Source: Neomoorella mulderi
GTDB lineage: Bacteria; Bacillota; DSM-521; Neomoorellales; Neomoorellaceae
Assembly (NCBI GenBank): GCA_011375465.1
Contig: DRZV01000093.1
Span: 1 to 47,784 of the forward strand
Direction: 5' to 3'
DNA: 47,784 nt
Of this stretch, positions 1-47,784 are shown piece after piece. The notes beneath the pieces were generated by a model that worked only from the letters and a program-made list of their open reading frames with translations, had not been told where the DNA came from and made no database searches. Positions within the stretch are counted from its first letter, which is position 1. Every line of letters starts with the position of its first letter. The translations under genes were made by a program, and so were the position numbers.

Positions 1-1
1 G

Positions 2-1006
2 GAGCCCCGTCTGGAGGTGCTCCTGATAGGTCCTGAGGTGGAGGGCCTGAAGGACTACCTCGGCGACGGGGTGAAGCACTATCCCACTGGTCCTGAGGAT
101 CGGGATATACACGAGGCTATGGAAAAGCTGTTGCAGGAGGGCACCATAGACGCGGCGGTGACCATGCACTATAACTTCCCCCTGGGTACCGCCACGGTGG
201 GGAGGGTGATCACGCCGGGATTGGGCCGGGAGATGTTCCTGGCCACCACCACCGGCACCATGGCCGCCGATAGGGTGGAGGCCATGGTGAAGGCAGCCAT
301 AGCGGGTATAGCCGCGGCTAAAGCCTGCGGCATCTCCAATCCCAGGGTAGGCATCCTCAACCTGGACGGGGCTCGGGCTTGCGAGCGGTCTCTCCAGCGT
401 TTGAAGGAGAGGGGATACAACATCACCTTTGCCGAATCCATCCGGAAAGACGGCGGCTTCATCATGCGGGGTAACGACCTCTTGGCTGGAGCGGCGGATG
501 TAATGGTTACCGACAGCTTAACGGGCAATGTGCTGATGAAGGTCTTCTCCGCCTACACCACGGGCGGGAATTATGAATCGCTGGGATACGGTTACGGTCC
601 GGGTCTAGGCGAGACCTACAACTACGTGGTATGCATAGTCTCCCGGGCCTCGGGAACCCCTGTGGTGGCCGGAGCTCTCCTTTATGCTGCCCAGGCTGCC
701 CGGGGCAAAGTGGTGGAGGTCTTTAAGAAGGAGATGCAGGCGGCTAAGGCTGCTGGTTTGGAGGAACTCTTTGTCAAAGAGGCGGCTCCCGAAGCAGCGG
801 CTGAAGTGACTCCACCCCCCGCCAAGGCGGTGGAGGAGGAGATACCGGGTATAGACGTCCTGGAACTGGAGAACGCGGTGAAGGCCCTGTGGGCTGCCGG
901 CATCTACGCCGAAAGCGGCATGGGCTGCACCGGCCCTGTGGCTCTGGTGGCCAGGGAAGACAAAGAGAGGGCCATAGAAATCTTGAAGGAAAAGGGCTAT
1001 CTCTAA
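2..1006 (+). CDS. PlsX/GrdD-like (phosphate acyltransferase fold) protein, 5' end outside window
   Basis: The frame is open from the window edge, with no stop upstream of the GTG at 17. Motifs VGILNLDG and DVMVTDSLTGNVLMK resemble PlsX and the PlsX-like glycine-reductase complex C alpha subunit. TAA stop at 1004-1006. Confidence 0.5.
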   Translation, partial: EPRLEVLLIGPEVEGLKDYLGDGVKHYPTGPEDRDIHEAMEKLLQEGTIDAAVTMHYNFPLGTATVGRVITPGLGREMFLATTTGTMAADRVEAMVKAAIAGIAAAKACGISNPRVGILNLDGARACERSLQRLKERGYNITFAESIRKDGGFIMRGNDLLAGAADVMVTDSLTGNVLMKVFSAYTTGGNYESLGYGYGPGLGETYNYVVCIVSRASGTPVVAGALLYAAQAARGKVVEVFKKEMQAAKAAGLEELFVKEAAPEAAAEVTPPPAKAVEEEIPGIDVLELENAVKALWAAGIYAESGMGCTGPVALVAREDKERAIEILKEKGYL

Positions 1007-1026
1007 AAGCCCTCCAGGAAGAGGCA

Positions 1027-1055
1027 AGGCCCGCCCCTAGAAGAGAGGCGGGCCT
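1027..1055. terminator. GC-rich inverted repeat between convergent genes
   Basis: 9-bp arms aggcccgcc / ggcgggcct with an 11-nt loop. The T-tract is weak. It overlaps the restored 3' end of the DUF523 pseudogene. Confidence 0.3.
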
Positions 1056-1509
1056 TTCTGATGCCTCTGTAGAAACTCCTGTTCGCTGATGACCCTAAAG
1101 CCGTGTCTTATGAGCAGGGCCGCCGTCACCCCGGTCCTGGCCGGAGGGTGTTGGTGAAGGTCCCGTCATATATATACCTGCAACCACAGGAGGGGCTTTT
1201 TTCCTTCAATATGGCCAGATGGGCTTTATGTTCCTGCGCCTGGCGAAGCGTTTCCCTGGCCCCTCTTAAAAAGGCAGAAGTCACATCTTGCCCTTCAATG
1301 TTTATAACCCTGGCCCGGCCTTCCAGCACATCATATCCGTTACCTCCCACGATTTCTGCCGGAGGCCTGGGCACAGGCAATTCCCCCAGAACTTCTGGGC
1401 AGAGGGGCAATAGGGGAAAGGAAAGCGATTCTTTGAGAAAGGGACATAAATTGTCCCCCCCATTGTACTTGCACTTTTCTCCCAAAAGACAAGCGCTGAC
1501 TATTATCAT
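1037..1509 (-). pseudogene. DUF523 (YbbK-like) protein, frameshifted
   Basis: The 127-aa ORF (MIIVSACLLGEKCKYNGG...SPSCG...YDGTF) stops at TGA 1126-1128. One extra G in the G4 run (plus-strand C4 at 1129-1132) continues it as GVTAALLIRHGFRVISEQEF..., the usual DUF523 C-terminus, ending at TAG 1037-1039. The span is 473 nt (3n+2). Confidence 0.65.
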
Positions 1510-1545
1510 TTCTTCACCTTATAAAAGTCACCCACAGGAGGAAGG

Positions 1546-2061
1546 ATGCATAAAAAGAAAGAAGTCATCATCTATACCGATGGGGCCTGTTCCGGCAATC
1601 CCGGTCCAGGGGGGTGGGCTGCCTTCATCATAACCGATGATCAGGAAAAGGTTATTTTTGGGACCCATTCCTGGACCACCAATCAGCGGATGGAATTGAC
1701 CGCCGCTGTCGAGGCCCTGAAATCCCTCAAAGAACCTTCCCGGGTGCGCCTTTACAGCGATAGCGCTTATCTTATCAACGCTTTCAACCAGGGGTGGTTG
1801 GATAAATGGGAGAAAAACAATTGGCGCACCAGCCGGGGGGAAGCAGTGGAACATCAAGATCTATGGCGGGAACTGCTAAGGCTTTCCCGTCTTCACCAGG
1901 TAGAGTGGATTAAAGTGAAAGGGCACGGAGAAGACGCCTACAACAGACGGTGTGATCATCTGGCCCGGAAAGCCATCCGCCTGTTAAAAGCTCTGGATCC
2001 CTACGAAAACAGTATATCCCAAGGAGGCAAGCTTGACAATGGTCCTGATAGTGGGAATTAA
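1546..2061 (+). CDS. rnhA: Ribonuclease HI
   Basis: IIYTDGACSGNPGPGGWA, TNQRMEL, YSDSAYL and KVKGHG..YN..CD motifs. RBS aggaggaagg lies just upstream of the ATG. Confidence 0.9.
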   Translation: MHKKKEVIIYTDGACSGNPGPGGWAAFIITDDQEKVIFGTHSWTTNQRMELTAAVEALKSLKEPSRVRLYSDSAYLINAFNQGWLDKWEKNNWRTSRGEAVEHQDLWRELLRLSRLHQVEWIKVKGHGEDAYNRRCDHLARKAIRLLKALDPYENSISQGGKLDNGPDSGN

Positions 2062-2647
2062 TGGCAGCTCCCGGCCTAAGGGCAGCACCGCTTTTTTGCT
2101 CCAACAAGCTTTGGGGGCGGCCAGAGAGGCAGGGGCCCAGGTGGAGATGATCCATGTGATGGAAGCCCTGGAAGACCAGAAAACCCCCTATTGCATTCAG
2201 TGCAGCACGCCTTGTTCCGGGGCCTGCTCCTTGAATAACAATCTGGGGAAGGCCTATGACTTCCTGCGGCGGGCGGATGGCTTGATCCTGGCCAGCCCTG
2301 TATGTTTTGGCACCGTCTCAGCCCAGTTGAAGGCCTTTTGGGATAAAAGCCGCATCCTGAGGAAGGAAAAGGCCCTTTACAACATGGTGGGGGCAGGCAT
2401 GGCAGTGGGGGCCAGCCGGTTTGGAGGCCAAGAGACCACCCTCAAAGCCCTCTTTGATATGATGCTGGTGCAGGGCACGATGATAGTGGGCGACGGCTTT
2501 ATAGAAGCTGATTGCGGGCACCACGGCGCCTGTGCTCAAGCCCCAGCAGAGGAAGACGCCTTCGCCCTTCAGAGAGCCCGCCTTTTGGGCCAAAGGGTTT
2601 GGGAGGTGGCCATGGCCATCCGGATCCTGCGCCGACACCGCCTTTAG
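2039..2647 (+). CDS. NADPH-dependent FMN reductase-like (iron-sulfur) flavoprotein
   Basis: N-terminus MVLIVGINGSSRPKGST is typical of the FMN_red family, and there is a Cys-rich insert CIQCSTPCSGAC. The ATG at 2039 is preceded by aaggagg at 2021-2027. The gene overlaps the rnhA end. TAG stop at 2645-2647. Confidence 0.65.
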   Translation: MVLIVGINGSSRPKGSTAFLLQQALGAAREAGAQVEMIHVMEALEDQKTPYCIQCSTPCSGACSLNNNLGKAYDFLRRADGLILASPVCFGTVSAQLKAFWDKSRILRKEKALYNMVGAGMAVGASRFGGQETTLKALFDMMLVQGTMIVGDGFIEADCGHHGACAQAPAEEDAFALQRARLLGQRVWEVAMAIRILRRHRL

Positions 2648-2656
2648 GAGGTCAAG

Positions 2657-3649
2657 ATGTTCTTAAGGCGCGATATGGAAAAACTGGAAGAGAAGATTTT
2701 GAGCCCCAGGGCCGCCCTCAGCAGCCGTACCCGGGGCAGGCTCAGACCGGAAGATCCCTGTCCTGTCCGCACGGAATTTCAGAGGGACAGGGATCGCATC
2801 ATCCATTCCAAGGCTTTTAGAAGGCTAAAACACAAAACCCAGGTTTTCGTAGCTCCTGAAGGGGATCACTACCGGACCCGCCTCACCCACACCCTGGAGG
2901 TGTCCCAGATCAGCAGGACCATAGCTCGTGCCTTGCGATTAAATGAAGACTTGACCGAGGCCATAGCCTTAGGGCACGACCTGGGCCATACCCCCTTTGG
3001 CCATTCGGGGGAAGAGGCTTTAAACGAGGTGACGCCCCACGGGTTTAAACACAACGAGCAGAGCCTCAGGGTGGTGGATCTCCTGGAGGGGGGAAGAGGG
3101 TTGAACCTCACCTGGGAAGTCAGGGACGGGATCTTGAACCACACCGGCCCTCACCTTCCCCAGACCCTGGAAGGCCAAATAGTACGCTATGCCGATCGCA
3201 TAGCCTACATCAATCATGACATAGACGATGCCTTGAGGGCAGGTATTCTAAAGCTGGAAGACCTCCCCCAAGATTGTCTGCGGGTTTTGGGCTTTACCCA
3301 CAGGGAACGGATAAACACCATGGTCCTGGATATGATAAAGTCCAGCTGGGATAAAGACCACATTGCCATGAGCCCCGAGGTACAGGAGGCCGCGGATAGA
3401 TTGAGGGAGTTTCTCTTTCAGAGGGTATACCTGGATTCCCCGGCCAAAGCCGAAGAGGGCAAGGCCAAGAACATGTTAAAGCAGCTCTACTACTATTACC
3501 TGGAACATCCCCAGCTGCTGCCTCCAGAGCTGGCCCCCAATGATCCCTTGCCCAGGAGAGTGTGCGATTATATAGCCGGTATGACTGACCGCTTTGCCCT
3601 GAACCAGTATATCAAGTTATTTGTGCCCACCGGCTATCCCTGCGAGTAA
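2657..3649 (+). CDS. dgt: dGTP triphosphohydrolase-like HD-domain protein
   Basis: [32 protein letters not shown] and [11 protein letters not shown] motifs. Confidence 0.85.
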
Positions 3650-3656
3650 ACCATAA

Positions 3657-3716
3657 AGGAGGGGCATCTCTTCGCTCGTCAGGCTATCCGCACGGTGACG
3701 GCAGGATGCCCCTCCT
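3657..3716. other. Long perfect hairpin between convergent genes (possible terminator or structured element)
   Basis: 12-bp perfect arms aggaggggcatc (3657-3668) and gatgcccctcct (3705-3716). The 36-nt loop contains an inner cgtca/tgacg stem. There is no clear T-tract on either strand. Confidence 0.35.
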
Positions 3717-3749
3717 CTCCGTGAGTATTATGCCCCAAGGGGGCTGAGA

Positions 3750-3893
3750 TTATACCTTGTTCTGGTTCTTCTGTTGATGCACCGGGTTGCTTATAAAAGG
3801 CTCTAAAAGGCCCTTTATCACCCCTTGATACAGGGCCAGGAGAATGCTACCGCCTATCAAGGCGATAAGGAACAGGGCTATGCCTTTAGTCAT
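3750..3893 (-). CDS. Hypothetical 47-aa membrane peptide (below ORF-track cutoff)
   Basis: My translation is MTKGIALFLIALIGGSILLALYQGVIKGLLEPFISNPVHQQKNQNKV. RBS gggagg lies 6 nt upstream of the ATG at 3893. It has one hydrophobic helix followed by a polar tail. Confidence 0.35.
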   Translation of the reverse strand: MTKGIALFLIALIGGSILLALYQGVIKGLLEPFISNPVHQQKNQNKV

Positions 3894-4081
3894 GGTGGCC
3901 TCCCGTGATCCTTTTATAGAAAGCTTGCTCCTCCCTTGAAATTTTATTCACCAAACTCTAAGGTATAATATGGTAAGGGGTAACAAATAATAGAGAAAAG
4001 GTAAAAATCAAAACCAGGAAGAGGATATTTGTCTTTAATGGCGAATTGTATAAATCGATCAGGGCTATAGGGGGAAGGACC

Positions 4082-5878
4082 GTGGGGATTTCCCTTTCTC
4101 CTGAAACGCTGGAAGAGATAAAGCTGAGGGCCGATATAGTGGACGTCATAGGCCGCTACGTACATCTAAAGAAGAGAGGCCGCAACTACGTAGCCCTCTG
4201 TCCCTTTCATCAGGAGAGGACCCCTTCCTTTACCGTGAGCCCGGAAAAACAGATGTTCTATTGCTTCGGCTGCGGCATAGGGGGCGATGTCTTCACCTTC
4301 CTCATGAAGTATGAGGGCTTGGATTTTGCGGAGGCGGCAGCCAAGCTGGCAGAGCTCACCGGGGTGGATTTAAAAAATCCGCCTTCTTCCCCGGCAGCCA
4401 GAAAAATCAAAGAGCGCCTATATGAATTGGGGGCCCTGGCGGCTGGCTTCTATTACCATATATTAAAATCTCAACCTGAGGGGAGGGCAGCCCGGGAATA
4501 CCTGGAGAAGAGAGGGGTCAAGGAAGAAGCCGTCCAAGCCTTCCAGCTGGGTTTTTCTCCCCCTGAAGGGAAGGCCCTGGTGCACCACCTCAGGGAAAAG
4601 GGGTTTTCCTATGGCGAGATGGAACAGGCAGGCCTCGTATCCTTATCCGGAAAGGAACCCCAGGACCGTTTCCGGGGCCGCATAATGTTTCCCATAAAGG
4701 ATGCCCAGGGCAGGGTGGTGGGTTTCGGGGGGCGCCTCCTGGGGGAGGGACAGCCCAAATATCTGAACTCACCAGAAGGCCCGCTTTTCCAAAAAGGCCG
4801 CCTGCTATACGGCCTTCACCTGGCCCTCCCTGAGATAAGGAAAAGGGAGCAGGTGGTGCTGGTGGAGGGCTATATGGACGTCATCGCCTGCTGGCAGCAA
4901 GGCATAAAGAACGCGGTGGCTTCCCTGGGAACCTCCCTCACCGATGACCAGGCCAGGGAAATGAAAAAACTTGCCCGAGAAGTGATAATAGCCTATGATA
5001 ATGATCTGGCTGGTCAAGCCGCCACCCTGAGAGGCCTGGAGCTGTTGTACCGCAGGGGTCTCCAGGTGAGGGTTTTGGAGCTGCCCCCGGGAACTGACCC
5101 TGACGATTTTTTAAAAAGTCAGGGGCCGGGAGCCTTTCAACTCCTGCTGCAGGAGAGCCTGCCCCTGATGGAGTTCTGCTTAAAAAGGCTCCTTTCCCAA
5201 CACGATCCTTCCCATCCCTTGGGGAAAAAGGCTATTGTGGAGGAACTCCTGCCCCACCTTGAGGCCATAAAGGATCCGGTGGAACAGGAGGCCTACGTCA
5301 GGCTTGTGAGCCGTCGGGTGGGCGTTTCGGAAAATGCCATCTACAGGGCCATGGCTTCAATGGAAACCCGGAGGGTGCACAGGACCCCGATCTCTCCTCC
5401 TAGAAAACCAGAAGAGGGCAAAAGGCAAGCCGGCAGCCTGGAAATGTTCTTGCTGAAGGCTTATATAGAAAGCCCGGTTCTGGCAGACGTTATAGACCAG
5501 AAATTAGGAGAAAAATGGGCAGAAGGTGTGGCAGAAGGGCTGATACCCTTTATAAGAGAGATAAGGAGAGAAAATCCGGAAATGGCAGGGGAGGGTTTGC
5601 TCGATTTGCTGAAGCACAGGGGAGAGAAGGAGGAATGGAAAGGGATTTTGGCTGCGATGGCTGTGGAAAGGGACAAGGGACCTCTGAAGGAGGAGATGGT
5701 GGAGAAGGCTATAAACCTCTTTAAAATAAAGGAGCTCCAGAAAAGGGAGAGGGAGGTCCGCAGGAGCTTAAGCCGTATGGCGGAAATCGGTCCCCCCAGC
5801 CTGGTGGAAGCGTTACAGAAGGAGATTTTCCAGCTTCAAGTTACCATCAATAAGCTGAAATGCGGAAAGGGGGGATAA
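4082..5878 (+). CDS. dnaG: DNA primase
   Basis: Zinc-finger region CPFHQERTPSFTVSPEKQMFYCFGCGIGGDVF and TOPRIM region VVLVEGYMDV...IIAYDNDLAG. I prefer the GTG at 4082 (RBS gggggaagg) over the TTG at 4046 used by the ORF track. Confidence 0.92.
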   Translation: MGISLSPETLEEIKLRADIVDVIGRYVHLKKRGRNYVALCPFHQERTPSFTVSPEKQMFYCFGCGIGGDVFTFLMKYEGLDFAEAAAKLAELTGVDLKNPPSSPAARKIKERLYELGALAAGFYYHILKSQPEGRAAREYLEKRGVKEEAVQAFQLGFSPPEGKALVHHLREKGFSYGEMEQAGLVSLSGKEPQDRFRGRIMFPIKDAQGRVVGFGGRLLGEGQPKYLNSPEGPLFQKGRLLYGLHLALPEIRKREQVVLVEGYMDVIACWQQGIKNAVASLGTSLTDDQAREMKKLAREVIIAYDNDLAGQAATLRGLELLYRRGLQVRVLELPPGTDPDDFLKSQGPGAFQLLLQESLPLMEFCLKRLLSQHDPSHPLGKKAIVEELLPHLEAIKDPVEQEAYVRLVSRRVGVSENAIYRAMASMETRRVHRTPISPPRKPEEGKRQAGSLEMFLLKAYIESPVLADVIDQKLGEKWAEGVAEGLIPFIREIRRENPEMAGEGLLDLLKHRGEKEEWKGILAAMAVERDKGPLKEEMVEKAINLFKIKELQKREREVRRSLSRMAEIGPPSLVEALQKEIFQLQVTINKLKCGKGG

Positions 5879-5881
5879 AGG

Positions 5882-6958
5882 GTGAAAGAGGGCCTACGTG
5901 AAGCCATGAGGGAGCTCATAGCTAGAGGTAAACAGCAGGGCTCCTTGACCTATGGGGAGATAATGGACTCTTTAGAGGATTTCGAGCTCACCCCTGAAGA
6001 GATAGAAGGTATATACGAAGAATTGGAAAGCCATGGGATTAAGGTGGTCCCCGACACCGGGGGTTTAGAGGAAAAGGGGATGCCCGGAGAGGCCGGGGCA
6101 GAGCGGGAAGAATTATTGCCGGAATATTTAGCCCTCGATGATCCCGTGAGAATGTACCTTAAGGAAATAGGACGGGTACCCTTCCTCACCCCAGAGGAAG
6201 AGATAGAACTGGCCAAGAGAAGGGAAAAGGGGGATGAGGAGGCCAAACGCCGCCTTATAGAGGCCAACCTGCGGCTGGTGGTGAGTATTGCCAAGAGATA
6301 TGTGGGCAGGGGGCTCCTTTTTTTGGACCTCATCCAAGAGGGCAACCTGGGCTTGATCAAGGCTGTGGAAAAATTTGACTGGAGGAAGGGCTATAAGTTC
6401 AGCACTTATGCCACCTGGTGGATAAGACAGGCCATAACCAGGGCCATCGCCGATCAGGCCCGCACCATAAGGATACCTGTCCACATGGTGGAGACCATAA
6501 ACAAGCTCATAAAGATTCAGAGGCAGTTGGTGCAAGAACTGGGCAGGGAACCCACCCCGGAGGAGATAGCCGAGGCCATGGAAGTGCCGGTGGAGAGGGT
6601 GAGGGAGATCATGAAGATCGCCCAGGAGCCCATATCCCTGGAAACCCCCATAGGTGAAGAAGAGGACAGCCATTTGGGCGATTTTATCGAGGACGAGGAG
6701 GCCCAGGCTCCGGCAGAGGCTGCTTCCCAGGCCCTTTTGAGGGAACAGCTGGAGGAAGTCCTGGAGACCTTGACCCCCAGAGAGCGGCGGGTCCTGCGTT
6801 TGCGCTTCGGCTTGGAGGACGGCAGGGCTCGAACCCTGGAAGAGGTGGGCCAGGAGTTCGGGGTCACCCGGGAGAGGATAAGGCAGATAGAGGCCAAGGC
6901 CCTGCGTAAACTCCGCCATCCCAGCCGGAGCAAGAAATTAAAGGATTATCTAGAATAA
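5882..6958 (+). CDS. sigA: Primary RNA polymerase sigma factor (sigma-70/SigA)
   Basis: [32 protein letters not shown], and the region 4 sequence [20 protein letters not shown]. It lies directly downstream of dnaG, as in Firmicutes. Confidence 0.95.
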
Positions 6959-7044
6959 AATTCCAAAAATCCAGCCGGAGGCGCTGTGGGGAATCCGGCC
7001 TTGGCCTGGGGAGGTATCCTGCTCATTTTTCAGCCCCTTTGGTC

Positions 7045-7073
7045 TTGACCTAAAGGGCAACAGCGTATATAAT
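7045..7073 (+). promoter_or_regulatory. Sigma-A-type promoter for the tRNA pair
   Basis: TTGACC (7045-7050), a 17-nt spacer, and TATAAT (7068-7073), about 17 nt upstream of tRNA-Asn. Confidence 0.5.
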
Positions 7074-7089
7074 TATATGTGTGAGGCCT

Positions 7090-7164
7090 TCCTCGGTAGC
7101 TCAATGGTAGAGCGCCCGGCTGTTAACCGGGTGGTTGCAGGTTCGAGTCCTGCCCGAGGAGCCA
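7090..7164 (+). tRNA. tRNA-Asn (GTT)
   Basis: Acceptor stem TCCTCGG/CCGAGGA, anticodon loop CTGTTAA, T-loop GGTTCGAGTCC, and an encoded CCA. Confidence 0.93.
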
Positions 7165-7168
7165 GTAC

Positions 7169-7243
7169 GGGCCCATAGCTCAACGGTAGAGCAGCGGACT
7201 CATAATCCGTTGGTTCCAGGTTCGAATCCTGGTGGGCCCACCA
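7169..7243 (+). tRNA. tRNA-Met (CAT), elongator type; a lysidine-modified tRNA-Ile2 cannot be excluded
   Basis: Acceptor stem GGGCCCA/TGGGCCC (positions 1-72 are paired, so this is not an initiator), anticodon loop CTCATAA, T-loop GGTTCGAATCC, and an encoded CCA. Confidence 0.85.
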
Positions 7244-7312
7244 AGATGGTAAGGCCAGTGGGAGTGGAAGAGACCTAGCCCGCTGGCCCCAATCTTTAAT
7301 GGGGGGAGCAAG

Positions 7313-8422
7313 GTGGTCAAGGTAAGGGAAGTTATGGCCCTGATGGAAGAGATGGCCCCCCTCCATCTGGCCCGGGAAGGGGATAACGTGGGTTTGATGC
7401 TGGGGTCCCCTGAAGGGGAGGTTAGGCGGATCCTGGTCTGCCTGGACGTGACCCCAGAAGTGGTGGAAGAAGCCATAGCCCGCCGGGCCGATCTCATCGT
7501 AAGCCATCATCCTTTTTTCTACAGACCTTTAACTCGCATCGATTTTCACGAGACCCAGGGCGATATGATACGCCGCTTGATTTTAGCCAACATCTCCGTA
7601 TATTCCGCCCATACCAATCTGGACAGCGCTTCCCAGGGGGTCAATCACTTTTTGGCTTTAAGATTGGGCCTCAAGGATTTAAAGGTTCTTGTGCCGGTGA
7701 AACAAGAGAAATACTTGAAGCTGGTCACCTTTGTGCCTGAAGGCCATGAAGGGGAGATCCTGGAGGCCCTGGCCCGGGCGGGCGCAGGCCACATCGGCAG
7801 TTATTCCCACTGCACCTTCAGGGTTCTGGGAAAAGGCACCTTCCTTCCCCTGGAGGGCACCAGCCCCTTCATCGGAACCCCTGGCAGCCTCACGGAAGTG
7901 AATGAATACAGGTTAGAAACCATCCTTCCTGTATCCCGGTTGGCCGCCGTTTTGAAGGCGCTTCAAGAAGCTCACCCCTATGAGGAGGTAGCCTACGACC
8001 TCTACCCTCTAGAAAACCAAGGGCCTGTATGGGGCATGGGAAGGCTGGGTTTCCTGGAACCTCCCTTGACCCTAAAAGATCTGGCCCTCCAGGTCAAGGA
8101 GCGCTTAGGGGTGACACAGGTAAGGGTAATAGGGGAAGGCAAGGGGATAGTCCGGAAGGTGGCTGTTTGCGGGGGATCAGGGGCCGCTTATATGGCCAAT
8201 GCCAAGGCGGCTGGAGCCGATGTGTTGATCACCGGAGACGTGAAATACCATGAAGCCCGTCAAGCTCTACACCTGGGGTTGGCGCTGATAGATGCGGGAC
8301 ATTTTGCCACCGAAAGGGTGGTGGTCCCTGCGCTGGCAGAATACCTGGGGGAAAGGCTCCATCAAAAGGGAGTGATGGTCCTGGTCTCCCAGCAGGAGGT
8401 GGAGCCCTGGTCGGTAGTTTAG
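7313..8422 (+). CDS. Nif3-like dinuclear metal centre protein (YqfO family)
   Basis: GDNVGLMLG, the ADLIVSHHP motif, SAHTNLD, and a C-terminal GDVKYHEA...DAGHFATE. This is the usual position downstream of dnaG-sigA in Firmicutes. Confidence 0.85.
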   Translation: MVKVREVMALMEEMAPLHLAREGDNVGLMLGSPEGEVRRILVCLDVTPEVVEEAIARRADLIVSHHPFFYRPLTRIDFHETQGDMIRRLILANISVYSAHTNLDSASQGVNHFLALRLGLKDLKVLVPVKQEKYLKLVTFVPEGHEGEILEALARAGAGHIGSYSHCTFRVLGKGTFLPLEGTSPFIGTPGSLTEVNEYRLETILPVSRLAAVLKALQEAHPYEEVAYDLYPLENQGPVWGMGRLGFLEPPLTLKDLALQVKERLGVTQVRVIGEGKGIVRKVAVCGGSGAAYMANAKAAGADVLITGDVKYHEARQALHLGLALIDAGHFATERVVVPALAEYLGERLHQKGVMVLVSQQEVEPWSVV

Positions 8423-8439
8423 TGGGAAGGGGGGAGGAG

Positions 8440-9141
8440 ATGGGGCTGGAAAAACTCTGGGAGCTACAGGAATTGCAGTTGGGCTTGGAGAGGATTCAGC
8501 AGGAATTGAAAAACCCTTCCCAGGGGAAGGAGTTGAAGAGGGAAAAGGAGCGCCTCGAGTCCTATTACACTCAGATCCAGGAAAAGAAGCGGAAGGGGGA
8601 AAGGCTTCAGGAGCAGCTGGCCCTCCACGAGAATACCTGTCGAAGTCTGGAGGTCAAAAAGAAAGATACAGAAGCTAAACTCTACAGCGGCCAGATAAAT
8701 AATCCCAGCGAACTCCAGAATCTAGAACAGCAGCTCACTCATTTAAATAAGGAGATAAGCGTCTATCAGGAAAAAATAAAGGAATTGAATATGGAGCTGC
8801 AGGAGGTTTTTGGGTGGGTAAAGGAGCACAGCCAGATATTTCAGGGACAGGTGGGCGAATATCAGGCCAGACTGGAAGAATACCGCCTTTGGAGGGAAGA
8901 GAGGGAAAGGGAGATCCAAGATTTAAAGCTCAGGATGGAAAAGTTAGAAAAAGAATTGGATGAGGACCTGTTGAGGCATTATCGCGAGTTGCAGTCCCGC
9001 CTGGGTTTGAGGGCTTTAGCCCGGGTGGAAAACGGCTGCTGCAGCGGCTGCCGCCTTATGGTTTCTATTATATTGATGCAAAAAATAAAGGCAGGAGAGC
9101 GGGTCCAGTGCGAAAACTGCGGGCGCCTTTTGATCCCTTGA
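8440..9141 (+). CDS. Coiled-coil protein with C4 zinc ribbon (COG1579/DUF164-like)
   Basis: Long heptad-rich E/K/L/Q region, then CSGC...CENCGR at the C-terminus. The ATG at 8440 follows RBS ggggggaggag. Confidence 0.75.
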   Translation: MGLEKLWELQELQLGLERIQQELKNPSQGKELKREKERLESYYTQIQEKKRKGERLQEQLALHENTCRSLEVKKKDTEAKLYSGQINNPSELQNLEQQLTHLNKEISVYQEKIKELNMELQEVFGWVKEHSQIFQGQVGEYQARLEEYRLWREEREREIQDLKLRMEKLEKELDEDLLRHYRELQSRLGLRALARVENGCCSGCRLMVSIILMQKIKAGERVQCENCGRLLIP

Positions 9142-9148
9142 CAGCATG

Positions 9149-9177
9149 TTGACAGGATTGAATAAAGCTGCTATAGT
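9149..9177 (+). promoter_or_regulatory. Sigma-A-type promoter for rnpB
   Basis: TTGACA (9149-9154), a 17-nt spacer, and TATAGT (9172-9177). A second TTGACA lies at 9138-9143. Confidence 0.55.
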
Positions 9178-9204
9178 TATTGTGGCCAAAGGTGAAGACT
9201 CTCC

Positions 9205-9578
9205 AGGGCCTTTGAGTAAACCGGATGGCCGCGGGTTGCCCTTCAAGGGCAGCCTGAGGAAAGTCCGAGCTCCACAGGGCAGGGTGCTGGATAACGTCCA
9301 GTGGGGGCGACCCCAAGGAAAGTGCCACAGAAACAGACCGCCTGGCGGTTTTTGAGGGCCGCCGGGTAAGGGTGGAAAGGTGAGGTAAGAGCTCACCAGC
9401 AGTTAGGCGACTAACTGGCTAGGCAAACCCCACCCGGAGCAAGACCGAATAGGGGGGCAGTCAAGGGGTGGCCCGCCCCGCCCCCGGGTAAGGTCGCTCG
9501 AGGTGCCAGGCAACTGGCATCCCAGATAGATGGCCATCCTCGACAGAACTCGGCTTACAGGTTTGCTCAGAGGCCCTT
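9205..9578 (+). ncRNA. rnpB: RNase P RNA, bacterial type A
   Basis: Universal P4 strands GAGGAAAGTCCGAGCTCC and ACAGAACTCGGCTTAC. GGTAAGGGTGGAAAGGTGAGGTAAGAGCTCACCAG is the type-A signature. P1 pairs agggcctttgagtaaacc (9205-9222) with ggtttgctcagaggccct (9560-9577), and P2 pairs ggatggcc with ggccatcc. The ends are approximate, within about 5 nt. Confidence 0.9.
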
Positions 9579-9588
9579 TATCTATTGT

Positions 9589-9637
9589 CCTATCAGATTT
9601 ATCCGTAGTATAATCTGATAGGGCTCTTTGTTTTTCT
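9589..9637 (+). terminator. Rho-independent terminator after rnpB
   Basis: 11-bp stem cctatcagatt / aatctgatagg followed by ctctttgttttt. Confidence 0.7.
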
Positions 9638-9668
9638 ATAGAAACTTTTTTGGAGGAAGGGAAAGGGC

Positions 9669-10934
9669 ATGAGCCATAGCGAACCGAATTGCCTGGATAT
9701 GGCCCGGGGTCAGCTCCTCAAAGCGGCGGAGAAACTGGCCCTGCCCCAAGAGGTCTGCGAAATTTTAAGCCAGCCCATGAGGGTGGTCCGGGTATCTTTC
9801 CCTGTGGAGATGGATGACGGCAGGATCAGGGTATTCATAGGGTACCGGTCCCAACACAACAACGCCCTGGGCCCTTTCAAGGGGGGGATACGTTTCCACC
9901 CCCAAGTCACCATGGAAGAGGTGATAGCCCTATCCATGTGGATGACCTTTAAGTGCGCAGTGGTGGGCCTGCCCTACGGGGGAGGCAAGGGAGGGGTGGT
10001 CTGCGATCCCAGGGAACTATCCCCAGGGGAATTGGAGCGCCTAAGCCGGGGGTACATAAGGGCCATAGCCCCCTTTATCGGCCCTCATAAGGATATACCC
10101 GCTCCTGACGTATATACCAACCCCCAAATAATGGCCTGGATGATGGACGAATTCAGCCGGCTTAAAGGTTATAACGCCTTTGGCGTCATTACCGGCAAAC
10201 CCTTGTCCCTGGGAGGATCCCTGGGGAGAAAGGAAGCCACGGCCCGGGGTTGCTTTATCACCATCAGGGAGATGGCCAAAGCCCTGGGGCTTCCTTTGAA
10301 GGGGGCCAGGGTGGCCATTCAGGGATTTGGCAACGCGGGCAGCATTGTGGCCAAGTTGCTGGCAGGGGAAGGGGCTTCTGTTATAGCGGTGGTGGACAGC
10401 AAGGGAGGAGCTTACAATCCAGAAGGGTTGGATCCCTGGAAGCTGGCGGAATATAAAGCCAGCACCGGCACGGTGGGAGGTTTTCCCCATTCAAAGGCCA
10501 TAGATTCCCAGCAGCTCTTAACCCTGGATTGCGACATTTTAATCCCGGCGGCCCTGGAAAACCAAATTACAGGGGTTATAGCTTCTGAGGTTAAAGCCAG
10601 GATAATAGCTGAGGCTGCCAATGGACCCACCACCCTGGAGGCCGACCGGGTTTTACAGCAAAAGGGTGTCAAGGTTATTCCCGATATACTGGCCAACGCT
10701 GGGGGCGTTACCGTATCTTACTTCGAATGGGTCCAGAATAACACCGGACATTATTGGCCTGAGGAGGAAGTAAATTGCCGGCTGGAGCAGGTCATGGTAA
10801 GGGCCTTCAGGGAAACTTACGAGATGCACCTGGAACAAGGGGTAGACATGAGGATGGCGGCCTATATGGTGGCTTTACGCCGGCTTTATGAAGCCATGCG
10901 CCTCAGGGGCTGGTTAGGAACAGAGGAGCGGTGA
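9669..10934 (+). CDS. gdhA: Glutamate dehydrogenase (Glu/Leu/Phe/Val dehydrogenase family)
   Basis: [20 protein letters not shown], and the Rossmann motif IQGFGNAGS. Confidence 0.9.
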
Positions 10935-11995
10935 GAAATTTGACCCTCAAACCCCCATCTCCCCTCTGCTGGCGGGGGGATCACCTGGAGATAATCGATC
11001 AGACCCGCCTCCCCGGGGAATTGGTGTACCTCCAGTTGCATACCCTGGAGGAAGTGGTGGAGGCCATAAAAAACCTCCGGGTAAGGGGGGCCCCGGCAAT
11101 AGGTATAGCCGCAGCTTTTGGGCTATACCTGGGGATCAGGGAATCCAGGGCCGCCACCAGGGAAGCCTTTTTACAAGAACTGGAAGAAAAGATCCAGCTT
11201 CTGACCTCCACCAGGCCCACTGCCGTGAACCTGTTCTGGGCTTTGGACAGGATAAAAAACCGTGCCAGGGTTTGGGGAGAAGATCCGCCGGGGCTTAAGG
11301 AATTGATCTTGCGGGAGGCTCAGGCTATATTCCAGGAGGAGGAAGACCGCTGCCGGAAAATAGGGGAAGAGGGGGCAGCCCTCCTGGAAGGGGTCCGGGC
11401 AGTGCTGACCTACTGTAATGCCGGCACTTTGGCCACCGCCCGTTATGGCACTGCCTTAGCCCCCATATATTTCCTGGCGGAGAGGGGGAGGCTTCTGCGG
11501 GTTTTTGTATGTGAAACCCGCCCCCTGTTGCAGGGGGTCAGGCTTACCGCCTGGGAACTGTCCCAGGCGGGTATCCCGGTAACCCTCATCACCGACAACA
11601 TGGCTCCTACGGTGATGGCCAGAGGGTGGGTTGAGGCGGTTATAGTGGGGGCGGACAGGATAGTGGCCAACGGGGATACGGCCAATAAGATCGGCACTTA
11701 CGGACTGGCGATCTTGGCCCGGGAACACGGGCTCTCCTTCTATGTGGCTGCCCCCACCAGCAGCTTTGATTTGACCTTGGAGGAAGGCCACCAGATACCC
11801 ATAGAGGAGAGGGATCCCCGGGAAGTCACCCACTTGGGAGGTGTGGCCCTGGCTCCCCAAGGGGTAGAGGTCTTCAATCCCGCCTTCGATGTGACTCCCC
11901 ACAGGTATATAACCGCCTTTATCACCGAGAAGGGGCCCATCTATCCCCCTTTTTCCCAAAATATAAAGGCAAGGCTGTTGAGGGAGAGGAGCTAA
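10931..11995 (+). CDS. mtnA: S-methyl-5-thioribose-1-phosphate isomerase
   Basis: eIF-2B-related family: [58 protein letters not shown]. The GTG start overlaps the gdh stop (GTGA). Confidence 0.85.
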
Positions 11996-12000
11996 AGGGC

Positions 12001-12633
12001 TTGACTGGGTACTGCCGAGATATTATCGAAGCGGGCAGGCGGCTTTACCTCCGGGGTCTGGTGGCCGGGAGGGAGGGCAACATAAGTGTGAGGCTCCCCC
12101 AGGGCCACATCCTTATCACCCCCAGGGGCTTGAGCAAAGGTTTTTTACAAGAAGGGGATCTGGTAATAATCGACACCGAGGGCCGGGTGGTTTCTGGAGA
12201 CAGGGAGCCTTCCTCGGAGTGGAGGATGCATGTGGCAGCTTACAGATATCGGCCCGACGTGGGGGCGGTGGTCCACGCCCATCCTCCCTTGGCCACGGCC
12301 TTCAGCGTGGCCAGGGGGAAGCTGCCCTTGGAGGGCCTGCCTGAAGTGCTCTTGGTTATGGGGCCAGTGGCTTCAGTCCCCTATGCCCCTCCCGGAACGG
12401 AAGAGCTGGCCCAAAAATTGTTGCCCTTTTGGAAAAGACACGACGCTTTTCTCCTGTGCAACCACGGTGCTTTAACCCTGGGTAAAGATCTGGAGGAAGC
12501 CCTCTACCGTATGGAGGTCTTAGAACAATGTGCCTCTATTATGTTTTATGCTTCCCTGTTACAAAGGATATGTCCCCTGGAGGAAAGGGAGAAACTCAAA
12601 GGTGGGGGGGATGAGGGATGCGCATCGCCATAA
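12001..12633 (+). CDS. Class II aldolase/adducin-family protein (MtnB or Ald2-like)
   Basis: GREGNISVRL, ITPRG, PSSEWRMH, VVHAHPP and NHGALTLG motifs of the fuculose-phosphate aldolase fold. It sits between mtnA and mtnP. Confidence 0.7.
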   Translation: MTGYCRDIIEAGRRLYLRGLVAGREGNISVRLPQGHILITPRGLSKGFLQEGDLVIIDTEGRVVSGDREPSSEWRMHVAAYRYRPDVGAVVHAHPPLATAFSVARGKLPLEGLPEVLLVMGPVASVPYAPPGTEELAQKLLPFWKRHDAFLLCNHGALTLGKDLEEALYRMEVLEQCASIMFYASLLQRICPLEEREKLKGGGDEGCASP

Positions 12634-13430
12634 TCGGAGGTTCGGGAATTTACGAGCCGGGGATTTTGAGCCAGGTGAGGGAGGAACGGGTGGTCACCCC
12701 TTATGGGATAGCGGTATTAAAAGTGGGGACCTACCAGGGTGAGGAGATAGGATTTATGCCCAGGCACGGGGAGCAGCACACCCTTCCCCCCCACAGGGTC
12801 AACTACCAGGCCAATATTTGGGCTCTAAAAACCCTTAAGGTGGAGAGGGTAATAGCCACCGGCGCGGTGGGCGCGTTGAATCCCCGCTTTGAACCCGGCC
12901 ACCTGGTCATAGTGGACGATTTTTTGGATTTCACCAAGAGGAGGACCTACACCTTCTTCGAAGGTGGGGAAACAGGGGTGGTCCACACCGACTTCAGCAT
13001 TCCCTATTGTCCCGAGCTGCGGCGCCTGCTCTTGGAAGCTGCCCGGGAGCTGGGTATGGTGGCCCACGATGGAGGTGTATATGCCTGCACCGAGGGTCCC
13101 CGGTTTGAAACTCCGGCTGAGATAAGGATGATACGCCAGCTGGGAGGAGATCTGGTGGGTATGACCAACGTCCCGGAGGTGGTACTGGCCCGGGAGCTGG
13201 GGCTCTGCTATTCCCTGGTAGCCATGGTCACCAATATGGCTGCGGGCATAGCCAAGCATACCCTGAGCCATGAAGAGGTCCTACAGGTGATGGCCGCCAA
13301 TAGGGAGAAGCTCCGTCGTTTGATAATGCACACCCTTCCCCGGATACCCAAGAAGAGGGATTGTCCCTGCAGCCATACCCCCGCCAGGGTGGAAGTAAGG
13401 CCCCGTTGGGAAGGAGAGAGGCAGCCATGA
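12618..13430 (+). CDS. mtnP: S-methyl-5'-thioadenosine phosphorylase
   Basis: IAIIGGSG, the FMPRHG..H..PPH.VNY.ANIWAL motif, [11 protein letters not shown], and GGD.VGMT..PE..LARE. Confidence 0.85.
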
Positions 13431-14680
13431 GCGATTCCACCACATCCCGCCCAGAACCAGCCCTTTCAGGCTTGCAGAAAATCTACTGGGCGGAAAGGCA
13501 TATGCCTGTTCTAAACCGCTTGCGAGAAGAGCTGGAAAAAAGTCAGCCCTTTAAAGACAGAAGGATAGGCATATGTCTCCACCTGGAGGCCAAAACCGCT
13601 TTTTTGGCTTTGGTCTTAAAGGCCGGGGGTGCGGAGGTGGCCATCTGCGGTTCCAATCCCCTTACCACCCAGGACGATGTGGCTGCTGGATTGGCCAGCC
13701 TGGGGGTGAAAGTATTCGCCCGCAGGGGGGCCAGCGCGGAAGAATACAGGCATTACCTCCACAGAGTGCTGGACATCTGCCCCCACCTCCTCATCGACGA
13801 TGGGGGGGACCTGGTGAGCGCGGTGCACGGGGAGAGGCGGGAACTGATAGGGCATATCATAGGGGGAGCAGAGGAGACCACCACCGGGGTTAGAAGGCTA
13901 AGGGCTATGGAAAGGGAAGGGGTCCTGGGTTTTCCCATGGTGGCGGTCAACAATGCCTGTTGCAAGTATCTCTTCGATAACCGCTACGGGACGGGACAAT
14001 CCACCTGGGATGGCATAATGAGGGCTACCAATTTGAGCATAGCAGGTAAGAGGGTGGTGGTGGCCGGGTTCGGATGGTGCGGCAAAGGTATCGCCCAGAG
14101 GGCCAGGGGTTTAGGCGCCAGGGTAATAGTGACCGAGGTGGACCCCATCAGGGCCAATGAAGCCCTGATGGAAGGATACGAAGTGATGCCCATGGCAGAA
14201 GCCGCCCTTTTGGGGGACATATTCATAACAGCCACCGGATGTGCAGGGGTTATAGGGGAGAAACATTTTAAATCCATGAAAGATGGGGCGCTTTTGGCCA
14301 ATGCCGGCCACTTCGATGTGGAGGTGGACGTGGCCGCTCTGCGCCGGCTGGCCCGGGAAGTCAGAAGGGTCAGGGAGGGGGTGGAGGAATTTCTCCTGGA
14401 AGGGGGGAAAAGGCTCTATCTTCTGGCAGAAGGGCGGCTGGTGAACATAGCGGCTGCTGACGGACATCCTGTGGAGATCATGGATCTTTCCTTTGCCCTT
14501 CAGACCCTTTCCCTGGAATACCTGTTGCAGCAGGAGGGAAAACTGAAGCCAGGGCTCTACCCTGTTCCCCTGGAGGTGGACTGCCGAGTAGCCCAGCTAC
14601 GGCTGGAGGCCTTGGGGGTCAGGATCGACGAGCTTACCCAGGAGCAAAAAGAATATCTTTCCAGCTGGCAGATCACCTAA
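13427..14680 (+). CDS. ahcY: Adenosylhomocysteinase
   Basis: [34 protein letters not shown], the NAD motif [10 protein letters not shown], and GHFDVE. The ATG at 13427 has RBS aaggagagag and overlaps the mtnP stop (ATGA). The ORF-track start at 13361 lies inside mtnP. Confidence 0.92.
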
Positions 14681-15591
14681 GGGCGTTCTCCATAAAGGTC
14701 AACCGGCAGCGGCCAGCATCCAGGCATGCCTTTATCCCCAAAGGCAAGGTGGCCTGTAGCAGAGAGTGGCCTGCAGGCAAGCCGTAACAGGAAGGTTTGC
14801 CCTTTAAATAATGGTAAAGGACATCTGGTGCCTGGGGGCACCTGGAGAAGAGGCCACAGGCAAAGCCAGAGGCGTGATCTAGCTTGCCCGCCAATTTCAA
14901 CTGGGCCAACATGCGATCCAGGCGGTAGGCGGGCTCCCCTATTTCTTCTAGAAAGAGGATTTTGTTCCGGGTATCTATTTCAAAAGGGGTGCTCAGGGTG
15001 GCCACCACCAGGGACAGGTTGCCTCCCACCGGAGGCCCTTTTGCCTCACCGGGGTGGAGGCAGATGGGGGGGGAGGCAGTTCCGGAGGTGGGAACAGGGT
15101 CCCCAAAGGAGCATTGCAGCTCGAGGCTTGAAAGAAGCCTTTTTCCGTATAAAGGGGCAGTTGGGGAGCCCCCAGCTCGGGACAGACCATTGGGCCGTGG
15201 AAAGTCACCAGGCCCAGGGTTTTATATAAGGCCAGCAGTAGAGCTGTTACGTCGCTGTAGCCGATGAATATCTTGGGGCGGTTCCTCAAAAGGGAAAGAT
15301 CCAGATGGGGGAGCAGGCGCAGGCTGCCGTAACCCCCCCTCAGGGCTATAAGGGCCTTTACCCTGGAGTCCAGCACGAAATTGTGGAAATCTTCAGCGGC
15401 CAGCTCTTCCCGCAGATGGCCTTTGGCTTCGCCCACCGATCTGCCCAGCATTACTTTAAAGCCCAACCGGGTCAGGAGCAGCTGGGCCCTTTTCAAGTAA
15501 CCGGCATCCTCCAGGGGGGGCTGGCCGGGGCCCATATGGCCACCGTATCCCCCGGGTTTAGAGCCCGGGCCTTCAGAGGGGAAAAGCCCAT
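14673..15591 (-). pseudogene. ldcA: LD-carboxypeptidase (peptidase S66, LdcA-like) with two frameshifts
   Basis: Three consecutive frames carry the family in order: MGFSPLKARALNPGDTVAIWAPASP, then PLEDAGYLKRAQ...FIGYSDVTALL..., then ICLHPGEAKGPPVGGNLSLVVATL.... The frame changes fall at a G7 run (15524-15530) and a G8 run (15066-15073). The span is 919 nt (3n+1). Confidence 0.7.
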
Positions 15592-15690
15592 TTTCCCACC
15601 CCTTTTCTTGGATATGGCCTGAGGGGCCATTTTATTACCCTTTCTTGACACGAACAGAGGACTTGCTTATCATAAACTCTGAATAAGGAA

Positions 15691-16602
15691 ATGGGGAGGG
15701 GGATCGGCTTGCCGAGGGAAATCAAGCCCGATTGGGGTCTCACCTGCAGGATGTTCCTTACCCTCTTCTTGCTGGCAGCCCTCTACCTGTTTTTCATAGC
15801 CGTACTGTGGCAGGCTGGGGTAAGCCTTACGGGGATTATGTTGGTGGTGGGGCTGATGCTGGGGTTCCAGTATTACTTTTCTGATCGTCTGGTCCTCTGG
15901 TCCACGGGAGCCAGGGAGGTATCCCGGGAAGAGGCTCCCCAGTTGCACCTCATGGTGGAGCGCCTGGCCGCCAGGGCAGGGATACCCAAACCCCGGGTGG
16001 CCATAGTCCCCACCGACATACCCAATGCCTTTGCCACCGGCCGTAGCCCTTCCCAAGCGGTGGTGGCGGTCACCACTGGCCTTTTGGAACTCCTGACGCC
16101 CGAAGAAGTGGAAGCGGTGTTGGGGCATGAGATAACCCACATAAAAAATAAAGACGTGGCGGTTCTGACCGTTGCCAGCTTTTTCGCCACGGTGGCCTCC
16201 TTCATAGTCCAGAATTTCTTCTTCTGGGGAGGGGGATTTCTGGATACCCGGGATAGGGAAGACAGGGGAGGGGGGTTGATGTTGGTCTATCTGGTATCCC
16301 TCTTGGTATGGGTGGTGAGCTTTTTCCTCATCCGGGCCCTGTCCCGCTACCGGGAATTTGCCGCAGACAGGGGTTCTGCCATATTGACGGGCTCTCCCGG
16401 GCATCTGGCCTCAGCCCTGATAAAGATAAGCGGAGCCATGGGGCGGGTACCTGAAAGAGAACTACAGGAAATGGAAACGCTCAACGCCTTTTTCATCATA
16501 CCGGCCCTGCGGAAGGGCAGCCTTATGGAACTGTTCTCCACCCACCCTTCTCTGGAGAGGCGGCTGGCCTACCTCAAGCGTTTAGCTCGGGAATTGAAAT
16601 AA
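15691..16602 (+). CDS. htpX: Zinc metalloprotease HtpX (peptidase M48)
   Basis: Transmembrane N-terminus, PNAFATG, HEITHIKNKD zinc motif, REF.AD..GA and STHPS...R. Confidence 0.9.
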   Translation: MGRGIGLPREIKPDWGLTCRMFLTLFLLAALYLFFIAVLWQAGVSLTGIMLVVGLMLGFQYYFSDRLVLWSTGAREVSREEAPQLHLMVERLAARAGIPKPRVAIVPTDIPNAFATGRSPSQAVVAVTTGLLELLTPEEVEAVLGHEITHIKNKDVAVLTVASFFATVASFIVQNFFFWGGGFLDTRDREDRGGGLMLVYLVSLLVWVVSFFLIRALSRYREFAADRGSAILTGSPGHLASALIKISGAMGRVPERELQEMETLNAFFIIPALRKGSLMELFSTHPSLERRLAYLKRLARELK

Positions 16603-16622
16603 ATAAAAAATCTGGAGCTTGC

Positions 16623-17231
16623 TCAAGCCCGGCACTGGCGGTACAGATAGAGGGCTATCAGGATGAGAATCCCTGCTATTATAAAAAGGTCAAACCGGTG
16701 GAAGTAGGGGCTCAAGGTATCCCAGTTTTCTCCCAACTGATGCCCGATGTAAACGAAGAGCACAGACCAGGGCAGGGAGCCCAGGAAAGTGTAAAGGATG
16801 AAGCGGCCGAAGGGCATGGCGGCTATACCCGCGGGCAAGGAGATGAAGGTGCGGATCACTGGCATGAGCCGGGTAAAAAATACCGTGGCTTCCCCGTAGC
16901 GCTGAAACCAGTCGTCTGCCCAGGCCAATTCCCTTTGGGAGATCAATATATAACGGCCGTATCTTTCCAAGAGGGGACGGCCTCCCTTGAGCCCTATCCA
17001 ATAAGCGGTTGCGGACCCAACAGTACCTCCCAAGGTTCCGGCCAGGACTGTACCCCAGAAATCCAGGGCCCCTATGCTGACCAGATAGCCCCCGAAGGGC
17101 AATATCACTTCGCTGGGTATGGGTATGCAGGCGCTCTCCAGGGCCATCCCTATGGCTATCCCCCAGTACCCCCAGCTGGCTAAAATATTTACCAAATAAT
17201 TCCACAGAGGCTGAAGCCACGATCCCAACAT
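16623..17231 (-). CDS. DedA-family membrane protein
   Basis: ALESACIPIPSEVILPFGGYL and F.RLMPV.RTFISLPAG motifs. I place the start at ATG 17231 (MLGSWLQ...) after RBS gaggagg. The 75 extra N-terminal residues in the ORF track look non-coding. Confidence 0.8.
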   Translation of the reverse strand: MLGSWLQPLWNYLVNILASWGYWGIAIGMALESACIPIPSEVILPFGGYLVSIGALDFWGTVLAGTLGGTVGSATAYWIGLKGGRPLLERYGRYILISQRELAWADDWFQRYGEATVFFTRLMPVIRTFISLPAGIAAMPFGRFILYTFLGSLPWSVLFVYIGHQLGENWDTLSPYFHRFDLFIIAGILILIALYLYRQCRA

Positions 17232-17300
17232 TTCTAACCTCCTCTTTAAAGTCCTATCCATTATATCAGAGGGGGAGAAAAAATAGAAGCAAGTGAATCT

Positions 17301-17864
17301 ATGGAAAACGTCTATTTTACCGTTGCCCGGGAAACGGCTGTGGAGATAAAGGTGGAGCGCTCCCGCTTTATAGCTTTTGCCCGGGAGGTCAAAGACGAGG
17401 AGGAGGCCAGAAGTTTTATCTCCCGGATACAGGAGGAGCACCGCCAGGCTACCCATATCTGTTTTGCCTACCGGATAGGGCAGGGTAAAGGTGAGAGGGT
17501 GTATTACAGCGATGCCGGGGAACCCAGCGGCACAGCAGGCAGGCCTATCCTGGGGGCCATATGCAGTTTGGGTCTTACCAATGTGGCGGTGGTGGTGGTC
17601 CGCTATTTCGGAGGGAAGAAGCTGGGGATAAGGGGTCTCATAGAAGCCTACGGCACCGCCGCCCGCAGGGCTTTGGAAGAAGGGGGAAAGGTGCAGCGCC
17701 TACCCACCAGGGAGGTGGAATTCCACTGCGATTATGCAGAACTGAACCGGCTGCTGCACCACATCCGCAGCCATGGGGGAGAGGTGCTGGAGGCTGTCTA
17801 CGGAGAGAAGGTTTACCTCAGGGCTGCCTTGCCCCTCCAGGCTCCGCCCTTTCCGGGAACCTAA
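17301..17864 (+). CDS. yigZ: YigZ/IMPACT-family protein (UPF0029)
   Basis: IKVERSRFIAFA, ATHICFAYR, DAGEPSGTAGRPIL and VVVVRYFGG.KLG motifs. Confidence 0.8.
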   Translation: MENVYFTVARETAVEIKVERSRFIAFAREVKDEEEARSFISRIQEEHRQATHICFAYRIGQGKGERVYYSDAGEPSGTAGRPILGAICSLGLTNVAVVVVRYFGGKKLGIRGLIEAYGTAARRALEEGGKVQRLPTREVEFHCDYAELNRLLHHIRSHGGEVLEAVYGEKVYLRAALPLQAPPFPGT

Positions 17865-19108
17865 GATTTCAGATGGCGCCAGAGGAGATAGAGGGCGTAT
17901 TGAGAGGCGTGCCATTTTATGTTTTCCCTGTCTCCCACAAAATTCCTCTTCTCCACCTGAACCTTTCCCTGGCAATCTATCCCCATGTATACCAAACCCA
18001 CTGGCTTTTCTTCCGTACCCCCGGTGGGTCCGGCTATACCGGTTATGCCTATGCCCACGTGGGCGGAGAATTTTTCCCGCATCCCCTTGGCCATAGCCTC
18101 CGCCACCTGGGGGCTTACGGCTCCGTAGATCTGGATCAGCTCCAAAGGCACTCCCAGAAATTTTATTTTAACCTCATTGCTGTAAGCCACTATCCCTCCC
18201 AGGAAATAATCGGAGCTTCCGGGCACGTTGGTTATCCTGTGGCCCAGCAATCCTCCGGTACAGGACTCGGCGGTGGCCAAGGTCATCCCCTTTTCCCGCA
18301 AGAGCTTTCCCACCGCTTCTTCTAAAGTGTCCTGATCGTAGCCGAAAATATGATCCTTCAGGCGCTGGTGTATTATCTCTTCCAAGGGGGCGAACAGCCT
18401 GCGGGCCTCCTCATGATCCGAAGCCCTGGCGGTGAGCTTTATGTGGACCTCCCCTTTGGTAACCAGGGTGACCACAGCGGGGTTGCAGCTCTGGAGGAGC
18501 TCCCCTAAAGCCGAGGCCACAGCGGCCTCGGGCAGACCCATGACCTTGATGATGCGGGAAGTTATTACAGCCCTTTTCTCCCCTCTGGCCTGGAGGAGCT
18601 TGTTCAGCCGGGGCAGGAGCTCCTCCTTCACCACGGCTGCGAACTCCTGGGAAGGTCCTGGCAGCAGCACATATATCTTACCTTCATGTTCTAAATAGGC
18701 TCCCGAGGCTGCCCCCACAGGATTGGGAAGGGCCTCGGCTCCCCGGGGGAGCAGGGCCTGTTTGTAAACCCGGGGAGAGGGTTTTGTACCCCGGCGCCAG
18801 GAGTACGATTCAAGGTTTTCCCTGGCCTCGAGGTTTTCCACCAAGGGGAGCCCCAGGGTTTGGGCCAAGGCCTCCCGGGAGAGGTCGTCTTCGGTGGGTC
18901 CCAATCCCCCTCCTATTATGATAAGGTCTGCCCTTAAGCTGGCTTCCCTTATGGCTTCCCTTATGCTCTCCAAATCGTCGCCTACCACCACCTGGCGGGA
19001 AAGCTCTATCCCCAGATCCGCCAACTCCCGGGCTAAAAAGGCCCCGTTGGTATTGATCAGATGGCCCAAAAGCAGCTCTGTGCCGGTAAAAATAACTTCT
19101 GCCCTCAT
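17861..19108 (-). CDS. cinA: CinA: MoCF-binding domain plus nicotinamide-nucleotide amidohydrolase (PncC) domain
   Basis: MRAEVIFTGTELLLG..INTN, GGLGPTEDD, and C-terminal ATAESCTGGL...VSPQVAEAMA.G. Its stop overlaps the yigZ stop. Confidence 0.9.
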   Translation of the reverse strand: MRAEVIFTGTELLLGHLINTNGAFLARELADLGIELSRQVVVGDDLESIREAIREASLRADLIIIGGGLGPTEDDLSREALAQTLGLPLVENLEARENLESYSWRRGTKPSPRVYKQALLPRGAEALPNPVGAASGAYLEHEGKIYVLLPGPSQEFAAVVKEELLPRLNKLLQARGEKRAVITSRIIKVMGLPEAAVASALGELLQSCNPAVVTLVTKGEVHIKLTARASDHEEARRLFAPLEEIIHQRLKDHIFGYDQDTLEEAVGKLLREKGMTLATAESCTGGLLGHRITNVPGSSDYFLGGIVAYSNEVKIKFLGVPLELIQIYGAVSPQVAEAMAKGMREKFSAHVGIGITGIAGPTGGTEEKPVGLVYMGIDCQGKVQVEKRNFVGDRENIKWHASQYALYLLWRHLKS

Positions 19109-19147
19109 GGTGGCCCCAAAAGAGAAAGCGCCCTCCAGCGCTTTCCC

Positions 19148-19273
19148 CTAGGGTATCATTCCCCTTTCTACATTGTGAGGTGGGTGGCTGGCTCCTAAAC
19201 TGTTGACTGCGGTCACCACGATACCCAGCAGAAGCCAGCCCAAAAGCAACAGGACAGCTTGCCATCTTTTCAT
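19148..19273 (-). CDS. Possible 41-aa membrane peptide upstream of cinA
   Basis: MKRWQAVLLLLGWLLLGIVVTAVNSLGASHPPHNVERGMIP has one hydrophobic helix. It ends 40 nt before the cinA start. The RBS is weak (gggcggga). The longer 83-aa ORF-track version has no support. Confidence 0.25.
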   Translation of the reverse strand: MKRWQAVLLLLGWLLLGIVVTAVNSLGASHPPHNVERGMIP

Positions 19274-19330
19274 GCCCATCCCGCCCTTGTCCTTTACGGC
19301 TATTCTAAGTATAACAGAGCCTCTATCCCA

Positions 19331-19360
19331 TTGCAATCTCTTAACCTCCAGCGTTATAAT
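19331..19360 (+). promoter_or_regulatory. Sigma-A-type promoter for htrA
   Basis: TTGCAA (19331-19336), an 18-nt spacer, and TATAAT (19355-19360), about 60 nt upstream of the GTG start. Confidence 0.5.
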
Positions 19361-19420
19361 CAAAAAAGGAAAGGGCTGGGAACTTTCCAGCCCCTCCATT
19401 CAATTCGGGGGTGATATGGG

Positions 19421-20560
19421 GTGAACAACGGCAGAACCCGCTGGGGCGCATGGCTATTATTGTTGGTATTTTTGGCAGGGGTGGCGGTCACGGCAGGTTT
19501 TTATCACATCGCCGGGGGGAGAAATAAAACTCTGGGGTACCAGATGGCCGAAGTGGCCCCTGGTCCTGTCACTGTGAATGCCGGTTGGGGTCCGGAGACC
19601 ATAGCGGATATAGCGGAGAAGGCAGGTCCGGCGGTGGTCAGGATAGATACGGAGAGCAGCAGCAATCCCCTTTTGGAGGATCCCTTTTTCCGTTATTTCT
19701 TCGGCGAACCCTACAGCCCTTTGCCCAGGGTTCAGAGGGGTTTGGGGTCAGGCTTTATAATCTCCCCCGACGGGTATATCCTGACCAATCAGCATGTGAT
19801 CCAGGGAGCTACCCAGGTCAAGGTTACGGTTATAGGTTTTGATAAACCCTTCCCGGCTCGGGTGGTGGGTGCAGATGCCCAACTGGATTTGGCAGTCTTA
19901 AAGATAAACGCGGATCGACCCCTACCTTATCTGGCTTTAGGGGACGACAGCCAGGTGAGGGTGGGGGACTGGGTAGTGGCCATAGGCAATCCCTACGGTC
20001 TAGACCATACAGTAACGGTAGGGGTGGTGAGCGCCAAGGGACGCCCCATAGACGTACAGGGGCGTCATTATGAAAATTTGCTCCAGACCGATGCCTCCAT
20101 AAACCCGGGGAACAGCGGAGGGCCCCTGCTCAACTTGAAGGGGGAGGTCATAGGGATAAACACGGCCATAAAGGCGGACGCCCAGGGTATAGGCTTCGCC
20201 ATACCCAGCAGCACGGTAAAACCTGTATTGAACGACCTGATGACCAAAGGCAAGATCGCCCGGCCCTGGTTGGGGGTCATGCTGACCTCCCTTACTCCCG
20301 AGGTGGCCGAATTTTTGGGGCTGCCCGGTCCTGAAGGGGCTCTAGTGGGAGAAGTGGTGGCGGGGAGCCCGGCGGCCGAAGCTGGATTGCAGAAATACGA
20401 CGTGATCTTAGAAGTGGATGGCCAGAAGGTAAAGGACGCTGCAGACCTGGTCAACAAGATCCAGTCCATGAAGATCGGTCAGAAGGTCAAATTGAAGGTA
20501 TTCCGGGGGGGTAAGACTCTGGAGATAAACGCCACCTTGGGCGAAAAGCCGAGCCAGTAA
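19421..20560 (+). CDS. htrA: HtrA/DegP-family serine protease with PDZ domain
   Basis: N-terminal transmembrane helix, GSGFIIS.DGYILTN.HV, DLAVLKI, the active-site motif GNSGGPL, and a C-terminal PDZ region (RPWLGV...GSPAAEAGL..DVI). Confidence 0.9.
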   Translation: MNNGRTRWGAWLLLLVFLAGVAVTAGFYHIAGGRNKTLGYQMAEVAPGPVTVNAGWGPETIADIAEKAGPAVVRIDTESSSNPLLEDPFFRYFFGEPYSPLPRVQRGLGSGFIISPDGYILTNQHVIQGATQVKVTVIGFDKPFPARVVGADAQLDLAVLKINADRPLPYLALGDDSQVRVGDWVVAIGNPYGLDHTVTVGVVSAKGRPIDVQGRHYENLLQTDASINPGNSGGPLLNLKGEVIGINTAIKADAQGIGFAIPSSTVKPVLNDLMTKGKIARPWLGVMLTSLTPEVAEFLGLPGPEGALVGEVVAGSPAAEAGLQKYDVILEVDGQKVKDAADLVNKIQSMKIGQKVKLKVFRGGKTLEINATLGEKPSQ

Positions 20561-20580
20561 CAGCCTATAAAAAACAAGAG

Positions 20581-20606
20581 CCCTGGGATTTCCCAGGGTT
20601 TTTTAT
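20581..20606 (+). terminator. Rho-independent terminator of htrA
   Basis: ccctggga/tcccaggg stem followed by ttttttatttt. Confidence 0.8.
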
Positions 20607-20614
20607 TTTATAAA

Positions 20615-20859
20615 ATGGTGCGCTTTCGTCTCCACGATCTTTTAAAGGATCCTTATGGTAAGGGATACCACCTCATTCTCTGCCGCAACGTCATGATATA
20701 TTTCACCCCTGATGTGCAGAGGGATATTTACCGTCGGTTTTATGAGTCCTTTCATCCAGGGGGAGTATTGTTTATCTTATCGGGGCTACCGAGACCATGT
20801 TTTACCACCGAGAGCTGGGATACATAAGGGAGGCGGCTTGGTTCTACCGCCGGCCCTAG
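20615..20859 (+). pseudogene. cheR: CheR methyltransferase remnant: C-terminal third only, also frameshifted
   Basis: YHLILCRNVMIYFTPDVQRDIYRRFYESFHPGGVLF matches the end of the CheR SAM-binding domain. After a frame change near 20771-20782 the family continues as LIGATETMFYHRELGYIREAAWFYRRP, ending at TAG 20857-20859. The N-terminal two thirds are absent, and the fragment abuts the htrA terminator. Confidence 0.7.
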
Positions 20860-20877
20860 CAGCCTGCGGGGGGAAGG

Positions 20878-21520
20878 ATGCGGGTTTGGGAACGGCTGGA
20901 TCCTGTCCATCTGGACACATTAAAGGAAATAGGCAACATCGGAGCGGGTCATGCTGCTTCTGCCCTGGCCGCCATGCTCGGGGTAAAGATAAATATGAAG
21001 GTGCCCCAGACCGGTATTCTCCTTTTGCCGGAGATTCCCACCCTGGTGGGGGGAGAGGAGGATCCGGTAGCCTGCGTGGAGTTCACCGTAAGGGGGGGAA
21101 GCCCCCAGCAAGATATTCTCCTTTTAACCCAGGAGAGCGCCTTTCTGCTGGTGGATATGTTCCTGAGCAGGGCTGCGGGATCTACCCGGGAACTGGACGA
21201 TATGGGCATTTCGGTGCTGACCGAGGTGGGCAACATACTGACCGGGTCCTTTTTAAACGCCTTTTCTCAGTTCTGCAATTTGACCTTCATGCCCAGCGTA
21301 CCGGCCTTCGCCTACGATATGCTGGCCGCGGTTTTGAGCTCAGCTTTTCTGGAGGGGGGCTATTTTTCTGACCATGCCCTGATAATCGAGACCGAGTTTT
21401 TCAGCCAGGATATCCGCTTGCAGGGCCACTTTTTTCTCATACCGGAGAGGCGAAGCCCTGGAAAAGATATTTTCTTCTTTAGGGATGGGCTTAAAATTAA
21501 AGAAGGGTAGCAGGAGGTAG
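20878..21520 (+). pseudogene. cheC: CheC-like CheY-P phosphatase with a frameshift near the 3' end
   Basis: LDTLKEIGNIGAGHAASAL and LTEVGNILTGSFLNA are the two CheC repeats. At about 21444-21450 the family C-terminus GEALEKIFSSLGMGLKLKK moves to another frame (stop 21518-21520), while the listed ORF ends in unrelated residues. The span is 643 nt (3n+1). Confidence 0.6.
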
Positions 21521-21525
21521 GGAGA

Positions 21526-21855
21526 ATGGCAAAAAAGTTTTGGTGGTGGATGACGCCGCTTTTATATGGTTACGAAGTGGTTGGAGAGGCGGAAAACGGG
21601 ATAAAAGCGGTGGAGCTCTATAGGGAGCTCAAACCGGGCGTTGTCACCATGGACATAACCATGCCGGAAATGGACGGTATAGCTGCGGTGAAAGCCATAA
21701 GGCAGATAGACCCTAATGCCCGGATAATAATGTACAGCGCCGTGGGGCAGCAGATGATGGTAATGGAGGCCATCCAGGCGGGTGCTAAAGATTTCATAGT
21801 AAAGCCCTTTCAGCAGGACAGGGTCCTGCAGGCCCTGCAGAGGGCTTTGAGCTAG
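21526..21855 (+). pseudogene. cheY: CheY-like receiver with a scrambled N-terminus (acidic pocket lost)
   Basis: The downstream part is canonical: GYEVVGEAENG...TMDITMPEMDG...SAVG...VKPF. The first 14 codons read MAKKFWWWMTPLLY. The canonical VLVVDDAAF is encoded at 21537-21563 in the +1 frame, and about 32 nt that normally follow it are missing. The product is 109 aa, against roughly 120 for a normal CheY. Confidence 0.65.
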
Positions 21856-21859
21856 GGGT

Positions 21860-22839
21860 ATGGCCATGGGAGAGGTGCTTTCTCAAGCGGAGATAGACGC
21901 CCTGTTGCAGGCCATCAGCAGCGGGGAAGTGCAGATGGAGGACCTGAAGGAACAGGCTGAGGAGGGTAAGGTCAAAAGATACGACTTCCGCCGGCCCAAC
22001 AAATTTTCTAAGGAGCAGTTGCGCACCCTTTACATGATCCATGAAAACTTCGGGAGGATGGTGGCCAATTTCCTTTCCGCCTATTTGAGGGCCAACATCC
22101 AGGTGAAAATCATCTCCGTAGAACAGATGACCTACGAAGATTTTGCCCTCTCCTTGCCCACCCCCACTTTGATGAACATCTTCCCCCTGGATCCCCTGAA
22201 GGGTTCTGGGGTTCTCCAGGCAAATATGAACTTTGTATTCCCCATCATAGATCTCCTATTCGGGGGCAGGGGGGAGATGCTTCCCATAACCCGGGATTTC
22301 ACGAGATAGAGCTTCACGTGTTAAAGCGCTTATCCAATCGCCTGCTGGAGCAGCTTGTCTACTCCTGGTCCGATCTTCAGAAATTTACCCCCAAACTGGA
22401 GGGGATAGAGACCAACCCCCAGTTTGCTCAGGTGATTTCCCCCAACGAGACCGTAGCGGTTATAACCCTTTCCACTAAAGTGGGCCAGCAGGAAGGCCTA
22501 TTGAATTTATGCCTCCCCTATATGATGCTGGAGCCTCTCCTCTTTCGCCTTTCCACCAGCCAGTGGCTGGCTTCCACCAGCAATGGGGAGGAGAGGGGGA
22601 AATATCGGCTAACCCTGGAGAAGATCCTGGCCCAGGTGCCTGTGGAGCTGATAGCTTATTGCGGAAGGACAAAACTCAGGGTGAGGGACTTTATCCAGCT
22701 TCGGGAAGGGGATATCATCACGCTGGATCAGGAGATCGATAAAGATCTGGAGCTTTACGTGGACGGAAAGTTGAAGTTTAAAGTACAGCCGGGGATCCAA
22801 GGGGGAAAGCTGGCAGTTCAGATAACGGAGGTGCTTTAA
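21860..22839 (+). pseudogene. fliM: Flagellar motor switch protein FliM, frameshifted
   Basis: The N-terminus LSQAEIDALL is the CheY-P binding motif, and the two ORF-track pieces are 21860-22309 and 22318-22839. The expected ...RDFTEIELHVLKRLSN... requires one more G at about 22303 (acgagatag versus acgGagatagag). The span is 980 nt (3n+2). Confidence 0.8.
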
Positions 22840-23863
22840 GTGTCCGAGTTTCTCTCTCAAGAAGAGATCGACGCCCTGTTAAAGGGTGATGACGGGGTTC
22901 AGGAGCAGGAGCCGGAGTTACATTTGACAGATATAGAGAGGGATGCCCTGGGAGAAATCGGAAATATAGCCATGGGCAGTGCCGCCACGGCCATGTCCCA
23001 GATATTGAACAAGAGGGTCTCAATAAACTACCCTCCATACCTTTGTCACCACCTTAAAGGAGCTCTTTGAGGGCTTCCATGTCCCTTTCGTTCTGGTGGA
23101 AGTGGAATTCGTCGAGGGTTTAAATGGGGTCAACCTATTGGTGCTGGAGGAGAGCGACGCTGCCGTGATAGCCGATCTGATGATGGGAGGGGATGGGCTG
23201 AAGGGGCAAGGGGAGCTGGATGACATCAGAAAGAGCGCTGTGGCTGAGGCCATGAACCAGATGATGGGCAGTGCGGCCACTGCCATGGCCACCATGTTCA
23301 GGAGGAGCGTCAAGATAAGTCCCCCCGGTTGTTCTTCCATAAAGCTGGATAAGGGGGATTACCCCCCTCCTTGGCCTTTAGAGGAAAAGGTGATGGTGCG
23401 TTTCAAGATGGTTATCGGAGATCTCATAGACAGCTACATAGTCCAGGTTATACCCCCTGAGGTGGCTAGAGCCCAGGTAGCTCTGCTCACGGAAGGCCAG
23501 GGATCCCACCAGGAGGAAGCGCCTGCCCCAGATGAAGGAGTATCTCTTCCCCCTAAAGCTCTCCCTCCGCCAGAGACTGGGAAGGTGTATGGATCCGCCA
23601 GGAACATAGACCTGATTTTAGATGTGCCCCTGGAGATAGAGGTGATATTGGGATCTGCTTCTAAAAAAATCGGGGAAATCTTGAATCTATCCCCTGGGGC
23701 GGTGGTGGAACTGGACAGGTTTATAGAGGAGCCTGTGGAAATATGCATAAACGGGACCCCCATAGCCAGGGGAGAAGTGGTGGTGGTGGTGAATGAAAAT
23801 TTTGGAGTAAGGATTATCCAGATACTGGATCCCTATGAGAGGATAAACCGGTTGAAAAGATAA
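22840..23863 (+). pseudogene. fliY: Flagellar switch protein FliY (CheC-like domain plus FliN domain), frameshifted
   Basis: LSQEEIDALL, ALGEIGNIAMGSAATAMS, then a frame change between about 23024 and 23038. The family continues as TFVTTLKELFEGFHVPFVLVEVEFVEG in the second ORF piece. The C-terminal FliN domain is LDVPLEIEVILG...[20 protein letters not shown]. The span is 1024 nt (3n+1). Confidence 0.75.
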
Positions 23864-23865
23864 AG

Positions 23866-23889
23866 ACCGGAAGCCCGAAGGCTTCCGGT
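23866..23889. terminator. Hairpin between convergent fliY and SASP genes
   Basis: 10-bp stem accggaagcc / ggcttccggt with loop cgaa. There are no strong T-tracts. Confidence 0.5.
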
Positions 23890-23895
23890 GGAGGG

Positions 23896-24079
23896 TTAGG
23901 AGCGTCTGTTTTTCATGGCTTCCTCCGCCTTTTCGATGGCCAGACGTACCAGGTTGCCGCAATCTCTGGTAGGGTACACTTCCCCACCCTTCCCGCATCA
24001 CCGTATCGTAAACACCCAGTTCTTTAGCCAGCTCGTATTTCAGCTCCTCAGACATGATGCCTCTACGCCTGCGGGCCAT
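23896..24079 (-). pseudogene. Alpha/beta-type small acid-soluble spore protein-like gene, frameshifted
   Basis: [35 protein letters not shown], then the frame is lost. Removing one nt near 23968-23975 gives ..[25 protein letters not shown], ending at TAA 23896-23898. The span is 184 nt (3n+1). The 130-aa ORF-track product is an artefact of the shift. Confidence 0.6.
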
Positions 24080-24164
24080 CTTTCCATCCCCCTTATCTCT
24101 GGGTTCTACCCAGAGATTCTCCCCCCGGTTATAATTTTGCCCCTCTCCTTCGGGTAAATGCCTA

Positions 24165-24195
24165 GAAAAAAAATTGAGGGCCTGAGCAGGCCCTC
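24165..24195 (-). terminator. Rho-independent terminator of the YflT-like gene
   Basis: On the minus strand, gagggcc...ggccctc hairpin followed by aattttttttc. Confidence 0.6.
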
Positions 24196-24198
24196 CTT

Positions 24199-24676
24199 TT
24201 AGTACACCCTTACCCTATCGGCTCCGTGATCCCTCATTATGCGGTTGGCCTGATCTGCATATTGATCCTCGCAGTGGACAGAGACCAAAATTTTTCCTTG
24301 ACGGATCTTCTTCTTCGTATTGACGGCCTTCTTCTTCCGGAATACCCCAGTCTATTAAACCACCTGCGATACCCCTCGCGGCAGCGCCCGATAAGAGCCC
24401 CGCTATGGGTCCGGCGGCCACCAGGGGCCCCAGTCCTGGGATGAACAGGGCGCCTGCCCCTGCTGCCAGCCCTGCAAGCCCTCCCAGGACTCCACCGGTG
24501 GCGATGCCGTCGGCTATCCCGCCACCGCCTTCCATGGTCATGGCTTCACCCTGCTGGCCTTCCCGGCCCCGGGCCAATATGGATATCTCTTTATCGAAAC
24601 CAGCTTTTCTTAAGTCCTCCACCACTTCCCTGGCCACCTGTTCATTTTTGAACACACCCACCACTGTCTTGGCCAT
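24199..24676 (-). pseudogene. YflT/general-stress-protein-like gene, frameshifted
   Basis: MAKTVVGVFKNEQVAREVVEDLRKAGFDKEISIL, a Gly-rich middle, and GIPEEEGRQYEEE. The expected C-terminus [35 protein letters not shown] (stop 24199-24201) is in another frame from about 24300. The span is 478 nt (3n+1). Confidence 0.65.
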
Positions 24677-24792
24677 GATGGATACCTCCTTATGGCGAAA
24701 TACTTCAAAGTTAGTATGGCCTTTTTTTTCCGGGCCTATACGGGTATAATAAGAGGGCGAAAGAAAAAATTGTAAAAAAGGGGGGTTGTCCT

Positions 24793-25908
24793 ATGGAATA
24801 CGATGTAATAATCTGTGGGGCTGGCCCCGCCGGCAGCACCTGCGCTCGGTTTTTGGCGGGCCAAGGAGCTGAGGTTTTGCTCCTGGATAAAGCCGTTTTT
24901 CCCCGTCCCAAAATCTGCGGAGGTGGCCTTACCAGGGGGGCGGTGAAGGAACTGCCGCCGGGTTGGGAAGGTTTAAAAGAAGGTGAAATTAGGCACCTGG
25001 TTTTTCTTTTTAAAAATGAAGAGCCGGTGGAGATAACCTTTACCCAGCCTGTGGTCTATACCGTCTCCCGAACCCTTTTGGACCATTGGCTGCTGGAGCA
25101 AGCCCTGGAAGCAGGAGCCAAATTGAGGGAGGGCTTTCGGGTGCTGGGCATAGAAGAGGATTCCAAGGGGACGAGGGTATGGGGCCCCAAGGGGGAAAGC
25201 CTGAGGGCCAGATATGTGGTGGGGGCCGACGGGGCCCACAGCGTTGTCCGCCGCCATTTAGATTTATCAATTGAAAGGGGTTTTTGCTTAAATCTGGAAG
25301 TTCCCAAGCCCCAGGTATTTTCCGGGGAAAAGATCTATTTTACCTACGGATACCTGCTAGGTTATGGGTGGATTTTCCCCAGGGGAGCTCACCTGAGCGT
25401 AGGTATGGGGGCTTTCTTTAATTGTAAAGTCAATTTTAAACCTTATCTAGAGAAATTTTGCCGCAAGGTGGGCATAGATCTCCCCTCAATTCCGTGGCAG
25501 GGGGCTTGTCTTTCTTTCCTTCCAGAAGGGGAAGTCCGGCTCCACACGGATAGGGTTCTGCTCATAGGAGAGGCTGCGGGTTTGGTAGACCCTTTCACCG
25601 GAGAAGGGATTTCCCATGCCCTGCGCAGCGCCCGATGGGCAGCCGGGATCTTGATGAAGGCCTTGAGGGGAGGGGGCGGGTTGGAAGAATATGGCGAAAA
25701 GCTGGGGAGGGAGATGCTCCGCCATATCAGGTATGCCCGCTTCATCGCCAGGACCGTTTATACCTGGGCTCCCTGGATACATAGGTTGCTGGGCCTGCGC
25801 CCCCAAATTGTAGCTAAACTCTTAGGGGTGATGGCGGAGGAAAACACCTATCTCGATCTGTGGGGATACCTGACCGAGAATTATCCCCTCTTTCGCCAGG
25901 CTGTTTGA
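24793..25908 (+). CDS. FAD-dependent oxidoreductase, geranylgeranyl reductase family
   Basis: The YDVIICGAGPAGSTCA dinucleotide-binding motif, KICGGGL, GADGAHS, and GEAAGLVDPFTGEGI. Confidence 0.8.
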   Translation: MEYDVIICGAGPAGSTCARFLAGQGAEVLLLDKAVFPRPKICGGGLTRGAVKELPPGWEGLKEGEIRHLVFLFKNEEPVEITFTQPVVYTVSRTLLDHWLLEQALEAGAKLREGFRVLGIEEDSKGTRVWGPKGESLRARYVVGADGAHSVVRRHLDLSIERGFCLNLEVPKPQVFSGEKIYFTYGYLLGYGWIFPRGAHLSVGMGAFFNCKVNFKPYLEKFCRKVGIDLPSIPWQGACLSFLPEGEVRLHTDRVLLIGEAAGLVDPFTGEGISHALRSARWAAGILMKALRGGGGLEEYGEKLGREMLRHIRYARFIARTVYTWAPWIHRLLGLRPQIVAKLLGVMAEENTYLDLWGYLTENYPLFRQAV

Positions 25909-26811
25909 TCAGCCCGGCAGCAGTTTTTCTAATATCCCCGCCAGAATCCCCGTGAAGAGCAGGAATACCAAGGACGAAGCGAGATTGAACAGGGTATGGA
26001 AGTGGGCTATCTGGAAGCCAGGATCCCGGCTTAAAAGGGGGAGGAGGGGCGCCAGGAGGAGCAGGAGGGGAAAGAACATCAGTGCTCCCAGGATATTAAC
26101 CAGCAGGTGGGCCAGGGCAGTCCTCTGGGCAGCCCGGGAAGAGAAGAGGGAGGCCAGGAGGCCGGTGGCGCAGGTGCCTATATTGGCCCCCAGGACCACG
26201 GCCAGGGCCGAAAGGGCGGAAAGGAATTTCTGTTCGAACAGGACCATGGTGATCCCGGTCACCACGCTGCTGGAATGGAGGCCAGCGGCCATGAAGATAC
26301 CGGCCAGGAAGCCCCTAATCGGATCCAGGTGGGGGAGGAGGAAAAGCCAGGCCTTGCTCTTCTGCCAGGCCTCCAGGGAGTTTTCCAGAAGCTCCAGGCT
26401 GAAAAACGTGACCTCCACCCCCACCAGGGCCAGACCGCTGGCTCTGCCCCTGGGCCACAGGATCAGGACAAGCCCCATCAGGATGAGGGGGCAAGCCCAT
26501 GCATGGAGGTCCAAAGCCATGAGCTGAACCGTGAGGCAAGTGCCCACATTGGCCCCCAGGATTATCCCCAAGCTCTGGTCAAAGCTTATCTAGCCCCCGT
26601 CCACCAGGCCTATGGTGAGGACGGTGACGGCTGTGCTGGACTGCACCAGGGCCGTGGCCAGGGTGCCCCAAAGAAAGGCGGCGTAGGGGTTGGACGCTGC
26701 TCTTTCTATTAAATGCCTCGCATGTCCTTTGGCCCCCTGCCCCAGGCCGTATTTTAAAAGCTGGAGCGAGGCCAGCAATAAGGATGTGCCCGCCAGCAAT
26801 TTATACAACAC
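25909..26811 (-). pseudogene. Na+/phosphate cotransporter-family (PF02690-like) membrane protein with an in-frame TAG
   Basis: The two ORF-track pieces are in the same frame and are joined by TAG (26590-26592): ...ALVQSSTAVTVLTIGLVDGG*ISFDQSLGIILGANVGTCLTV.... This is the conserved NaPi repeat, and the second repeat LGANIGTCATG is present. Confidence 0.7.
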
Positions 26812-26926
26812 CGCTTTTATCCCTCTTTAAAGCCCTTTTTAATGGTTTAAAGAAAGAGGAATTTTAAATTTAAGAGAGAATTATGACATCTAGGCATAGA
26901 TTTATCTCGAAAAGGGGGGTCTGGGG

Positions 26927-27499
26927 ATGGAGAGGTTATCGCTGAGCCAAGCGCTGAGTTCTGGTCAAGCCTTTAAAGAGCGCATAGAGGCTGCCAGCGG
27001 AGTCACCTTGAGCCGCTGTTATCAATGCGGCAAGTGCACAGCTGGGTGTCCCGCCTCCTCCGGCATGGACTACGGGCCCAGGGGCATCATCCGCCTCCTT
27101 CAGTTGGGATTATATGAAAAGGCCATGAGAAGCAACACACCCTGGATTTGTGCGGGATGTCAGACATGCTACGTCCGTTGTCCCAGGGATATCGATATGC
27201 CCAAGCTGATGGAGGCGGTGCGGCAAGAAGCCTGCCGGCGGGGGATTGTGGGCGATAAAAAGACGGAGGTGTTCGACCGGGCGTTCCTGCGGAGCATCGA
27301 GAGGTTCGGTCGTCCCCATGAAGCCAGCATCATGGGGGAATATAACTTGTTGACGGGCCAGCCCTTCAAAGATATAATGTCCGGTCCTGCTATGCTGGCC
27401 AGGGGAAAACTAGCCCTTTTGCCCTCCCGCATCAAGAATATTTCAGAAATAAAAAAAATTTTCGCCCGGGTGAGGGCTAAAGGAGGGGAAGCCAGGTGA
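26927..27499 (+). CDS. hdrC: Heterodisulfide reductase subunit C-like (two 4Fe-4S motifs)
   Basis: CYQCGKCTAGCP and CAGCQTCYVRCP motifs, with a size and position typical of HdrC. Confidence 0.8.
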   Translation: MERLSLSQALSSGQAFKERIEAASGVTLSRCYQCGKCTAGCPASSGMDYGPRGIIRLLQLGLYEKAMRSNTPWICAGCQTCYVRCPRDIDMPKLMEAVRQEACRRGIVGDKKTEVFDRAFLRSIERFGRPHEASIMGEYNLLTGQPFKDIMSGPAMLARGKLALLPSRIKNISEIKKIFARVRAKGGEAR

Positions 27500-28377
27500 A
27501 ATATGCCTATTATCCCGGCTGCGCTCTGGAGACCACTGCCAAGGAGTACGATCACTCCACCAGGCTGGTGGCCCGTCACCTGGGAGTGGAGCTATGGGAA
27601 ATACCTGATTGGAACTGCTGTGGGGCTTCGGCAGCCCACCGGGTTGATCACCTTTTGGCCCTGGCCCTTCCTGCTCGGGTCCTGGCCCTGGCGGAAGAGC
27701 AGGGGCTGGATATAGTGGTGCCCTGCGCCGCCTGCTACAACCGCATGAAGGCGGTGGAGAAGGCGGTGCGGGAGTCGGAGGAGATGAGGAAAACCATCGA
27801 GGAGATAATCGAACGCAGTTACAAGGGCAGCGTCAGCGCCCGTTCTGTCCTGGACGTGCTGATAAACCAGGTGGGTTTGGAGAGCATCAAGGCCCAGGTG
27901 AAAAGGCCTCTGGCGGGGCTCAAACTGGCGGCCTATTATGGCTGCCTCTGGGTAAGGCCCCCCTGCATAACCGCCTTTGACGATCCCGAGGATCCCATGA
28001 CCATGGACCGCCTGGTGGAGGCCCTGGGGGGTGAAGCGGTTCCCTGGCCCTATAAAACCGAGTGCTGTGGAGCCAGCTTGCCCACCGCCCGCACCGACGT
28101 GGGGCTCGGGATGGTGTACCAAATACTGCGGCGGGCCCAGGAGGCTGGGGCTGTGGCCATAGTCACCGCCTGTCCCATATGCCATTTAAATCTGGATATG
28201 AGGCAGAAGCAGGTGGAGGCCGCCTTCCAGGAGGAGTTCAACCTCCCCATATTCTATTTCACCGAACTTATGGCCGTGGCTTTTGGATATTCACCCAAGG
28301 AGGCAGGGCTGACCACCCACTTCGTCAACCCCCTGCCCCTTTTAGAATCCAGCCTTGAGAGGAGGGAAACGGCGTGA
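27496..28377 (+). CDS. hdrB: Heterodisulfide reductase subunit B-like (two CCG domains)
   Basis: [30 protein letters not shown] and CPICH are duplicated CCG-domain signatures. The GTG start overlaps the hdrC stop. Confidence 0.85.
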
Positions 28378-30356
28378 AGCGGGTAGGCGTGTTCGTCTGC
28401 CACTGCGGCTCCAATATTGCCGGGGTGGTGGATGTAAAAAAGGTGGCAGAGGCAGCCAAAGAATTCCGGGACGTGGTCTTTGCCACCGATTACGAGTATA
28501 TGTGCTCTGATCCTGGACAGGAGCTCATCCGCAAGGCCATCAATGAGCACCAGCTCAACCGAGTGGTGGTGGCCTCCTGTTCCCCTCGGCTTCACGAGGA
28601 GACCTTCAGGAGATGCTGTGAGAGCGCGGGCCTAAACCCCTACCTCTTTGAGATGGCAAACCTCAGGGAACAGGTGGCCTGGTGCCACGCCAAGGATAAG
28701 GAGGCAGCCACCGCAAAGGCCATCGAACTGATCAGGGGTGCGGTGGCCAAGGTAAGGCGGAGCGCTCCTTTGACTCCCGGGGTAGTCCCCATCACCAAAA
28801 AGGCCCTGGTCATCGGCGGTGGCATAGCGGGGATCCAAGCTGCCCTGGATATTGCGGATGCCGGCTATAAAGTGACCCTGGTGGAAAGGGAGCCCACCAT
28901 AGGGGGAGCCATGGTAAAGCTGGATAAGACCTTCCCCACCCTGGACTGCTCTGCCTGAATAAGCACCCCCAAGATGGTTGCCGCGGCGCGGCATCCCAAT
29001 ATAGAGCTTTTGACTTACTCAGAAGTGGAAGACGTATCCGGTTATGTGGGCAATTTTGAAGTCACCATCAGGAAGAAGGCCCGGAAGGTGGACGCCACCA
29101 AATGCCGGGGATGCGGTGTGTGCTGGGAAAAATGTCCCACCAAAGTGGATAGCGAATTCGAACAGGGCCTGGCCAAGAGAAAGGCCATCTATATCCCCTT
29201 CGCCCAGGCCGTGCCGGCCATACCAGTGATAGATCAAGAGCACTGCCTGTATTTCACCAAGGGAAGGTGCGGTGTGTGCCAGAAGGTTTGCCCGGCCAAG
29301 GCCATAGACTACGAGCAACAGGACGAGATCATCAAGGACAAGTTCGGGGCAATAATAGTGGCCACGGGCTTTGAACTGTTCAACTGGAGGGAGGTTTACG
29401 GCGAATACGGTTATGGCAAGTATCCCGATGTGATCGACAGCATGCAATTTGAGCGGCTCAACGTTTCCTCCGGTCCCACCGGCGGCAAAATCCTCAGGCC
29501 TTCCGACGGCAGGGAGCCCAAAACGGTGGTATTCATAAAGTGTGTGGGTTCCCGGGATGAAGCCAAGGGTAAGAGCTACTGTTCCCGGGCCTGTTGCATG
29601 TACACCGCCAAACATGCTCATCAGGTTCTGGAAAAGATACCCGGAGCCCAGGTTATAGTCTTCTACATGGACATTCGCACCCCGGGCAAGGCCTACGAAG
29701 AATTCCTGGAGAGGACTATACACGAAGGGGCCATCTATGTAAGGGGGAGGGTAAGCAAGGTATTCCCGGAAGGGGATAAGCTCATAGTCAAGGGAGAAGA
29801 CACCCTATTGGGTCGCCCTGTAGAGGTGGCTGCCGATCTGGTGGTGGTGGTCCCTGCCATGGTGCCCAGCCGGGGATGGGATAAGCTGGCCAAAATGCTG
29901 GGGTTGCAGACAGATAAGGACGGCTTCTTCCAGGAGGCCCATCCCAAACTGAGGCCGGTGGAGACCTTCACCGCAGGGGTATTCCTGGCGGGCGCCTGTC
30001 AAGGACCTAAGGACATCCCCGATACGGTAGCCCAAGCCAGCGCGGCCGCCGCCAAAGCAATTCTGTTGCTCTCCAAGGACGAGATGGCTACCGAGCCCAT
30101 GGTGGCTTCTGTAGACCAGAGCGTGTGCGCCGGATGCGGTCTCTGCGTGGAGGTCTGCCCCTACAAGGCCATCTCCTTGACCACCATCGCCGAGAGGGTG
30201 GGCGGCAGAGAGATCACCAGGCAGGTGGCCACCGTCAATACCGGCCTCTGTCAGGGTTGCGGCAGCTGCGCCGTCACCTGCCCCTCCAGTGCCATGAATC
30301 TCAAGGGCTTCACCAATGAACAAATTCTGGCGGAGGTGGACGCCATATGTCTATAG
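28374..30356 (+). CDS. hdrA: Heterodisulfide reductase subunit A, with an in-frame UGA (probable selenocysteine) at 28956-28958
   Basis: [12 protein letters not shown], the FAD motif [32 protein letters not shown], the ferredoxin motifs [33 protein letters not shown] and [12 protein letters not shown]. The two ORF-track pieces are in the same frame. Confidence 0.85.
28976..28996 (+). promoter_or_regulatory. Candidate SECIS hairpin for the hdrA UGA
   Basis: ggttgccg / cggcatcc stem (one T-T mismatch) with loop cggcg, starting 20 nt after the U of the UGA. Confidence 0.45.
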
Positions 30357-30784
30357 CTGCCGAGGAGAAACAGTGGGAACCCAAAATAGTGGCCTTTTGC
30401 TGCCACTGGTGTTCCTATGCGGCTGCCGATCTGGCTGGTTTAAGCCGCCTGCAGTATCCTCCCAATGTGAGGATCATAAGGGTTCCCTGTTCCGGCAGGG
30501 TGAACCCCCAGTTCGTGCTGAGGGCTTTCCAGCGGGGGGCCGATGGGGTGCTGGTGGCGGGGTGACACCCCGGAGAATGCCACTATGGTAGTGGCAATTA
30601 CTATGCCCGCCGGCGCCTCTTGCTTCTGCAAAAGGTTTTACAATTCATGGGTCTGGAGCCGGAAAGGTTTCAAGTCAAGTGGATATCGGGTTCAGAAGGA
30701 CCCCGGTTCGCTCAAGCTATCCAGCAGATGACCGAACAGGTTAAGGCTCTAGGACCCAATAGAAAGTTGAGGGATCGGGTATGA
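30347..30784 (+). CDS. mvhD: MvhD/FlxD-like iron-sulfur subunit, with an in-frame UGA (probable selenocysteine) at 30563-30565
   Basis: [28 protein letters not shown], and [29 protein letters not shown]. The frame stays open to TGA 30782-30784, which overlaps the next ATG (ATGA). The ORF track shows only the first 72 aa. Confidence 0.8.
30578..30596 (+). promoter_or_regulatory. Candidate SECIS hairpin for the mvhD UGA
   Basis: tgccacta / tagtggca 8-bp stem with loop tgg, starting 15 nt after the U of the UGA. It can be extended with a bulge (aat...aatt). Confidence 0.5.
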
Positions 30785-31680
30785 GCCTGCAGGACAAGAT
30801 GAGGGAAAGGGCAAGGGAATTGCTGGAGAGCGGTGCGGTGAACATGGTCATAGGCTGGGAAAAGGGCACGTTTTGGTACCTTTCCCCGCCGGCCTTCATC
30901 ACCACTCCCGAAGAGGCGGATCGCCTGGTTTGGGACGAGTTTTGCCTGAACAACCTCTCTAAATATCTTCTGGACTACAGAAACACAGACGATAAAATCG
31001 CCCTTTTTGTAAAGGGATGCGACTCCAGAAACGTGGTGCGGCTTTTACAGGATAACCAGTTCCCCCGGGAGAGGCTTTACCTTTTAGGCATAAAGTGCCC
31101 GGGCCTCAAGGATAGCCGGGCAGCTAGCCTGCTAGGAGAGGAGAAGAGGGCAGAACTGCCCTTGGCCCCCAAGTGTGTGGGCTGTACCCATCCCGAGCCG
31201 GTAATCTATGACGAGCTCCTGGAGGCGGGAGTCTCAGGGGATCTGGGGTCTCCGGAGAAGCGCTTTGAAGATGTGGAGAAGATCGAGGCCATGTCCTACG
31301 ATGAGAGATACGCCTTCTGGGTCAATGCCTACGCCCGTTGCATCCGCTGTTATGCTTGTCGCAACGTGTGTCCCGCTTGCGATTGCCGGGAATGCATCTT
31401 CGACCGCACCCAGACCGGCTGGTGCGGTAAGCAGATGGGGCTTACCCAGAACATGTTCTTTGCCATCACCCGGGCCCTGCACGTGGCTGGCCGATGCACC
31501 GAATGCGGCGAATGCGAGAGGGTTTGTCCCCAGCGTTTACCCATAATGACCCTCAACCGTAAGATCATCAAGGAATTAAACGCCCTGTTCGGGCCCTATG
31601 AAGCAGGTGTCAGCTTAGAGGCCAAGCCCCCGGTGGTGGAATACCGGCCCGACGATCCGGACTTTGAAGAAAGGAGGTAG
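30781..31680 (+). CDS. Iron-sulfur protein, FlxC-like (FrhB/HydB-related)
   Basis: CIRCYACRNVCPACDC and CTECGECERVCP cluster motifs. It lies immediately after mvhD. Confidence 0.6.
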   Translation: MSLQDKMRERARELLESGAVNMVIGWEKGTFWYLSPPAFITTPEEADRLVWDEFCLNNLSKYLLDYRNTDDKIALFVKGCDSRNVVRLLQDNQFPRERLYLLGIKCPGLKDSRAASLLGEEKRAELPLAPKCVGCTHPEPVIYDELLEAGVSGDLGSPEKRFEDVEKIEAMSYDERYAFWVNAYARCIRCYACRNVCPACDCRECIFDRTQTGWCGKQMGLTQNMFFAITRALHVAGRCTECGECERVCPQRLPIMTLNRKIIKELNALFGPYEAGVSLEAKPPVVEYRPDDPDFEERR

Positions 31681-31684
31681 GGGG

Positions 31685-32686
31685 ATGTACAAGCTGGCTA
31701 CGGAAAAGCTGCCGGAACTGCTGCAGTGTTGGTCCCAGGGGGCTACGGTCTACGTGCCCCAGAAGGTGGGGGAAGTCACCCTTTTCCGCCCCTTTAAGGG
31801 TCAAGGAGATCTGGCCCTGGGAGAAGGCAATACCCTGGAGCCCCCTAAGGATCTCTTCTTCCCCCGTACGGAAAAGCTTTATGATTACTGGGCCAGCGGC
31901 AAAGAGGCCAGGTTGGAGCCTGTGGAGCTGCATCCGGATAGGGCCGTGCTGGTGGGGGTGCGCTCCTGTGATGCCCGCAGCTTCCTGCTCCTGGATCAGG
32001 TCTTTCTCACCAGGGGTTATGTAGATGAGTTCTATAAAAAGCGCAGGGAAAACACCGCTGTCGTGGCCCTGGCCTGTACCCAGGCGGCCCCCACCTGCTT
32101 CTGCACCTCCTTTGGTATAGACCCGGGGAGAGCAGAAGGGGTGGATGTGCAGATGTGGCCTGTGCCAGGAGGCTATCTCCTGGAGGCCCTTACCCCCAGG
32201 GGGGAAGAGATGCTGAAGCAGGCTTCCGGCCTCTTGGCCCCTGCGGAGGGAGAGAAGATACCGGCCCCTGCCCAGCCTTCCCTCCAGGTGGAACTGGAAG
32301 GGTTGGTGGAAAAACTGCAGAAGATGTTCGACCATCCTTACTGGGGGGAACTAAGCCGCAAGTGTCTGGGCTGCGCCATCTGCACCTATCTCTGCCCCAC
32401 CTGTCACTGTTTTGATATAGACTGCGAGACAATAGAGACTTCCGGTTACAGGTTCCGCTGCTGGGACACCTGCCTTTTTGCCCATTACACCCTGATGGCA
32501 GGGGGCCGTAATCCCCGGCCCACCAGGAAAGAAAGGCTCCGCAACCGCCTCCTCCACAAGCTTCAATACTTTGTGGAGCGTTATGGCCAGTTTGCCTGCG
32601 TGGGATGCGGTCGCTGCCTTGAGCTCTGCCCGGTGAATGTGGATATCACCAAGGTCATCCGGGACGTAAAGGAGGTGAGCTTATAA
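31685..32686 (+). CDS. Iron-sulfur protein, FlxB-like (AsrA / sulfhydrogenase beta-like)
   Basis: CLGCAICTYLCPTCHC and CVGCGRCLELCP motifs. I prefer the ATG at 31685 after RBS gaaaggagg over the upstream TTG in the ORF track. Confidence 0.65.
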   Translation: MYKLATEKLPELLQCWSQGATVYVPQKVGEVTLFRPFKGQGDLALGEGNTLEPPKDLFFPRTEKLYDYWASGKEARLEPVELHPDRAVLVGVRSCDARSFLLLDQVFLTRGYVDEFYKKRRENTAVVALACTQAAPTCFCTSFGIDPGRAEGVDVQMWPVPGGYLLEALTPRGEEMLKQASGLLAPAEGEKIPAPAQPSLQVELEGLVEKLQKMFDHPYWGELSRKCLGCAICTYLCPTCHCFDIDCETIETSGYRFRCWDTCLFAHYTLMAGGRNPRPTRKERLRNRLLHKLQYFVERYGQFACVGCGRCLELCPVNVDITKVIRDVKEVSL

Positions 32687-33516
32687 TGGCAGATGTGGCC
32701 ACTGGCAATCCCCTTGTCCCCATGCCAGCCCGTATAGTCAAAATCGTGGAGGAAACCCCCGACACCAAGACCTTCTATATATCCACCGATCAGGGCAAGC
32801 CCTTCACCCCTAAACCGGGACAGTGCGTCATGCTCTCCCTTTTGGACGTGGGGGAGGGTATGTTTTCGGTAACCTCCCAGGGGCCGGATCACCTGGAGAT
32901 CGCCATCAGGAAGGTGGGGGTGCTCACCACTGCCCTCCATGAAGCAGAGGTGGGCCAGGTGGTGGGCATAAGGGGGCCCTATGGCAATGGTTTTCCTGTA
33001 GAGGAGATGAAGGGCAAGGATATGCTCTTCATAGCCGGCGGCATAGGTCTGGCTCCGGTGCGCTCGGTCATCAACTACTGTATAGAGCACCGGGAAGACT
33101 ATGGACACCTGTGGATCATCTACGGCGCCCGGACCCCCACCGACCTCTGTTTCAAAGAGGATCTGTTCAACAACTGGCCCAAAGTGGAAAACTGCCGGGT
33201 GGACGTCACTGTGGACCGGGCCGATGAAAAGTGGACGGGGCCGGTGGGATTTGTCCCTCCCTTCGTGGAGCAGCTAAAGCCTTCCCCTGAAAACAGGATC
33301 GCCATTGTCTGCGGTCCCCCCATAATGATCAAACTGGTTCTGGAAACCCTGGCCAAGTTGGGGTATAATGATGAGCAGATAATAACGACCCTGGAGATGC
33401 GCATGAAATGCGGCATAGGTAAGTGTGGCCGGTGCAATCTGGGCAGCAAATATATATGCTTGGATGGGCCGGTCTTCACCTTTGCCCAGTTAAAGCTCTT
33501 ACCCAGCGAATACTGA
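32686..33516 (+). CDS. FAD/NAD(P)-binding oxidoreductase with C-terminal 2Fe-2S, FlxA-like (PyrK/AsrB/HydG-like)
   Basis: GQCVMLS, RGPYGNGF, the NAD(P) motif FIAGGIGLAPV, and C-terminal CGIGKCGRCNLG. TAATG overlaps the preceding gene. Confidence 0.75.
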   Translation: MADVATGNPLVPMPARIVKIVEETPDTKTFYISTDQGKPFTPKPGQCVMLSLLDVGEGMFSVTSQGPDHLEIAIRKVGVLTTALHEAEVGQVVGIRGPYGNGFPVEEMKGKDMLFIAGGIGLAPVRSVINYCIEHREDYGHLWIIYGARTPTDLCFKEDLFNNWPKVENCRVDVTVDRADEKWTGPVGFVPPFVEQLKPSPENRIAIVCGPPIMIKLVLETLAKLGYNDEQIITTLEMRMKCGIGKCGRCNLGSKYICLDGPVFTFAQLKLLPSEY

Positions 33517-33518
33517 GG

Positions 33519-34268
33519 ATGGCTGCTGATTATCACGTCCATGGATTGGGTCACGACGGCCCTGCCCATACGGTGGAACGGCTCTGGCCCTATGTGGAAG
33601 TGGCGCGGGCTCGAGGTTTGACCGAGATCGGCTTTGCCGAGCACGAATGGTATCTGGAAGGGCTGGATTTCAGCGTCTTCCCCCGGCTGGAGGAAAAAAC
33701 TAAGCTAAAAGTGAGGGCCGGGCTGGAAGTGGATTTCCGGCCCGGCAGGGATTTTAAGGAACTGGAGGGAAAGCCCTGGGACTACCTCATAGGATCGGTG
33801 CACGAAGTCCACGGGTGGGCCTTTGACAAACCTGGAGAAGAGGAAGGGTTTGGGAACTGGGACATAGACGAGCTCTATAGGCTATACTTTGGGTTAGCTG
33901 CCCAGGCTGCAGCCACAGGTATCTTTCAGGTGATAGGCCATCTGGATCTCATAAAGCTCTATGGGCACCGGCCCCGCCGGCCAGCGGTGGAACTGGCGGA
34001 ACCTGCCCTCCAGCTGATGGCCCGCCTGGGCATAGTCCTGGAGGTGAACACCTCAGGGCTGTATCGCCCCGTGAGGGAGATCTACCCTTCCCGGGACATA
34101 TTGGAAAGGGCTTTTCAGCTGAATATACCGGTGATCATAACCTCCGATGCCCATGTTCCGGAAGAGGTGGGCCGGGCCAGAGAGACAGCGCGACAGATTT
34201 TATATCAGATAGGTTACCGCCAACTGGCCACCTTCCACAAGGGTCACATGGGGACAGAACCCCTCTAG
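33519..34268 (+). CDS. PHP-domain phosphoesterase (HisJ-family histidinol-phosphatase-like)
   Basis: MAADYHVHG, GFAEHE, GLEVD, GSVH, IGHLD and TSDAH are metal-binding motifs of the PHP/HisJ family. The start is taken at ATG 33519. Confidence 0.7.
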   Translation: MAADYHVHGLGHDGPAHTVERLWPYVEVARARGLTEIGFAEHEWYLEGLDFSVFPRLEEKTKLKVRAGLEVDFRPGRDFKELEGKPWDYLIGSVHEVHGWAFDKPGEEEGFGNWDIDELYRLYFGLAAQAAATGIFQVIGHLDLIKLYGHRPRRPAVELAEPALQLMARLGIVLEVNTSGLYRPVREIYPSRDILERAFQLNIPVIITSDAHVPEEVGRARETARQILYQIGYRQLATFHKGHMGTEPL

Positions 34269-34278
34269 ATTGAATAGA

Positions 34279-34389
34279 TTGAAGGGGAGTAGCCCCCCGG
34301 AAGGGGCTGGGTTCGCCATCCCGGCTATCAGCCCGGACCCAGCGGAAAGGGCGAGACCTTCACCTGTTGGTGAAGGTCTTTTTCTTTTC
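34279..34389 (+). promoter_or_regulatory. yybP-ykoY-like (Mn2+) riboswitch with an intrinsic terminator as expression platform
   Basis: Hallmark GGGGAGTAGC (34284-34293) and the 3' conserved GCGAGACCTTC (34351-34361). P1 pairs gaagg (34281-34285) with ccttc (34357-34361), and there are internal hairpins agcccc/ggggct and ctgggt/acccag. The terminator is agaccttcacc (34354-34364), loop tgtt, ggtgaaggtct (34369-34379), then ttttcttttc. Its 5' arm shares the ccttc of P1. Confidence 0.6.
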
Positions 34390-34434
34390 ATTAAATTTTT
34401 GGGGAAGAGTTATCCTAAGGGAGGGAGGGAAGAG

Positions 34435-35442
34435 ATGCTGAGCTTACCCATGTCCCTGCTTTTAAGCCTGACGATGATCCTGGTGGGGGCTAAAGGCTTT
34501 GCCAACGGCGTGGAGTGGCTGGGCAGGAAACTGAACCTCAGGCAAGGGGCTGTGGGCAGCATCCTGGCAGCGGTGGGGACTGCCCTGCCGGAAACCCTCG
34601 TGCCCCTCGTGGCCATCCTCACTCGAGCCAACAGCAGTCAAGGCAGCGATATAGGGATAGGAGCTATTTTAGGGGCCCCTTTTATGCTGAGCACCCTGGG
34701 CTTTCTCGTAACAGGCCTGGCTGTATGGATGCACCGGGGCCGTCGGAGCGACTTCCCCCAATTGCGGGTGGAAACCCAGGTCATAGCCCGGGATCTGGGT
34801 TTCTTCCTGGTCTGCTACAGCCTGGCGCTAGCCGCCTCCTTCAGCCCGGGGTCCCTGGCGAAGAAAGGGGCCGCCCTCATTCTGGTGGTCATTTATTTTG
34901 TATACACCTATCTCTGCCTCACCCGAGGGCAAACCCTGGGGGAAGCGGGCATTTGTCCCCCCTGCCTTTATTTCAATCCCGAGAGGGCCGAACCCAGAAC
35001 CTCCCTGATCATATTTCAGGTCCTCTTTTTCCTGGGCCTCATCCTGGTGGGGGCCAGACTTTTCGTCCTGGGCCTTTCCCGCCTGGCCGAAATGCTGGGA
35101 GTCCCCCCCTCTATCTTGGCCCTGATAATCGCGCCTATAGCCACCGAGCTTCCGGAAAAATGTAGCAGCGTCATCTGGGTATATCAGAGAAAGGACACCC
35201 TGGCCCTGGGGAACATGACAGGGGCCATGGTATTTCAGGGCTCCCTTATCCCCGCCCTGGGGATGGCTCTGACCGATTGGCGTCTTTCCCCTGCTGGCCT
35301 GTTCAGCGCTCTTCTTGCCCTCCTTATGGCCTCTTTGGTCCTGGGGCAGATCCGGAAAAAGGGGTACCTCACCGTATATCCGCTTTTGGCCGGAGGCATA
35401 TTTTACCTCTTATTTATCCTGACAACCCTTCGAGCTATTTAA
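34435..35442 (+). CDS. CaCA-family cation exchanger (YrbG/Na+:Ca2+ exchanger-like membrane protein)
   Basis: Two alpha-repeat signatures, GSILAAVGTALPE and ALIIAPIATELPE, in a polytopic hydrophobic protein. The ATG at 34435 follows RBS gggagggaggg. The upstream part of the ORF-track ORF is the riboswitch. Confidence 0.8.
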   Translation: MLSLPMSLLLSLTMILVGAKGFANGVEWLGRKLNLRQGAVGSILAAVGTALPETLVPLVAILTRANSSQGSDIGIGAILGAPFMLSTLGFLVTGLAVWMHRGRRSDFPQLRVETQVIARDLGFFLVCYSLALAASFSPGSLAKKGAALILVVIYFVYTYLCLTRGQTLGEAGICPPCLYFNPERAEPRTSLIIFQVLFFLGLILVGARLFVLGLSRLAEMLGVPPSILALIIAPIATELPEKCSSVIWVYQRKDTLALGNMTGAMVFQGSLIPALGMALTDWRLSPAGLFSALLALLMASLVLGQIRKKGYLTVYPLLAGGIFYLLFILTTLRAI

Positions 35443-35464
35443 TTTGCTCTTGGGGGGTGATTAA

Positions 35465-38149
35465 ATGCATCCATGGCACAGCTGGACTCTCCATGAAGTT
35501 TTGGAAAAATTGGCTACCGACCCGACAGAGGGCCTCAGCTCCGCGGAGGCCTAGGCCCGCCTGGAAAAATACGGGCCCAATCTCCTTCAAGAAGGTCCGC
35601 CCAAAGGGCCTTGGCCCATTCTGCGGGAGCAGTTCACCGGGGCCCTGGCCCTCCTCCTCCTGGCGGCCGCGGCGGTGTCGTTTCTCCTGGGAGAGTATAA
35701 AGACGGCCTTGCCATCTTGGTAATCGTGGTTTTAAACGCCCTTCTCGGTTTTATCCAGGAATACCGGGCTGAGAAGGCGATGGAGGCGCTCAAAAAATTT
35801 TCTGTCCCCCGGGCAAAGGTGCTGCGGGAGGGCAGAATTCAGGAAATATCCGCCCAGGAGCTGGTCCCTGGAGACGTCTTCTTCCTGGAAGCGGGTGATG
35901 TGGTGCCTGCGGACGGCCGCCTCCTGGAGGCCGCCAACCTCAGGTTGCTGGAGGCCATCTTGACCGGTGAATCGGTCCCGGTGGATAAAGATCCTTCCGC
36001 CATAATTCCGGCAGAGGCACCTTTAGGCGATCGGAATAACATGGTCTACAAGGGGACCACTGTGGCTTTCGGCCGGGGAACAGCCGTGGCCACCGGTATG
36101 GAGACAGAGCTGGGGCGCATCGCCGGTATGATCCAGAGGGTGGAGGCCGAGCCCACCCCTTTTCAACGGCGCATGGCCGCACTGGGCCGCACTTTGGGAT
36201 TGATAGCCTTGGCGATTGTGGTAGCGGTGACCCTGTTGGGGATTTTACGGGGCGAGCACCCGAAAACCATGTTTCTCACTGGAGTGAGCCTGGCGGTGGC
36301 CGCTGTGCCGGAAGGGCTCCCCGCTGTGGTCACCATTACCCTGGCCCTGGGGGCCCAGAAGATGCTGAGGCGTCGCGCCCTTATCCGCAGGCTTCCCGCT
36401 GTAGAAACTTTGGGCTCGGTCACCAAGATATGCACCGACAAGACCGGAACCCTAACCCAGAACCGGATGACCGTCACCGCCCTGGCCCTGCCCGTCCGGG
36501 ACCTGGACAGGAGGGTTGAGGTTTTTTCTTTTTCCGGGGAAAAGCCCGCCTCTTTGCCCCCGGCAGCCCATTTTTTGCTGGGGGCCGGTGCCCTCTGCAA
36601 CGATGCCGTCTTAACCCCAAAGGGGGAGGAGTTTTCTTATATAGGGGATCCCACTGAAGGCGCCCTGGTTATGGCCGCCATGCAGCTGGGTTACTCCAAA
36701 CCCCAACTGGAAGGGGCCCTTCCTCGCCTGGCGGAGTTACCTTTTTCTTCTGAGCGGAAGCGGATGACCACCATTCACCAGGTGGGCGGGAACTGCCGGG
36801 ACCTCTGGGCGGAGTTTTTGGGTAGGGGAGATCCGCCGCCCCACGTCCTTTTCACCAAAGGCGCCTTCGACCTCCTTTTACAGGCCTGCAACGGAGTATG
36901 GGTAAACGGCAAAATAGAACCCCTGGATGAATGGCGAAAGGAGCTGGAGCAGACCAATGGGGAGCTCTCCCAGGCAGGTCTGCGGGTGTTGGCGGTGGCC
37001 TTCCGTTTTTTAGCTGCCCTGCCCCAGGAGGTTACAGAGGAACTGGAAAAAGACCTTGTTTTCCTGGGGCTGGTGGGAATGATGAATCCTTTGCGGCCAG
37101 AAGCCAAGGGGGCGGTGGAGACCTGCCGTCAAGCGGGAATCGACCCGGTAATGATTACCGGCGATCACCCCCTCACTGCCCTGGCCATTGCCCGGGAACT
37201 GGGCCTTGATACAGGGCGCATTTTAACAGGCAGCCAACTGGACGGATTTTCGCCGGAAGATCTGGTCCAAATTGCTGAAGAGGTGGCTGTCTATGCCCGG
37301 GTTTTCCCCTCCCATAAGCTCAAGATAGTGGAAGCTTTACAGCGCAGAGGGCATGTGGTGGCCATGACCGGCGACGGGGTAAATGACGCTCCTGCCTTGA
37401 AGAAAGCCGACATCGGGGTGGCCATGGGAGTTGCCGGAACCGATGTGGCCAAAGAGGCTGCCGATATGGTGCTTCTGGATGATAATTTTGCCACCATTGT
37501 AGCTCCAGTGGAAGAAGGCCGGGTGATCTACGACAACATCCAAAAGTTCCCTAAATATCTAATGGCCACCAATCTGGGCGAGATCCTAATCATTTTTGCC
37601 GGTATTTTATGTGGAACGCCAGTGCCCTTGGCGCCGCTCCAGATCCTCTGGATCAATCTGGTCACGGACGGTCTTCCGGCCCTCGCCCTGTCGGTGGAGC
37701 CGGCTGAGGAAGGGGTCATACGCCGCCCCCCACCTGACCCCAAGGCCAGCCTTTTCGCCGGGGGTTTGGGCACGCATATTCTCTGGGTTAGCGCCTTGAT
37801 GGCAGCCACATGTCTTGGTGTCGGTTATTGGTTTTGGCAGCTGGGCCAGCCTTCCTGGCAGACAATCCTTTTCACCACCCTTGTCTTCGCCCAATTGGCC
37901 CATGTACTGGCTGTGCGCACAGGGCGGATTCCCCTTTTAAAGGCCGGTCTCCTCTCCAATCCCGCCGCTTTGGGGGCCGTCCTGTTGAGCATGGCCTTAC
38001 AGCTGGCGGTTATCTATCTGCCTCCTCTGCAGGAGGTCTTCCGTACTGTTTCTTTGACCCCTACCCAGCTCCTCCTCTGTTTCTTTCTGGGCAGCCTGGT
38101 ATTCTGGGTAGTAGAGGCCGAGAAATGGTTCCGGTGCCCTCGTCCCTGA
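35465..38149 (+). pseudogene. P-type ATPase, type IIA (SERCA/PMR1-like Ca2+/Mn2+ pump) with an in-frame TAG at codon 30
   Basis: From the ATG at 35465 (RBS gggggtga): MHPWHSWTLHEVLEKLATDPTEGLSSAEA-TAG(35552-35554)-ARLEKYGPNLL..., the standard N-terminus of this family. It continues in frame into the 824-aa ORF with LTGESVPV, CTDKTGTLTQN, MITGDH and GDGVNDAPALKKA. Confidence 0.8.
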
Positions 38150-38196
38150 AAAATGTTCCTTTTGGCTTTATCCGGCAAGCCGGGATCATAAAGCCA

Positions 38197-38224
38197 TTGA
38201 CAAAGCCTGAGGTTTATGTAGAAT
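38197..38224 (+). promoter_or_regulatory. Sigma-A-type promoter for the Fur-family gene
   Basis: TTGACA (38197-38202), a 16-nt spacer, and TAGAAT (38219-38224). Confidence 0.45.
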
Positions 38225-38272
38225 TAAAATGGTAAGCAATATTAATGTTATTTTGAAGGACAGGTGAGGAGG

Positions 38273-38689
38273 ATGTATCAGAACAAACCCAGGATGCAGC
38301 GCATGACCAAGCAGAGAAGGGTTATCCTGGAAATATTGAGGAGCACTGATATCCACCCCACAGCCGACTGGATTTACGCCAAAGCCAGGGAGATCATCCC
38401 CGACATAAGCCTGGGGACGGTTTACAGGAACCTGGGTATTTTAAAGGCCCAAGGGGAGATAGCGGAGCTGAATTACGGCAGCACCTACAGCCGTTACGAC
38501 GGCAACCCCCACCCCCATTATCACCACGTGTGCCTGGAGTGCGGACGTATCGCCGATCTGCCCATGCCTGTACGCCAGGATCTGGAAGAAGAGGCGAGGG
38601 CCAAAGGATGCGGTTCGGTGCTTTACCACCGGCTGGAGTTCTACGGGCTATGCCCCCAATGCCAGAGGAAAAGGGAGAAAGAGGGCTAG
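38273..38689 (+). CDS. Fur-family metalloregulator (Fur/PerR/Zur; subtype not resolved)
   Basis: MTKQRRVILEIL, HPTADWIY, ISLGTVYRNL, HHH.C..CG and CP.C motifs. The ATG at 38273 follows RBS ggtgaggagg. Confidence 0.85.
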   Translation: MYQNKPRMQRMTKQRRVILEILRSTDIHPTADWIYAKAREIIPDISLGTVYRNLGILKAQGEIAELNYGSTYSRYDGNPHPHYHHVCLECGRIADLPMPVRQDLEEEARAKGCGSVLYHRLEFYGLCPQCQRKREKEG

Positions 38690-38717
38690 TCCTAAGCTGG
38701 CCTTTTGTTTTAATGTA

Positions 38718-38746
38718 TTGCTCCGAGGCCCGCTTTGAGGTATGAT
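38718..38746 (+). promoter_or_regulatory. Possible promoter for the TPR gene
   Basis: TTGCTC (38718-38723), a 17-nt spacer, and TATGAT (38741-38746). Confidence 0.3.
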
Positions 38747-38769
38747 ACCTGTGAAAGGGTGTGAAAAAT

Positions 38770-39426
38770 ATGGGCATATTGAGCTCCCTGCGCAATTTTC
38801 ATAAAAAGAGGCCGGGGCTGGGTATGCTCCTGGTGGTGGTGCTGAGCCTAGGTTTGGTGGGCGGCGTGCCCCTGTTGGCCTCCTCCCGCCATTTCTCCCC
38901 TGGGGGGGGAAACCCTGAGGCTGTCGAGCCGGCTTTTGTTCAAGAGGAAATAGCCAAACTGGAATCCCAGCGGGAGGATCTGACCAGGAAGCTGGAATCC
39001 CAAAAAGACCACGCCCCTTTGTATGTACAGTTGGGGGACGTGGAAACCTATCTGGGCTTTCTATATTCAAACTATGCCAAGGACTGGGAGAAGGCCCAGA
39101 GCAGTTATAGGGAAGCTCTGGCCAGCTACCAGAAGGCTCAAGCCCTGAATCCCCAGGACTACGGCCTGTACCCCCGGATGATAAATGCGGCCCTTTATGT
39201 GGGGGAAGGGGAGGTGGCCCTGGAGCTTTTCAGAAAGGCCCTGGACTTAAATCCGGGAGACAACGAAATGCGCCTCAACTATGGCTACTATCTGGCCCTG
39301 AGGGGAGACCTGCAGGGGGCCGTCCAGCAGTGGGAGGAAATCTTGAAGCACAACCCTTCCCCGGAGATGGCCCAGACGGTGCAGGATATGCTGGCCAAGA
39401 TAAAGGACCTACAAGGAGGTAAGTAG
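38770..39426 (+). CDS. Membrane-anchored TPR-repeat protein
   Basis: N-terminal hydrophobic helix LGMLLVVVLSLGLVGGVPLL, then repeated A..Y..AL..NP-type TPR units. The start could also be the GTG at 38761. Confidence 0.6.
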   Translation: MGILSSLRNFHKKRPGLGMLLVVVLSLGLVGGVPLLASSRHFSPGGGNPEAVEPAFVQEEIAKLESQREDLTRKLESQKDHAPLYVQLGDVETYLGFLYSNYAKDWEKAQSSYREALASYQKAQALNPQDYGLYPRMINAALYVGEGEVALELFRKALDLNPGDNEMRLNYGYYLALRGDLQGAVQQWEEILKHNPSPEMAQTVQDMLAKIKDLQGGK

Positions 39427-39435
39427 CCAGGAATC

Positions 39436-40377
39436 ATGTACTTTTTGGGGATGGACCTGGGCGGGACCGCCATAAAGATGGGCATAGTGGATAAAAAGGG
39501 GCAGATACAGGCCCACCTGCAGGAGGGGACCAAAGTGGAAGGGGGGGCCAGGGGGGTCCTGGAGCAGATGGCTGGCCTGGTGGAAAAGCTCCTGGGCTCT
39601 GCAGGTGTAAAGAAGGAAGATATACAGGCTGCAGGCTTGGGAGTCCCCGGAGCGGTGGATCCTGAGAGGGGACGGGTGATCCTGGCTCCCAACCTCTCCT
39701 GGCGGGACTATCCCTTAAAGGAAGAGGTGGAGGCCGTCCTGTCCCTGCCGGTGGTCATTGAAAACGACGCCCATATGGCCGCCCTGGGGGAGATGTGGCA
39801 AGGGGCAGGAAGGGAATATAGCAGCTTCCTTCTGGTGACCGTGGGGACGGGTATAGGATCGGGAATGATCCTTCAAGGCAGGATCTGGCGGGGGAGTTTG
39901 GAATACGGGGCCGAGCTGGGGCATGTAAAGATGATGGAAAACGGGCCTTTGTGCCGCTGCGGCGGTCGGGGCTGCCTTGAAACCCTGGCTTCGGCTTCGG
40001 CCATGGTAAGGCGTTTTAAAGAGAAGCTCTCCTGGGGAAGGGCTTCCCGCCTTGGGGACAGCCCTTCCCTGGGGCTGAGGGAGATAATAGAGGCTGGCCG
40101 GGAAGGAGACAAGTTGTGTCGAGAAGTTTTGGAAGAAGGCGCCAGACATCTGGCCCGGGCCCTGGCCAATGTGGCCCTGACACTGGGTCCAGAGGCCATC
40201 ATCCTAGGAGGTGGGCCGGCGGAGGCGGGGGATCTCTTCTTAAGCCCTATCCGGGAATACTTTAGGGAATATATGGGTACATGGCTGTTGCGCTCCCTTC
40301 CCCTGATTCCGGCCCAGCTGGGCAACAGGGCAGGGATCATAGGGGCAGCCTATCTGGCCCAGCAAGAAGTGGGCTGA
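39436..40377 (+). CDS. glcK: ROK-family glucokinase
   Basis: GMDLGGTAIK, ENDA..AALGE, VGTGIGSG, and the zinc motif GHV......CRCGGRGCLE. Confidence 0.85.
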   Translation: MYFLGMDLGGTAIKMGIVDKKGQIQAHLQEGTKVEGGARGVLEQMAGLVEKLLGSAGVKKEDIQAAGLGVPGAVDPERGRVILAPNLSWRDYPLKEEVEAVLSLPVVIENDAHMAALGEMWQGAGREYSSFLLVTVGTGIGSGMILQGRIWRGSLEYGAELGHVKMMENGPLCRCGGRGCLETLASASAMVRRFKEKLSWGRASRLGDSPSLGLREIIEAGREGDKLCREVLEEGARHLARALANVALTLGPEAIILGGGPAEAGDLFLSPIREYFREYMGTWLLRSLPLIPAQLGNRAGIIGAAYLAQQEVG

Positions 40378-40390
40378 GAAGGCCTTTTCT

Positions 40391-40416
40391 CCCGGCAACA
40401 GTTGCCGGGTTTTTTA
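40391..40416 (+). terminator. Rho-independent terminator after glcK
   Basis: cccggcaac / gttgccggg stem followed by ttttttatttg. Confidence 0.75.
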
Positions 40417-40465
40417 TTTGTACCGGAGGAATTTTTATCCTCAGCGGAGAATTAGGTAGGAGGAA

Positions 40466-40490
40466 GTGGGTGATTGTGGGGTAAAGTGGT
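40466..40490 (+). promoter_or_regulatory. Three phased MraZ-box-like direct repeats upstream of mraZ
   Basis: GTGGG (40466-40470), GTGGG (40476-40480) and GTGGT (40486-40490) occur at an exact 10-bp period, 18 nt upstream of a TATAAT (40508-40513). Confidence 0.55.
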
Positions 40491-40530
40491 TGTAACGGGG
40501 GCCGAACTATAATCACAAGAGGACCGGGTC

Positions 40531-40962
40531 ATGTTTATAGGAGAATACCATCACACCATAGATGAGAAGGGTCGCCTGATCATCCCCGCCCGTTTTAGGG
40601 AAAAACTGGGTCCCAAATTCATCGTCACCAAGGGGCTGGATCACTGCCTCTTTGCATATCCTCCCGAGACTTGGAAAGAGCTGGAGCAGAAACTCCGCCA
40701 TCTGCCCTTCACCCGGGCCGATGTGCGCTCTTTCCTCCGTTTCTTTTTTTCTGGGGCTACCGAATGCGAGCTGGACCGGCAGGGCAGGATATTGCTGCCG
40801 GCCAATTTGAGGGCCTACGCCCAGCTGGATAAGGAGGCGGTGGCGGTGGGGGTTTCCAGCCGAGTGGAGATCTGGAGCCGCCAGCTGTGGGAGGAATACT
40901 GCCAGAGGACAGCGGAGCAATTCGAAGCCCTGGCGGAGAAGCTGTCGGATCTGGATATTTAA
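40531..40962 (+). CDS. mraZ: Transcriptional regulator MraZ
   Basis: [20 protein letters not shown] and the second repeat [13 protein letters not shown]. It is the first gene of the dcw cluster. Confidence 0.93.
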
Positions 40963-40968
40963 AGGAAG

Positions 40969-41880
40969 GTGAAGATTTTGCACCATCCGGTGATGGCTCA
41001 GGAGGTGATAAAATATTTGGACCCCCAGCCAGGGGAGGTCTTCGTGGACGGGACCCTGGGTTTGGGAGGTCATAGCCTCCTTCTGCTCCCCAGGCTTCTC
41101 CCCGGGGGGCATCTTATAGGAATCGACCAGGATCAGCAGGCCCTCTCCTTGGCCCAGCAGCGGCTTTCCCCCTGGTCCTCTTCCGTTACCCTTGTTCATG
41201 GCAATTTTAGATATTTAAAAAAAATACTGGAAAATCTGGGGATAAAGAGGGTAAATGGGCTCCTTCTGGACGTGGGGATCTCCTCCTACCAGCTGGAGAG
41301 GGGGGATAGGGGTTTTTCCTATCAGCGGGAAGGGCCTCTGGATATGCGCATGGACCCCACCCAACCCCTGACCGCAGCAGAAATAGTCAATACCTGGAGC
41401 GAAGAGGAGTTGGCCCGGGTCATCCGAGAATATGGAGAAGAGAGATGGGCCAGGCGGATAGCCCGGTTTATCGTGAAGGCCAGGGAGAGATCCCCCCTCC
41501 TCACCACCGGTCAGCTGGTGGAGGTGATCAAGGCAGCCATACCCGCTGCTGCCCGGAGGAGGGGACCCCATCCCGCCAAGAGGACCTTTCAGGCCCTGAG
41601 GATAGCGGTGAACGACGAGCTGGGTGCCCTGGAAGAGGTCTTGGAGCAGCTGCCGGAAATACTGGAGCCCGGGGGAAGGGTGGCCATCATTTCTTTCCAT
41701 TCTTTGGAGGACAGGCTGGTGAAGAGGGCCTTCCTACGCTGGCGCCGGGAGGGAATCTTGGAGATCTTGACTCCTAAGCCCGTTATCCCCACGGAGGAGG
41801 AGATAGCGCAAAACCCCAGGGCTAGGAGCGCCAAACTCCGGACTGCCCGGAGAGTTCTAAAGGAGGGGGAGGAAGAGTAG
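40969..41880 (+). CDS. rsmH: 16S rRNA (cytosine1402-N4)-methyltransferase RsmH
   Basis: [40 protein letters not shown] and [10 protein letters not shown] motifs. Confidence 0.92.
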
Positions 41881-41883
41881 GCT

Positions 41884-42363
41884 ATGTTGGCAGCATCTCA
41901 AAGGCAGGGGGCCAAAGGGTTTTCGGTTTCCCCTGGTACCAGGTCTTTGCCCCGCACCTGGAAAAGGTTTCGGCGGAGGTTGGTATTTATATCAGGCCTC
42001 ATCCTGTTTTTGGCCCTCACCTTCGGTAAGGCCTATCTTTCCATGCAGGTGGTGCTTAAAGGTTACCAGCTGGAGGACCTGAAAAGGGAGATATATCTTA
42101 TAAAAAGGGAAAACGAACAGCTGCAGAAGGAGACGGCCCGCCTTAAAACTCCGGAAAGGATAGCCCAAGTGGCTACAGGTCGGCTGGGGATGGGGGAGCC
42201 CAGCTCGGAACAGATATGCTACTGCCCTCCTGAAGCCAGGGAGGAAAGCAGAGGATCATCAGGTTCGGCTTCCAGCCAGACACGGGCAGAGGGAAACAGC
42301 TGGCTGGTGGTTTTTTCCAGGGCCCTGCAGGGATGGCTGCAAGATGAAGGGGCTGGGATTTAA
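41884..42363 (+). CDS. ftsL: FtsL-like cell division protein
   Basis: Single transmembrane helix followed by a coiled coil (YQLEDLKREIYLIKRENEQLQKETARL) and RIAQVAT.RLGM. It is in the position between rsmH and the PBP. Confidence 0.65.
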   Translation: MLAASQRQGAKGFSVSPGTRSLPRTWKRFRRRLVFISGLILFLALTFGKAYLSMQVVLKGYQLEDLKREIYLIKRENEQLQKETARLKTPERIAQVATGRLGMGEPSSEQICYCPPEAREESRGSSGSASSQTRAEGNSWLVVFSRALQGWLQDEGAGI

Positions 42364-42393
42364 AACCTAGAAAACCTAGGAGGTGGGAAAGGG

Positions 42394-44529
42394 ATGGCGG
42401 TAACCGCGGGGTTTGAGGTGCGCCGGCGGTTGACCTGGGTTTTCCTGATCCTCGCCTGCGGCTTTATTGTTATCCTCTTTCGCCTGGCCTGGTTGCAATT
42501 CGTAAAGGGCGGCGAATTGCAGAAGCGGGCCTTGGAGAACCGGCTCTCGGTAATGCCCGTGACCGCCAGGAGGGGTATAATTTACGACCGCCAGGGGCGG
42601 GAGCTGGCCGTCAACATAACCAGCGATTATGTGGGGGCCTTCCCGCCGGAGGTAAAGGCCTCGGGCAGGGCTGAGGAGATAGCTGCCAAATTATCAGAAA
42701 TCCTAAACCTCCCCCACGACACGGTTCTGGAAAAGATCACCCGGAACACGGGCTTTGAATTCATAGCCCGCCAGATCGACTATGAGCAGGCGAAAAGGAT
42801 CAAAGAACTGCAGTTGCCCGGCATTGAAGTGGTCCCCGAGAGCCGCCGCTATTATCCCAACGGAATGCTGGCTGCCCATGTGCTGGGATTCACCGGGGTG
42901 GATAATCAGGGGTTAGAAGGCCTGGAGGCCATGTTCGATAAAGAGCTTTCCGGAGAAAAGGGAAAAATCGTGCTGGAGATAGATGCCCACGGAAGGGAGA
43001 TCCCCAGGGCCCTTCACCGCTACATCCCCCCTCGGGACGGCCATAATCTGGTACTGACTATAGATCAGACCATCCAGTATATAGCTGAAAGGGAGCTGGA
43101 CCGCCTCATGGCCAGTCCCACCAAGCCCGCCAGGGCCCATGTGATAATTATGGACCCCAAGACGGGCGAGATCCTGGCCATGGCCAGCAGGCCCGCCTTC
43201 GACCCCAACCGCTACTCCCAGTACCCCCGGGAACTATGGGGCAACCCGGTGGTCAGGGACGCCTTTGAACCGGGGTCCTGTTTTAAAATCATAACCGCTG
43301 CCGCTGCCCTGGAGGAGGGGGTGGTAAAGCCCCAAGACCGCTTCTACTGCCCCGGATATATAAAGGTAGGGGGAAACACCATCCACTGCTGGCTCCACGA
43401 GGGCCACGGCAGCGAGACCTTTGCCGAAGGAGTGAAAAATTCCTGCAACCCTGTTTTTGTCCAGATAGCCCTCAGGCTGGAAGAAAAGAAAAAAGGGCTC
43501 TTTTATCGCTACATCAAGGCCTTCGGTTTTGGGGCCCCTACAGGGATAGAGATAACAGGGGAGAGCGCAGGTTTCTTAATTCCAGAAAACGAATTAAAAC
43601 CCATAAATATAGCCACCATAGGAATAGGCCAGGGGATAGCCGTTACCCCTCTGCAGCTGATAACAGCGGTGGCGGCGGTGGCCAACGGAGGACAGCTGAT
43701 CCGCCCCTACCTGGTCAAGGAGATAACCGATCCCGAAGGTAGGACCGTAAAGAAAATAGAACCTCAGGTGATCCGCAGGGTTGTCTCCCCCACCACCTGT
43801 AGGGTTTTGGGGGAAATGTTGGAGTTGGTGGTGAGCGAGGGCACGGGGAGGAACGCCTATATACCCGGATACCGGGTGGGAGGGAAAACAGGGACAGCCC
43901 AGAAACCCGGTCCCGGAGGTTATGTGGAGGGCAAATACGTGGCTTCTTTCATAGGGTATGCTCCGGTCAACGATCCCCAGGTGGTGGCCCTGGTCAGCGT
44001 CGATGAACCCCAGGGATATCCCTATTACGGCGGGATGGTGGCTGCCCCCCTATTCCAGCGCATGATCACCGACGTGCTCCACTATCTTAAAGTGCCTCCC
44101 CAGCAGGTCCCCAAACCAAAGGAAGGAGAAGCTCCCCTTCCCCTGGTGAAGGTTCCCCCGGTGGTGGGGATGGATAGGGAAGCTGCCAAAGGTCAAATAG
44201 AAAGGGCGGGATTGAAGGTCAGACTGGAAGGCCAGGGGAACAGGGTGAAGGCCCAGGTGCCCAGGCCCGGGGTAGAAGTCCCTTCCGGCACCACCGTCAT
44301 CCTCTATCTGGAGGGAGAAGAAGGAAAGCCCAAGGTCTCCGTGCCTTCGGTGAGGGGTCTGCGCTTGCAGGAGGCCGCAGAAGTCTTAGAAGCCTTTGGA
44401 TTGAATCTTGTCCCTTCTGGAAAGGGTCGGGCGGTGGAGCAGGAGCCACCTCCAGGCGCCGGGGTAGACCCGGGAACCCAGATAAAGGTGAGATTCAGCG
44501 AGATATTTCCAGAGGATAAAGGACCCTAA
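42394..44529 (+). CDS. Class B penicillin-binding protein (FtsI/SpoVD-like) with two C-terminal PASTA domains
   Basis: PBP dimer domain, SCFK (SxxK), SCN (SxN) and KTGTA motifs, and two PASTA-like repeats (VPPVVGMDREAA..., VPSVRGLRLQEA...). Confidence 0.9.
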   Translation: MAVTAGFEVRRRLTWVFLILACGFIVILFRLAWLQFVKGGELQKRALENRLSVMPVTARRGIIYDRQGRELAVNITSDYVGAFPPEVKASGRAEEIAAKLSEILNLPHDTVLEKITRNTGFEFIARQIDYEQAKRIKELQLPGIEVVPESRRYYPNGMLAAHVLGFTGVDNQGLEGLEAMFDKELSGEKGKIVLEIDAHGREIPRALHRYIPPRDGHNLVLTIDQTIQYIAERELDRLMASPTKPARAHVIIMDPKTGEILAMASRPAFDPNRYSQYPRELWGNPVVRDAFEPGSCFKIITAAAALEEGVVKPQDRFYCPGYIKVGGNTIHCWLHEGHGSETFAEGVKNSCNPVFVQIALRLEEKKKGLFYRYIKAFGFGAPTGIEITGESAGFLIPENELKPINIATIGIGQGIAVTPLQLITAVAAVANGGQLIRPYLVKEITDPEGRTVKKIEPQVIRRVVSPTTCRVLGEMLELVVSEGTGRNAYIPGYRVGGKTGTAQKPGPGGYVEGKYVASFIGYAPVNDPQVVALVSVDEPQGYPYYGGMVAAPLFQRMITDVLHYLKVPPQQVPKPKEGEAPLPLVKVPPVVGMDREAAKGQIERAGLKVRLEGQGNRVKAQVPRPGVEVPSGTTVILYLEGEEGKPKVSVPSVRGLRLQEAAEVLEAFGLNLVPSGKGRAVEQEPPPGAGVDPGTQIKVRFSEIFPEDKGP

Positions 44530-44594
44530 AGACCCTTTTCCCCCTCTGGATTCCGTGATAAGCTAAGAAGTGGACGCTGGGAGGGGGTATCCGA

Positions 44595-46103
44595 TTGCAG
44601 GTGGCAGATCTCATACCTGTTGTGGAGGCCGAGGATTGGGGGGGGCCTCTCACCCTTCCCCTAGTGGGGCTCCATTACCATTCCAAGGAGATAAAACCTG
44701 GCCATCTCTTCGTGGCCATCAAGGGTTTTGTAACTGACGGTCACCTGTATGTGCCTGAAGCCATAGAGAAGGGCGCCAAAGCGGTGATCCTGGAGAGGGA
44801 GGTGCCCCTGCCCCCCCAGGTAGCCTGGATAAAAGTCAAGGACAGCCGCCAAGCCCTGGGTCGGGCTTCGGCTTTTTTCTACAATTTTCCTTCCCACAGG
44901 TTGAGGCTCTTCGGCATTACCGGTACCAACGGTAAAACCACCGTGGCCCATCTTTTAGAGGCCATCCTGAAGGCAGGGGGCCGAGCCCCGGCCTTGCTGG
45001 GCACCATTGTCAACAGGTGGGGGGAAAAAATTCAGCCCAGCAAGCACACCACCGTGGAATCCCTAGATCTGCAGCGCATATTTAAAGAATTGGACGAAGC
45101 CCAAATCACCCAGGTGGTCATGGAGGTTTCTTCCCACGCCTTAACCCTTAAACGCTTGGAAGGCACCGAAATGGACGTGGGTGTATTTACCAATTTGTCT
45201 CCCGAGCATTTGGACTTCCACCGGGATATGGAGGACTATTTCCAGAGCAAGCTCCTCCTTTTTAAAAATCTCACGCATGGAGTTAAAAAGGATCCCAAAT
45301 ACGGGGTCGTCAACAGGGATGACCCATGGGGCCTGCGCCTGTTGGGCTGTTTAAAGGAGATGGGGGTTCCCTTTGTTACCTATGGCCTTTCCCCCCAGGC
45401 GGAGGTAAGGGCGGAGAGGATCTTTTTGGGACCCCAGGGTACCGGCTTTGAACTCATCTGGCCCCAGGGCAGGGCCTGGGTGGAGCTGAAGCTTATAGGG
45501 GAATTCAATATTTATAACGCCCTGGCCGCCTTCGCTTTAGCCTGGCAGGAGGGCATAGAACCCCACGTGGCCCTTCAGGCCCTTTCTTCCTTCCCGGGGG
45601 TACCGGGCCGGATGGAAAGGATTTGCCAGGGGCAACCCTTCAGCGTGATAGTGGACTATGCCCACACTCCCGACGGACTGGAAAAGGTTTTAAAAAACGT
45701 CCGGCACTTCACCTCCAACAGGGTTATAACAGTATTCGGCTGCGGGGGCGATAGGGACGCCAGCAAGAGGCCCCTGATGGGCAGGGCTGCCGTCCAGTGG
45801 AGCCATCTGGTGGTGATCACCTCTGACAATCCCCGGGATGAAGATCCCCTGAAAATAATCGAAGATATTTTGCCCGGAGTGAAAGGGGTACCTGGATCGG
45901 CCTATAAAGTCATCCCCCACCGCCGGGAGGCCATCGCCTTTGCCCTGAGGGAGGCCCAGCCGGGGGATACGGTGCTGATAGCGGGGAAGGGGCATGAAAA
46001 CTACCAAATAGTCAAGGGCAAATACCTCCCCTTCGACGATAGGGCGGTGGCCAGGGAAGAACTCCGGTCCCTAGGATACGGGGGTGAAGCCCCATGTTCG
46101 TAG
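44595..46103 (+). CDS. murE: UDP-MurNAc-L-Ala-D-Glu:meso-DAP ligase
   Basis: GITGTNGKTT, HALTL.R, DYAHTPD, GCGGDRD..KRP, and the DNPR motif (ITSDNPRDEDP), which indicates DAP specificity. TTG start after RBS gggaggggg. Confidence 0.92.
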   Translation: MQVADLIPVVEAEDWGGPLTLPLVGLHYHSKEIKPGHLFVAIKGFVTDGHLYVPEAIEKGAKAVILEREVPLPPQVAWIKVKDSRQALGRASAFFYNFPSHRLRLFGITGTNGKTTVAHLLEAILKAGGRAPALLGTIVNRWGEKIQPSKHTTVESLDLQRIFKELDEAQITQVVMEVSSHALTLKRLEGTEMDVGVFTNLSPEHLDFHRDMEDYFQSKLLLFKNLTHGVKKDPKYGVVNRDDPWGLRLLGCLKEMGVPFVTYGLSPQAEVRAERIFLGPQGTGFELIWPQGRAWVELKLIGEFNIYNALAAFALAWQEGIEPHVALQALSSFPGVPGRMERICQGQPFSVIVDYAHTPDGLEKVLKNVRHFTSNRVITVFGCGGDRDASKRPLMGRAAVQWSHLVVITSDNPRDEDPLKIIEDILPGVKGVPGSAYKVIPHRREAIAFALREAQPGDTVLIAGKGHENYQIVKGKYLPFDDRAVAREELRSLGYGGEAPCS

Positions 46104-47494
46104 CTCCTGCGGGAGAGATATGCCGTATAACCGGAGGCAGGCTGCTGGCAGGGGATCCCCAAAGGGTGGCAAGGGGCATAAGCACCGACACCCGAACCCT
46201 GGAGAGGGACATGGCCTTCATAGCCCTCCGGGGGAGCCGGTGGGACGGCCACAATTTCATACCCGTGGCCGTGGATAAGGGTGCGGCCGTTGTTCTGGCG
46301 GAGGATTTTAAACCCGAGATCAGGGACAGGGGGAAAGACACGGCCCTCATCCAGGTGGAGGATACCCTTAGGGCCTTGGGCCAGCTGGCTGCCCATCACC
46401 GGCGGGAAAATTTTCAGGGAGTGATGGTGGCGGTGACCGGGTCCAGCGGCAAGACCACCACCAAAAACCTGGTGGCTGCTGTGCTTTCCCTCCGGTACAG
46501 CACATTGAAGAGCCCCTCCAGTTTCAACAACGAGATCGGCCTTCCCCTGACCCTCCTCTCCCTGGAGCCCCATCACCAGGCCGCGGTGGTGGAGATGGCC
46601 ATGAGGGGGCTGGGGGAAATCGCCTATCTCTGTTCTCTGGCCCGGCCCCAGGTTGGCGTTATCACCAATATAGGTACTGCCCATCTGGGCCGCTTGGGCT
46701 CTTTGGAAAACATAGCCAAGGCCAAAGGGGAATTGATCCATAGCCTTCCCCCTGAGGGCTGGGCCATACTCAATAGGGACGATCTCCGTTGCCGCCAGCT
46801 GGCCCTGGAAGCCCCTTGCCCGGCAATACTCTTCGGCCAAAACCCTGAATGCCAGGTGAGGGTTGAGGGCATAAAAAACAAGGGGCTGGCAGGGGTGGAG
46901 GCCACGGTCAGCTTTTCGGGGGAAAGGATAGGGGTCTTGCTTCCGGTTCCGGGGCTGCACAATGTATATAACGCCCTGGCTGCCCTGGCCGTGGGTTGGG
47001 TCTTGGGAATCCCCCCTAAAGCCATGGCCGATGCCTTCAACCCCTGGCCCCAGGAGGCCCTCCGTCAAGAATTCCGCCCTGGGCCCCGGGGTTGCCTTGT
47101 TTTCAATGACTCCTACAACGCCAACCCCGATTCCATGCGGGCTGCCCTGGATACCCTGGCCTCCCTGCCCGGCCAGAGGAAGATGGCGGTGCTGGGCCAG
47201 ATGGCGGAATTGGGGGAAGCTGCCCCCCGCTACCACCGGGACATAGGCTTTTATGCCGCCAGGAGAGGTCTTCACCGACTTATCCTGTTGGGTCCTTATG
47301 GGGAGGATACGGCAGCCGGGGCCCTGCAGGGGGGTATGGATCCTGAGGAGGTAAAGGTATGCCGTTACAGAGAGGAGGCACTGCAATACCTGAAAGACGT
47401 GAAACAAGGCGATGTGGTTCTCTTCAAAGGTTCCCGCCAGGCGGAAGTGGACAGAGTCCTGGCCCTCTGGGAGGCTGAAAGGGATGATCTGTAA
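46094..47494 (+). CDS. murF: UDP-MurNAc-tripeptide:D-Ala-D-Ala ligase
   Basis: VTGSSGKTTTK, EMAMRG.GEI, ITNIG.AHL, NDSYNANP and MAELG motifs. It overlaps the murE end. Confidence 0.9.
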   Translation: MFVAPAGEICRITGGRLLAGDPQRVARGISTDTRTLERDMAFIALRGSRWDGHNFIPVAVDKGAAVVLAEDFKPEIRDRGKDTALIQVEDTLRALGQLAAHHRRENFQGVMVAVTGSSGKTTTKNLVAAVLSLRYSTLKSPSSFNNEIGLPLTLLSLEPHHQAAVVEMAMRGLGEIAYLCSLARPQVGVITNIGTAHLGRLGSLENIAKAKGELIHSLPPEGWAILNRDDLRCRQLALEAPCPAILFGQNPECQVRVEGIKNKGLAGVEATVSFSGERIGVLLPVPGLHNVYNALAALAVGWVLGIPPKAMADAFNPWPQEALRQEFRPGPRGCLVFNDSYNANPDSMRAALDTLASLPGQRKMAVLGQMAELGEAAPRYHRDIGFYAARRGLHRLILLGPYGEDTAAGALQGGMDPEEVKVCRYREEALQYLKDVKQGDVVLFKGSRQAEVDRVLALWEAERDDL

Positions 47495-47784
47495 AGGCTT
47501 TCTTCTCTCCTTCATGCTCACCTTGATCCTGGGCCTTCCCTGGATCTGGATATTGAGGAGACTGAAGATGGGGCAGATGGTGCGCTCCGATGGCCCCCAG
47601 ACCCATTGGGGTAAGAAGGGAACCCCCACCATGGGCGGGCTGATATTCCTGTCAGCCATAAGCCTGGCACTCCTATTGGATCCCACTCCCCTGAACGTTT
47701 TTGCTCTGCTCCTGACCTGGGGATATGCCCTCATAGGGCTGGCGGACGATGCTTTAAAGGTGGTCTTTCGAAGGCCTTTGGGCC
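47484..47784 (+). CDS. mraY: Phospho-MurNAc-pentapeptide translocase, 3' end outside window
   Basis: It is not in the ORF track because there is no stop in the window. From ATG 47484: MICKGFLLSFMLTLILGLPWIWILRRLKMGQMVRSDGPQTHWGKKGTPTMGGLIFL...GLADDALKV, with the MraY hallmarks GTPTMGG and DD. It overlaps the murF stop. Confidence 0.85.
   Translation, partial: MICKGFLLSFMLTLILGLPWIWILRRLKMGQMVRSDGPQTHWGKKGTPTMGGLIFLSAISLALLLDPTPLNVFALLLTWGYALIGLADDALKVVFRRPLG

Follow-up and report, generated by a model that had tools for sequence, protein, structure and literature searches.

Shared and strain-specific lesions in chemotaxis/flagellar and accessory genes of Neomoorella mulderi

Results

Broken Genes in the Window

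The window analyzed here is a 47,784-nt stretch of Neomoorella mulderi DNA, which was read together with about 17 kb of flanking sequence (some 65 kb in all). Eleven of the 49 genes in the window are broken (Table 1), or six of 44 when the flagellar remnant is set aside; with the flanks included the count is roughly 11 of 66, all 11 lying inside the window and none in the ~17 kb of flanks. The 14 lesions in 11 genes listed by a sequence-only reading of this DNA are all present, as checked by analysis of the reading frames, by the coordinates of Pfam matches, and by tblastn searches in which intact orthologues of two Moorella genomes were the queries. That description needs correction: five of the 11 broken genes are on the minus strand, and, of the two sites assigned to ldcA, the one at 15066–15073 is accurate but the other, placed at 15524–15530, is in fact a G7 run 4–10 bp away. 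Most of the lesions are indels of 1–2 bp or nonsense mutations; two are base substitutions, and two (the cheR truncation and one of the cheY lesions) are deletions of at least 32 bp. The first 20 intact genes that were checked match their NCBIfam models over essentially the full length. No IS elements are in view in the window or its flanks.

Table 1. Broken genes, a strain-variable gene, and in-frame TGA codons of the window
Feature	Coordinates	Strand	Observation
DUF523 (PF04463)/2-thiouracil-desulfurase-like pseudogene	1037..1509	-	One G missing, run 1129-1132
ldcA (LD-carboxypeptidase, peptidase S66) pseudogene	14673..15630	-	Two frameshifts, G7 15514-15520 and G8 15066-15073
cheR remnant	20561..20859	+	Codons 176-255 only, codons 1-175 gone; 5-bp tandem duplication (TTATC) 20772-20776
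cheC	20878..21520	+	+1 frameshift ~21448, last ~20 residues replaced; common to strain B
cheY	21526..21855	+	One G lost 21536/21537; 32-bp deletion ~21565
fliM pseudogene	21860..22839	+	One C lost at 22302
fliY pseudogene	22840..23863	+	One extra A in run 23025-23027; common to strain B
Alpha/beta-type SASP-like gene	23896..24079	-	+1 base at 23970; frame unbroken in strain B and Moorella
YflT-domain stress protein gene	24199..24676	-	+1 base at 24308; frame unbroken in strain B and Moorella
Geranylgeranyl-reductase-family FAD oxidoreductase	24793..25908	+	Intact in window and strain B; G6 24935-24940
Na/Pi cotransporter-family gene (NaPi)	25909..26811	-	In-frame TAG 26590-26592
hdrA in-frame TGA	28956..28958	+	Aligns to Cys of DCSxC motif; same TGA in both Moorella genomes
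mvhD/FlpD in-frame TGA	30563..30565	+	Aligns to conserved Cys; hairpin follows; TGA also in uncultured Moorella
P-type Ca2+-ATPase	35465..38149	+	In-frame TAG, codon 30, 35552-35554

Five of the broken genes make up a chemotaxis/flagellar remnant, cheR through fliY, that begins about 50 bp past the stop codon of htrA. The probability of finding at least six of 13 lesions inside 3.3 kb by chance is 0.011. When Moorella orthologues are used as tblastn queries, the alignments cross a frame switch or a stop in cheR, fliM, and fliY, as well as in SASP, YflT, and NaPi; in the main frame the C terminus of cheC and the N terminus of cheY are left unaligned. Pfam matches to the broken genes are divided or end early, and become full-length once the sequence is repaired. 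Repair of cheC yields a C terminus that aligns with the solved structure of Thermotoga CheC through to its end. In cheY the two lesions jointly restore the frame, leaving an open stretch of 109 codons that lacks the DD acidic (aspartate) pocket. The fliY gene has, in the window alone, an additional in-frame GTG at 23777–23779.

The other six broken genes are unrelated accessory genes. The DUF523 product ends at residue 127, equivalent to profile position 123 of 141, with its true C terminus (GVTAALL...) in another frame; conceptual repair extends the match to positions 1–141. Each of the two G runs in ldcA exceeds the homologue-like length by two bases (seven against five, and eight against six). 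The repaired SASP-like gene scores 20.9 bits in Pfam SASP, just under the 22-bit cutoff, and its unrepaired frames match no Pfam family; the SASP and YflT family assignments are tentative, drawing on low Pfam scores (20.9 and 31.1 bits, respectively) and on synteny. The closest intact homologue of the Ca2+-ATPase, that of Ammonifex thiophilus, carries Gln at codon 30, so that a single CAG-to-TAG change suffices to produce the stop; in other homologues this position is Gly, His, Asp, or Ser.

The hdr/flx cluster had been described as free of lesions. Two in-frame TGA codons do interrupt it, in hdrA and in mvhD, but they are selenocysteine codons and not lesions. They were left out of the lesion count because each is a conserved site at a functionally sensible residue. 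Substitution of Cys at the mvhD TGA gives a full profile match (1–123), and a short way upstream of the window grdA/grdB show the splitting that selenocysteine codons would cause.

Comparison with Moorella

The locus was compared with those of an uncultured Moorella (L038–L040) and of M. thermoacetica (CP017019.1; L041), where the block reads flhA ... cheD-cheR-cheC-cheY-fliM-fliY, SASP, YflT, FAD oxidoreductase, (NaPi), hdr/flx. Gene order from cheR through hdr/flx is the same in the window as in both Moorella loci; the selenocysteine TGA of hdrA recurs in both, and that of mvhD in the uncultured Moorella (Table 1). The loci differ in that the genes are intact in Moorella and in what immediately precedes them, the flagellar operon (flhA ... 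cheD) in Moorella but htrA in the window. Both Moorella genomes have intact cheR (257/259 aa), cheC (206 aa), cheY (120 aa), fliM (323 aa), and fliY (378/395 aa), followed in the same order by SASP (59 aa) and YflT (164/162 aa). Intact NaPi (305 aa) is found in the uncultured Moorella; there is no NaPi gene at the syntenic locus of M. thermoacetica.

The lineage of the window, an uncultured relative of Moorella, branches outside the two Moorella genomes, which are mutually closest. A relative-rate test with M. thermoacetica as outgroup is invalid for this topology, and only a ratio of branch changes was kept: the ratio of window-unique to Moorella-unique amino-acid changes is 2.1 in broken and 3.4 in intact genes, with no acceleration in the broken ones. 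Since the repaired proteins are still 63–82% identical to those of the uncultured Moorella, and divergence on the window branch is no higher in broken genes, the sequences indicate that inactivation is recent.

Independent Assemblies

The window lineage is represented by metagenome assemblies, built with MEGAHIT, SPAdes, and Logan, that share 99.9% identity with the window, and the lesion sites are unchanged in two to five independent assemblies. Each of these assemblies differs from the window by scattered SNPs, and the only indels among them are the fliY GTG and a G6/G7 difference at 24935. Five samples contain the truncated DUF523 product in exactly this form, and three contain the ldcA fragment; the che/fli, SASP, YflT, and NaPi lesions recur in two or three assemblies and the ATPase TAG in two, its truncated product being found under JGI as well. 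A MAG named wilburensis (bioRxiv 10.1101/2021.03.22.436540) was obtained from one of these samples, JGI 3300022547. Comparison with independent assemblies had been proposed as a check on the lesions, and none of these assemblies has an indel at any lesion site. Twelve of the 14 lesions are invariant across window-lineage assemblies; the two ldcA run lengths differ between strains. A search of 5.8 billion proteins returned no intact allele closer than 77% identity for fliM, 55% for ldcA, and 75% for the ATPase.

The earlier statement that several lesions sit in homopolymers holds for some of them; only three of the 13 small lesions are in runs of at least six bases. Heterogeneous run lengths, which had been named as the sign of an artefact, do occur in ldcA, where haplotypes elsewhere read G7 + G9 with deletion of A15033, or G5 + G6 with an added T at 15219 and an added G at 15010, but every haplotype carries two or more frameshifts. 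Because the haplotypes keep two frameshifts and the indels of the divergent strain avoid intact genes (see below), the variation is attributable to real slippage in a dead gene and not to read error. The argument that random error would not spare the named intact genes is borne out: random placement of 13 lesions misses the 22.8 kb of those genes with P = 1e-4.

Sister Strain B

Strain B (L051, L055) is 98.4–98.9% identical to the window and is known from one older JGI assembly, 3300003902, with some N bases. It shares the cheR truncation, the cheC frameshift, the 32-bp deletion in cheY, and the fliY frameshift. Confined to the window lineage are the fliM, SASP, and YflT frameshifts, the NaPi TAG, both ldcA lesions, and the lost G of cheY; strain B is ancestral at these sites, including the SASP and YflT insertions and both ldcA runs, and at the cheR duplication. 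Strain B nonetheless has lesions of its own in cheR, cheC, fliM, fliY, NaPi, and ldcA. At 22302 its fliM reads an intact ACC GAG, but the gene has suffered a 13-bp deletion; at the site of the NaPi TAG it has TGG (Trp), but a 1-bp deletion interrupts codon 24. A third ldcA haplotype was found in a further assembly (L052). In two further window-lineage assemblies a G7 run frameshifts the FAD oxidoreductase, dividing it into 64 + 321 aa; two states of this site have been seen so far.

Between the window and strain B there are about 28 indel events, all in broken genes or spacers, and none in ~7.6 kb of intact coding sequence. Strain B also served for estimates of selection, as at ~70% nucleotide identity to Moorella synonymous sites are saturated. 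The comparison of broken with intact genes against a close relative, suggested by the sequence-only reading, gives pN/pS of 1.25 for broken genes (47 nonsynonymous and 12 synonymous differences) and 0.36 for intact neighbours (31 and 28); the contrast has a Fisher P of 0.003 on small counts, 59 differences per class. For ldcA the value is 0.8. The broken genes evolve neutrally, without constraint, and, taken with the independent assemblies, these values uphold the view that the lesions are real mutations under relaxed selection. The intact-gene value of 0.36 is itself fairly high; estimated dN/dS ratios are 0.98 for cinA and 0.85 for the FAD oxidoreductase.

Discussion

The lesions are real, fixed, and neutrally evolving, and they very probably mark a stranded flagellar remnant and six accessory genes in which decay is ongoing. 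Pseudogene formation under relaxed selection is a textbook phenomenon, and the locus is a clean but ordinary case of it. No literature specific to this organism or to its pseudogenes was found.

In the history that we favor, the locus upstream of mid-cheR was lost in the window lineage, and what remained of cheR came to adjoin htrA. The truncated cheR, with cheC, cheY, fliM, and fliY, would then have been stranded without purpose and would have gathered frameshifts and deletions since. For DUF523, ldcA, SASP, the YflT-type stress protein, the Na/Pi transporter, and the Ca2+-ATPase, one or two small mutations apiece would have sufficed for inactivation. The population in which the lesions are fixed is represented in five metagenomes or more, and the lesions evolve neutrally there. 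Decay is very probably still running, as the sister strains have acquired different, independent lesions in fliM, ldcA, and NaPi, and the FAD oxidoreductase is broken in some strains only.

Neomoorella sulfitireducens has htrA and fliM on different contigs, with mcp-cheW-cheA-cheB next after htrA, and so lends no support to an origin of the htrA/cheR junction in one deletion. Among GTDB species representatives, relatives share only IMPACT-cinA-htrA around htrA, and none has a che remnant downstream. It may be that flagellar genes are gone from the whole genome and that the cells are non-motile, though such genes could yet be present outside this locus.

The product of each broken gene would be expected to have lost its function. 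The expectation is doubtful where the frame is still largely open, as in DUF523, cheC, and cheY. That the broken genes are all dispensable, as had been proposed, is plausible from their functions.

Inactivation might have been favored by selection rather than tolerated after selection was relaxed. The parallel losses are the attraction of this idea: fliM, ldcA, and NaPi are hit differently in the window lineage and in strain B. Plain neutrality also predicts parallel hits once a gene is useless, however, and the fliM operon was already dead in the common ancestor, as the shared cheR, cheC, cheY, and fliY lesions attest. A pN/pS near 1 fits neutrality, and we regard adaptive loss as unlikely.

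It is quite improbable that the lesions in G runs are reversible phase-variation switches, contingency loci that involve no decay. The runs do vary between strains: in ldcA one is G5 or G7 and the other G6, G8, or G9, and that of the FAD oxidoreductase is G6 or G7. Because every ldcA haplotype carries two frameshifts, however, no single slippage event restores the gene; the pN/pS of ldcA is 0.8, and the homologue-like run lengths, 5 and 6, are short. A simple on/off switch would fit the FAD oxidoreductase only, a gene known in just two states.

Recoding that keeps the interrupted genes expressed, by TAG readthrough or pyrrolysine or by programmed frameshifts, is less credible again, and very improbable. 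Both premature stops are TAG, and the organism does recode TGA as selenocysteine in hdrA, mvhD, and the split grdA/grdB. The TAG sites are not conserved, however, being TGG in NaPi of strain B and a variety of sense codons in ATPase homologues, and a pyrrolysine reading of the two was rejected on that ground. The window-specific frameshifts are absent from strain B and Moorella, the broken genes evolve neutrally, and no pyl genes are visible in the window.

Sequencing or assembly error, chiefly miscounted homopolymers in genes that are intact in the organism, can point to three lesions in runs of 6–8 bases (both in ldcA, and one in cheY beside an A6 run) and to variation of both ldcA run lengths between assemblies, but it is effectively refuted by the recurrence of the same lesions in assemblies that each have their own SNPs, by the 10 of 13 small lesions outside long runs, by the base substitutions and larger deletions, by the confinement of strain B indels to broken genes and spacers, by the elevated pN/pS of broken genes, and by the improbability that random placement would spare the named essential genes.

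Real decay of the kind favored here has well-known counterparts. Shigella, Yersinia pestis, and Bordetella pertussis have abandoned motility, and their flagellar and chemotaxis genes have decayed. Such decay is also documented in Brucella ovis (PMC7410920) and Xanthomonas fuscans (PMC3826837). The likeness extends to the sequence of events, a large deletion of part of the motility set followed by frameshifts and small deletions in the stranded genes, and to lesions that differ from strain to strain. Unlike the motility-loss pathogens, the organism of the window is a thermophilic, probably free-living Moorella-like Firmicute, and its non-motility is deduced rather than recorded.

Pseudogene-rich genomes in early reductive evolution, such as those of Mycobacterium leprae, Sodalis glossinidius, and host-restricted Salmonella serovars, offer a second comparison. 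The window resembles genomes of this type (review PMC11078800) in its high local density of recent pseudogenes, with or without the flagellar remnant, in its 1–2-bp indels and nonsense mutations, and in a dN/dS near 1 in broken genes while the core is spared. It differs in that only ~65 kb is seen here, the 17 kb of flanks having no broken gene and no IS elements being in view, and in that no evidence of host restriction or of a small population was found.

For annotation, the 11 genes deserve a pseudogene flag, and the apparent stops in hdrA and mvhD deserve to be annotated as selenocysteine. The locus displays decay stepwise, since shared lesions, strain-specific lesions, and a gene polymorphic for its break can be told apart, and selection clearly differs between its broken and intact genes. 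It could also be used as a marker to trace sublineages of the organism across metagenomes.

This relative of Moorella has probably lost motility along with several accessory functions; if that holds genome-wide, it would be unusual for a free-living thermophile. More tentatively, this environmental, thermophilic lineage may be in an early stage of genome-wide reductive evolution in which 10% or more of the genes have recently been broken. In that case local decay around a deleted flagellar operon might not be the whole story: sister strains that each inactivated ldcA and the Na/Pi transporter on their own could have gone through the same lifestyle change, or loss could even have been selected for.

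Gene Content and Lesions

Of the 49 protein genes in the window (47.8 kb, 56% G+C), almost all lie on the plus strand; it also encodes tRNA-Asn, tRNA-Met, and, in the seemingly empty spacer before gdh, an RNase P RNA. The gene map combines the gene calls and Pfam hits of near-identical public contigs, our own Pfam and NCBIfam scans, and direct reading of frames; the first 20 intact genes checked match NCBIfam models over essentially the whole model length. Moorella and Neomoorella are the nearest named relatives: HtrA is 70% identical to that of Neomoorella, and the repaired FliM (its conceptual translation with the lesion corrected) is 72–76% identical to FliM of named species.

The sequence-only reading had listed 14 lesions in 11 genes, and every one is present, which confirms the observation; only the upstream ldcA lesion, in the G7 run, had been placed a few bases away. 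Five of the 11 broken genes lie on the minus strand. Homopolymers were also remarked on in that reading; just 3 of 13 small lesions fall within runs of at least six bases. Restoring one G to DUF523 extends the profile match to 1–141 (157 bits versus 136 bits unrepaired). At first glance cheC seems intact; once repaired, CheC aligns with the solved structure of its Thermotoga counterpart right up to the final residues. In cheY, the G loss of the window lineage exactly offsets the older 32-bp deletion, leaving an open 109-codon frame (21526–21855) that lacks the DD phospho-acceptor pocket, whether by chance or through selection for a shorter protein. Close to its end, fliY has a GTG repeat, in which the window alone carries an extra in-frame GTG (23777–23779; one more Val); Moorella, strain B, and every other assembly are without it. 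For the Ca2+-ATPase, the nearest intact homologues belong to Ammonifex thiophilus (75%) and Thermodesulfitimonas (69%) rather than to Moorella; the gene may be a horizontal acquisition, or Moorella may have lost it.

Features of the window, and lesions by lineage (strain B, contigs L051 and L055, is the sister strain; it is ancestral at sites altered in the window lineage only)
Feature	Strand	Position	State in the window	Common to both (older)	Window lineage only	Strain B only
DUF523 (PF04463)	minus	1129–1132	run short by one G; product ends at profile position 123/141			
RNase P RNA, bacterial class A		9213–9573	full length, 324 bits			
ldcA	minus	15514–15520 (G7); 15066–15073 (G8)	three frames, switching at the runs		both runs	+T, +G
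cheR	plus	20772–20776	codons 176–255 alone, from ~50 bp past htrA stop; 5-bp tandem duplication	truncation	5-bp duplication	delA
cheC	plus	~21448	+1 frame holds authentic C-terminus ALEKIFSSLGM	+1		delG, del7
cheY	plus	21536/21537; ~21565	one G lost; 32 bp lost; frame restored, DD acidic pocket absent	32-bp deletion	lost G	
fliM	plus	22302	one C lost		lost C (strain B: ACC GAG)	del13
fliY	plus	23025–23027	one A gained	+A		+T, delT, delT
SASP	minus	23970	one extra base		+1	
YflT	minus	24308	one extra base		+1	
NaPi transporter	minus	26590–26592	in-frame TAG		TAG (strain B: TGG)	delC at codon 24
hdrA TGA		28956–28958	selenocysteine codon			
mvhD/FlpD TGA		30563–30565	selenocysteine codon			
Ca2+-ATPase (35465–38149)	plus	35552–35554	in-frame TAG, codon 30			

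The hdr/flx cluster had been counted as spared. It does contain two in-frame TGAs, in hdrA and mvhD, but each of them aligns to a conserved cysteine; they are selenocysteine codons rather than lesions. Both Moorella genomes have the hdrA TGA in the identical place, that of mvhD recurs in the uncultured Moorella, and a hairpin lies 3′ of the latter. Gene callers cut hdrA into ORFs of 194 and 460 aa and mvhD into 72 and 52 aa. Just upstream of the window (13290–15108 of contig L042) is a gene cluster for glycine reductase (grdX, trxB, trx, grdE, grdA, grdB, grdC, grdD), with grdA (44 + 107 aa) and grdB (82 + 351 aa) split as selenocysteine would predict. Recoding of the interrupted genes is rejected, since their TAG and frameshift sites show no conservation.

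Sequencing Error Is Excluded

The locus was found by exact-product look-ups in assemblies from ENA (ERZ27245603, MEGAHIT; ERZ1744545, SPAdes), Logan (SRR5216258, SRR7787785), and JGI (3300022547, 3300025054). Jointly they cover 1–30562 and 32394–47784 at 99.9% identity, with 34 scattered SNPs. Two indels separate them from the window (GTG 23777–23779 and a G6/G7 difference at 24935), setting aside the JGI 3300025054 contig (L052), which has its own ldcA and contig-end differences; its difference at 23335–23347 lies within 42 bp of its end and may be an end artefact. At no lesion site outside ldcA is there an indel in any of these assemblies. The truncated DUF523 product is recorded in five samples and the ldcA fragment in three, and the ATPase TAG occurs in two assemblies, its truncated product being recorded at JGI as well. 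Among 5.8 billion proteins searched with repaired FliM, LdcA, and ATPase, no intact allele is closer than 77%, 55%, and 75% identity, respectively. Random sequencing error is excluded. The sequence-only reading had argued that such error would not spare most of the coding sequence, and the placement of the lesions alone already made it unlikely: the chance that 13 randomly placed hits miss the genes named there as spared is P = 1e-4.

Selection and the Order of Lesions

Strain B, known from two contigs of JGI 3300003902, is 98.4–98.9% identical to window positions 13804–28112 and has the htrA–cheR′ junction in common with it. Its SASP and YflT genes are each one uninterrupted frame, and its ldcA runs, of lengths 5 and 6, agree with intact homologues, which read ASPL and LPPPV there. 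Scattered N bases in its contig L055 (for example at locus positions 1557, 1690, 4722, and 7795) suggest a mixed or low-coverage consensus. Some 28 indel events separate the window from strain B, every one in broken genes or spacers and none in ~7.6 kb of intact coding sequence, a pattern that selection alone can produce.

Against strain B, intact genes show 28 synonymous and 31 nonsynonymous differences (pN/pS 0.36), broken genes 12 and 47 (pN/pS 1.25; Fisher P = 0.003), which supports the proposal of real mutations under relaxed selection. The weakest constraint among intact genes is in cinA (17861–19108; pN/pS 0.98, 8 differences), with the FAD oxidoreductase (24793–25908) at 0.85 (11 differences), both very small counts. 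On the window branch versus Moorella, amino-acid change is not higher in broken genes (ratio 2.1, versus 3.4 in intact ones), and repaired proteins are still 63–82% identical to those of uncultured Moorella (L038). Inactivation is therefore recent relative to the Moorella split, yet it predates the 0.1% diversity within the window lineage.

Decay is ongoing. The geranylgeranyl-reductase-family FAD oxidoreductase is intact in the window and strain B, with G6 at 24935–24940, and G7 in ERZ27245603 and SRR5216258, both of the window lineage, shifts the frame at about codon 48. The site is either a nascent pseudogene or a slippage switch; phase variation at G runs is conceivable only here. The ldcA runs do not fit it, each haplotype of that gene having two frameshifts. 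A third ldcA haplotype (G7 + G9 + delA15033) occurs in L052, 99.9% identical to the window.

A Stranded Flagellar Remnant

Contigs of an uncultured Moorella (L038–L040) and M. thermoacetica CP017019.1 were reached through the nearest intact FliM. Both genomes have a conserved block, flhA-flhF-flhG-pilZ-sigD-...-flgG-cheD-cheR-cheC-cheY-fliM-fliY, followed by SASP(−), YflT(−), the FAD oxidoreductase, NaPi(−) (uncultured Moorella only), and hdrCBA-mvhD, all full length. Gene order in the window matches this block from mid-cheR onward, and htrA stands in the place of the flagellar operon; the five che/fli genes thus appear, by gene order, to be the stranded tail of a lost operon. In Neomoorella sulfitireducens (L009, 11330–20095), fliM is on a contig other than that of htrA, and the genes after htrA encode an M1-like peptidase and a polysaccharide deacetylase, with mcp-cheW-cheA-cheB beyond them; none of this follows htrA in the window.

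Locally, 11 of 49 genes are pseudogenes; leaving the flagellar remnant aside, the count is 6 of 44. No gene is broken in the 17 kb of visible flanks, so decay across the whole genome is no more than a hypothesis. These data do not separate adaptive from neutral loss: that ldcA and NaPi were hit in parallel is compatible with either.

Decay of flagellar genes after loss of function is known from several non-motile lineages (PMC7410920, PMC3826837), and pseudogene formation after such loss has been reviewed (PMC11078800). The window shows the same familiar pattern, pseudogenes forming once function is lost. What is new is the instance: a Moorella-like thermophile in which recent pseudogenes are locally dense, with lesions that are strain-resolved and partly parallel.

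Follow-up and report, generated by a model that had tools for sequence, protein, structure and literature searches.

How did five chemotaxis and flagellar switch genes, every one of them broken, come to lie directly behind an intact htrA gene with no other motility gene around them? We addressed this question in a 47,784-nucleotide stretch of DNA, called the window here. The block is very likely the in situ 3' stump of an ancestral Moorellaceae flagella/chemotaxis supercluster, the remainder of which was removed over ~60 to 64 kb. The surviving stump covers ~3 kb (positions 20615 to 23863) and holds a cheR remnant (cheR'), cheC, cheY, fliM, and fliY. Pfam, tblastn, and DNA alignments agreed with the initial annotation that these are five consecutive same-strand genes, all recognizable and all damaged. 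Every segment could be assigned, based on Pfam matches to CheR, CheC, Response_reg, FliM, and FliMN_C and on 63 to 84% identity to Moorella orthologs. Pfam scans and precomputed gene calls revealed no further flagellar, che, or MCP gene within the 47.8-kb window, as had been claimed for the flanks of the block, and no flagellar gene was found in the ~9.7 kb beyond it (contig L044).

Database searches identified Moorella and Neomoorella as the closest relatives, with best identities of 77% for FliM and 71% for HtrA; no relative closer than this was present in the databases. We compared the right flank across eight loci, one each from Moorella sp. ACPs, M. thermoacetica, N. sulfitireducens, N. 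mulderi, and MAG DJKA51 and three on metagenomic contigs from the closest lineage. These loci read flhA-flhF-flhG-pilZ-sigD-flgF/G-cheD-cheR-cheC-cheY-fliM-fliY, followed by SASP and yflT genes on the minus strand. An FAD oxidoreductase gene, a minus-strand Na/Pi transporter gene, and hdr genes come next in most relatives, as they do in the window; the FAD or the Na/Pi gene is absent from some relatives, and an inserted Ku gene breaks the series in MAG DJKA51. Both the cheR-cheC-cheY-fliM-fliY order and its flanks are alike in Moorella sp. ACPs (CP136420.1), M. thermoacetica (CP017019.1), and N. mulderi (LTBC01000003.1). Since the window and its relatives have this downstream order in common, we conclude that the block is in its ancestral place. 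The genes fliM, fliY, and cheY do belong to a large fla/che cluster, as the initial annotation had expected, but in the Moorella and Neomoorella relatives they are its terminal genes and do not lie inside it.

The left flank is conserved as well. The upstream order Impact_N-cinA-htrA is kept in relatives, and the window HtrA is 69 to 71% identical over its full length to Moorella and Neomoorella HtrA. In N. sulfitireducens, M. thermoacetica, N. mulderi, and MAG DJKA51, cheW-cheA-cheB follows within 0.2 to 7 kb after htrA. An MCP gene precedes this trio in three Moorella/Neomoorella relatives, and the MAG DJKA51 locus reaches further, to flgM-flgN-flgK-flgL. The genes htrA and cheR share a contig and an orientation in N. 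mulderi (LTBC01000003.1), at a distance of 63.6 kb, and in MAG DJKA51 (JASKKH010000003.1), at 59.7 kb. With htrA 60 to 64 kb upstream of cheR in these two relatives, the window has therefore lost ~60 kb, an interval whose content we read from ~10 kb at each end of the 60 to 64 kb. N. sulfitireducens has htrA-cheWAB on one contig and the fla tail on another; thus, the htrA-fla adjacency is not universal, and we infer the ancestral arrangement for the window's lineage. Because both of its flanks are conserved in relatives, the block holds a syntenic position and is neither a stray copy nor a fragment acquired by transfer.

Alignment of the block with the fla/che loci of relatives mapped the deletion endpoints to the htrA terminator and to cheR codon ~176. 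Synteny on both flanks thus supports the earlier proposal of a stump left by motility loss, with its junction at the htrA terminator. Relatives have a comparable hairpin and T-run directly behind htrA, and the fold in the window has a dG of -23.3 kcal/mol (z, -4.7). Homology to cheR starts at 20612 to 20615, immediately past the hairpin and T-run, and the left endpoint lies within about 5 nt past the terminator. The junction shows no insertion sequence, and an exact search of JGI metagenomes with the 39-nt junction gave no match. A scan of the plus strand from 20560 to 23863 found no sigma-70-like promoter. Coordinates of the features are collected in Table 1.

Table 1. Features of the stump and its flanks (positions in the window)
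Feature	Position	Strand	Evidence
htrA, S1C serine protease with PDZ domain; intact, left deletion flank	19421..20560	+	Pfam
Native htrA intrinsic terminator, 12-bp stem and T-run	20576..20613	+	Terminator scan; hairpin 20576-20603
cheR remnant, residues ~176-255 of 257	20615..20859	+	Pfam, tblastn, DNA alignment
cheC pseudogene, +1-nt insertion	20878..21520	+	Pfam CheC, tblastn, DNA alignment
cheY pseudogene, -1 nt and 32-nt deletion	21526..21855	+	Pfam, tblastn, DNA alignment
fliM pseudogene	21860..22839	+	Pfam, tblastn, alignment
fliY pseudogene	22840..23863	+	Pfam CheC x2 and FliMN_C in separate ORFs; tblastn; alignments
Hairpin between convergent fliY and SASP genes, terminator-like on minus strand	23866..23889		Terminator scan
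alpha/beta-type SASP gene, +1 nt at ~23962	23899..24079	-	tblastn in two frames; DNA alignment
yflT-like stress-protein gene, +1 nt at ~24307	24202..24676	-	Pfam YflT; tblastn in two frames; DNA alignment
Na/Pi cotransporter gene, in-frame TAG at 26590-26592	25909..26811	-	Translation versus ortholog in Moorella-clade contig L005

The initial annotation had described a cheR reduced to its last third right after the htrA terminator and frameshifted near 20775, a frameshift at about 21447 in cheC, a scrambled cheY N terminus, a G missing from fliM at about 22303, and a frameshift at about 23030 in fliY. All of these were recovered by alignment. Orthologs from four relatives, searched by tblastn, placed the remaining cheR residues in two frames (20612 to 20776 versus 20770 to 20856), and DNA alignment showed that a 5-bp tandem duplication (TTATC-TTATC) at 20772 to 20781 shifts the frame. 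The deletion has taken the N-terminal domain and the larger part of the SAM-binding domain. By Pfam, the remnant does not qualify as a functional methyltransferase, with no CheR_N and only profile positions 119 to 173 of 195 of the SAM-binding domain. The mildest lesion of the five is that of cheC, in which an insertion at ~21446 to 21452, seen as a 1-nt gap in the same alignment column in all five relatives aligned, keeps residues 1 to 190 in frame and replaces the last ~17 residues with a shifted C terminus. The ORF now stops at 21510, whereas its ancestral frame would have run to 21520; after correction it reads EALEKIFSSLGMGL, compared with AALEKILQSLGLQL in relatives. The CheC E-x2-N sites are retained.

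Two lesions affect the start of cheY, a 1-nt loss in codons 2 to 4 (21529 to 21537; A-run at 21531 to 21536) and the 32-nt deletion at 21565/21566. Since they sum to -33 nt, the ORF stays open at 109 amino acids. By tblastn, residues 2 to 14 lie in one frame and 26 to 120 in another, with 15 to 25 missing. Strand beta1 with its DD acidic pocket is encoded out of frame (VLVVDD), and helix alpha1 is deleted, with 11 codons lost. The Response_reg match begins at profile position 21 of 111, short of a functional receiver, and the phospho-Asp (TMDITMP) and Lys (VKPF) remain. In fliM, the loss of one G at 22303/22304 produces 149- and 173-amino-acid ORFs. Residues 1 to 145 and 133 to 323 matched in different frames by tblastn; in Pfam, FliM positions 1 to 109 fall in one ORF and 116 to 189, together with FliMN_C, in the other. 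Corrected FliM is 72 to 77% identical to Moorella and Neomoorella FliM. An extra A at 23024 to 23027 splits fliY into 76- and 255-amino-acid ORFs (tblastn residues 1 to 63 versus 61 to 378, in different frames). An in-frame GTG insertion at 23777 to 23779, in the FliN-like domain of this haplotype, is a 3-bp difference from contigs L001 and L002. Each of FliM and FliY is thus divided into two ORFs by a frameshift between domains and is no longer a switch protein of one polypeptide, with the LSQxEIDALL motif kept in both.

The lesions are genuine and not assembly errors, because two independent contigs with distinct SNP haplotypes carry all of them and because housekeeping genes are intact. Each contig (ENA ERZ27245603; Logan SRR5216258) matches the window at 99.93% identity, and SNPs separate the two from the window and from one another, yet the pattern of broken ORFs is identical (210/109/149/173/76/254 amino acids); recurrence was judged on assembled short-read metagenome contigs. 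The window's dnaG, rpoD, dcw cluster, and hdr genes are intact. It is scarcely credible that the frameshifts are sequencing or assembly artifacts over five genes that are intact in the organism. Several lesions do lie in short runs (A6 in cheY, GG in fliM, AAA in fliY), and a nearby G-run at 24929 to 24934 does vary in length among assemblies. However, the same lesions recur in two assemblies with different accessions and distinguishing SNPs, which also answers the concern raised at the outset that the indels might be assembly errors. The 5-bp duplication, the 32-bp deletion, and the loss of two-thirds of cheR are not errors of the slippage or homopolymer type. In addition, ~35 other window genes, all housekeeping genes included, read through cleanly, and a search of 5.8 billion proteins turned up no intact version above 77% identity.

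Genuine lesions could still leave a flagellated organism, if the block were a redundant, decaying copy and a complete fla/che system lay elsewhere in the genome. Some Firmicutes do have extra che gene sets, but here the block is orthologous in position to the supercluster tail of every relative examined, with both flanks conserved; its FliM matches the FliM of those relatives best, not a divergent paralog; and nothing flagellar surrounds it in the window or the adjoining ~9.7 kb. We consider a redundant copy quite unlikely. It is highly improbable that the fragments have been kept because they work, as split subunits or as a new nonflagellar CheC/CheY/FliM/FliY module. In keeping with such a role, the cheY ORF is still open after its net loss of 33 nt, all fragments persist across three haplotypes, and amino acid conservation equals that of functional neighbors. 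Changes at sites invariant in relatives amounted to 16.3% in the relic genes versus 17.5% in intact neighbors (Fisher p = 0.51), and by this test the relic genes bear no relaxed-selection signature in their substitutions. The invariant-site test replaced a branch-ratio comparison of the window, L005, and MAG DJKA51, which was not properly rooted because the window is the outgroup for most genes; it gave no excess in the relic genes (1.5 to 2.5, versus 2.0 to 3.9 in controls), with the exception of the short cheR fragment (79 sites). Since conservation in the relic genes matches that in intact neighbors, their inactivation appears to be recent, which explains the high conservation more simply than continued function. 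Against a working module, moreover, the cheY product does not have strand beta1 and the DD metal-binding pocket, and in CheR the N-terminal domain and the greater part of the SAM-binding domain are gone. The fragments have no promoter and begin directly behind a strong terminator. The partners required for function, CheA and MCPs and presumably also FliG and the basal body, all fall in the interval deleted relative to relatives, and unrelated neighboring genes decay likewise.

We return to the reading of the block as a supercluster stump, which we take as a clear but ordinary instance of recent motility loss. A deletion or series of deletions totaling ~60 to 64 kb would have extended from a few bases past the htrA terminator to cheR codon ~176. 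Judging from the interval in relatives, it would have removed an MCP gene, cheW, cheA, cheB, flgM, flgN, flgK, and flgL at the htrA end and flhA, flhF, flhG, pilZ, sigD, flgF/G, and cheD at the cheR end. The middle ~40 kb presumably held the remaining flagellar genes, and one deletion event, not several, was probably responsible. The terminal position of these genes in Moorellaceae means that deletion from upstream could leave exactly cheR'-cheC-cheY-fliM-fliY. The five genes would then have been left directly behind an intrinsic terminator, without partners and without upstream promoters, and would for these reasons have been freed from selection and begun gathering small slippage-type indels. 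The relic genes are probably not expressed, and this uncultured Moorellaceae lineage is very probably nonmotile, as predicted from sequence.

Decay in the window goes beyond motility genes, to the SASP, yflT, and Na/Pi genes and others. The initial annotation had named htrA upstream and a spore-protein gene downstream as neighbors; htrA is intact, but the SASP gene, the right-flank neighbor conserved across all relatives, is itself frameshifted. The Na/Pi transporter gene was called as 212 plus 73 amino acids in two other assemblies. The LD-carboxypeptidase and P-type ATPase genes are likewise broken, bringing the disabled genes to about 10 of the ~47 in the window, and a frameshift also disrupts a murA paralog immediately beyond its edge. 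Between Impact_N and cinA, six relatives have a gene for a SleB-like cortex-lytic hydrolase that is missing here. Together, this absence and the SASP lesion hint that sporulation is being lost alongside motility. We rejected in-frame TGA codons in hdrA-like and mvhD-like genes as lesions; they sit in selenocysteine-type contexts, and relatives annotate the aligned proteins as single read-through products. Pyrrolysine at two in-frame TAGs was also rejected, as TAG is an ordinary stop in the neighboring cheR', cheC, and cheY.

Recent motility loss with flagellar pseudogene remnants is familiar from Shigella, Yersinia pestis, Burkholderia mallei, and Bordetella pertussis. The window resembles these pathogens in its deletions and frameshifts in the flagellar regulon, its recognizable relics, and its raised pseudogene load in other dispensable genes. 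The pathogens are host-restricted Proteobacteria, often with IS expansions, whereas the present organism is an uncultured Firmicute of a thermophile family, known only from metagenomes, with no insertion sequence at the junction. Nearly the whole regulon appears to be gone here, in contrast to scattered genes in those Proteobacteria. In Bacillus subtilis, fliM-fliY-cheY is internal to a 27-kb fla/che operon. The protein families are the same, including the FliY architecture typical of Firmicutes (CheC-like plus FliN-like, by Pfam), but in Moorellaceae cheD-cheR-cheC-cheY-fliM-fliY forms a terminal segment after sigD and flgF/G. Moorella and Neomoorella clusters have these genes intact behind ~60 kb of che and flagellar genes, while in the window that interval is absent and each remaining gene is disabled. 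We found nothing relevant in the literature on Moorella flagella or pseudogenes.

The locus offers a cleanly mapped recent loss of motility in a Firmicute, in which a ~60-kb gap has both endpoints resolved within a few bases and small indels have since eroded the orphaned tail genes. It also carries a warning for annotation: in MAGs of this lineage, genes called as CheC, CheY, FliM, and FliY are pseudogene fragments and give no evidence of chemotaxis. A more interesting lead than the flagellar stump is the wider load of pseudogenes, spore-related ones included. Moorellaceae are otherwise known as free-living, motile, spore-forming acetogens. It is possible, if doubtful, that the stump is one symptom of lineage-wide genome erosion in an undescribed Moorellaceae lineage. 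Such erosion would be consistent with a lifestyle that has recently become sheltered, perhaps obligately syntrophic or dependent on a partner in some other way, and decay that held genome-wide would mark early reductive evolution within this family of acetogens of industrial relevance.

Eight open reading frame fragments make up the block at 20615-23863 on the + strand, matched by Pfam to CheR, CheC, a receiver domain, and FliM and FliY in two pieces each. We mapped the lesions by tblastn with orthologous proteins from four relatives and by DNA alignments with five. The initial annotation had described a cheR reduced to its last third with a frameshift near 20775, frame shifts in cheC and fliY at about 21447 and 23030, a scrambled N terminus in cheY, and a G missing from fliM at about 22303; its claim that all five genes are broken proved right in every detail. 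The CheR Pfam match is confined to profile positions 119-173 in a SAM-binding domain of 195 positions. Once corrected, the cheC frame reads EALEKIFSSLGMGL versus AALEKILQSLGLQL in relatives. The cheY lesions total -33, so a 109-aa reading frame remains open, with strand beta1 and its DD acidic pocket out of frame (MAKKFWWWMTPLL in place of MGKKVLVVDDAAF) and helix alpha1 missing. Within fliY, an extra in-frame GTG at 23777-23779 places an additional Val in an otherwise invariant 11-residue motif of the FliN-like domain. This insertion is specific to the window's haplotype, being absent from contigs of two other haplotypes of the organism (L001 and L002) and from every relative, and as a neutral change in a pseudogene it shows that decay is still under way.

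Disabled or variable genes in and next to the window (L044 is an SRR7787785 contig of the same organism that extends past the window's right end)
Gene	Position	Strand	Lesion or state	Mapped by
cheR remnant	20772-20781 (duplication)	+	residues ~176-255 of 257 only; 5-bp tandem duplication TTATC TTATC	tblastn, DNA alignment
cheC	~21446-21452	+	one extra base; last ~17 residues replaced	tblastn, DNA alignment
cheY	codons 2-4; 21565/21566	+	one base lost in codons 2-4; 32 bases lost at 21565/21566	tblastn, DNA alignment
fliM	22303/22304	+	one G missing	tblastn, DNA alignment
fliY	23024-23027	+	one extra A	tblastn, DNA alignment
alpha/beta-type SASP	23899-24079	-	+1 nt at ~23962; 130-aa read-through ORF vs 59-aa protein in all relatives	
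yflT-like stress protein	24202-24676	-	+1 frameshift at ~24307; last ~35 residues in another frame	
FAD-dependent oxidoreductase	24793-25908	+	intact in window; one extra G at G-run 24929-24934 in L001 and L002, frameshifted	
Na/Pi cotransporter	25909-26811	-	in-frame TAG 26590-26592; Ala in relatives (LVDGG*ISF vs LVDGGAISF)	
LD-carboxypeptidase (Peptidase_S66)	14673-15535	-	spread over three frames, at least 2 frameshifts; same in ENA contig	
P-type cation ATPase	35465-38149	+	premature TAG 35552-35554, codon ~30 (GLSSAEA*ARLEKYGPN)	
murA paralogue (EPSP_synthase family), dcw cluster	L044 18267-19519, about 8-9.5 kb past window's right end		frameshift, giving 232 + 179 aa	

Indels of this kind could be assembly errors. 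Looking up the neighbouring HtrA protein led to two further assemblies of the organism, ENA ERZ27245603 (contig of 93.7 kb) and Logan SRR5216258, whose contigs share 99.93% identity with the window across 21 and 12 kb. SNPs separate all three from one another, and the broken gene pattern in the other two is exactly that of the window. At the window's right end, contigs from SRR7787785 and SRR5216258 match at 99.97-100%, placing the lineage in at least three sequencing data sets. The 5-bp duplication and the 32-bp deletion are not homopolymer miscalls, and reading frames run cleanly through dnaG, rpoD, plsX, the hdr-type genes, htrA, cinA and the division cluster mraZ-murF. Assembly error can therefore be ruled out for practical purposes as the source of the lesions.

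To place the block, we compared its right flank in eight loci: Moorella sp. ACPs, M. thermoacetica, N. sulfitireducens, N. mulderi, three metagenomic contigs and the metagenome-assembled genome (MAG) DJKA51. All eight share the order flhA-flhF-flhG-pilZ-sigD-(two small genes)-flgF/G-flgF/G-(TPR, minus strand)-cheD-cheR-cheC-cheY-fliM-fliY, followed 3' of fliY by a 59-aa SASP gene and yflT, both on the minus strand. Beyond yflT lie an FAD oxidoreductase, an Na/Pi cotransporter (minus strand) and an hdr/mvhD-like run; the FAD or Na/Pi gene is missing in some, and MAG DJKA51 carries an inserted Ku gene. The window's right-hand neighbourhood is exactly that of the relatives, and thus the five relic genes stand in their ancestral place, as the terminal genes of the cluster. 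The left flank, Impact_N-cinA-htrA, is also conserved. A few unrelated genes separate htrA from an MCP gene, cheW, cheA and cheB in N. sulfitireducens, M. thermoacetica and N. mulderi; in MAG DJKA51 a polysaccharide deacetylase gene comes next after htrA, ahead of cheW, cheA, cheB, flgM, flgN, flgK and flgL.

The gap between htrA and cheR is 63.6 kb in N. mulderi LTBC01000003.1 (htrA 246347-247510, cheR 181966-182739, same strand), 59.7 kb in MAG contig JASKKH010000003.1 (htrA end 31174, cheR start 90882) and 54 nt in the window. A strong hairpin (20576-20603; dG -23.3 kcal/mol, z -4.7) with a T-run follows the htrA stop codon. Relatives carry its counterpart at this position, which identifies it as the terminator native to htrA. 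The cheR homology starts at 20612-20615, where an internal Met codon is equivalent to residue 176. The missing ~60-64 kb would therefore have its left end a few bases past the htrA terminator and its right end inside cheR, in agreement with the deletion junction proposed earlier at that terminator. The junction shows neither a repeat nor any remnant of an insertion sequence.

Taken together, these data support reading the block as the tail left orphaned when a flagella/chemotaxis supercluster was deleted from an undescribed Moorellaceae lineage. The earlier reading of a leftover from motility loss is thereby sharpened, with both flanks syntenic and the block identified as the cluster tail of relatives. 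Lesion-corrected FliM is 72-77% identical to FliM of Moorella, Neomoorella and a nearby metagenomic lineage, with no closer match among 5.8 billion proteins; HtrA agrees, its next-best match being 71%.

One or more deletions would have left the relic genes without any partners and without upstream promoters. They sit 3' of the htrA terminator, and a consensus scan of the + strand (20560-23863) returned no sigma-70-like site. The remaining genes would then be neutral DNA, gathering small slippage-type indels. At sites invariant among four relatives, 16.3% are changed in the five relic genes versus 17.5% in eight intact neighbours (Fisher p = 0.51), and the ratio of invariant-site to variable-site change is alike in the two sets (0.45 versus 0.51). 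Functional motifs survive, among them the CheC E-x2-N sites and, in both FliM and FliY, LSQxEIDALL. This intact-like conservation points to genes kept under normal purifying selection through almost the whole history of the lineage, and inactivation appears recent when set against the Moorella split. The initial description of an operon caught before complete erosion is apt.

Decay extends beyond the block. The SASP gene directly downstream of fliY is broken too. The Na/Pi cotransporter is called as 212 + 73 aa in two other assemblies. In the P-type ATPase an 824-aa reading frame restarts at GTG 35675 without the N-terminal domain, and SRR7787785 has the same 824-aa call. The FAD-dependent oxidoreductase is unusually divergent (about 46% identity to Moorella orthologues), and its difference between haplotypes may reflect either a pseudogene that is polymorphic or an error in the length of the G-run. 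Two in-frame TGA codons, at 28956-28958 (hdrA-like, TLDCSA-TGA-ISTPK) and 30563-30565 (mvhD/FlpD-like, VAG-TGA-HPGECHY), were rejected as lesions: relatives annotate single proteins of 660 and 145 aa, and these are probably selenocysteine codons.

Between Impact_N and cinA, six relatives encode a SleB-like cell-wall hydrolase (Pfam Hydrolase_2); in the window this gene is absent at that position (17861-17864) and everywhere else. Its absence and the broken SASP gene together hint that functions in sporulation and germination are decaying. Disabled genes make up about a fifth of the window's total. For a free-living bacterium this share is high, and it suggests that selection has relaxed generally, possibly on sporulation as well. 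Deletion of a flagella/chemotaxis supercluster is a well-known kind of event, mapped unusually cleanly here, and the stump itself is a modest finding; the only lead worth pursuing is the apparent broad pseudogene load of the lineage.

Follow-up and report, generated by a model that had tools for sequence, protein, structure and literature searches.

A probable selenocysteine codon in the hdrA gene of a Flx-Hdr-like operon

Introduction

Selenocysteine (Sec)-containing HdrA and FrhD/MvhD were catalogued in 2006 in the Clostridia Desulfotomaculum reducens, Moorella thermoacetica, Syntrophomonas wolfei and Carboxydothermus hydrogenoformans (Zhang et al. 2006, PMC1794560). The hdrA product of the window studied here (the whole 47.8-kb stretch of DNA that was analysed) belongs to the same protein family as the Sec-HdrA of these Clostridia and of Deltaproteobacteria (Syntrophobacter fumaroxidans; PMC1794560). 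The catalogued genes also share with the window the in-ORF mode of the SECIS element and an adjoining gene for Sec-FrhD/MvhD. The window differs from them in its organism, which is uncultured, in a compensatory C-G pair that replaces Gln by Arg, and in the annotation of its gene as two ORFs in public metagenome records.

The second group of related systems is that of the methanogens. HdrA(u) of Methanococcus maripaludis and Methanocaldococcus jannaschii carries Sec in the identical column (Sec197; 9sfi; PMC13518236, PMC2933860). The sequence-only reading of this DNA had called HdrA an established selenoprotein in some methanogens and strictly anaerobic bacteria, as it is (PMC1794560, PMC13518236). 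In these methanogen systems VhuD/MvhD is a selenoprotein too, and the HdrABC core with its bifurcating FAD is as in the window. In contrast, the archaeal SECIS lies in an untranslated region and has another structure (PMC13188914), while the element of the window is inside the ORF. The methanogen input module is the Vhu hydrogenase or Fdh, whereas that of the window looks, judged from its sequence, like the NAD(P)H-linked Flx, and no methanogenesis context surrounds it. The Cys-type HdrA 5ODC (Methanothermococcus thermolithotrophicus / M. wolfeii) is colinear over its full length and shares the motif FPT-x-DC-x-x-C-I-x-x-PKM, but its residue at the UGA position is Cys197. Cys-type crystal structures show Cys197 as a ligand of the N-terminal [4Fe-4S] cluster in the partner HdrA (PMC9012536), and Sec197 of M. 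maripaludis has been modelled in a Se-S bridge leading from the N-terminal cluster to FAD (PMC13518236).

The gene content hdrC-hdrB-hdrA-flxD(mvhD)-flxC-flxB-flxA of Desulfovibrio vulgaris FlxABCD-HdrABC has a putative counterpart in the window, judged by domain content and gene order. As cited in PMC4759654, this complex is an NADH dehydrogenase/heterodisulfide reductase (Ramos et al. 2015).

Comparison can also be made at the level of the RNA element. The hairpins of Escherichia coli fdhF and fdnG are the best characterised SelB-binding SECIS elements. Like the window hairpin, they are located within the ORF just downstream of the UGA, their apical loop contains a G and their spacing falls within the 16-37 nt consensus, but there is no sequence resemblance. 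Many bacterial SECIS elements are unlike those of E. coli (review, PMC13188914).

Results

Two annotated ORFs form one hdrA reading frame

The features of the locus are collected in Table 1. The observation, made in the sequence-only reading, that the ORFs at 28374-28958 and 28974-30356 share a frame and are separated by the TGA and 15 nt (28959-28973) free of further stops was confirmed from the sequence, as was the length of the joined read-through product (660 aa). The GTG start is preceded by a GGAGG Shine-Dalgarno sequence. Residues 3-656 of the joined product aligned colinearly to residues 5-647 of 5ODC_A (E = 1e-229) without a gap at the UGA, and four further HdrA structures were matched with E <= 1e-200. 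Pfam analysis placed Pyr_redox_2/FAD_oxidored at residues 143-243 and Fer4 families at 238-258 and 576-641; the N-terminus shows CHCG...C...C, and the Rossmann motif VIGGGIAG (GxGxxG) is present. The HdrA domain set is complete, comprising the N-terminal Cys-rich cluster domain, the FAD Rossmann fold, and the inserted and C-terminal ferredoxin domains.

Table 1. Features of the hdr-flx locus (positions in the window)
Feature	Position	Strand	Description or basis
hdrC-like gene	26927-27499	+	2x[4Fe-4S] protein; ends in TGA
hdrB-like gene	27496-28377	+	two CCG domains; TGA stop overlaps the hdrA start
hdrA	28374-30356	+	read as a single 660-codon gene, UGA = codon 195; GTG start, TAG stop
In-frame UGA, proposed Sec codon	28956-28958	+	U195 = archaeal HdrA Cys197/Sec197; codon column, structure alignment
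Spacer from UGA to hairpin	28959-28975	+	17 nt, codes I-S-T-P-K-(M); codon-position variation
SECIS-like hairpin of hdrA, GGUUGCCGC-GGC-GCGGCAUCC	28976-28996	+	8 bp, one U.U mismatch, −11.7 kcal/mol fold
mvhD/flxD-like gene	30347-30784	+	145 codons; second in-frame UGA at 30563-30565, ...GVLVAG-U-HPGECHY...
SECIS-like hairpin of mvhD, UGCCACUA-UGG-UAGUGGCA	30578-30596	+	8 bp, loop 20 nt after UGA, −10.1 kcal/mol
flxC-like gene	30781-31680	+	FeS protein; domain content
flxB-like gene	31664-32686	+	AsrA/HydB-like FeS protein; domain content
flxA-like gene	32686-33516	+	FAD/NAD(P)-binding [2Fe-2S] protein; domain content

The homologous codon was then compared between the window and 80 related genomic loci. 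It was TGA in 24 of them, TGC or TGT in 56 and TAA or TAG in none, which gives a comparison set of 25 TGA-type genes (24 loci and the window) and 56 Cys-type genes. The column is therefore either Cys or UGA across all 81 homologues, and in each of the 25 TGA-type genes the frame stays open and conserved beyond this codon. U195 aligned to C197 of 5ODC_A and to the non-standard residue X197 (Sec) of 9sfi_A. The proposal that the UGA replaces the second Cys of the motif FPT-x-DC-x-x-C-x-x-x-PKM was borne out by this alignment of the joined product, which returned only Cys or UGA at the position. A search among the close relatives for an HdrA that truly ends there identified none: where a relative is interrupted, the codon is always TGA and the same frame runs on past it. 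All 119 full-length database matches have Cys at this position and no homologue bearing a 'U' was found among them; the database entry for the HdrA of the window itself is a 460-aa fragment.

Taken with the conserved hairpin described below, these data indicate that hdrA is very probably one gene, in which UGA codon 195 would be decoded as Sec by the bacterial SelB/SECIS mechanism. The Cys/UGA column, the known Sec197 position, the hairpin and the lack of a close relative whose HdrA truly ends there uphold the earlier judgement that recoding is far likelier than a split gene. A true split, in which translation stops at the UGA at 28956 and restarts at the ATG at 28974 to yield a two-piece HdrA of 194 and 460 aa, is very improbable. 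Automatic gene callers do return exactly these two products on window-like contigs, and split and fused HdrA variants occur naturally (PMC9012536, PMC1794560), but TGA is the sole interrupting codon in all 25 genes, at the Cys column, and a split would cost the protein its conserved Cys197-equivalent cluster ligand. The conserved hairpin would, moreover, occupy the region downstream of the supposed restart codon. The five codons that would be 'intergenic' are under purifying selection at the protein level. Across the TGA-type genes the spacer keeps its amino acids (T in 21/23, P in 23/23), while the third positions vary (entropy of 1.7-1.9 bits), which means that the spacer is translated. No Shine-Dalgarno or other ribosome-binding site precedes the ATG at 28974. 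Re-initiation at this ATG was rejected on the grounds of the missing Shine-Dalgarno sequence and the selection on the intervening codons.

A sequencing or assembly error at the TGA, or recent decay of hdrA to a pseudogene, was also considered, since the fliM frame in the same window is apparently broken (21860-22309 and 22318-22839), which means that errors or decay do occur in this assembly. Against this, the TGA is retained in two independently assembled metagenome contigs (from JGI metagenomes 3300003902 and 3300003649) that are 99.1% identical to the window and carry 4-5 other differences in hdrA. A further 24 genomes carry it, among them that of the cultured Desulfofundulus australicus DSM 11792. 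Elsewhere the ORF is unbroken, and its identity to functional HdrAs is 57-81%, the best genome match being that of Peptococcaceae bacterium UBA12545 (81%). An error or a pseudogene is thus extremely improbable.

A conserved SECIS-like hairpin follows the UGA

The GC-rich hairpin that had been noticed 20 nt past the U of the UGA was confirmed, with the loop GGC (or CGGCG). Its pairs (numbered as 289xx) are G76-C96, G77-C95, U79-A93, G80-C92, C81-G91, C82-G90 and G83-C89, with C84-G88 optional and a mismatch at U78.U94. The stem consists of a contiguous upper part of 6 bp and 2 further bp (−8.7 kcal/mol for the contiguous part, −11.7 kcal/mol in full). The apical loop begins 26 nt after the UGA and has G at loop positions 1 and 2. 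The published bSECIS model describes a loop of 3-9 nt, an upper stem of 4-16 bp, a G in the first two loop positions, a UGA-to-loop distance of 16-37 nt and a minimum free energy <= −7.5 kcal/mol (PMC13188914). In our simplified re-implementation of this model, which considers the contiguous stem only and is not bSECISearch itself, the hairpin of the window passed with its 3-nt loop GGC (or C-GGC-G) and 26-nt spacing, in agreement with the bacterial SECIS expected at this UGA. Only 2 of the 24 TGA-type relatives reached −7.5 kcal/mol in the same simplified scan; most fell short because their stem energy (−5.5 to −7.2 kcal/mol) leaves out the two outer pairs beyond a U.Y mismatch. Folded in full in a 60-nt context, the hairpins of these relatives reach about −10 to −15 kcal/mol. 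The shortfall reflects the simplified implementation and not the element.

Hairpin stability alone proves nothing in a sequence of 56% GC, as the fold of the 60 nt downstream was not unusually stable in comparison to shuffles (z = −0.32). When arbitrary positions of the window, or its TGA triplets, were scanned, approximately 6-7% were followed by a hairpin that passes the simplified rules. The whole window yielded no Rfam match to the hairpin at gathering thresholds, the element being absent from Rfam 15, and at E <= 10 the region 28800-29200 gave no SECIS family and only a chance-level match to t44 on the minus strand. The support beyond chance for the Sec codon is comparative.

The hairpin is kept in 22-23 Firmicute TGA-type genes, which form one related clade, so that few independent events lie behind this conservation. 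The very same hairpin occurs in Pelotomaculum, Desulfofundulus, Syntrophomonadaceae and Moorellales. Across 23 TGA-type genes, 98.4% of hairpin cells are paired and two pairs have changed on both sides, a level reached in 12 of 500 shuffles. In the window, U-A has become C-G in the stem (GCU to GCC, silent; CAG to CGG, Gln to Arg), and in L005 a C-G pair has become U-A. Third-position entropy within the hairpin is 0-0.43 bits in TGA-type genes versus 1.7-2.0 in Cys-type genes; synonymous-site variation is suppressed nowhere but at the hairpin codons of the TGA-type genes. A covariance model built without the window scored 66.8 bits (E = 5e-21) at the hairpin, its sole strong match in the window, while homologous Cys-type sites scored 8.7-28.9 bits and the closest one 43. 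Double changes were confined to two hairpin pairs.

Reading of the UGA without selenium, either by a reassigned code (Trp/Gly) or by a near-cognate or Cys-charged tRNA, with the hairpin merely slowing the ribosome, is highly unlikely. In its favour, other organisms are known to insert Cys at a Sec-UGA when selenium is limiting. However, 11 of the 34 other genes of the window that have family support end ordinarily in TGA, among them hdrC and hdrB just upstream, which excludes a genome-wide reassignment of UGA. The column is Cys, the residue replaced by Sec, and not Trp or Gly, and the spacing and loop G of the hairpin fit the SelB-type SECIS model.

Under the favoured Sec decoding, the mRNA hairpin, inside the reading frame and 17 nt past the UGA, would be bound by SelB, which would compete with release factor 2 to bring Sec to the UGA-stalled ribosome. 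The ribosome would then melt the hairpin and translate it as M-V-A-A-A-R-H-P. This is predicted to yield an HdrA of 660 aa with Sec, the electron-bifurcating subunit that contains FAD. Its genomic partners would be HdrB, HdrC, a Sec-containing MvhD/FlxD and three FeS/NAD(P)H-binding proteins resembling Flx. Sec195, at the Cys197 position, may have a redox role, and the complex may act as an NADH-linked Flx-Hdr.

The adjoining mvhD/flxD gene has a second in-frame UGA

The Pfam FlpD match in the short mvhD ORF stops at profile position 59 of 123, while the match of the product joined across the second UGA covers positions 1-128 of the 132-position VhuD profile. In a set of 23 TGA-type and 51 Cys-type mvhD genes, the homologous codon was TGA in 23/23 Firmicute-type TGA-hdrA operons (window counted) and TGC or TGT in all Cys-type operons. 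It was also TGC or TGT in the single deltaproteobacterial TGA-hdrA locus in which mvhD was found. The mvhD hairpin has 8/8 pairs in 23/23 TGA-type genes versus a mean of 4.9/8 in Cys-type genes, and third-position entropy is close to 0 at codons 6-9 and <= 0.43 over codons 5-11, in comparison to 0.7-1.9 in the Cys-type. Like hdrA, mvhD thus combines the marks of a selenoprotein gene, an in-frame UGA at a Cys column and a conserved downstream hairpin.

Genomic context

The hdrC-like and hdrB-like genes lie directly upstream of hdrA with overlapping stop and start codons, and contigs L081 and L082 show the same gene order as the flxC-, flxB- and flxA-like genes of the window. Genes for selA, selB, selC (tRNA-Sec) and selD were not found in the 47.8-kb window (ARAGORN, Rfam, and NCBIfam on ~30 ORFs). 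The window does carry grdD (glycine reductase) at 17-1006, whose presence fits a selenium-using organism; the Sec-type mvhD is a second indirect hint of such machinery in the genome. An ORF at 35277-35723, tried as the N-terminus of a Ca-ATPase, had no Pfam match.

Discussion

The main value of these results lies in annotation. Public gene calls split HdrA (194 + 460 aa) and shorten MvhD to 72 aa, and the true products are probably selenoproteins of 660 and 145 aa. Such a correction would mark the organism as a selenium user, and any metabolic model that includes its electron-bifurcating Hdr-Flx complex would change accordingly. Sec-HdrA is a kind of protein already known in anaerobes; the gene of the window is new and mis-annotated, and the understanding of selenoproteins is unchanged. 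The comparative set additionally defines two well-conserved clostridial SECIS hairpins missing from Rfam. It also shows RNA structure constraining the protein in the V-A-A-A-Q/R-H-P segment, where the change of Gln to Arg restores a base pair.

Both Sec codons (HdrA U195 and that of MvhD/FlxD) co-occur in 23/23 Firmicute Flx-Hdr operons, window counted. The second Sec, which lies within the Cys-rich motif GC(U)HxGxCHY of MvhD/FlxD, is presumably a [2Fe-2S] ligand. For U197, the equivalent of HdrA U195, a part as electron relay linking the N-terminal cluster with the bifurcating FAD was put forward in 2026 (on the role of the position: PMC9012536, PMC13518236). It is conceivable, though rather doubtful, that the two Sec residues of Flx-Hdr operons form a functional matched pair that tunes both gates of the bifurcating flavin. 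If the pairing were functional and not a matter of shared ancestry, NADH-linked complexes with Sec/Cys paralogues would offer a handle on the role of Sec197; natural Sec/Cys paralogue pairs do occur within one genome, e.g., L031 and L002.

A single hdrA gene extends across an in-frame UGA

The sequence-only reading had placed an in-frame TGA within hdrA, followed by a GC-rich hairpin, and its frame, TGA and hairpin were all found where it had put them. Read-through of the TGA yields a product of 660 residues, which aligned with the crystallised HdrA 5ODC_A from residues 3-656 to 5-647 (E = 1e-229), gap-free at the UGA, and matched four further HdrA structures. Pfam analysis of the joined product placed the FAD/Rossmann fold and ferredoxin domains on both sides of the UGA, and hdrC-like and hdrB-like genes adjoin hdrA upstream with overlapping stops and starts. 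No Shine-Dalgarno sequence was found before the ATG that follows the TGA. The five codons between the two keep their amino acids in TGA-type relatives (T in 21/23, P in 23/23) while their third positions vary freely (1.7-1.9 bits), a pattern typical of translated sequence. Public metagenome annotation splits the gene into two ORFs, and the protein-database entry for this HdrA is a 460-aa fragment only.

Features of the hdrA-mvhD region and of other parts of the window
Feature	Position	Remark
grdD	17-1006	window starts inside the gene
Housekeeping RNAs	7090-7243; 9213-9573	tRNA-Asn(GTT), tRNA-Met(CAT), class A RNase P RNA
fliM, two ORFs	21860-22309; 22318-22839	FliM profile positions 1-143 and 150-318; different frames
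hdrA start GTG	28374	GGAGG upstream
hdrA in-frame TGA	28956-28958	ends the first open stretch from the GTG
ATG after the hdrA TGA	28974	15 in-frame nt past the TGA; frame then open
hdrA hairpin	28976-28996	GGUUGCCGC-GGC-GCGGCAUCC; 8 pairs and one U.U mismatch
hdrA stop TAG	30354-30356	
mvhD/flxD	30347-30784	directly after hdrA
mvhD in-frame TGA	30563-30565	at a conserved Cys (GVLVAG-U-HPGECHY)
mvhD hairpin	30578-30596	UGCCACUA-UGG-UAGUGGCA; perfect 8 bp
P-type Ca-ATPase ORF	35675-38149	begins at profile position 73

The UGA occupies a cysteine column

A genome scan with one genome per species gave 80 loci, whose encoded HdrA relatives were 56-81% identical to the query; the closest was Peptococcaceae bacterium UBA12545 (81%). 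The homologous codon was TGA in 24 of the 80 loci (TGA-type) and TGC or TGT in the other 56 (Cys-type), and neither TAA nor TAG occurred there in any locus. The TGA-type genes came from Peptococcaceae, Pelotomaculum, Moorellales, Thermoanaerobacteraceae and Syntrophomonadaceae, including the cultured strain Desulfofundulus australicus DSM 11792, and from two deltaproteobacterial/Thermodesulfobacteriota genomes. Full-length protein-database homologues carried Cys at the site in 119/119 cases. A sequencing error or a private pseudogene was excluded as the source of the TGA, because it is retained in two JGI metagenome contigs that were assembled independently, share 99.1% identity with the window and carry 4-5 differences within hdrA. 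An altered genetic code was likewise rejected: the window has 34 family-supported genes, and TGA is the stop of 11 of them, hdrC and hdrB included.

The second residue past the site is Ser, Gly or Asn in Firmicute TGA-type genes versus Leu or Met in Cys-type genes (window 28959-28964, compared across the 80 loci); Leu occurs in one Firmicute TGA-type gene (L024) and in both deltaproteobacterial ones. This dependence on type could reflect nucleotide context after the UGA or packing around selenium.

A conserved hairpin follows the hdrA UGA

The hairpin, placed by the sequence-only reading in the zone of bacterial selenocysteine (Sec) insertion sequences (SECIS), begins 20 nt past the U of the UGA. 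It fitted our re-implementation of a published bacterial SECIS model (loop of 3-9 nt, stem of 4-16 bp, G in the first two loop positions, spacing of 16-37 nt, MFE <= -7.5 kcal/mol; PMC13188914), with a GGC (or C-GGC-G) loop, a contiguous 6-bp stem plus two outer pairs, a spacing of 26 nt, and energies of -8.7 kcal/mol for the contiguous stem and -11.7 kcal/mol for the full hairpin. Its stability is by itself no evidence: the 60-nt fold downstream of the UGA scored z = -0.32 against shuffles, and within the window a hairpin that passes the same model follows some 6-7% of TGA triplets or of positions taken arbitrarily. The weight of the evidence lies in comparison.

The hairpin occupied the same position in 22/22 Firmicute TGA-type relatives, and 98.4% of cells were paired in the 23 sequences. 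Among TGA-type genes, third-position entropy was 1.7-1.9 bits at codons 3-4, which lie 2-3 codons ahead of the hairpin, and fell to 0-0.43 bits over its five codons. In Cys-type genes these five codons had 1.7-2.0 bits, and a mean of 3.4/8 pairs were formed. In the window, one U-A pair is replaced by C-G; one of the changes is silent (GCU to GCC) and the other, CAG to CGG, replaces Gln with Arg and accounts for the unusual AAARHP sequence. Another pair, C-G, is U-A in locus L005 and a U-G wobble in six sequences. Double changes were found at only these two pairs, and the conservation stems from few independent events, the Firmicute TGA-type genes being a single clade. A covariance model trained on the 22 relatives, with the window left out, was run over both strands of the 47.8 kb and returned the hdrA site as the sole strong match (66.8 bits, E = 5e-21). 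Homologous Cys-type sites scored 8.7-28.9 bits, except for L002, the closest Cys-type relative, whose 43-bit site looks like a decaying SECIS remnant. No Rfam family covers the hairpin.

The deltaproteobacterial TGA-type genes (L028 2589-2650, L050 4162-4220) carry a different hairpin, GGAUGRYGGAGUCAUCC, 13 nt past the UGA, so that the lineages have the Sec codon in common and differ in the recoding signal. Cys-type (L002 6586-6629) and TGA-type (L031 6583-6626) hdrA-mvhD operons were found together in the genome of Moorellaceae bacterium Kamch4342-3A-MB-01, an arrangement reminiscent of the Sec/Cys isoenzyme pairs in Methanococcus.

The adjoining mvhD carries a second in-frame UGA

Gene callers cut mvhD/flxD to 72 aa, a short ORF that aligns with no more than half of the FlpD profile. 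The joined product gives an end-to-end match with VhuD. The mvhD codon was TGA in all 23 Firmicute-type TGA-hdrA operons, window included, and Cys in all 50 Cys-hdrA operons in which mvhD was found, as well as in one deltaproteobacterial TGA-hdrA locus (L028). The mvhD hairpin lies 12 nt downstream of the TGA, with its loop 20 nt past the UGA (-10.1 kcal/mol). All eight pairs form in 23/23 TGA-type genes versus 4.9/8 in Cys-type genes, and synonymous variation is suppressed in the TGA-type genes only. Judged from these sequence comparisons, mvhD/flxD is a probable second selenoprotein gene. Sec decoding in this organism is very likely, given two adjoining genes that each have a UGA at a Cys column and a conserved hairpin of their own.

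Probable Sec at the UGA of HdrA

The Cys/TGA column, the conserved covarying hairpin and the normal use of UGA as a stop support the proposed Sec codon, and the hdrA UGA is, with high probability, decoded as Sec. Selenium incorporation, SelB binding and a redox role of the residue, Sec195, are inferred. The column corresponds to Cys197 of 5ODC_A, which in one HdrA protomer serves as a ligand to the N-terminal [4Fe-4S] cluster of its partner protomer (PMC9012536), and to the non-standard residue X197 of chain 9sfi_A. A 2026 cryo-EM study of the Hdr-Vhu-Fwd assembly from Methanococcus maripaludis reports Sec197 (U197) at the position, with density fitting a selenosulfide bond; its authors propose the residue as an electron relay between cluster A3 and FAD (PMC13518236).

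HdrA is, as the sequence-only reading stated, an established selenoprotein, namely in Methanococcales (PMC2933860). A 2006 survey of bacterial selenoproteomes reported Sec-HdrA together with Sec-FrhD (MvhD family) in Desulfotomaculum reducens, Moorella thermoacetica, Syntrophomonas wolfei and Carboxydothermus hydrogenoformans (PMC1794560), a set to which the window hdrA adds one more member. The main value of the present analysis lies in the corrected annotation and in two well-defined clostridial SECIS hairpins lacking in Rfam.

Operon context and other observations

Downstream of mvhD lie genes for an FeS protein, an AsrA/HydB-like FeS protein and an FAD/NAD(P)-binding [2Fe-2S] protein. Together with hdrABC and mvhD, this domain content suggests a heterodisulfide reductase of the FlxABCD-HdrABC type, NADH-linked and presumably electron-bifurcating; this type has been described in Desulfovibrio and discussed in Desulfotomaculum (PMC4759654). 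With genes for SpoVD, FliM/FliY and RpoD, the organism is a flagellated, spore-forming Firmicute.

None of selA, selB, selD and tRNA-Sec was found within the 47.8-kb window, and the housekeeping RNAs detected do not include tRNA-Sec. The window starts inside grdD (glycine/sarcosine/betaine reductase complex component C, alpha subunit), and grdA and grdB, which encode classic selenoproteins of the glycine-reductase pathway (PMC13188914), may lie just upstream. The fliM gene appears broken, whether by a frameshift or assembly error or as a pseudogene. The Ca-ATPase ORF apparently lacks its N-terminus, and on the 99%-identical metagenome contig L081 (7359-10012) the gene is called in four pieces, which points to frameshifts or misassembly there.

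Follow-up and report, generated by a model that had tools for sequence, protein, structure and literature searches.

An in-frame UGA in an mvhD/flxD-like gene of a Moorellaceae-like bacterium is very probably translated as selenocysteine with the help of a downstream hairpin

The stretch of DNA analyzed here (47,784 nucleotides, called the window in the following) contains an open reading frame of 72 amino acids (30347..30565), which is closed by a TGA at 30563-30565. No further stop interrupts this frame over the following 72 codons; the frame is closed by a second TGA (30782-30784), which shares bases with the ATG at 30781 that opens the downstream gene (ATGA). This arrangement raises the question of whether the first TGA terminates a short protein or whether it is translated as part of a longer one. 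A preliminary description of the locus had already listed it as the second in-frame UGA of the region, located in an MvhD/FlxD-like subunit, and the coordinates it gave for the short frame, the open extension and the ATGA overlap were confirmed. We conclude, at a probability of roughly 93%, that the gene product is a selenoprotein of full length from the MvhD/FrhD/VhuD (FlpD) family, which would serve a cytoplasmic electron-transfer complex similar to HdrABC-FlxABCD as its FlxD-type subunit and in which the UGA would be decoded as selenocysteine (Sec) with hairpin help. As far as the decoding step alone is concerned, sequence comparison indicates that the UGA is almost certainly read as Sec with the assistance of the hairpin that follows it. 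The features involved are the following.

30347..30784, plus strand: mvhD/flxD-like gene of 145 codons, including one in-frame UGA (predicted Sec73); assigned by its match to PF02662 (FlpD)
30563..30565, plus strand: UGA codon for residue 73, at the first Cys of G-C-H-P-G-x-C-H-Y; placed by alignment of homologues
30578..30596, plus strand: putative bacterial SECIS-type hairpin within the coding sequence, with an 8-bp stem and the loop UGG; core of the minimum-free-energy fold, with comparative evidence

MvhD-like proteins are small [2Fe-2S] subunits that dock on HdrA. When the two halves of the reading frame were searched separately against Pfam, the 72 residues upstream of the TGA matched positions 1-59 of the FlpD profile (PF02662, described by Pfam as 'methyl-viologen-reducing hydrogenase delta subunit') with E=6e-31, and the 72 residues downstream, taken alone, matched positions 61-123 with E=2.5e-20. 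Thus, the TGA occupies exactly one profile position within a single FlpD domain, and the match of the downstream half, for which MvhD similarity in a profile search had been anticipated, indicates that the open frame is no accident. The fused protein, with Cys written for U, covered positions 1-123 of 123 (E=1e-59). It also matched the MvhD chains of solved Hdr complexes (5odc_D with E=1.8e-52, 7bkb_F, 8rvu_F and 9sw2_D), and these chains aligned without gaps across the UGA site at an offset of 6, so that U73 corresponds to Cys67. With the NCBIfam model for VhuD (NF045873) we obtained 155.7 bits, which misses the curated cutoff of 215. Separate translation of the C-terminal half was also considered and was rejected: the sole internal start is a TTG at 30620, and the product would lack the C-H-Y motif.

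Full-length homologues numbered in the thousands when a large protein collection was searched; the best of them shared 65-75% identical residues and included proteins of Ammonifex degensii, Heliobacterium and MAGs of Moorellaceae/Bacillota. For the alignment of Cys-type proteins, 22 full-length homologues (62-72% identical to the window protein) were employed. Here, we found that the TGA column is an invariant Cys in 22/22 sequences (G72-C73-H74-P75-G76-x-C78-H79-Y80) and that C19, C22 and C48 are also invariant. The UGA therefore stands in place of the first Cys of the MvhD/VhuD motif G-C-H-x-G-x-C-H-Y, just as the preliminary description had it.

Genes with TGA at this codon were collected by scanning one genome per species with the DNA pattern GGN TGA CAY CCN GGN GAN TGY CAY TAY (G-TGA-H-P-G-[DE]-C-H-Y). 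The pattern was present at no fewer than 120 loci in bacterial genomes, with 121 matches among those listed, and 119 of these listed matches were full-length MvhD-like genes in which the frame is open and conserved both before and after the TGA. The C-terminal half is thus retained in orthologues of either type, the 22 Cys-type proteins being full length as well. At two loci from long-read MAGs (L108 and L109), one half of the TGA-type mvhD gene was out of frame, which is probably due to indel errors or to real pseudogenes. The hosts of the listed TGA-type loci were mostly Desulfobacterota; others were Syntrophomonadaceae, Desulforudis, Desulfofundulus, Desulfovirgula, Pelotomaculum, Gelria, Dehalococcoidia, Cloacimonadota and further groups. 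The closest among them came from a Moorellaceae MAG (L111), with about 70% DNA identity over hdrA-mvhD-flxCBA. In a Candidatus Delongbacteria MAG, a single contig (JAFGVM010000066.1; L005/L059) carried three TGA-type mvhD paralogues within about 14 kb.

A single base change is sufficient to convert a Cys codon into TGA, and gene prediction divided the gene in every assembly: the public gene calls in 4/4 of them consist of a 72-aa FlpD fragment and a split hdrA. Such observations would be expected if a nonsense mutation (TGC/TGT to TGA) or an error of sequencing or assembly had cut MvhD down to 72 residues and had left the downstream half to decay. This explanation is at odds with the finding that the codon-73 TGA and an identical hairpin are kept in 4/4 independent assemblies of the organism (ENA, a Logan SRA assembly and two JGI metagenomes; 99.6-99.9% identity) and that no fewer than 120 genomes have a TGA at this codon. 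Moreover, the downstream half is intact, as judged from its Pfam match, and its comparison with TGA-type relatives yielded dN values of 0.24-0.41 with saturated dS, a saturation that permits no proper dN/dS ratio and only the statement that dN is far below dS. These values indicate that the C-terminal half is under purifying selection. Taken together, these data make a pseudogene or an error very improbable.

The hairpin consists of UGCCACUA (30578-30585) and UAGUGGCA (30589-30596), which form a perfect 8-bp stem closed by the loop TGG. Its stem begins 15 nt after the U, the spacer between UGA and stem is 12 nt and the distance from the UGA to the loop is 20 nt. When the 63 nt after the UGA were folded, this hairpin formed the core of the minimum-free-energy structure. 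Stem, loop and distance agree with the preliminary description, and its remark that the stem is extendable with a bulge turned out to be weakly true: A-U and G-U pairs can be added past an A/A mismatch, and this extension is clearer in relatives with GGU at Gly76. At 30584-30605 of the window an alternative hairpin can be drawn, the 9-bp stem of which is rich in A-U and G-U (UAUGGUAGU / AUUACUAUG, loop GGCA); it overlaps the 3' arm of the SECIS candidate and is not the minimum-free-energy structure.

Taken alone, the folding energy of the hairpin is not exceptional (z=-0.24 against dinucleotide shuffles, z=-0.58 against synonymous recodings), and in place of such z-scores we relied on a stem-length test and on the comparison of Sec-type with Cys-type genes. 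An uninterrupted 8-bp Watson-Crick stem was obtained in only 7/5000 synonymous recodings that followed the window's own codon usage. This stem requires AGT at Ser82, which is the rarest Ser codon of the window genes (8/237). Rfam scans, run with gathering and with E-value thresholds, returned chance matches only and no SECIS-like family. Bacterial SECIS elements of the E. coli fdhF and Moorella fdhA type are hairpins inside the reading frame, which begin some 11-12 nt past the UGA, expose a G in the apical loop and are recognized by SelB. The geometry predicted here (12-nt spacer, 20 nt to the loop, G in the loop) fits this bacterial in-frame layout. bSECISearch is said to demand a stem-loop in the ORF directly 3' of the UGA with its apical loop roughly 16-37 nt from the UGA, and the value of 20 nt lies within this range.

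For the comparison of gene types we used 109 unique TGA-type sequences from the matches listed and 108 unique Cys-type sequences, in which TGY replaces TGA and the pattern is otherwise equal. Either of two fixed registers held a full hairpin in 82/109 listed TGA-type sequences but in only 1/108 Cys-type sequences. The first register (class A, UGCCACUA-NNN-UAGUGGCA at +15..+33) is that of the window and was found with 8/8 pairs in 21 of the listed unique TGA-type sequences; the second (class B, AUUACCU-GGA-AGGUAAU at +19..+35) was found with 7/7 pairs in 61 of them. Similarly, the longest stem measured at least 7 bp in 96/109 listed TGA-type sequences as compared with 8/108 of the Cys-type. When stability was expressed relative to synonymous recodings over the 48 nt from the codon on, a mean z of -1.22 was calculated for the listed TGA-type sequences and of -0.06 for the Cys-type set (Mann-Whitney p=8e-11), so that extra stability was confined to the TGA-type set.

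The codons involved follow the same division. For His79-Tyr80, the listed TGA-type genes use either CAC-TAT (class A) or CAT-TAC (class B), and other combinations were seen in 0/109, whereas each of the four possible combinations is common among Cys-type genes. Gly83-Asn84 is written GGT-AAT or GGC-AAY in 104/109 listed TGA-type sequences and with many codons in Cys-type genes, and Ser82 is AGT in 25/32 listed TGA-type but in 1/21 Cys-type sequences. By the hairpin counts and the codon choices, the hairpin is specific to TGA-type genes and is built through constrained synonymous codons. A Sec-specific hairpin after the codon is a further argument against a decaying gene. The preliminary description had proposed to test the hairpin for covariation. 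In the class A helix of 31 sequences, which were pre-selected for pairing and share the invariant 5' arm TGC-CAC-TA, no pair was altered on both sides, because this arm encodes the invariant Cys-His-Tyr; strict covariation was thus not seen, and for such a set the count of paired changes carries no information, but the hairpin is specific to TGA-type genes.

Across codons 78-84 of the listed loci (L001-L120), class A and class B behave as mutually exclusive SECIS solutions on the shared Cys-His-Tyr...Gly-Asn codons. Among these loci, class A (CAC-TAT ... AGT-GGC) is mostly a feature of Bacillota-like lineages and class B (CAT-TAC ... GGT-AAT), the loop of which is displaced by 3 nt, mostly one of Desulfobacterota. 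Rarer variants among the listed loci include a long loop in Smithella and a 5-bp stem in Desulfarculus.

The gene upstream of mvhD contains an in-frame UGA of its own.

28374..30356, plus strand: hdrA, with an in-frame UGA at 28956-28958 in the motif D-C-S-A-U-I; from translation
28976..28996, plus strand: predicted hairpin after the hdrA UGA, GG.UGCCGC-GGC-GCGGCA.CC; from folding

In five relatives (L033, L036, L080, L094 and L111) the hdrA hairpin reads UGCUGC...GCAGCA, which represents a compensatory change of C-G to U-A. When the listed TGA-type mvhD loci and the window were inspected for the adjacent HdrA site, it was a TGA at 46/60 sites where the motif was found; two adjacent Sec subunits therefore are the rule and not an oddity.

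Additional UGA codons were found on a contig (L245) that matches the window with 99.88% identity over an overlap of 13.6 kb (16 mismatches; window position 1 corresponds to position 7345 of L245). Its grdA gene carries a TGA at 3878, 3.5 kb upstream of the window start, in the motif E-C-F-V-U-T-A-A-G-A-M-D, and its grdB gene carries one at 5286, 2.1 kb upstream of the window start, in the motif P-S-T-U-G-T-C. GrdA and GrdB belong to families with listed Sec motifs, CxxU and UxxC, respectively (PMC9312934). The two genes form part of a glycine reductase cluster (grdX, trxB, trx, grdE, grdA, grdB, grdC, grdD) at 365-8350 of L245, just upstream of the window, and the first ORF of the window (17..1006, Pfam FA_synthesis) corresponds to the 3' part of a grdD-like gene and not to plsX. 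The UGA-bearing hdrA, grdA and grdB genes indicate that the organism very likely uses selenocysteine.

The Sec machinery was not directly observed in the window and some 17 kb of flanking DNA: Pfam scans of the window ORFs (47.8 kb) and the gene tables of about 17 kb of extra flank revealed no selA, selB or selD, and ARAGORN found no tRNA-Sec (selC) in the window and the fetched flanks. This would be compatible with selenium-free read-through by a near-cognate Cys or Trp tRNA, or with a working truncated N-terminal fragment, the hairpin then being a generic element for read-through or pausing. However, TGA also occupies the canonical Sec positions of hdrA in the window and of grdA and grdB on L245, GrdA is a listed selenoprotein with a CxxU motif (PMC9312934), and the position of the hairpin, with its 12-nt spacer and the G in its loop, fits the bacterial SECIS layout. 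As for the truncated fragment, a piece of 72 residues would be without two of the five invariant Cys. We consider these alternatives very unlikely, and translation of the UGA as Sec remains the preferred reading.

About 35 kb of sequence contain four in-frame UGA codons, those of hdrA and mvhD in the window and those of grdA and grdB on L245, which might also be expected if UGA had been reassigned as a sense codon throughout the genome of the organism. Against such a reassignment, TGA is the stop of 9/25 long Pfam-supported ORFs of the window, including that of mvhD itself (30782-30784), which indicates that the code is not reassigned, and all four in-frame UGA codons fall on known Sec/Cys positions of known selenoprotein families. 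The probability of a reassigned code is, in our opinion, negligible.

The selenoprotein gene proposed here lies in a row of genes with the order hdrCBA-flxDCBA (26927-33516), the remaining members of which are given below.

26927-27499, plus strand: hdrC; Pfam Fer4 dicluster domains
27496-28377, plus strand: hdrB; two Pfam CCG domains
30781-31680, plus strand: flxC-like gene for an Fe-S protein; Pfam/NCBIfam
31664-32686, plus strand: flxB-like gene for a sulfhydrogenase-beta/AsrA-like Fe-S protein; Fer4_22, sulfhydrogenase beta-like (Pfam/NCBIfam)
32686-33516, plus strand: flxA-like gene for a FAD/NAD(P)-binding Fe-S protein; NAD_binding_1 and DHODB_Fe-S_bind, sulfhydrogenase gamma/AsrB-like

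A FlxC-like neighbor was present in 91/120 listed TGA-type loci and the full set of HdrA, FlxC, FlxB and FlxA neighbors in 44/120, each locus being represented by at most 8 kb of sequence. No [NiFe] hydrogenase genes (mvhA/mvhG, vhuA/G/U) were detected beside mvhD, where Flx-type genes are found instead. For this reason, and because the score is below the VhuD cutoff, we filed the protein as FlxD/MvhD-type and not as VhuD. The domains of the Flx module suggest an NADH-linked function.

Several other observations concern the window outside of this operon. On the minus strand at 25909-26811, a Na/Pi-cotransporter-like gene is divided between two ORFs of 220 aa and 73 aa in different frames; the split recurs in the assemblies L121 and L122, L124 has a single call of 245 aa, and the split may reflect a frameshift or strain variation. 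The FAD-binding (geranylgeranyl-reductase-like) gene at 24793-25908 is one ORF of 371 aa in the window and is called as pieces of 64 aa and 321 aa in L121/L122 (4012-5128), two assemblies that are nearly identical. The regions 7090-7243 and 9213-9573 of the window hold tRNA-Asn(GTT) and tRNA-Met(CAT) downstream of dnaG-rpoD and a bacterial class A RNase P RNA (324 bits).

As for the mechanism, the UGA at 30563-30565 would be decoded by Sec-tRNA(Sec) delivered by SelB, and SelB would be recruited by the in-frame mRNA hairpin (30578-30596) 12 nt past the UGA. The resulting Sec73 would substitute for the Cys equivalent to Cys67 of Methanothermobacter MvhD and would directly precede the His found close to the Cys/Sec pair of HdrA, en route to the bifurcating FAD. 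Cryo-EM placed this HdrA Cys pair between the MvhD cluster and the bifurcating FAD (PMC13580544, PMC13518236). The HdrA pair Cys202/Cys205 holds an unknown ligand, at or close to which His68 and Asp71 of MvhD are located (PMC13580544), and these two MvhD residues correspond to H74 and E77 of the window protein. The equivalent HdrA pair of M. maripaludis includes Sec197 (PMC13518236), and the UGA of the window hdrA falls in the C-x-x-U pair that corresponds to Cys202/Cys205. When Cys16 is set aside from the five invariant Cys, Cys67/U73 is left by elimination as one of the four [2Fe-2S] ligands; this assignment as a cluster ligand, which we infer from published statements and not from inspected coordinates, would place the MvhD residue at the cluster. 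Both Sec residues of the operon would then probably lie on the stretch between MvhD's [2Fe-2S] cluster and HdrA's bifurcating flavin.

It is conceivable, although we regard it as doubtful, that the two Sec residues of the operon are not independent of each other: Sec73 of FlxD might act as a selenolate cluster ligand beside His74, and bacteria might repeatedly have selected a selenium-based relay across the gap between cluster and FAD. The co-occurrence of the UGA codons in mvhD and HdrA (46/60 listed sites) can be cited for this idea. If it were true, the two interchangeable SECIS hairpins on the shared Cys-His-Tyr codons would record independent or diverging solutions.

For annotation, the consequence is that the 72-aa 'FlpD fragment' and the split hdrA of every public assembly of the organism would represent two full-length selenoproteins, which is why its Hdr-Flx complex ought to be regarded as intact and dependent on selenium. 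From a methodological point of view, contrasting the codon use of Sec-type and Cys-type genes offers a simple way of recognizing a SECIS where invariant residues in one arm preclude covariation. Compared with what is known of the family, the advance is incremental and consists in the Bacillota/Moorellaceae-like host with its Flx context, in clear evidence that two alternative SECIS registers make use of the same conserved codons, and in the placement of both Sec residues, as proposed above, at the gap between cluster and flavin.

Among the known systems, the SECIS elements of E. coli fdhF and Moorella fdhA resemble the window hairpin in that they lie within the ORF about 11-12 nt after the UGA and have a G in the apical loop. 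The window element differs from them by its short loop of 3 nt (UGG) and by having no obvious bulged U, and its binding by SelB is putative. The gene neighborhood can be compared with FlxABCD-HdrABC of Desulfovibrio vulgaris, which, according to Ramos et al. 2015 as cited in PMC6687939, is an NADH dehydrogenase/heterodisulfide reductase. The domains are alike (hdrA, hdrB, hdrC, an MvhD-like FlxD, two Fe-S proteins and a FAD/NAD(P)-binding FlxA-like protein), whereas the order in the window is hdrCBA-flxDCBA, FlxD and HdrA both contain UGA, and the function suggested for the window genes derives from domains only.

The archaeal counterpart is VhuD of Methanococcales and Methanopyrus, a selenoprotein subunit of the F420-non-reducing hydrogenase (PMC4989117, PMC2933860, PMC13518236), which has a CxxU motif (PMC13188914) and two Sec residues separated by 50 codons (PMC4989117). 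Because the PDB entry for VhuD of M. maripaludis (9sw2_D) gives Cys in its sequence, the archaeal Sec positions were taken from the literature; they fit positions 16 and 67, so that Sec73 of the window probably corresponds to the second site. The window protein is homologous to VhuD (about 50% identical to the solved MvhD/VhuD chains) and has a Sec-HdrA as putative partner, which makes the analogy to VhuD and HdrA of selenium-using methanogens, drawn in the preliminary description, an apt one. In contrast to archaeal VhuD with its two Sec, the window protein would contain one, and its C-x-x-C site at residue 22 stays Cys; its putative SECIS is a bacterial in-frame hairpin, whereas that of archaeal VhuD is a 3'-UTR element; and the window has no mvhA/mvhG beside the gene, which is followed by Flx-type genes.

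The closest parallels are bacterial. MvhD/FrhD/VhuD (PF02662) is counted among the experimentally supported prokaryotic selenoprotein families (PMC9312934, PMC13188914). Desulfobacterium autotrophicum HRM2 possesses four Sec-mvhD genes (mvhD1, 2, 3, 5) beside Sec-hdrA/hdrL (PMC2702500), and selenoprotein operons of the type frhA-frhD-hdrA occur in Deltaproteobacteria (PMC13188914). Bacterial Sec-MvhD next to Sec-HdrA has thus been described since at least 2009, and the present locus is a correct detection in an already known bacterial and archaeal selenoprotein family. With these bacterial cases it shares the FlpD domain, the in-frame placement of the SECIS candidate and the pairing with a Sec-HdrA, and with the loci of Desulfobacterium, Desulfosarcina and Desulfoluna the UGA for Cys in G-U-H-P-G-x-C-H-Y. 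It differs from the cases described by its Bacillota/Moorellaceae-like host, and the SECIS candidate belongs to class A (UGCCACUA-NNN-UAGUGGCA), whereas most Desulfobacterota employ class B (AUUACC-UGGAA-GGUAAU), which is shifted by 3-4 nt and uses other synonymous His/Tyr codons.
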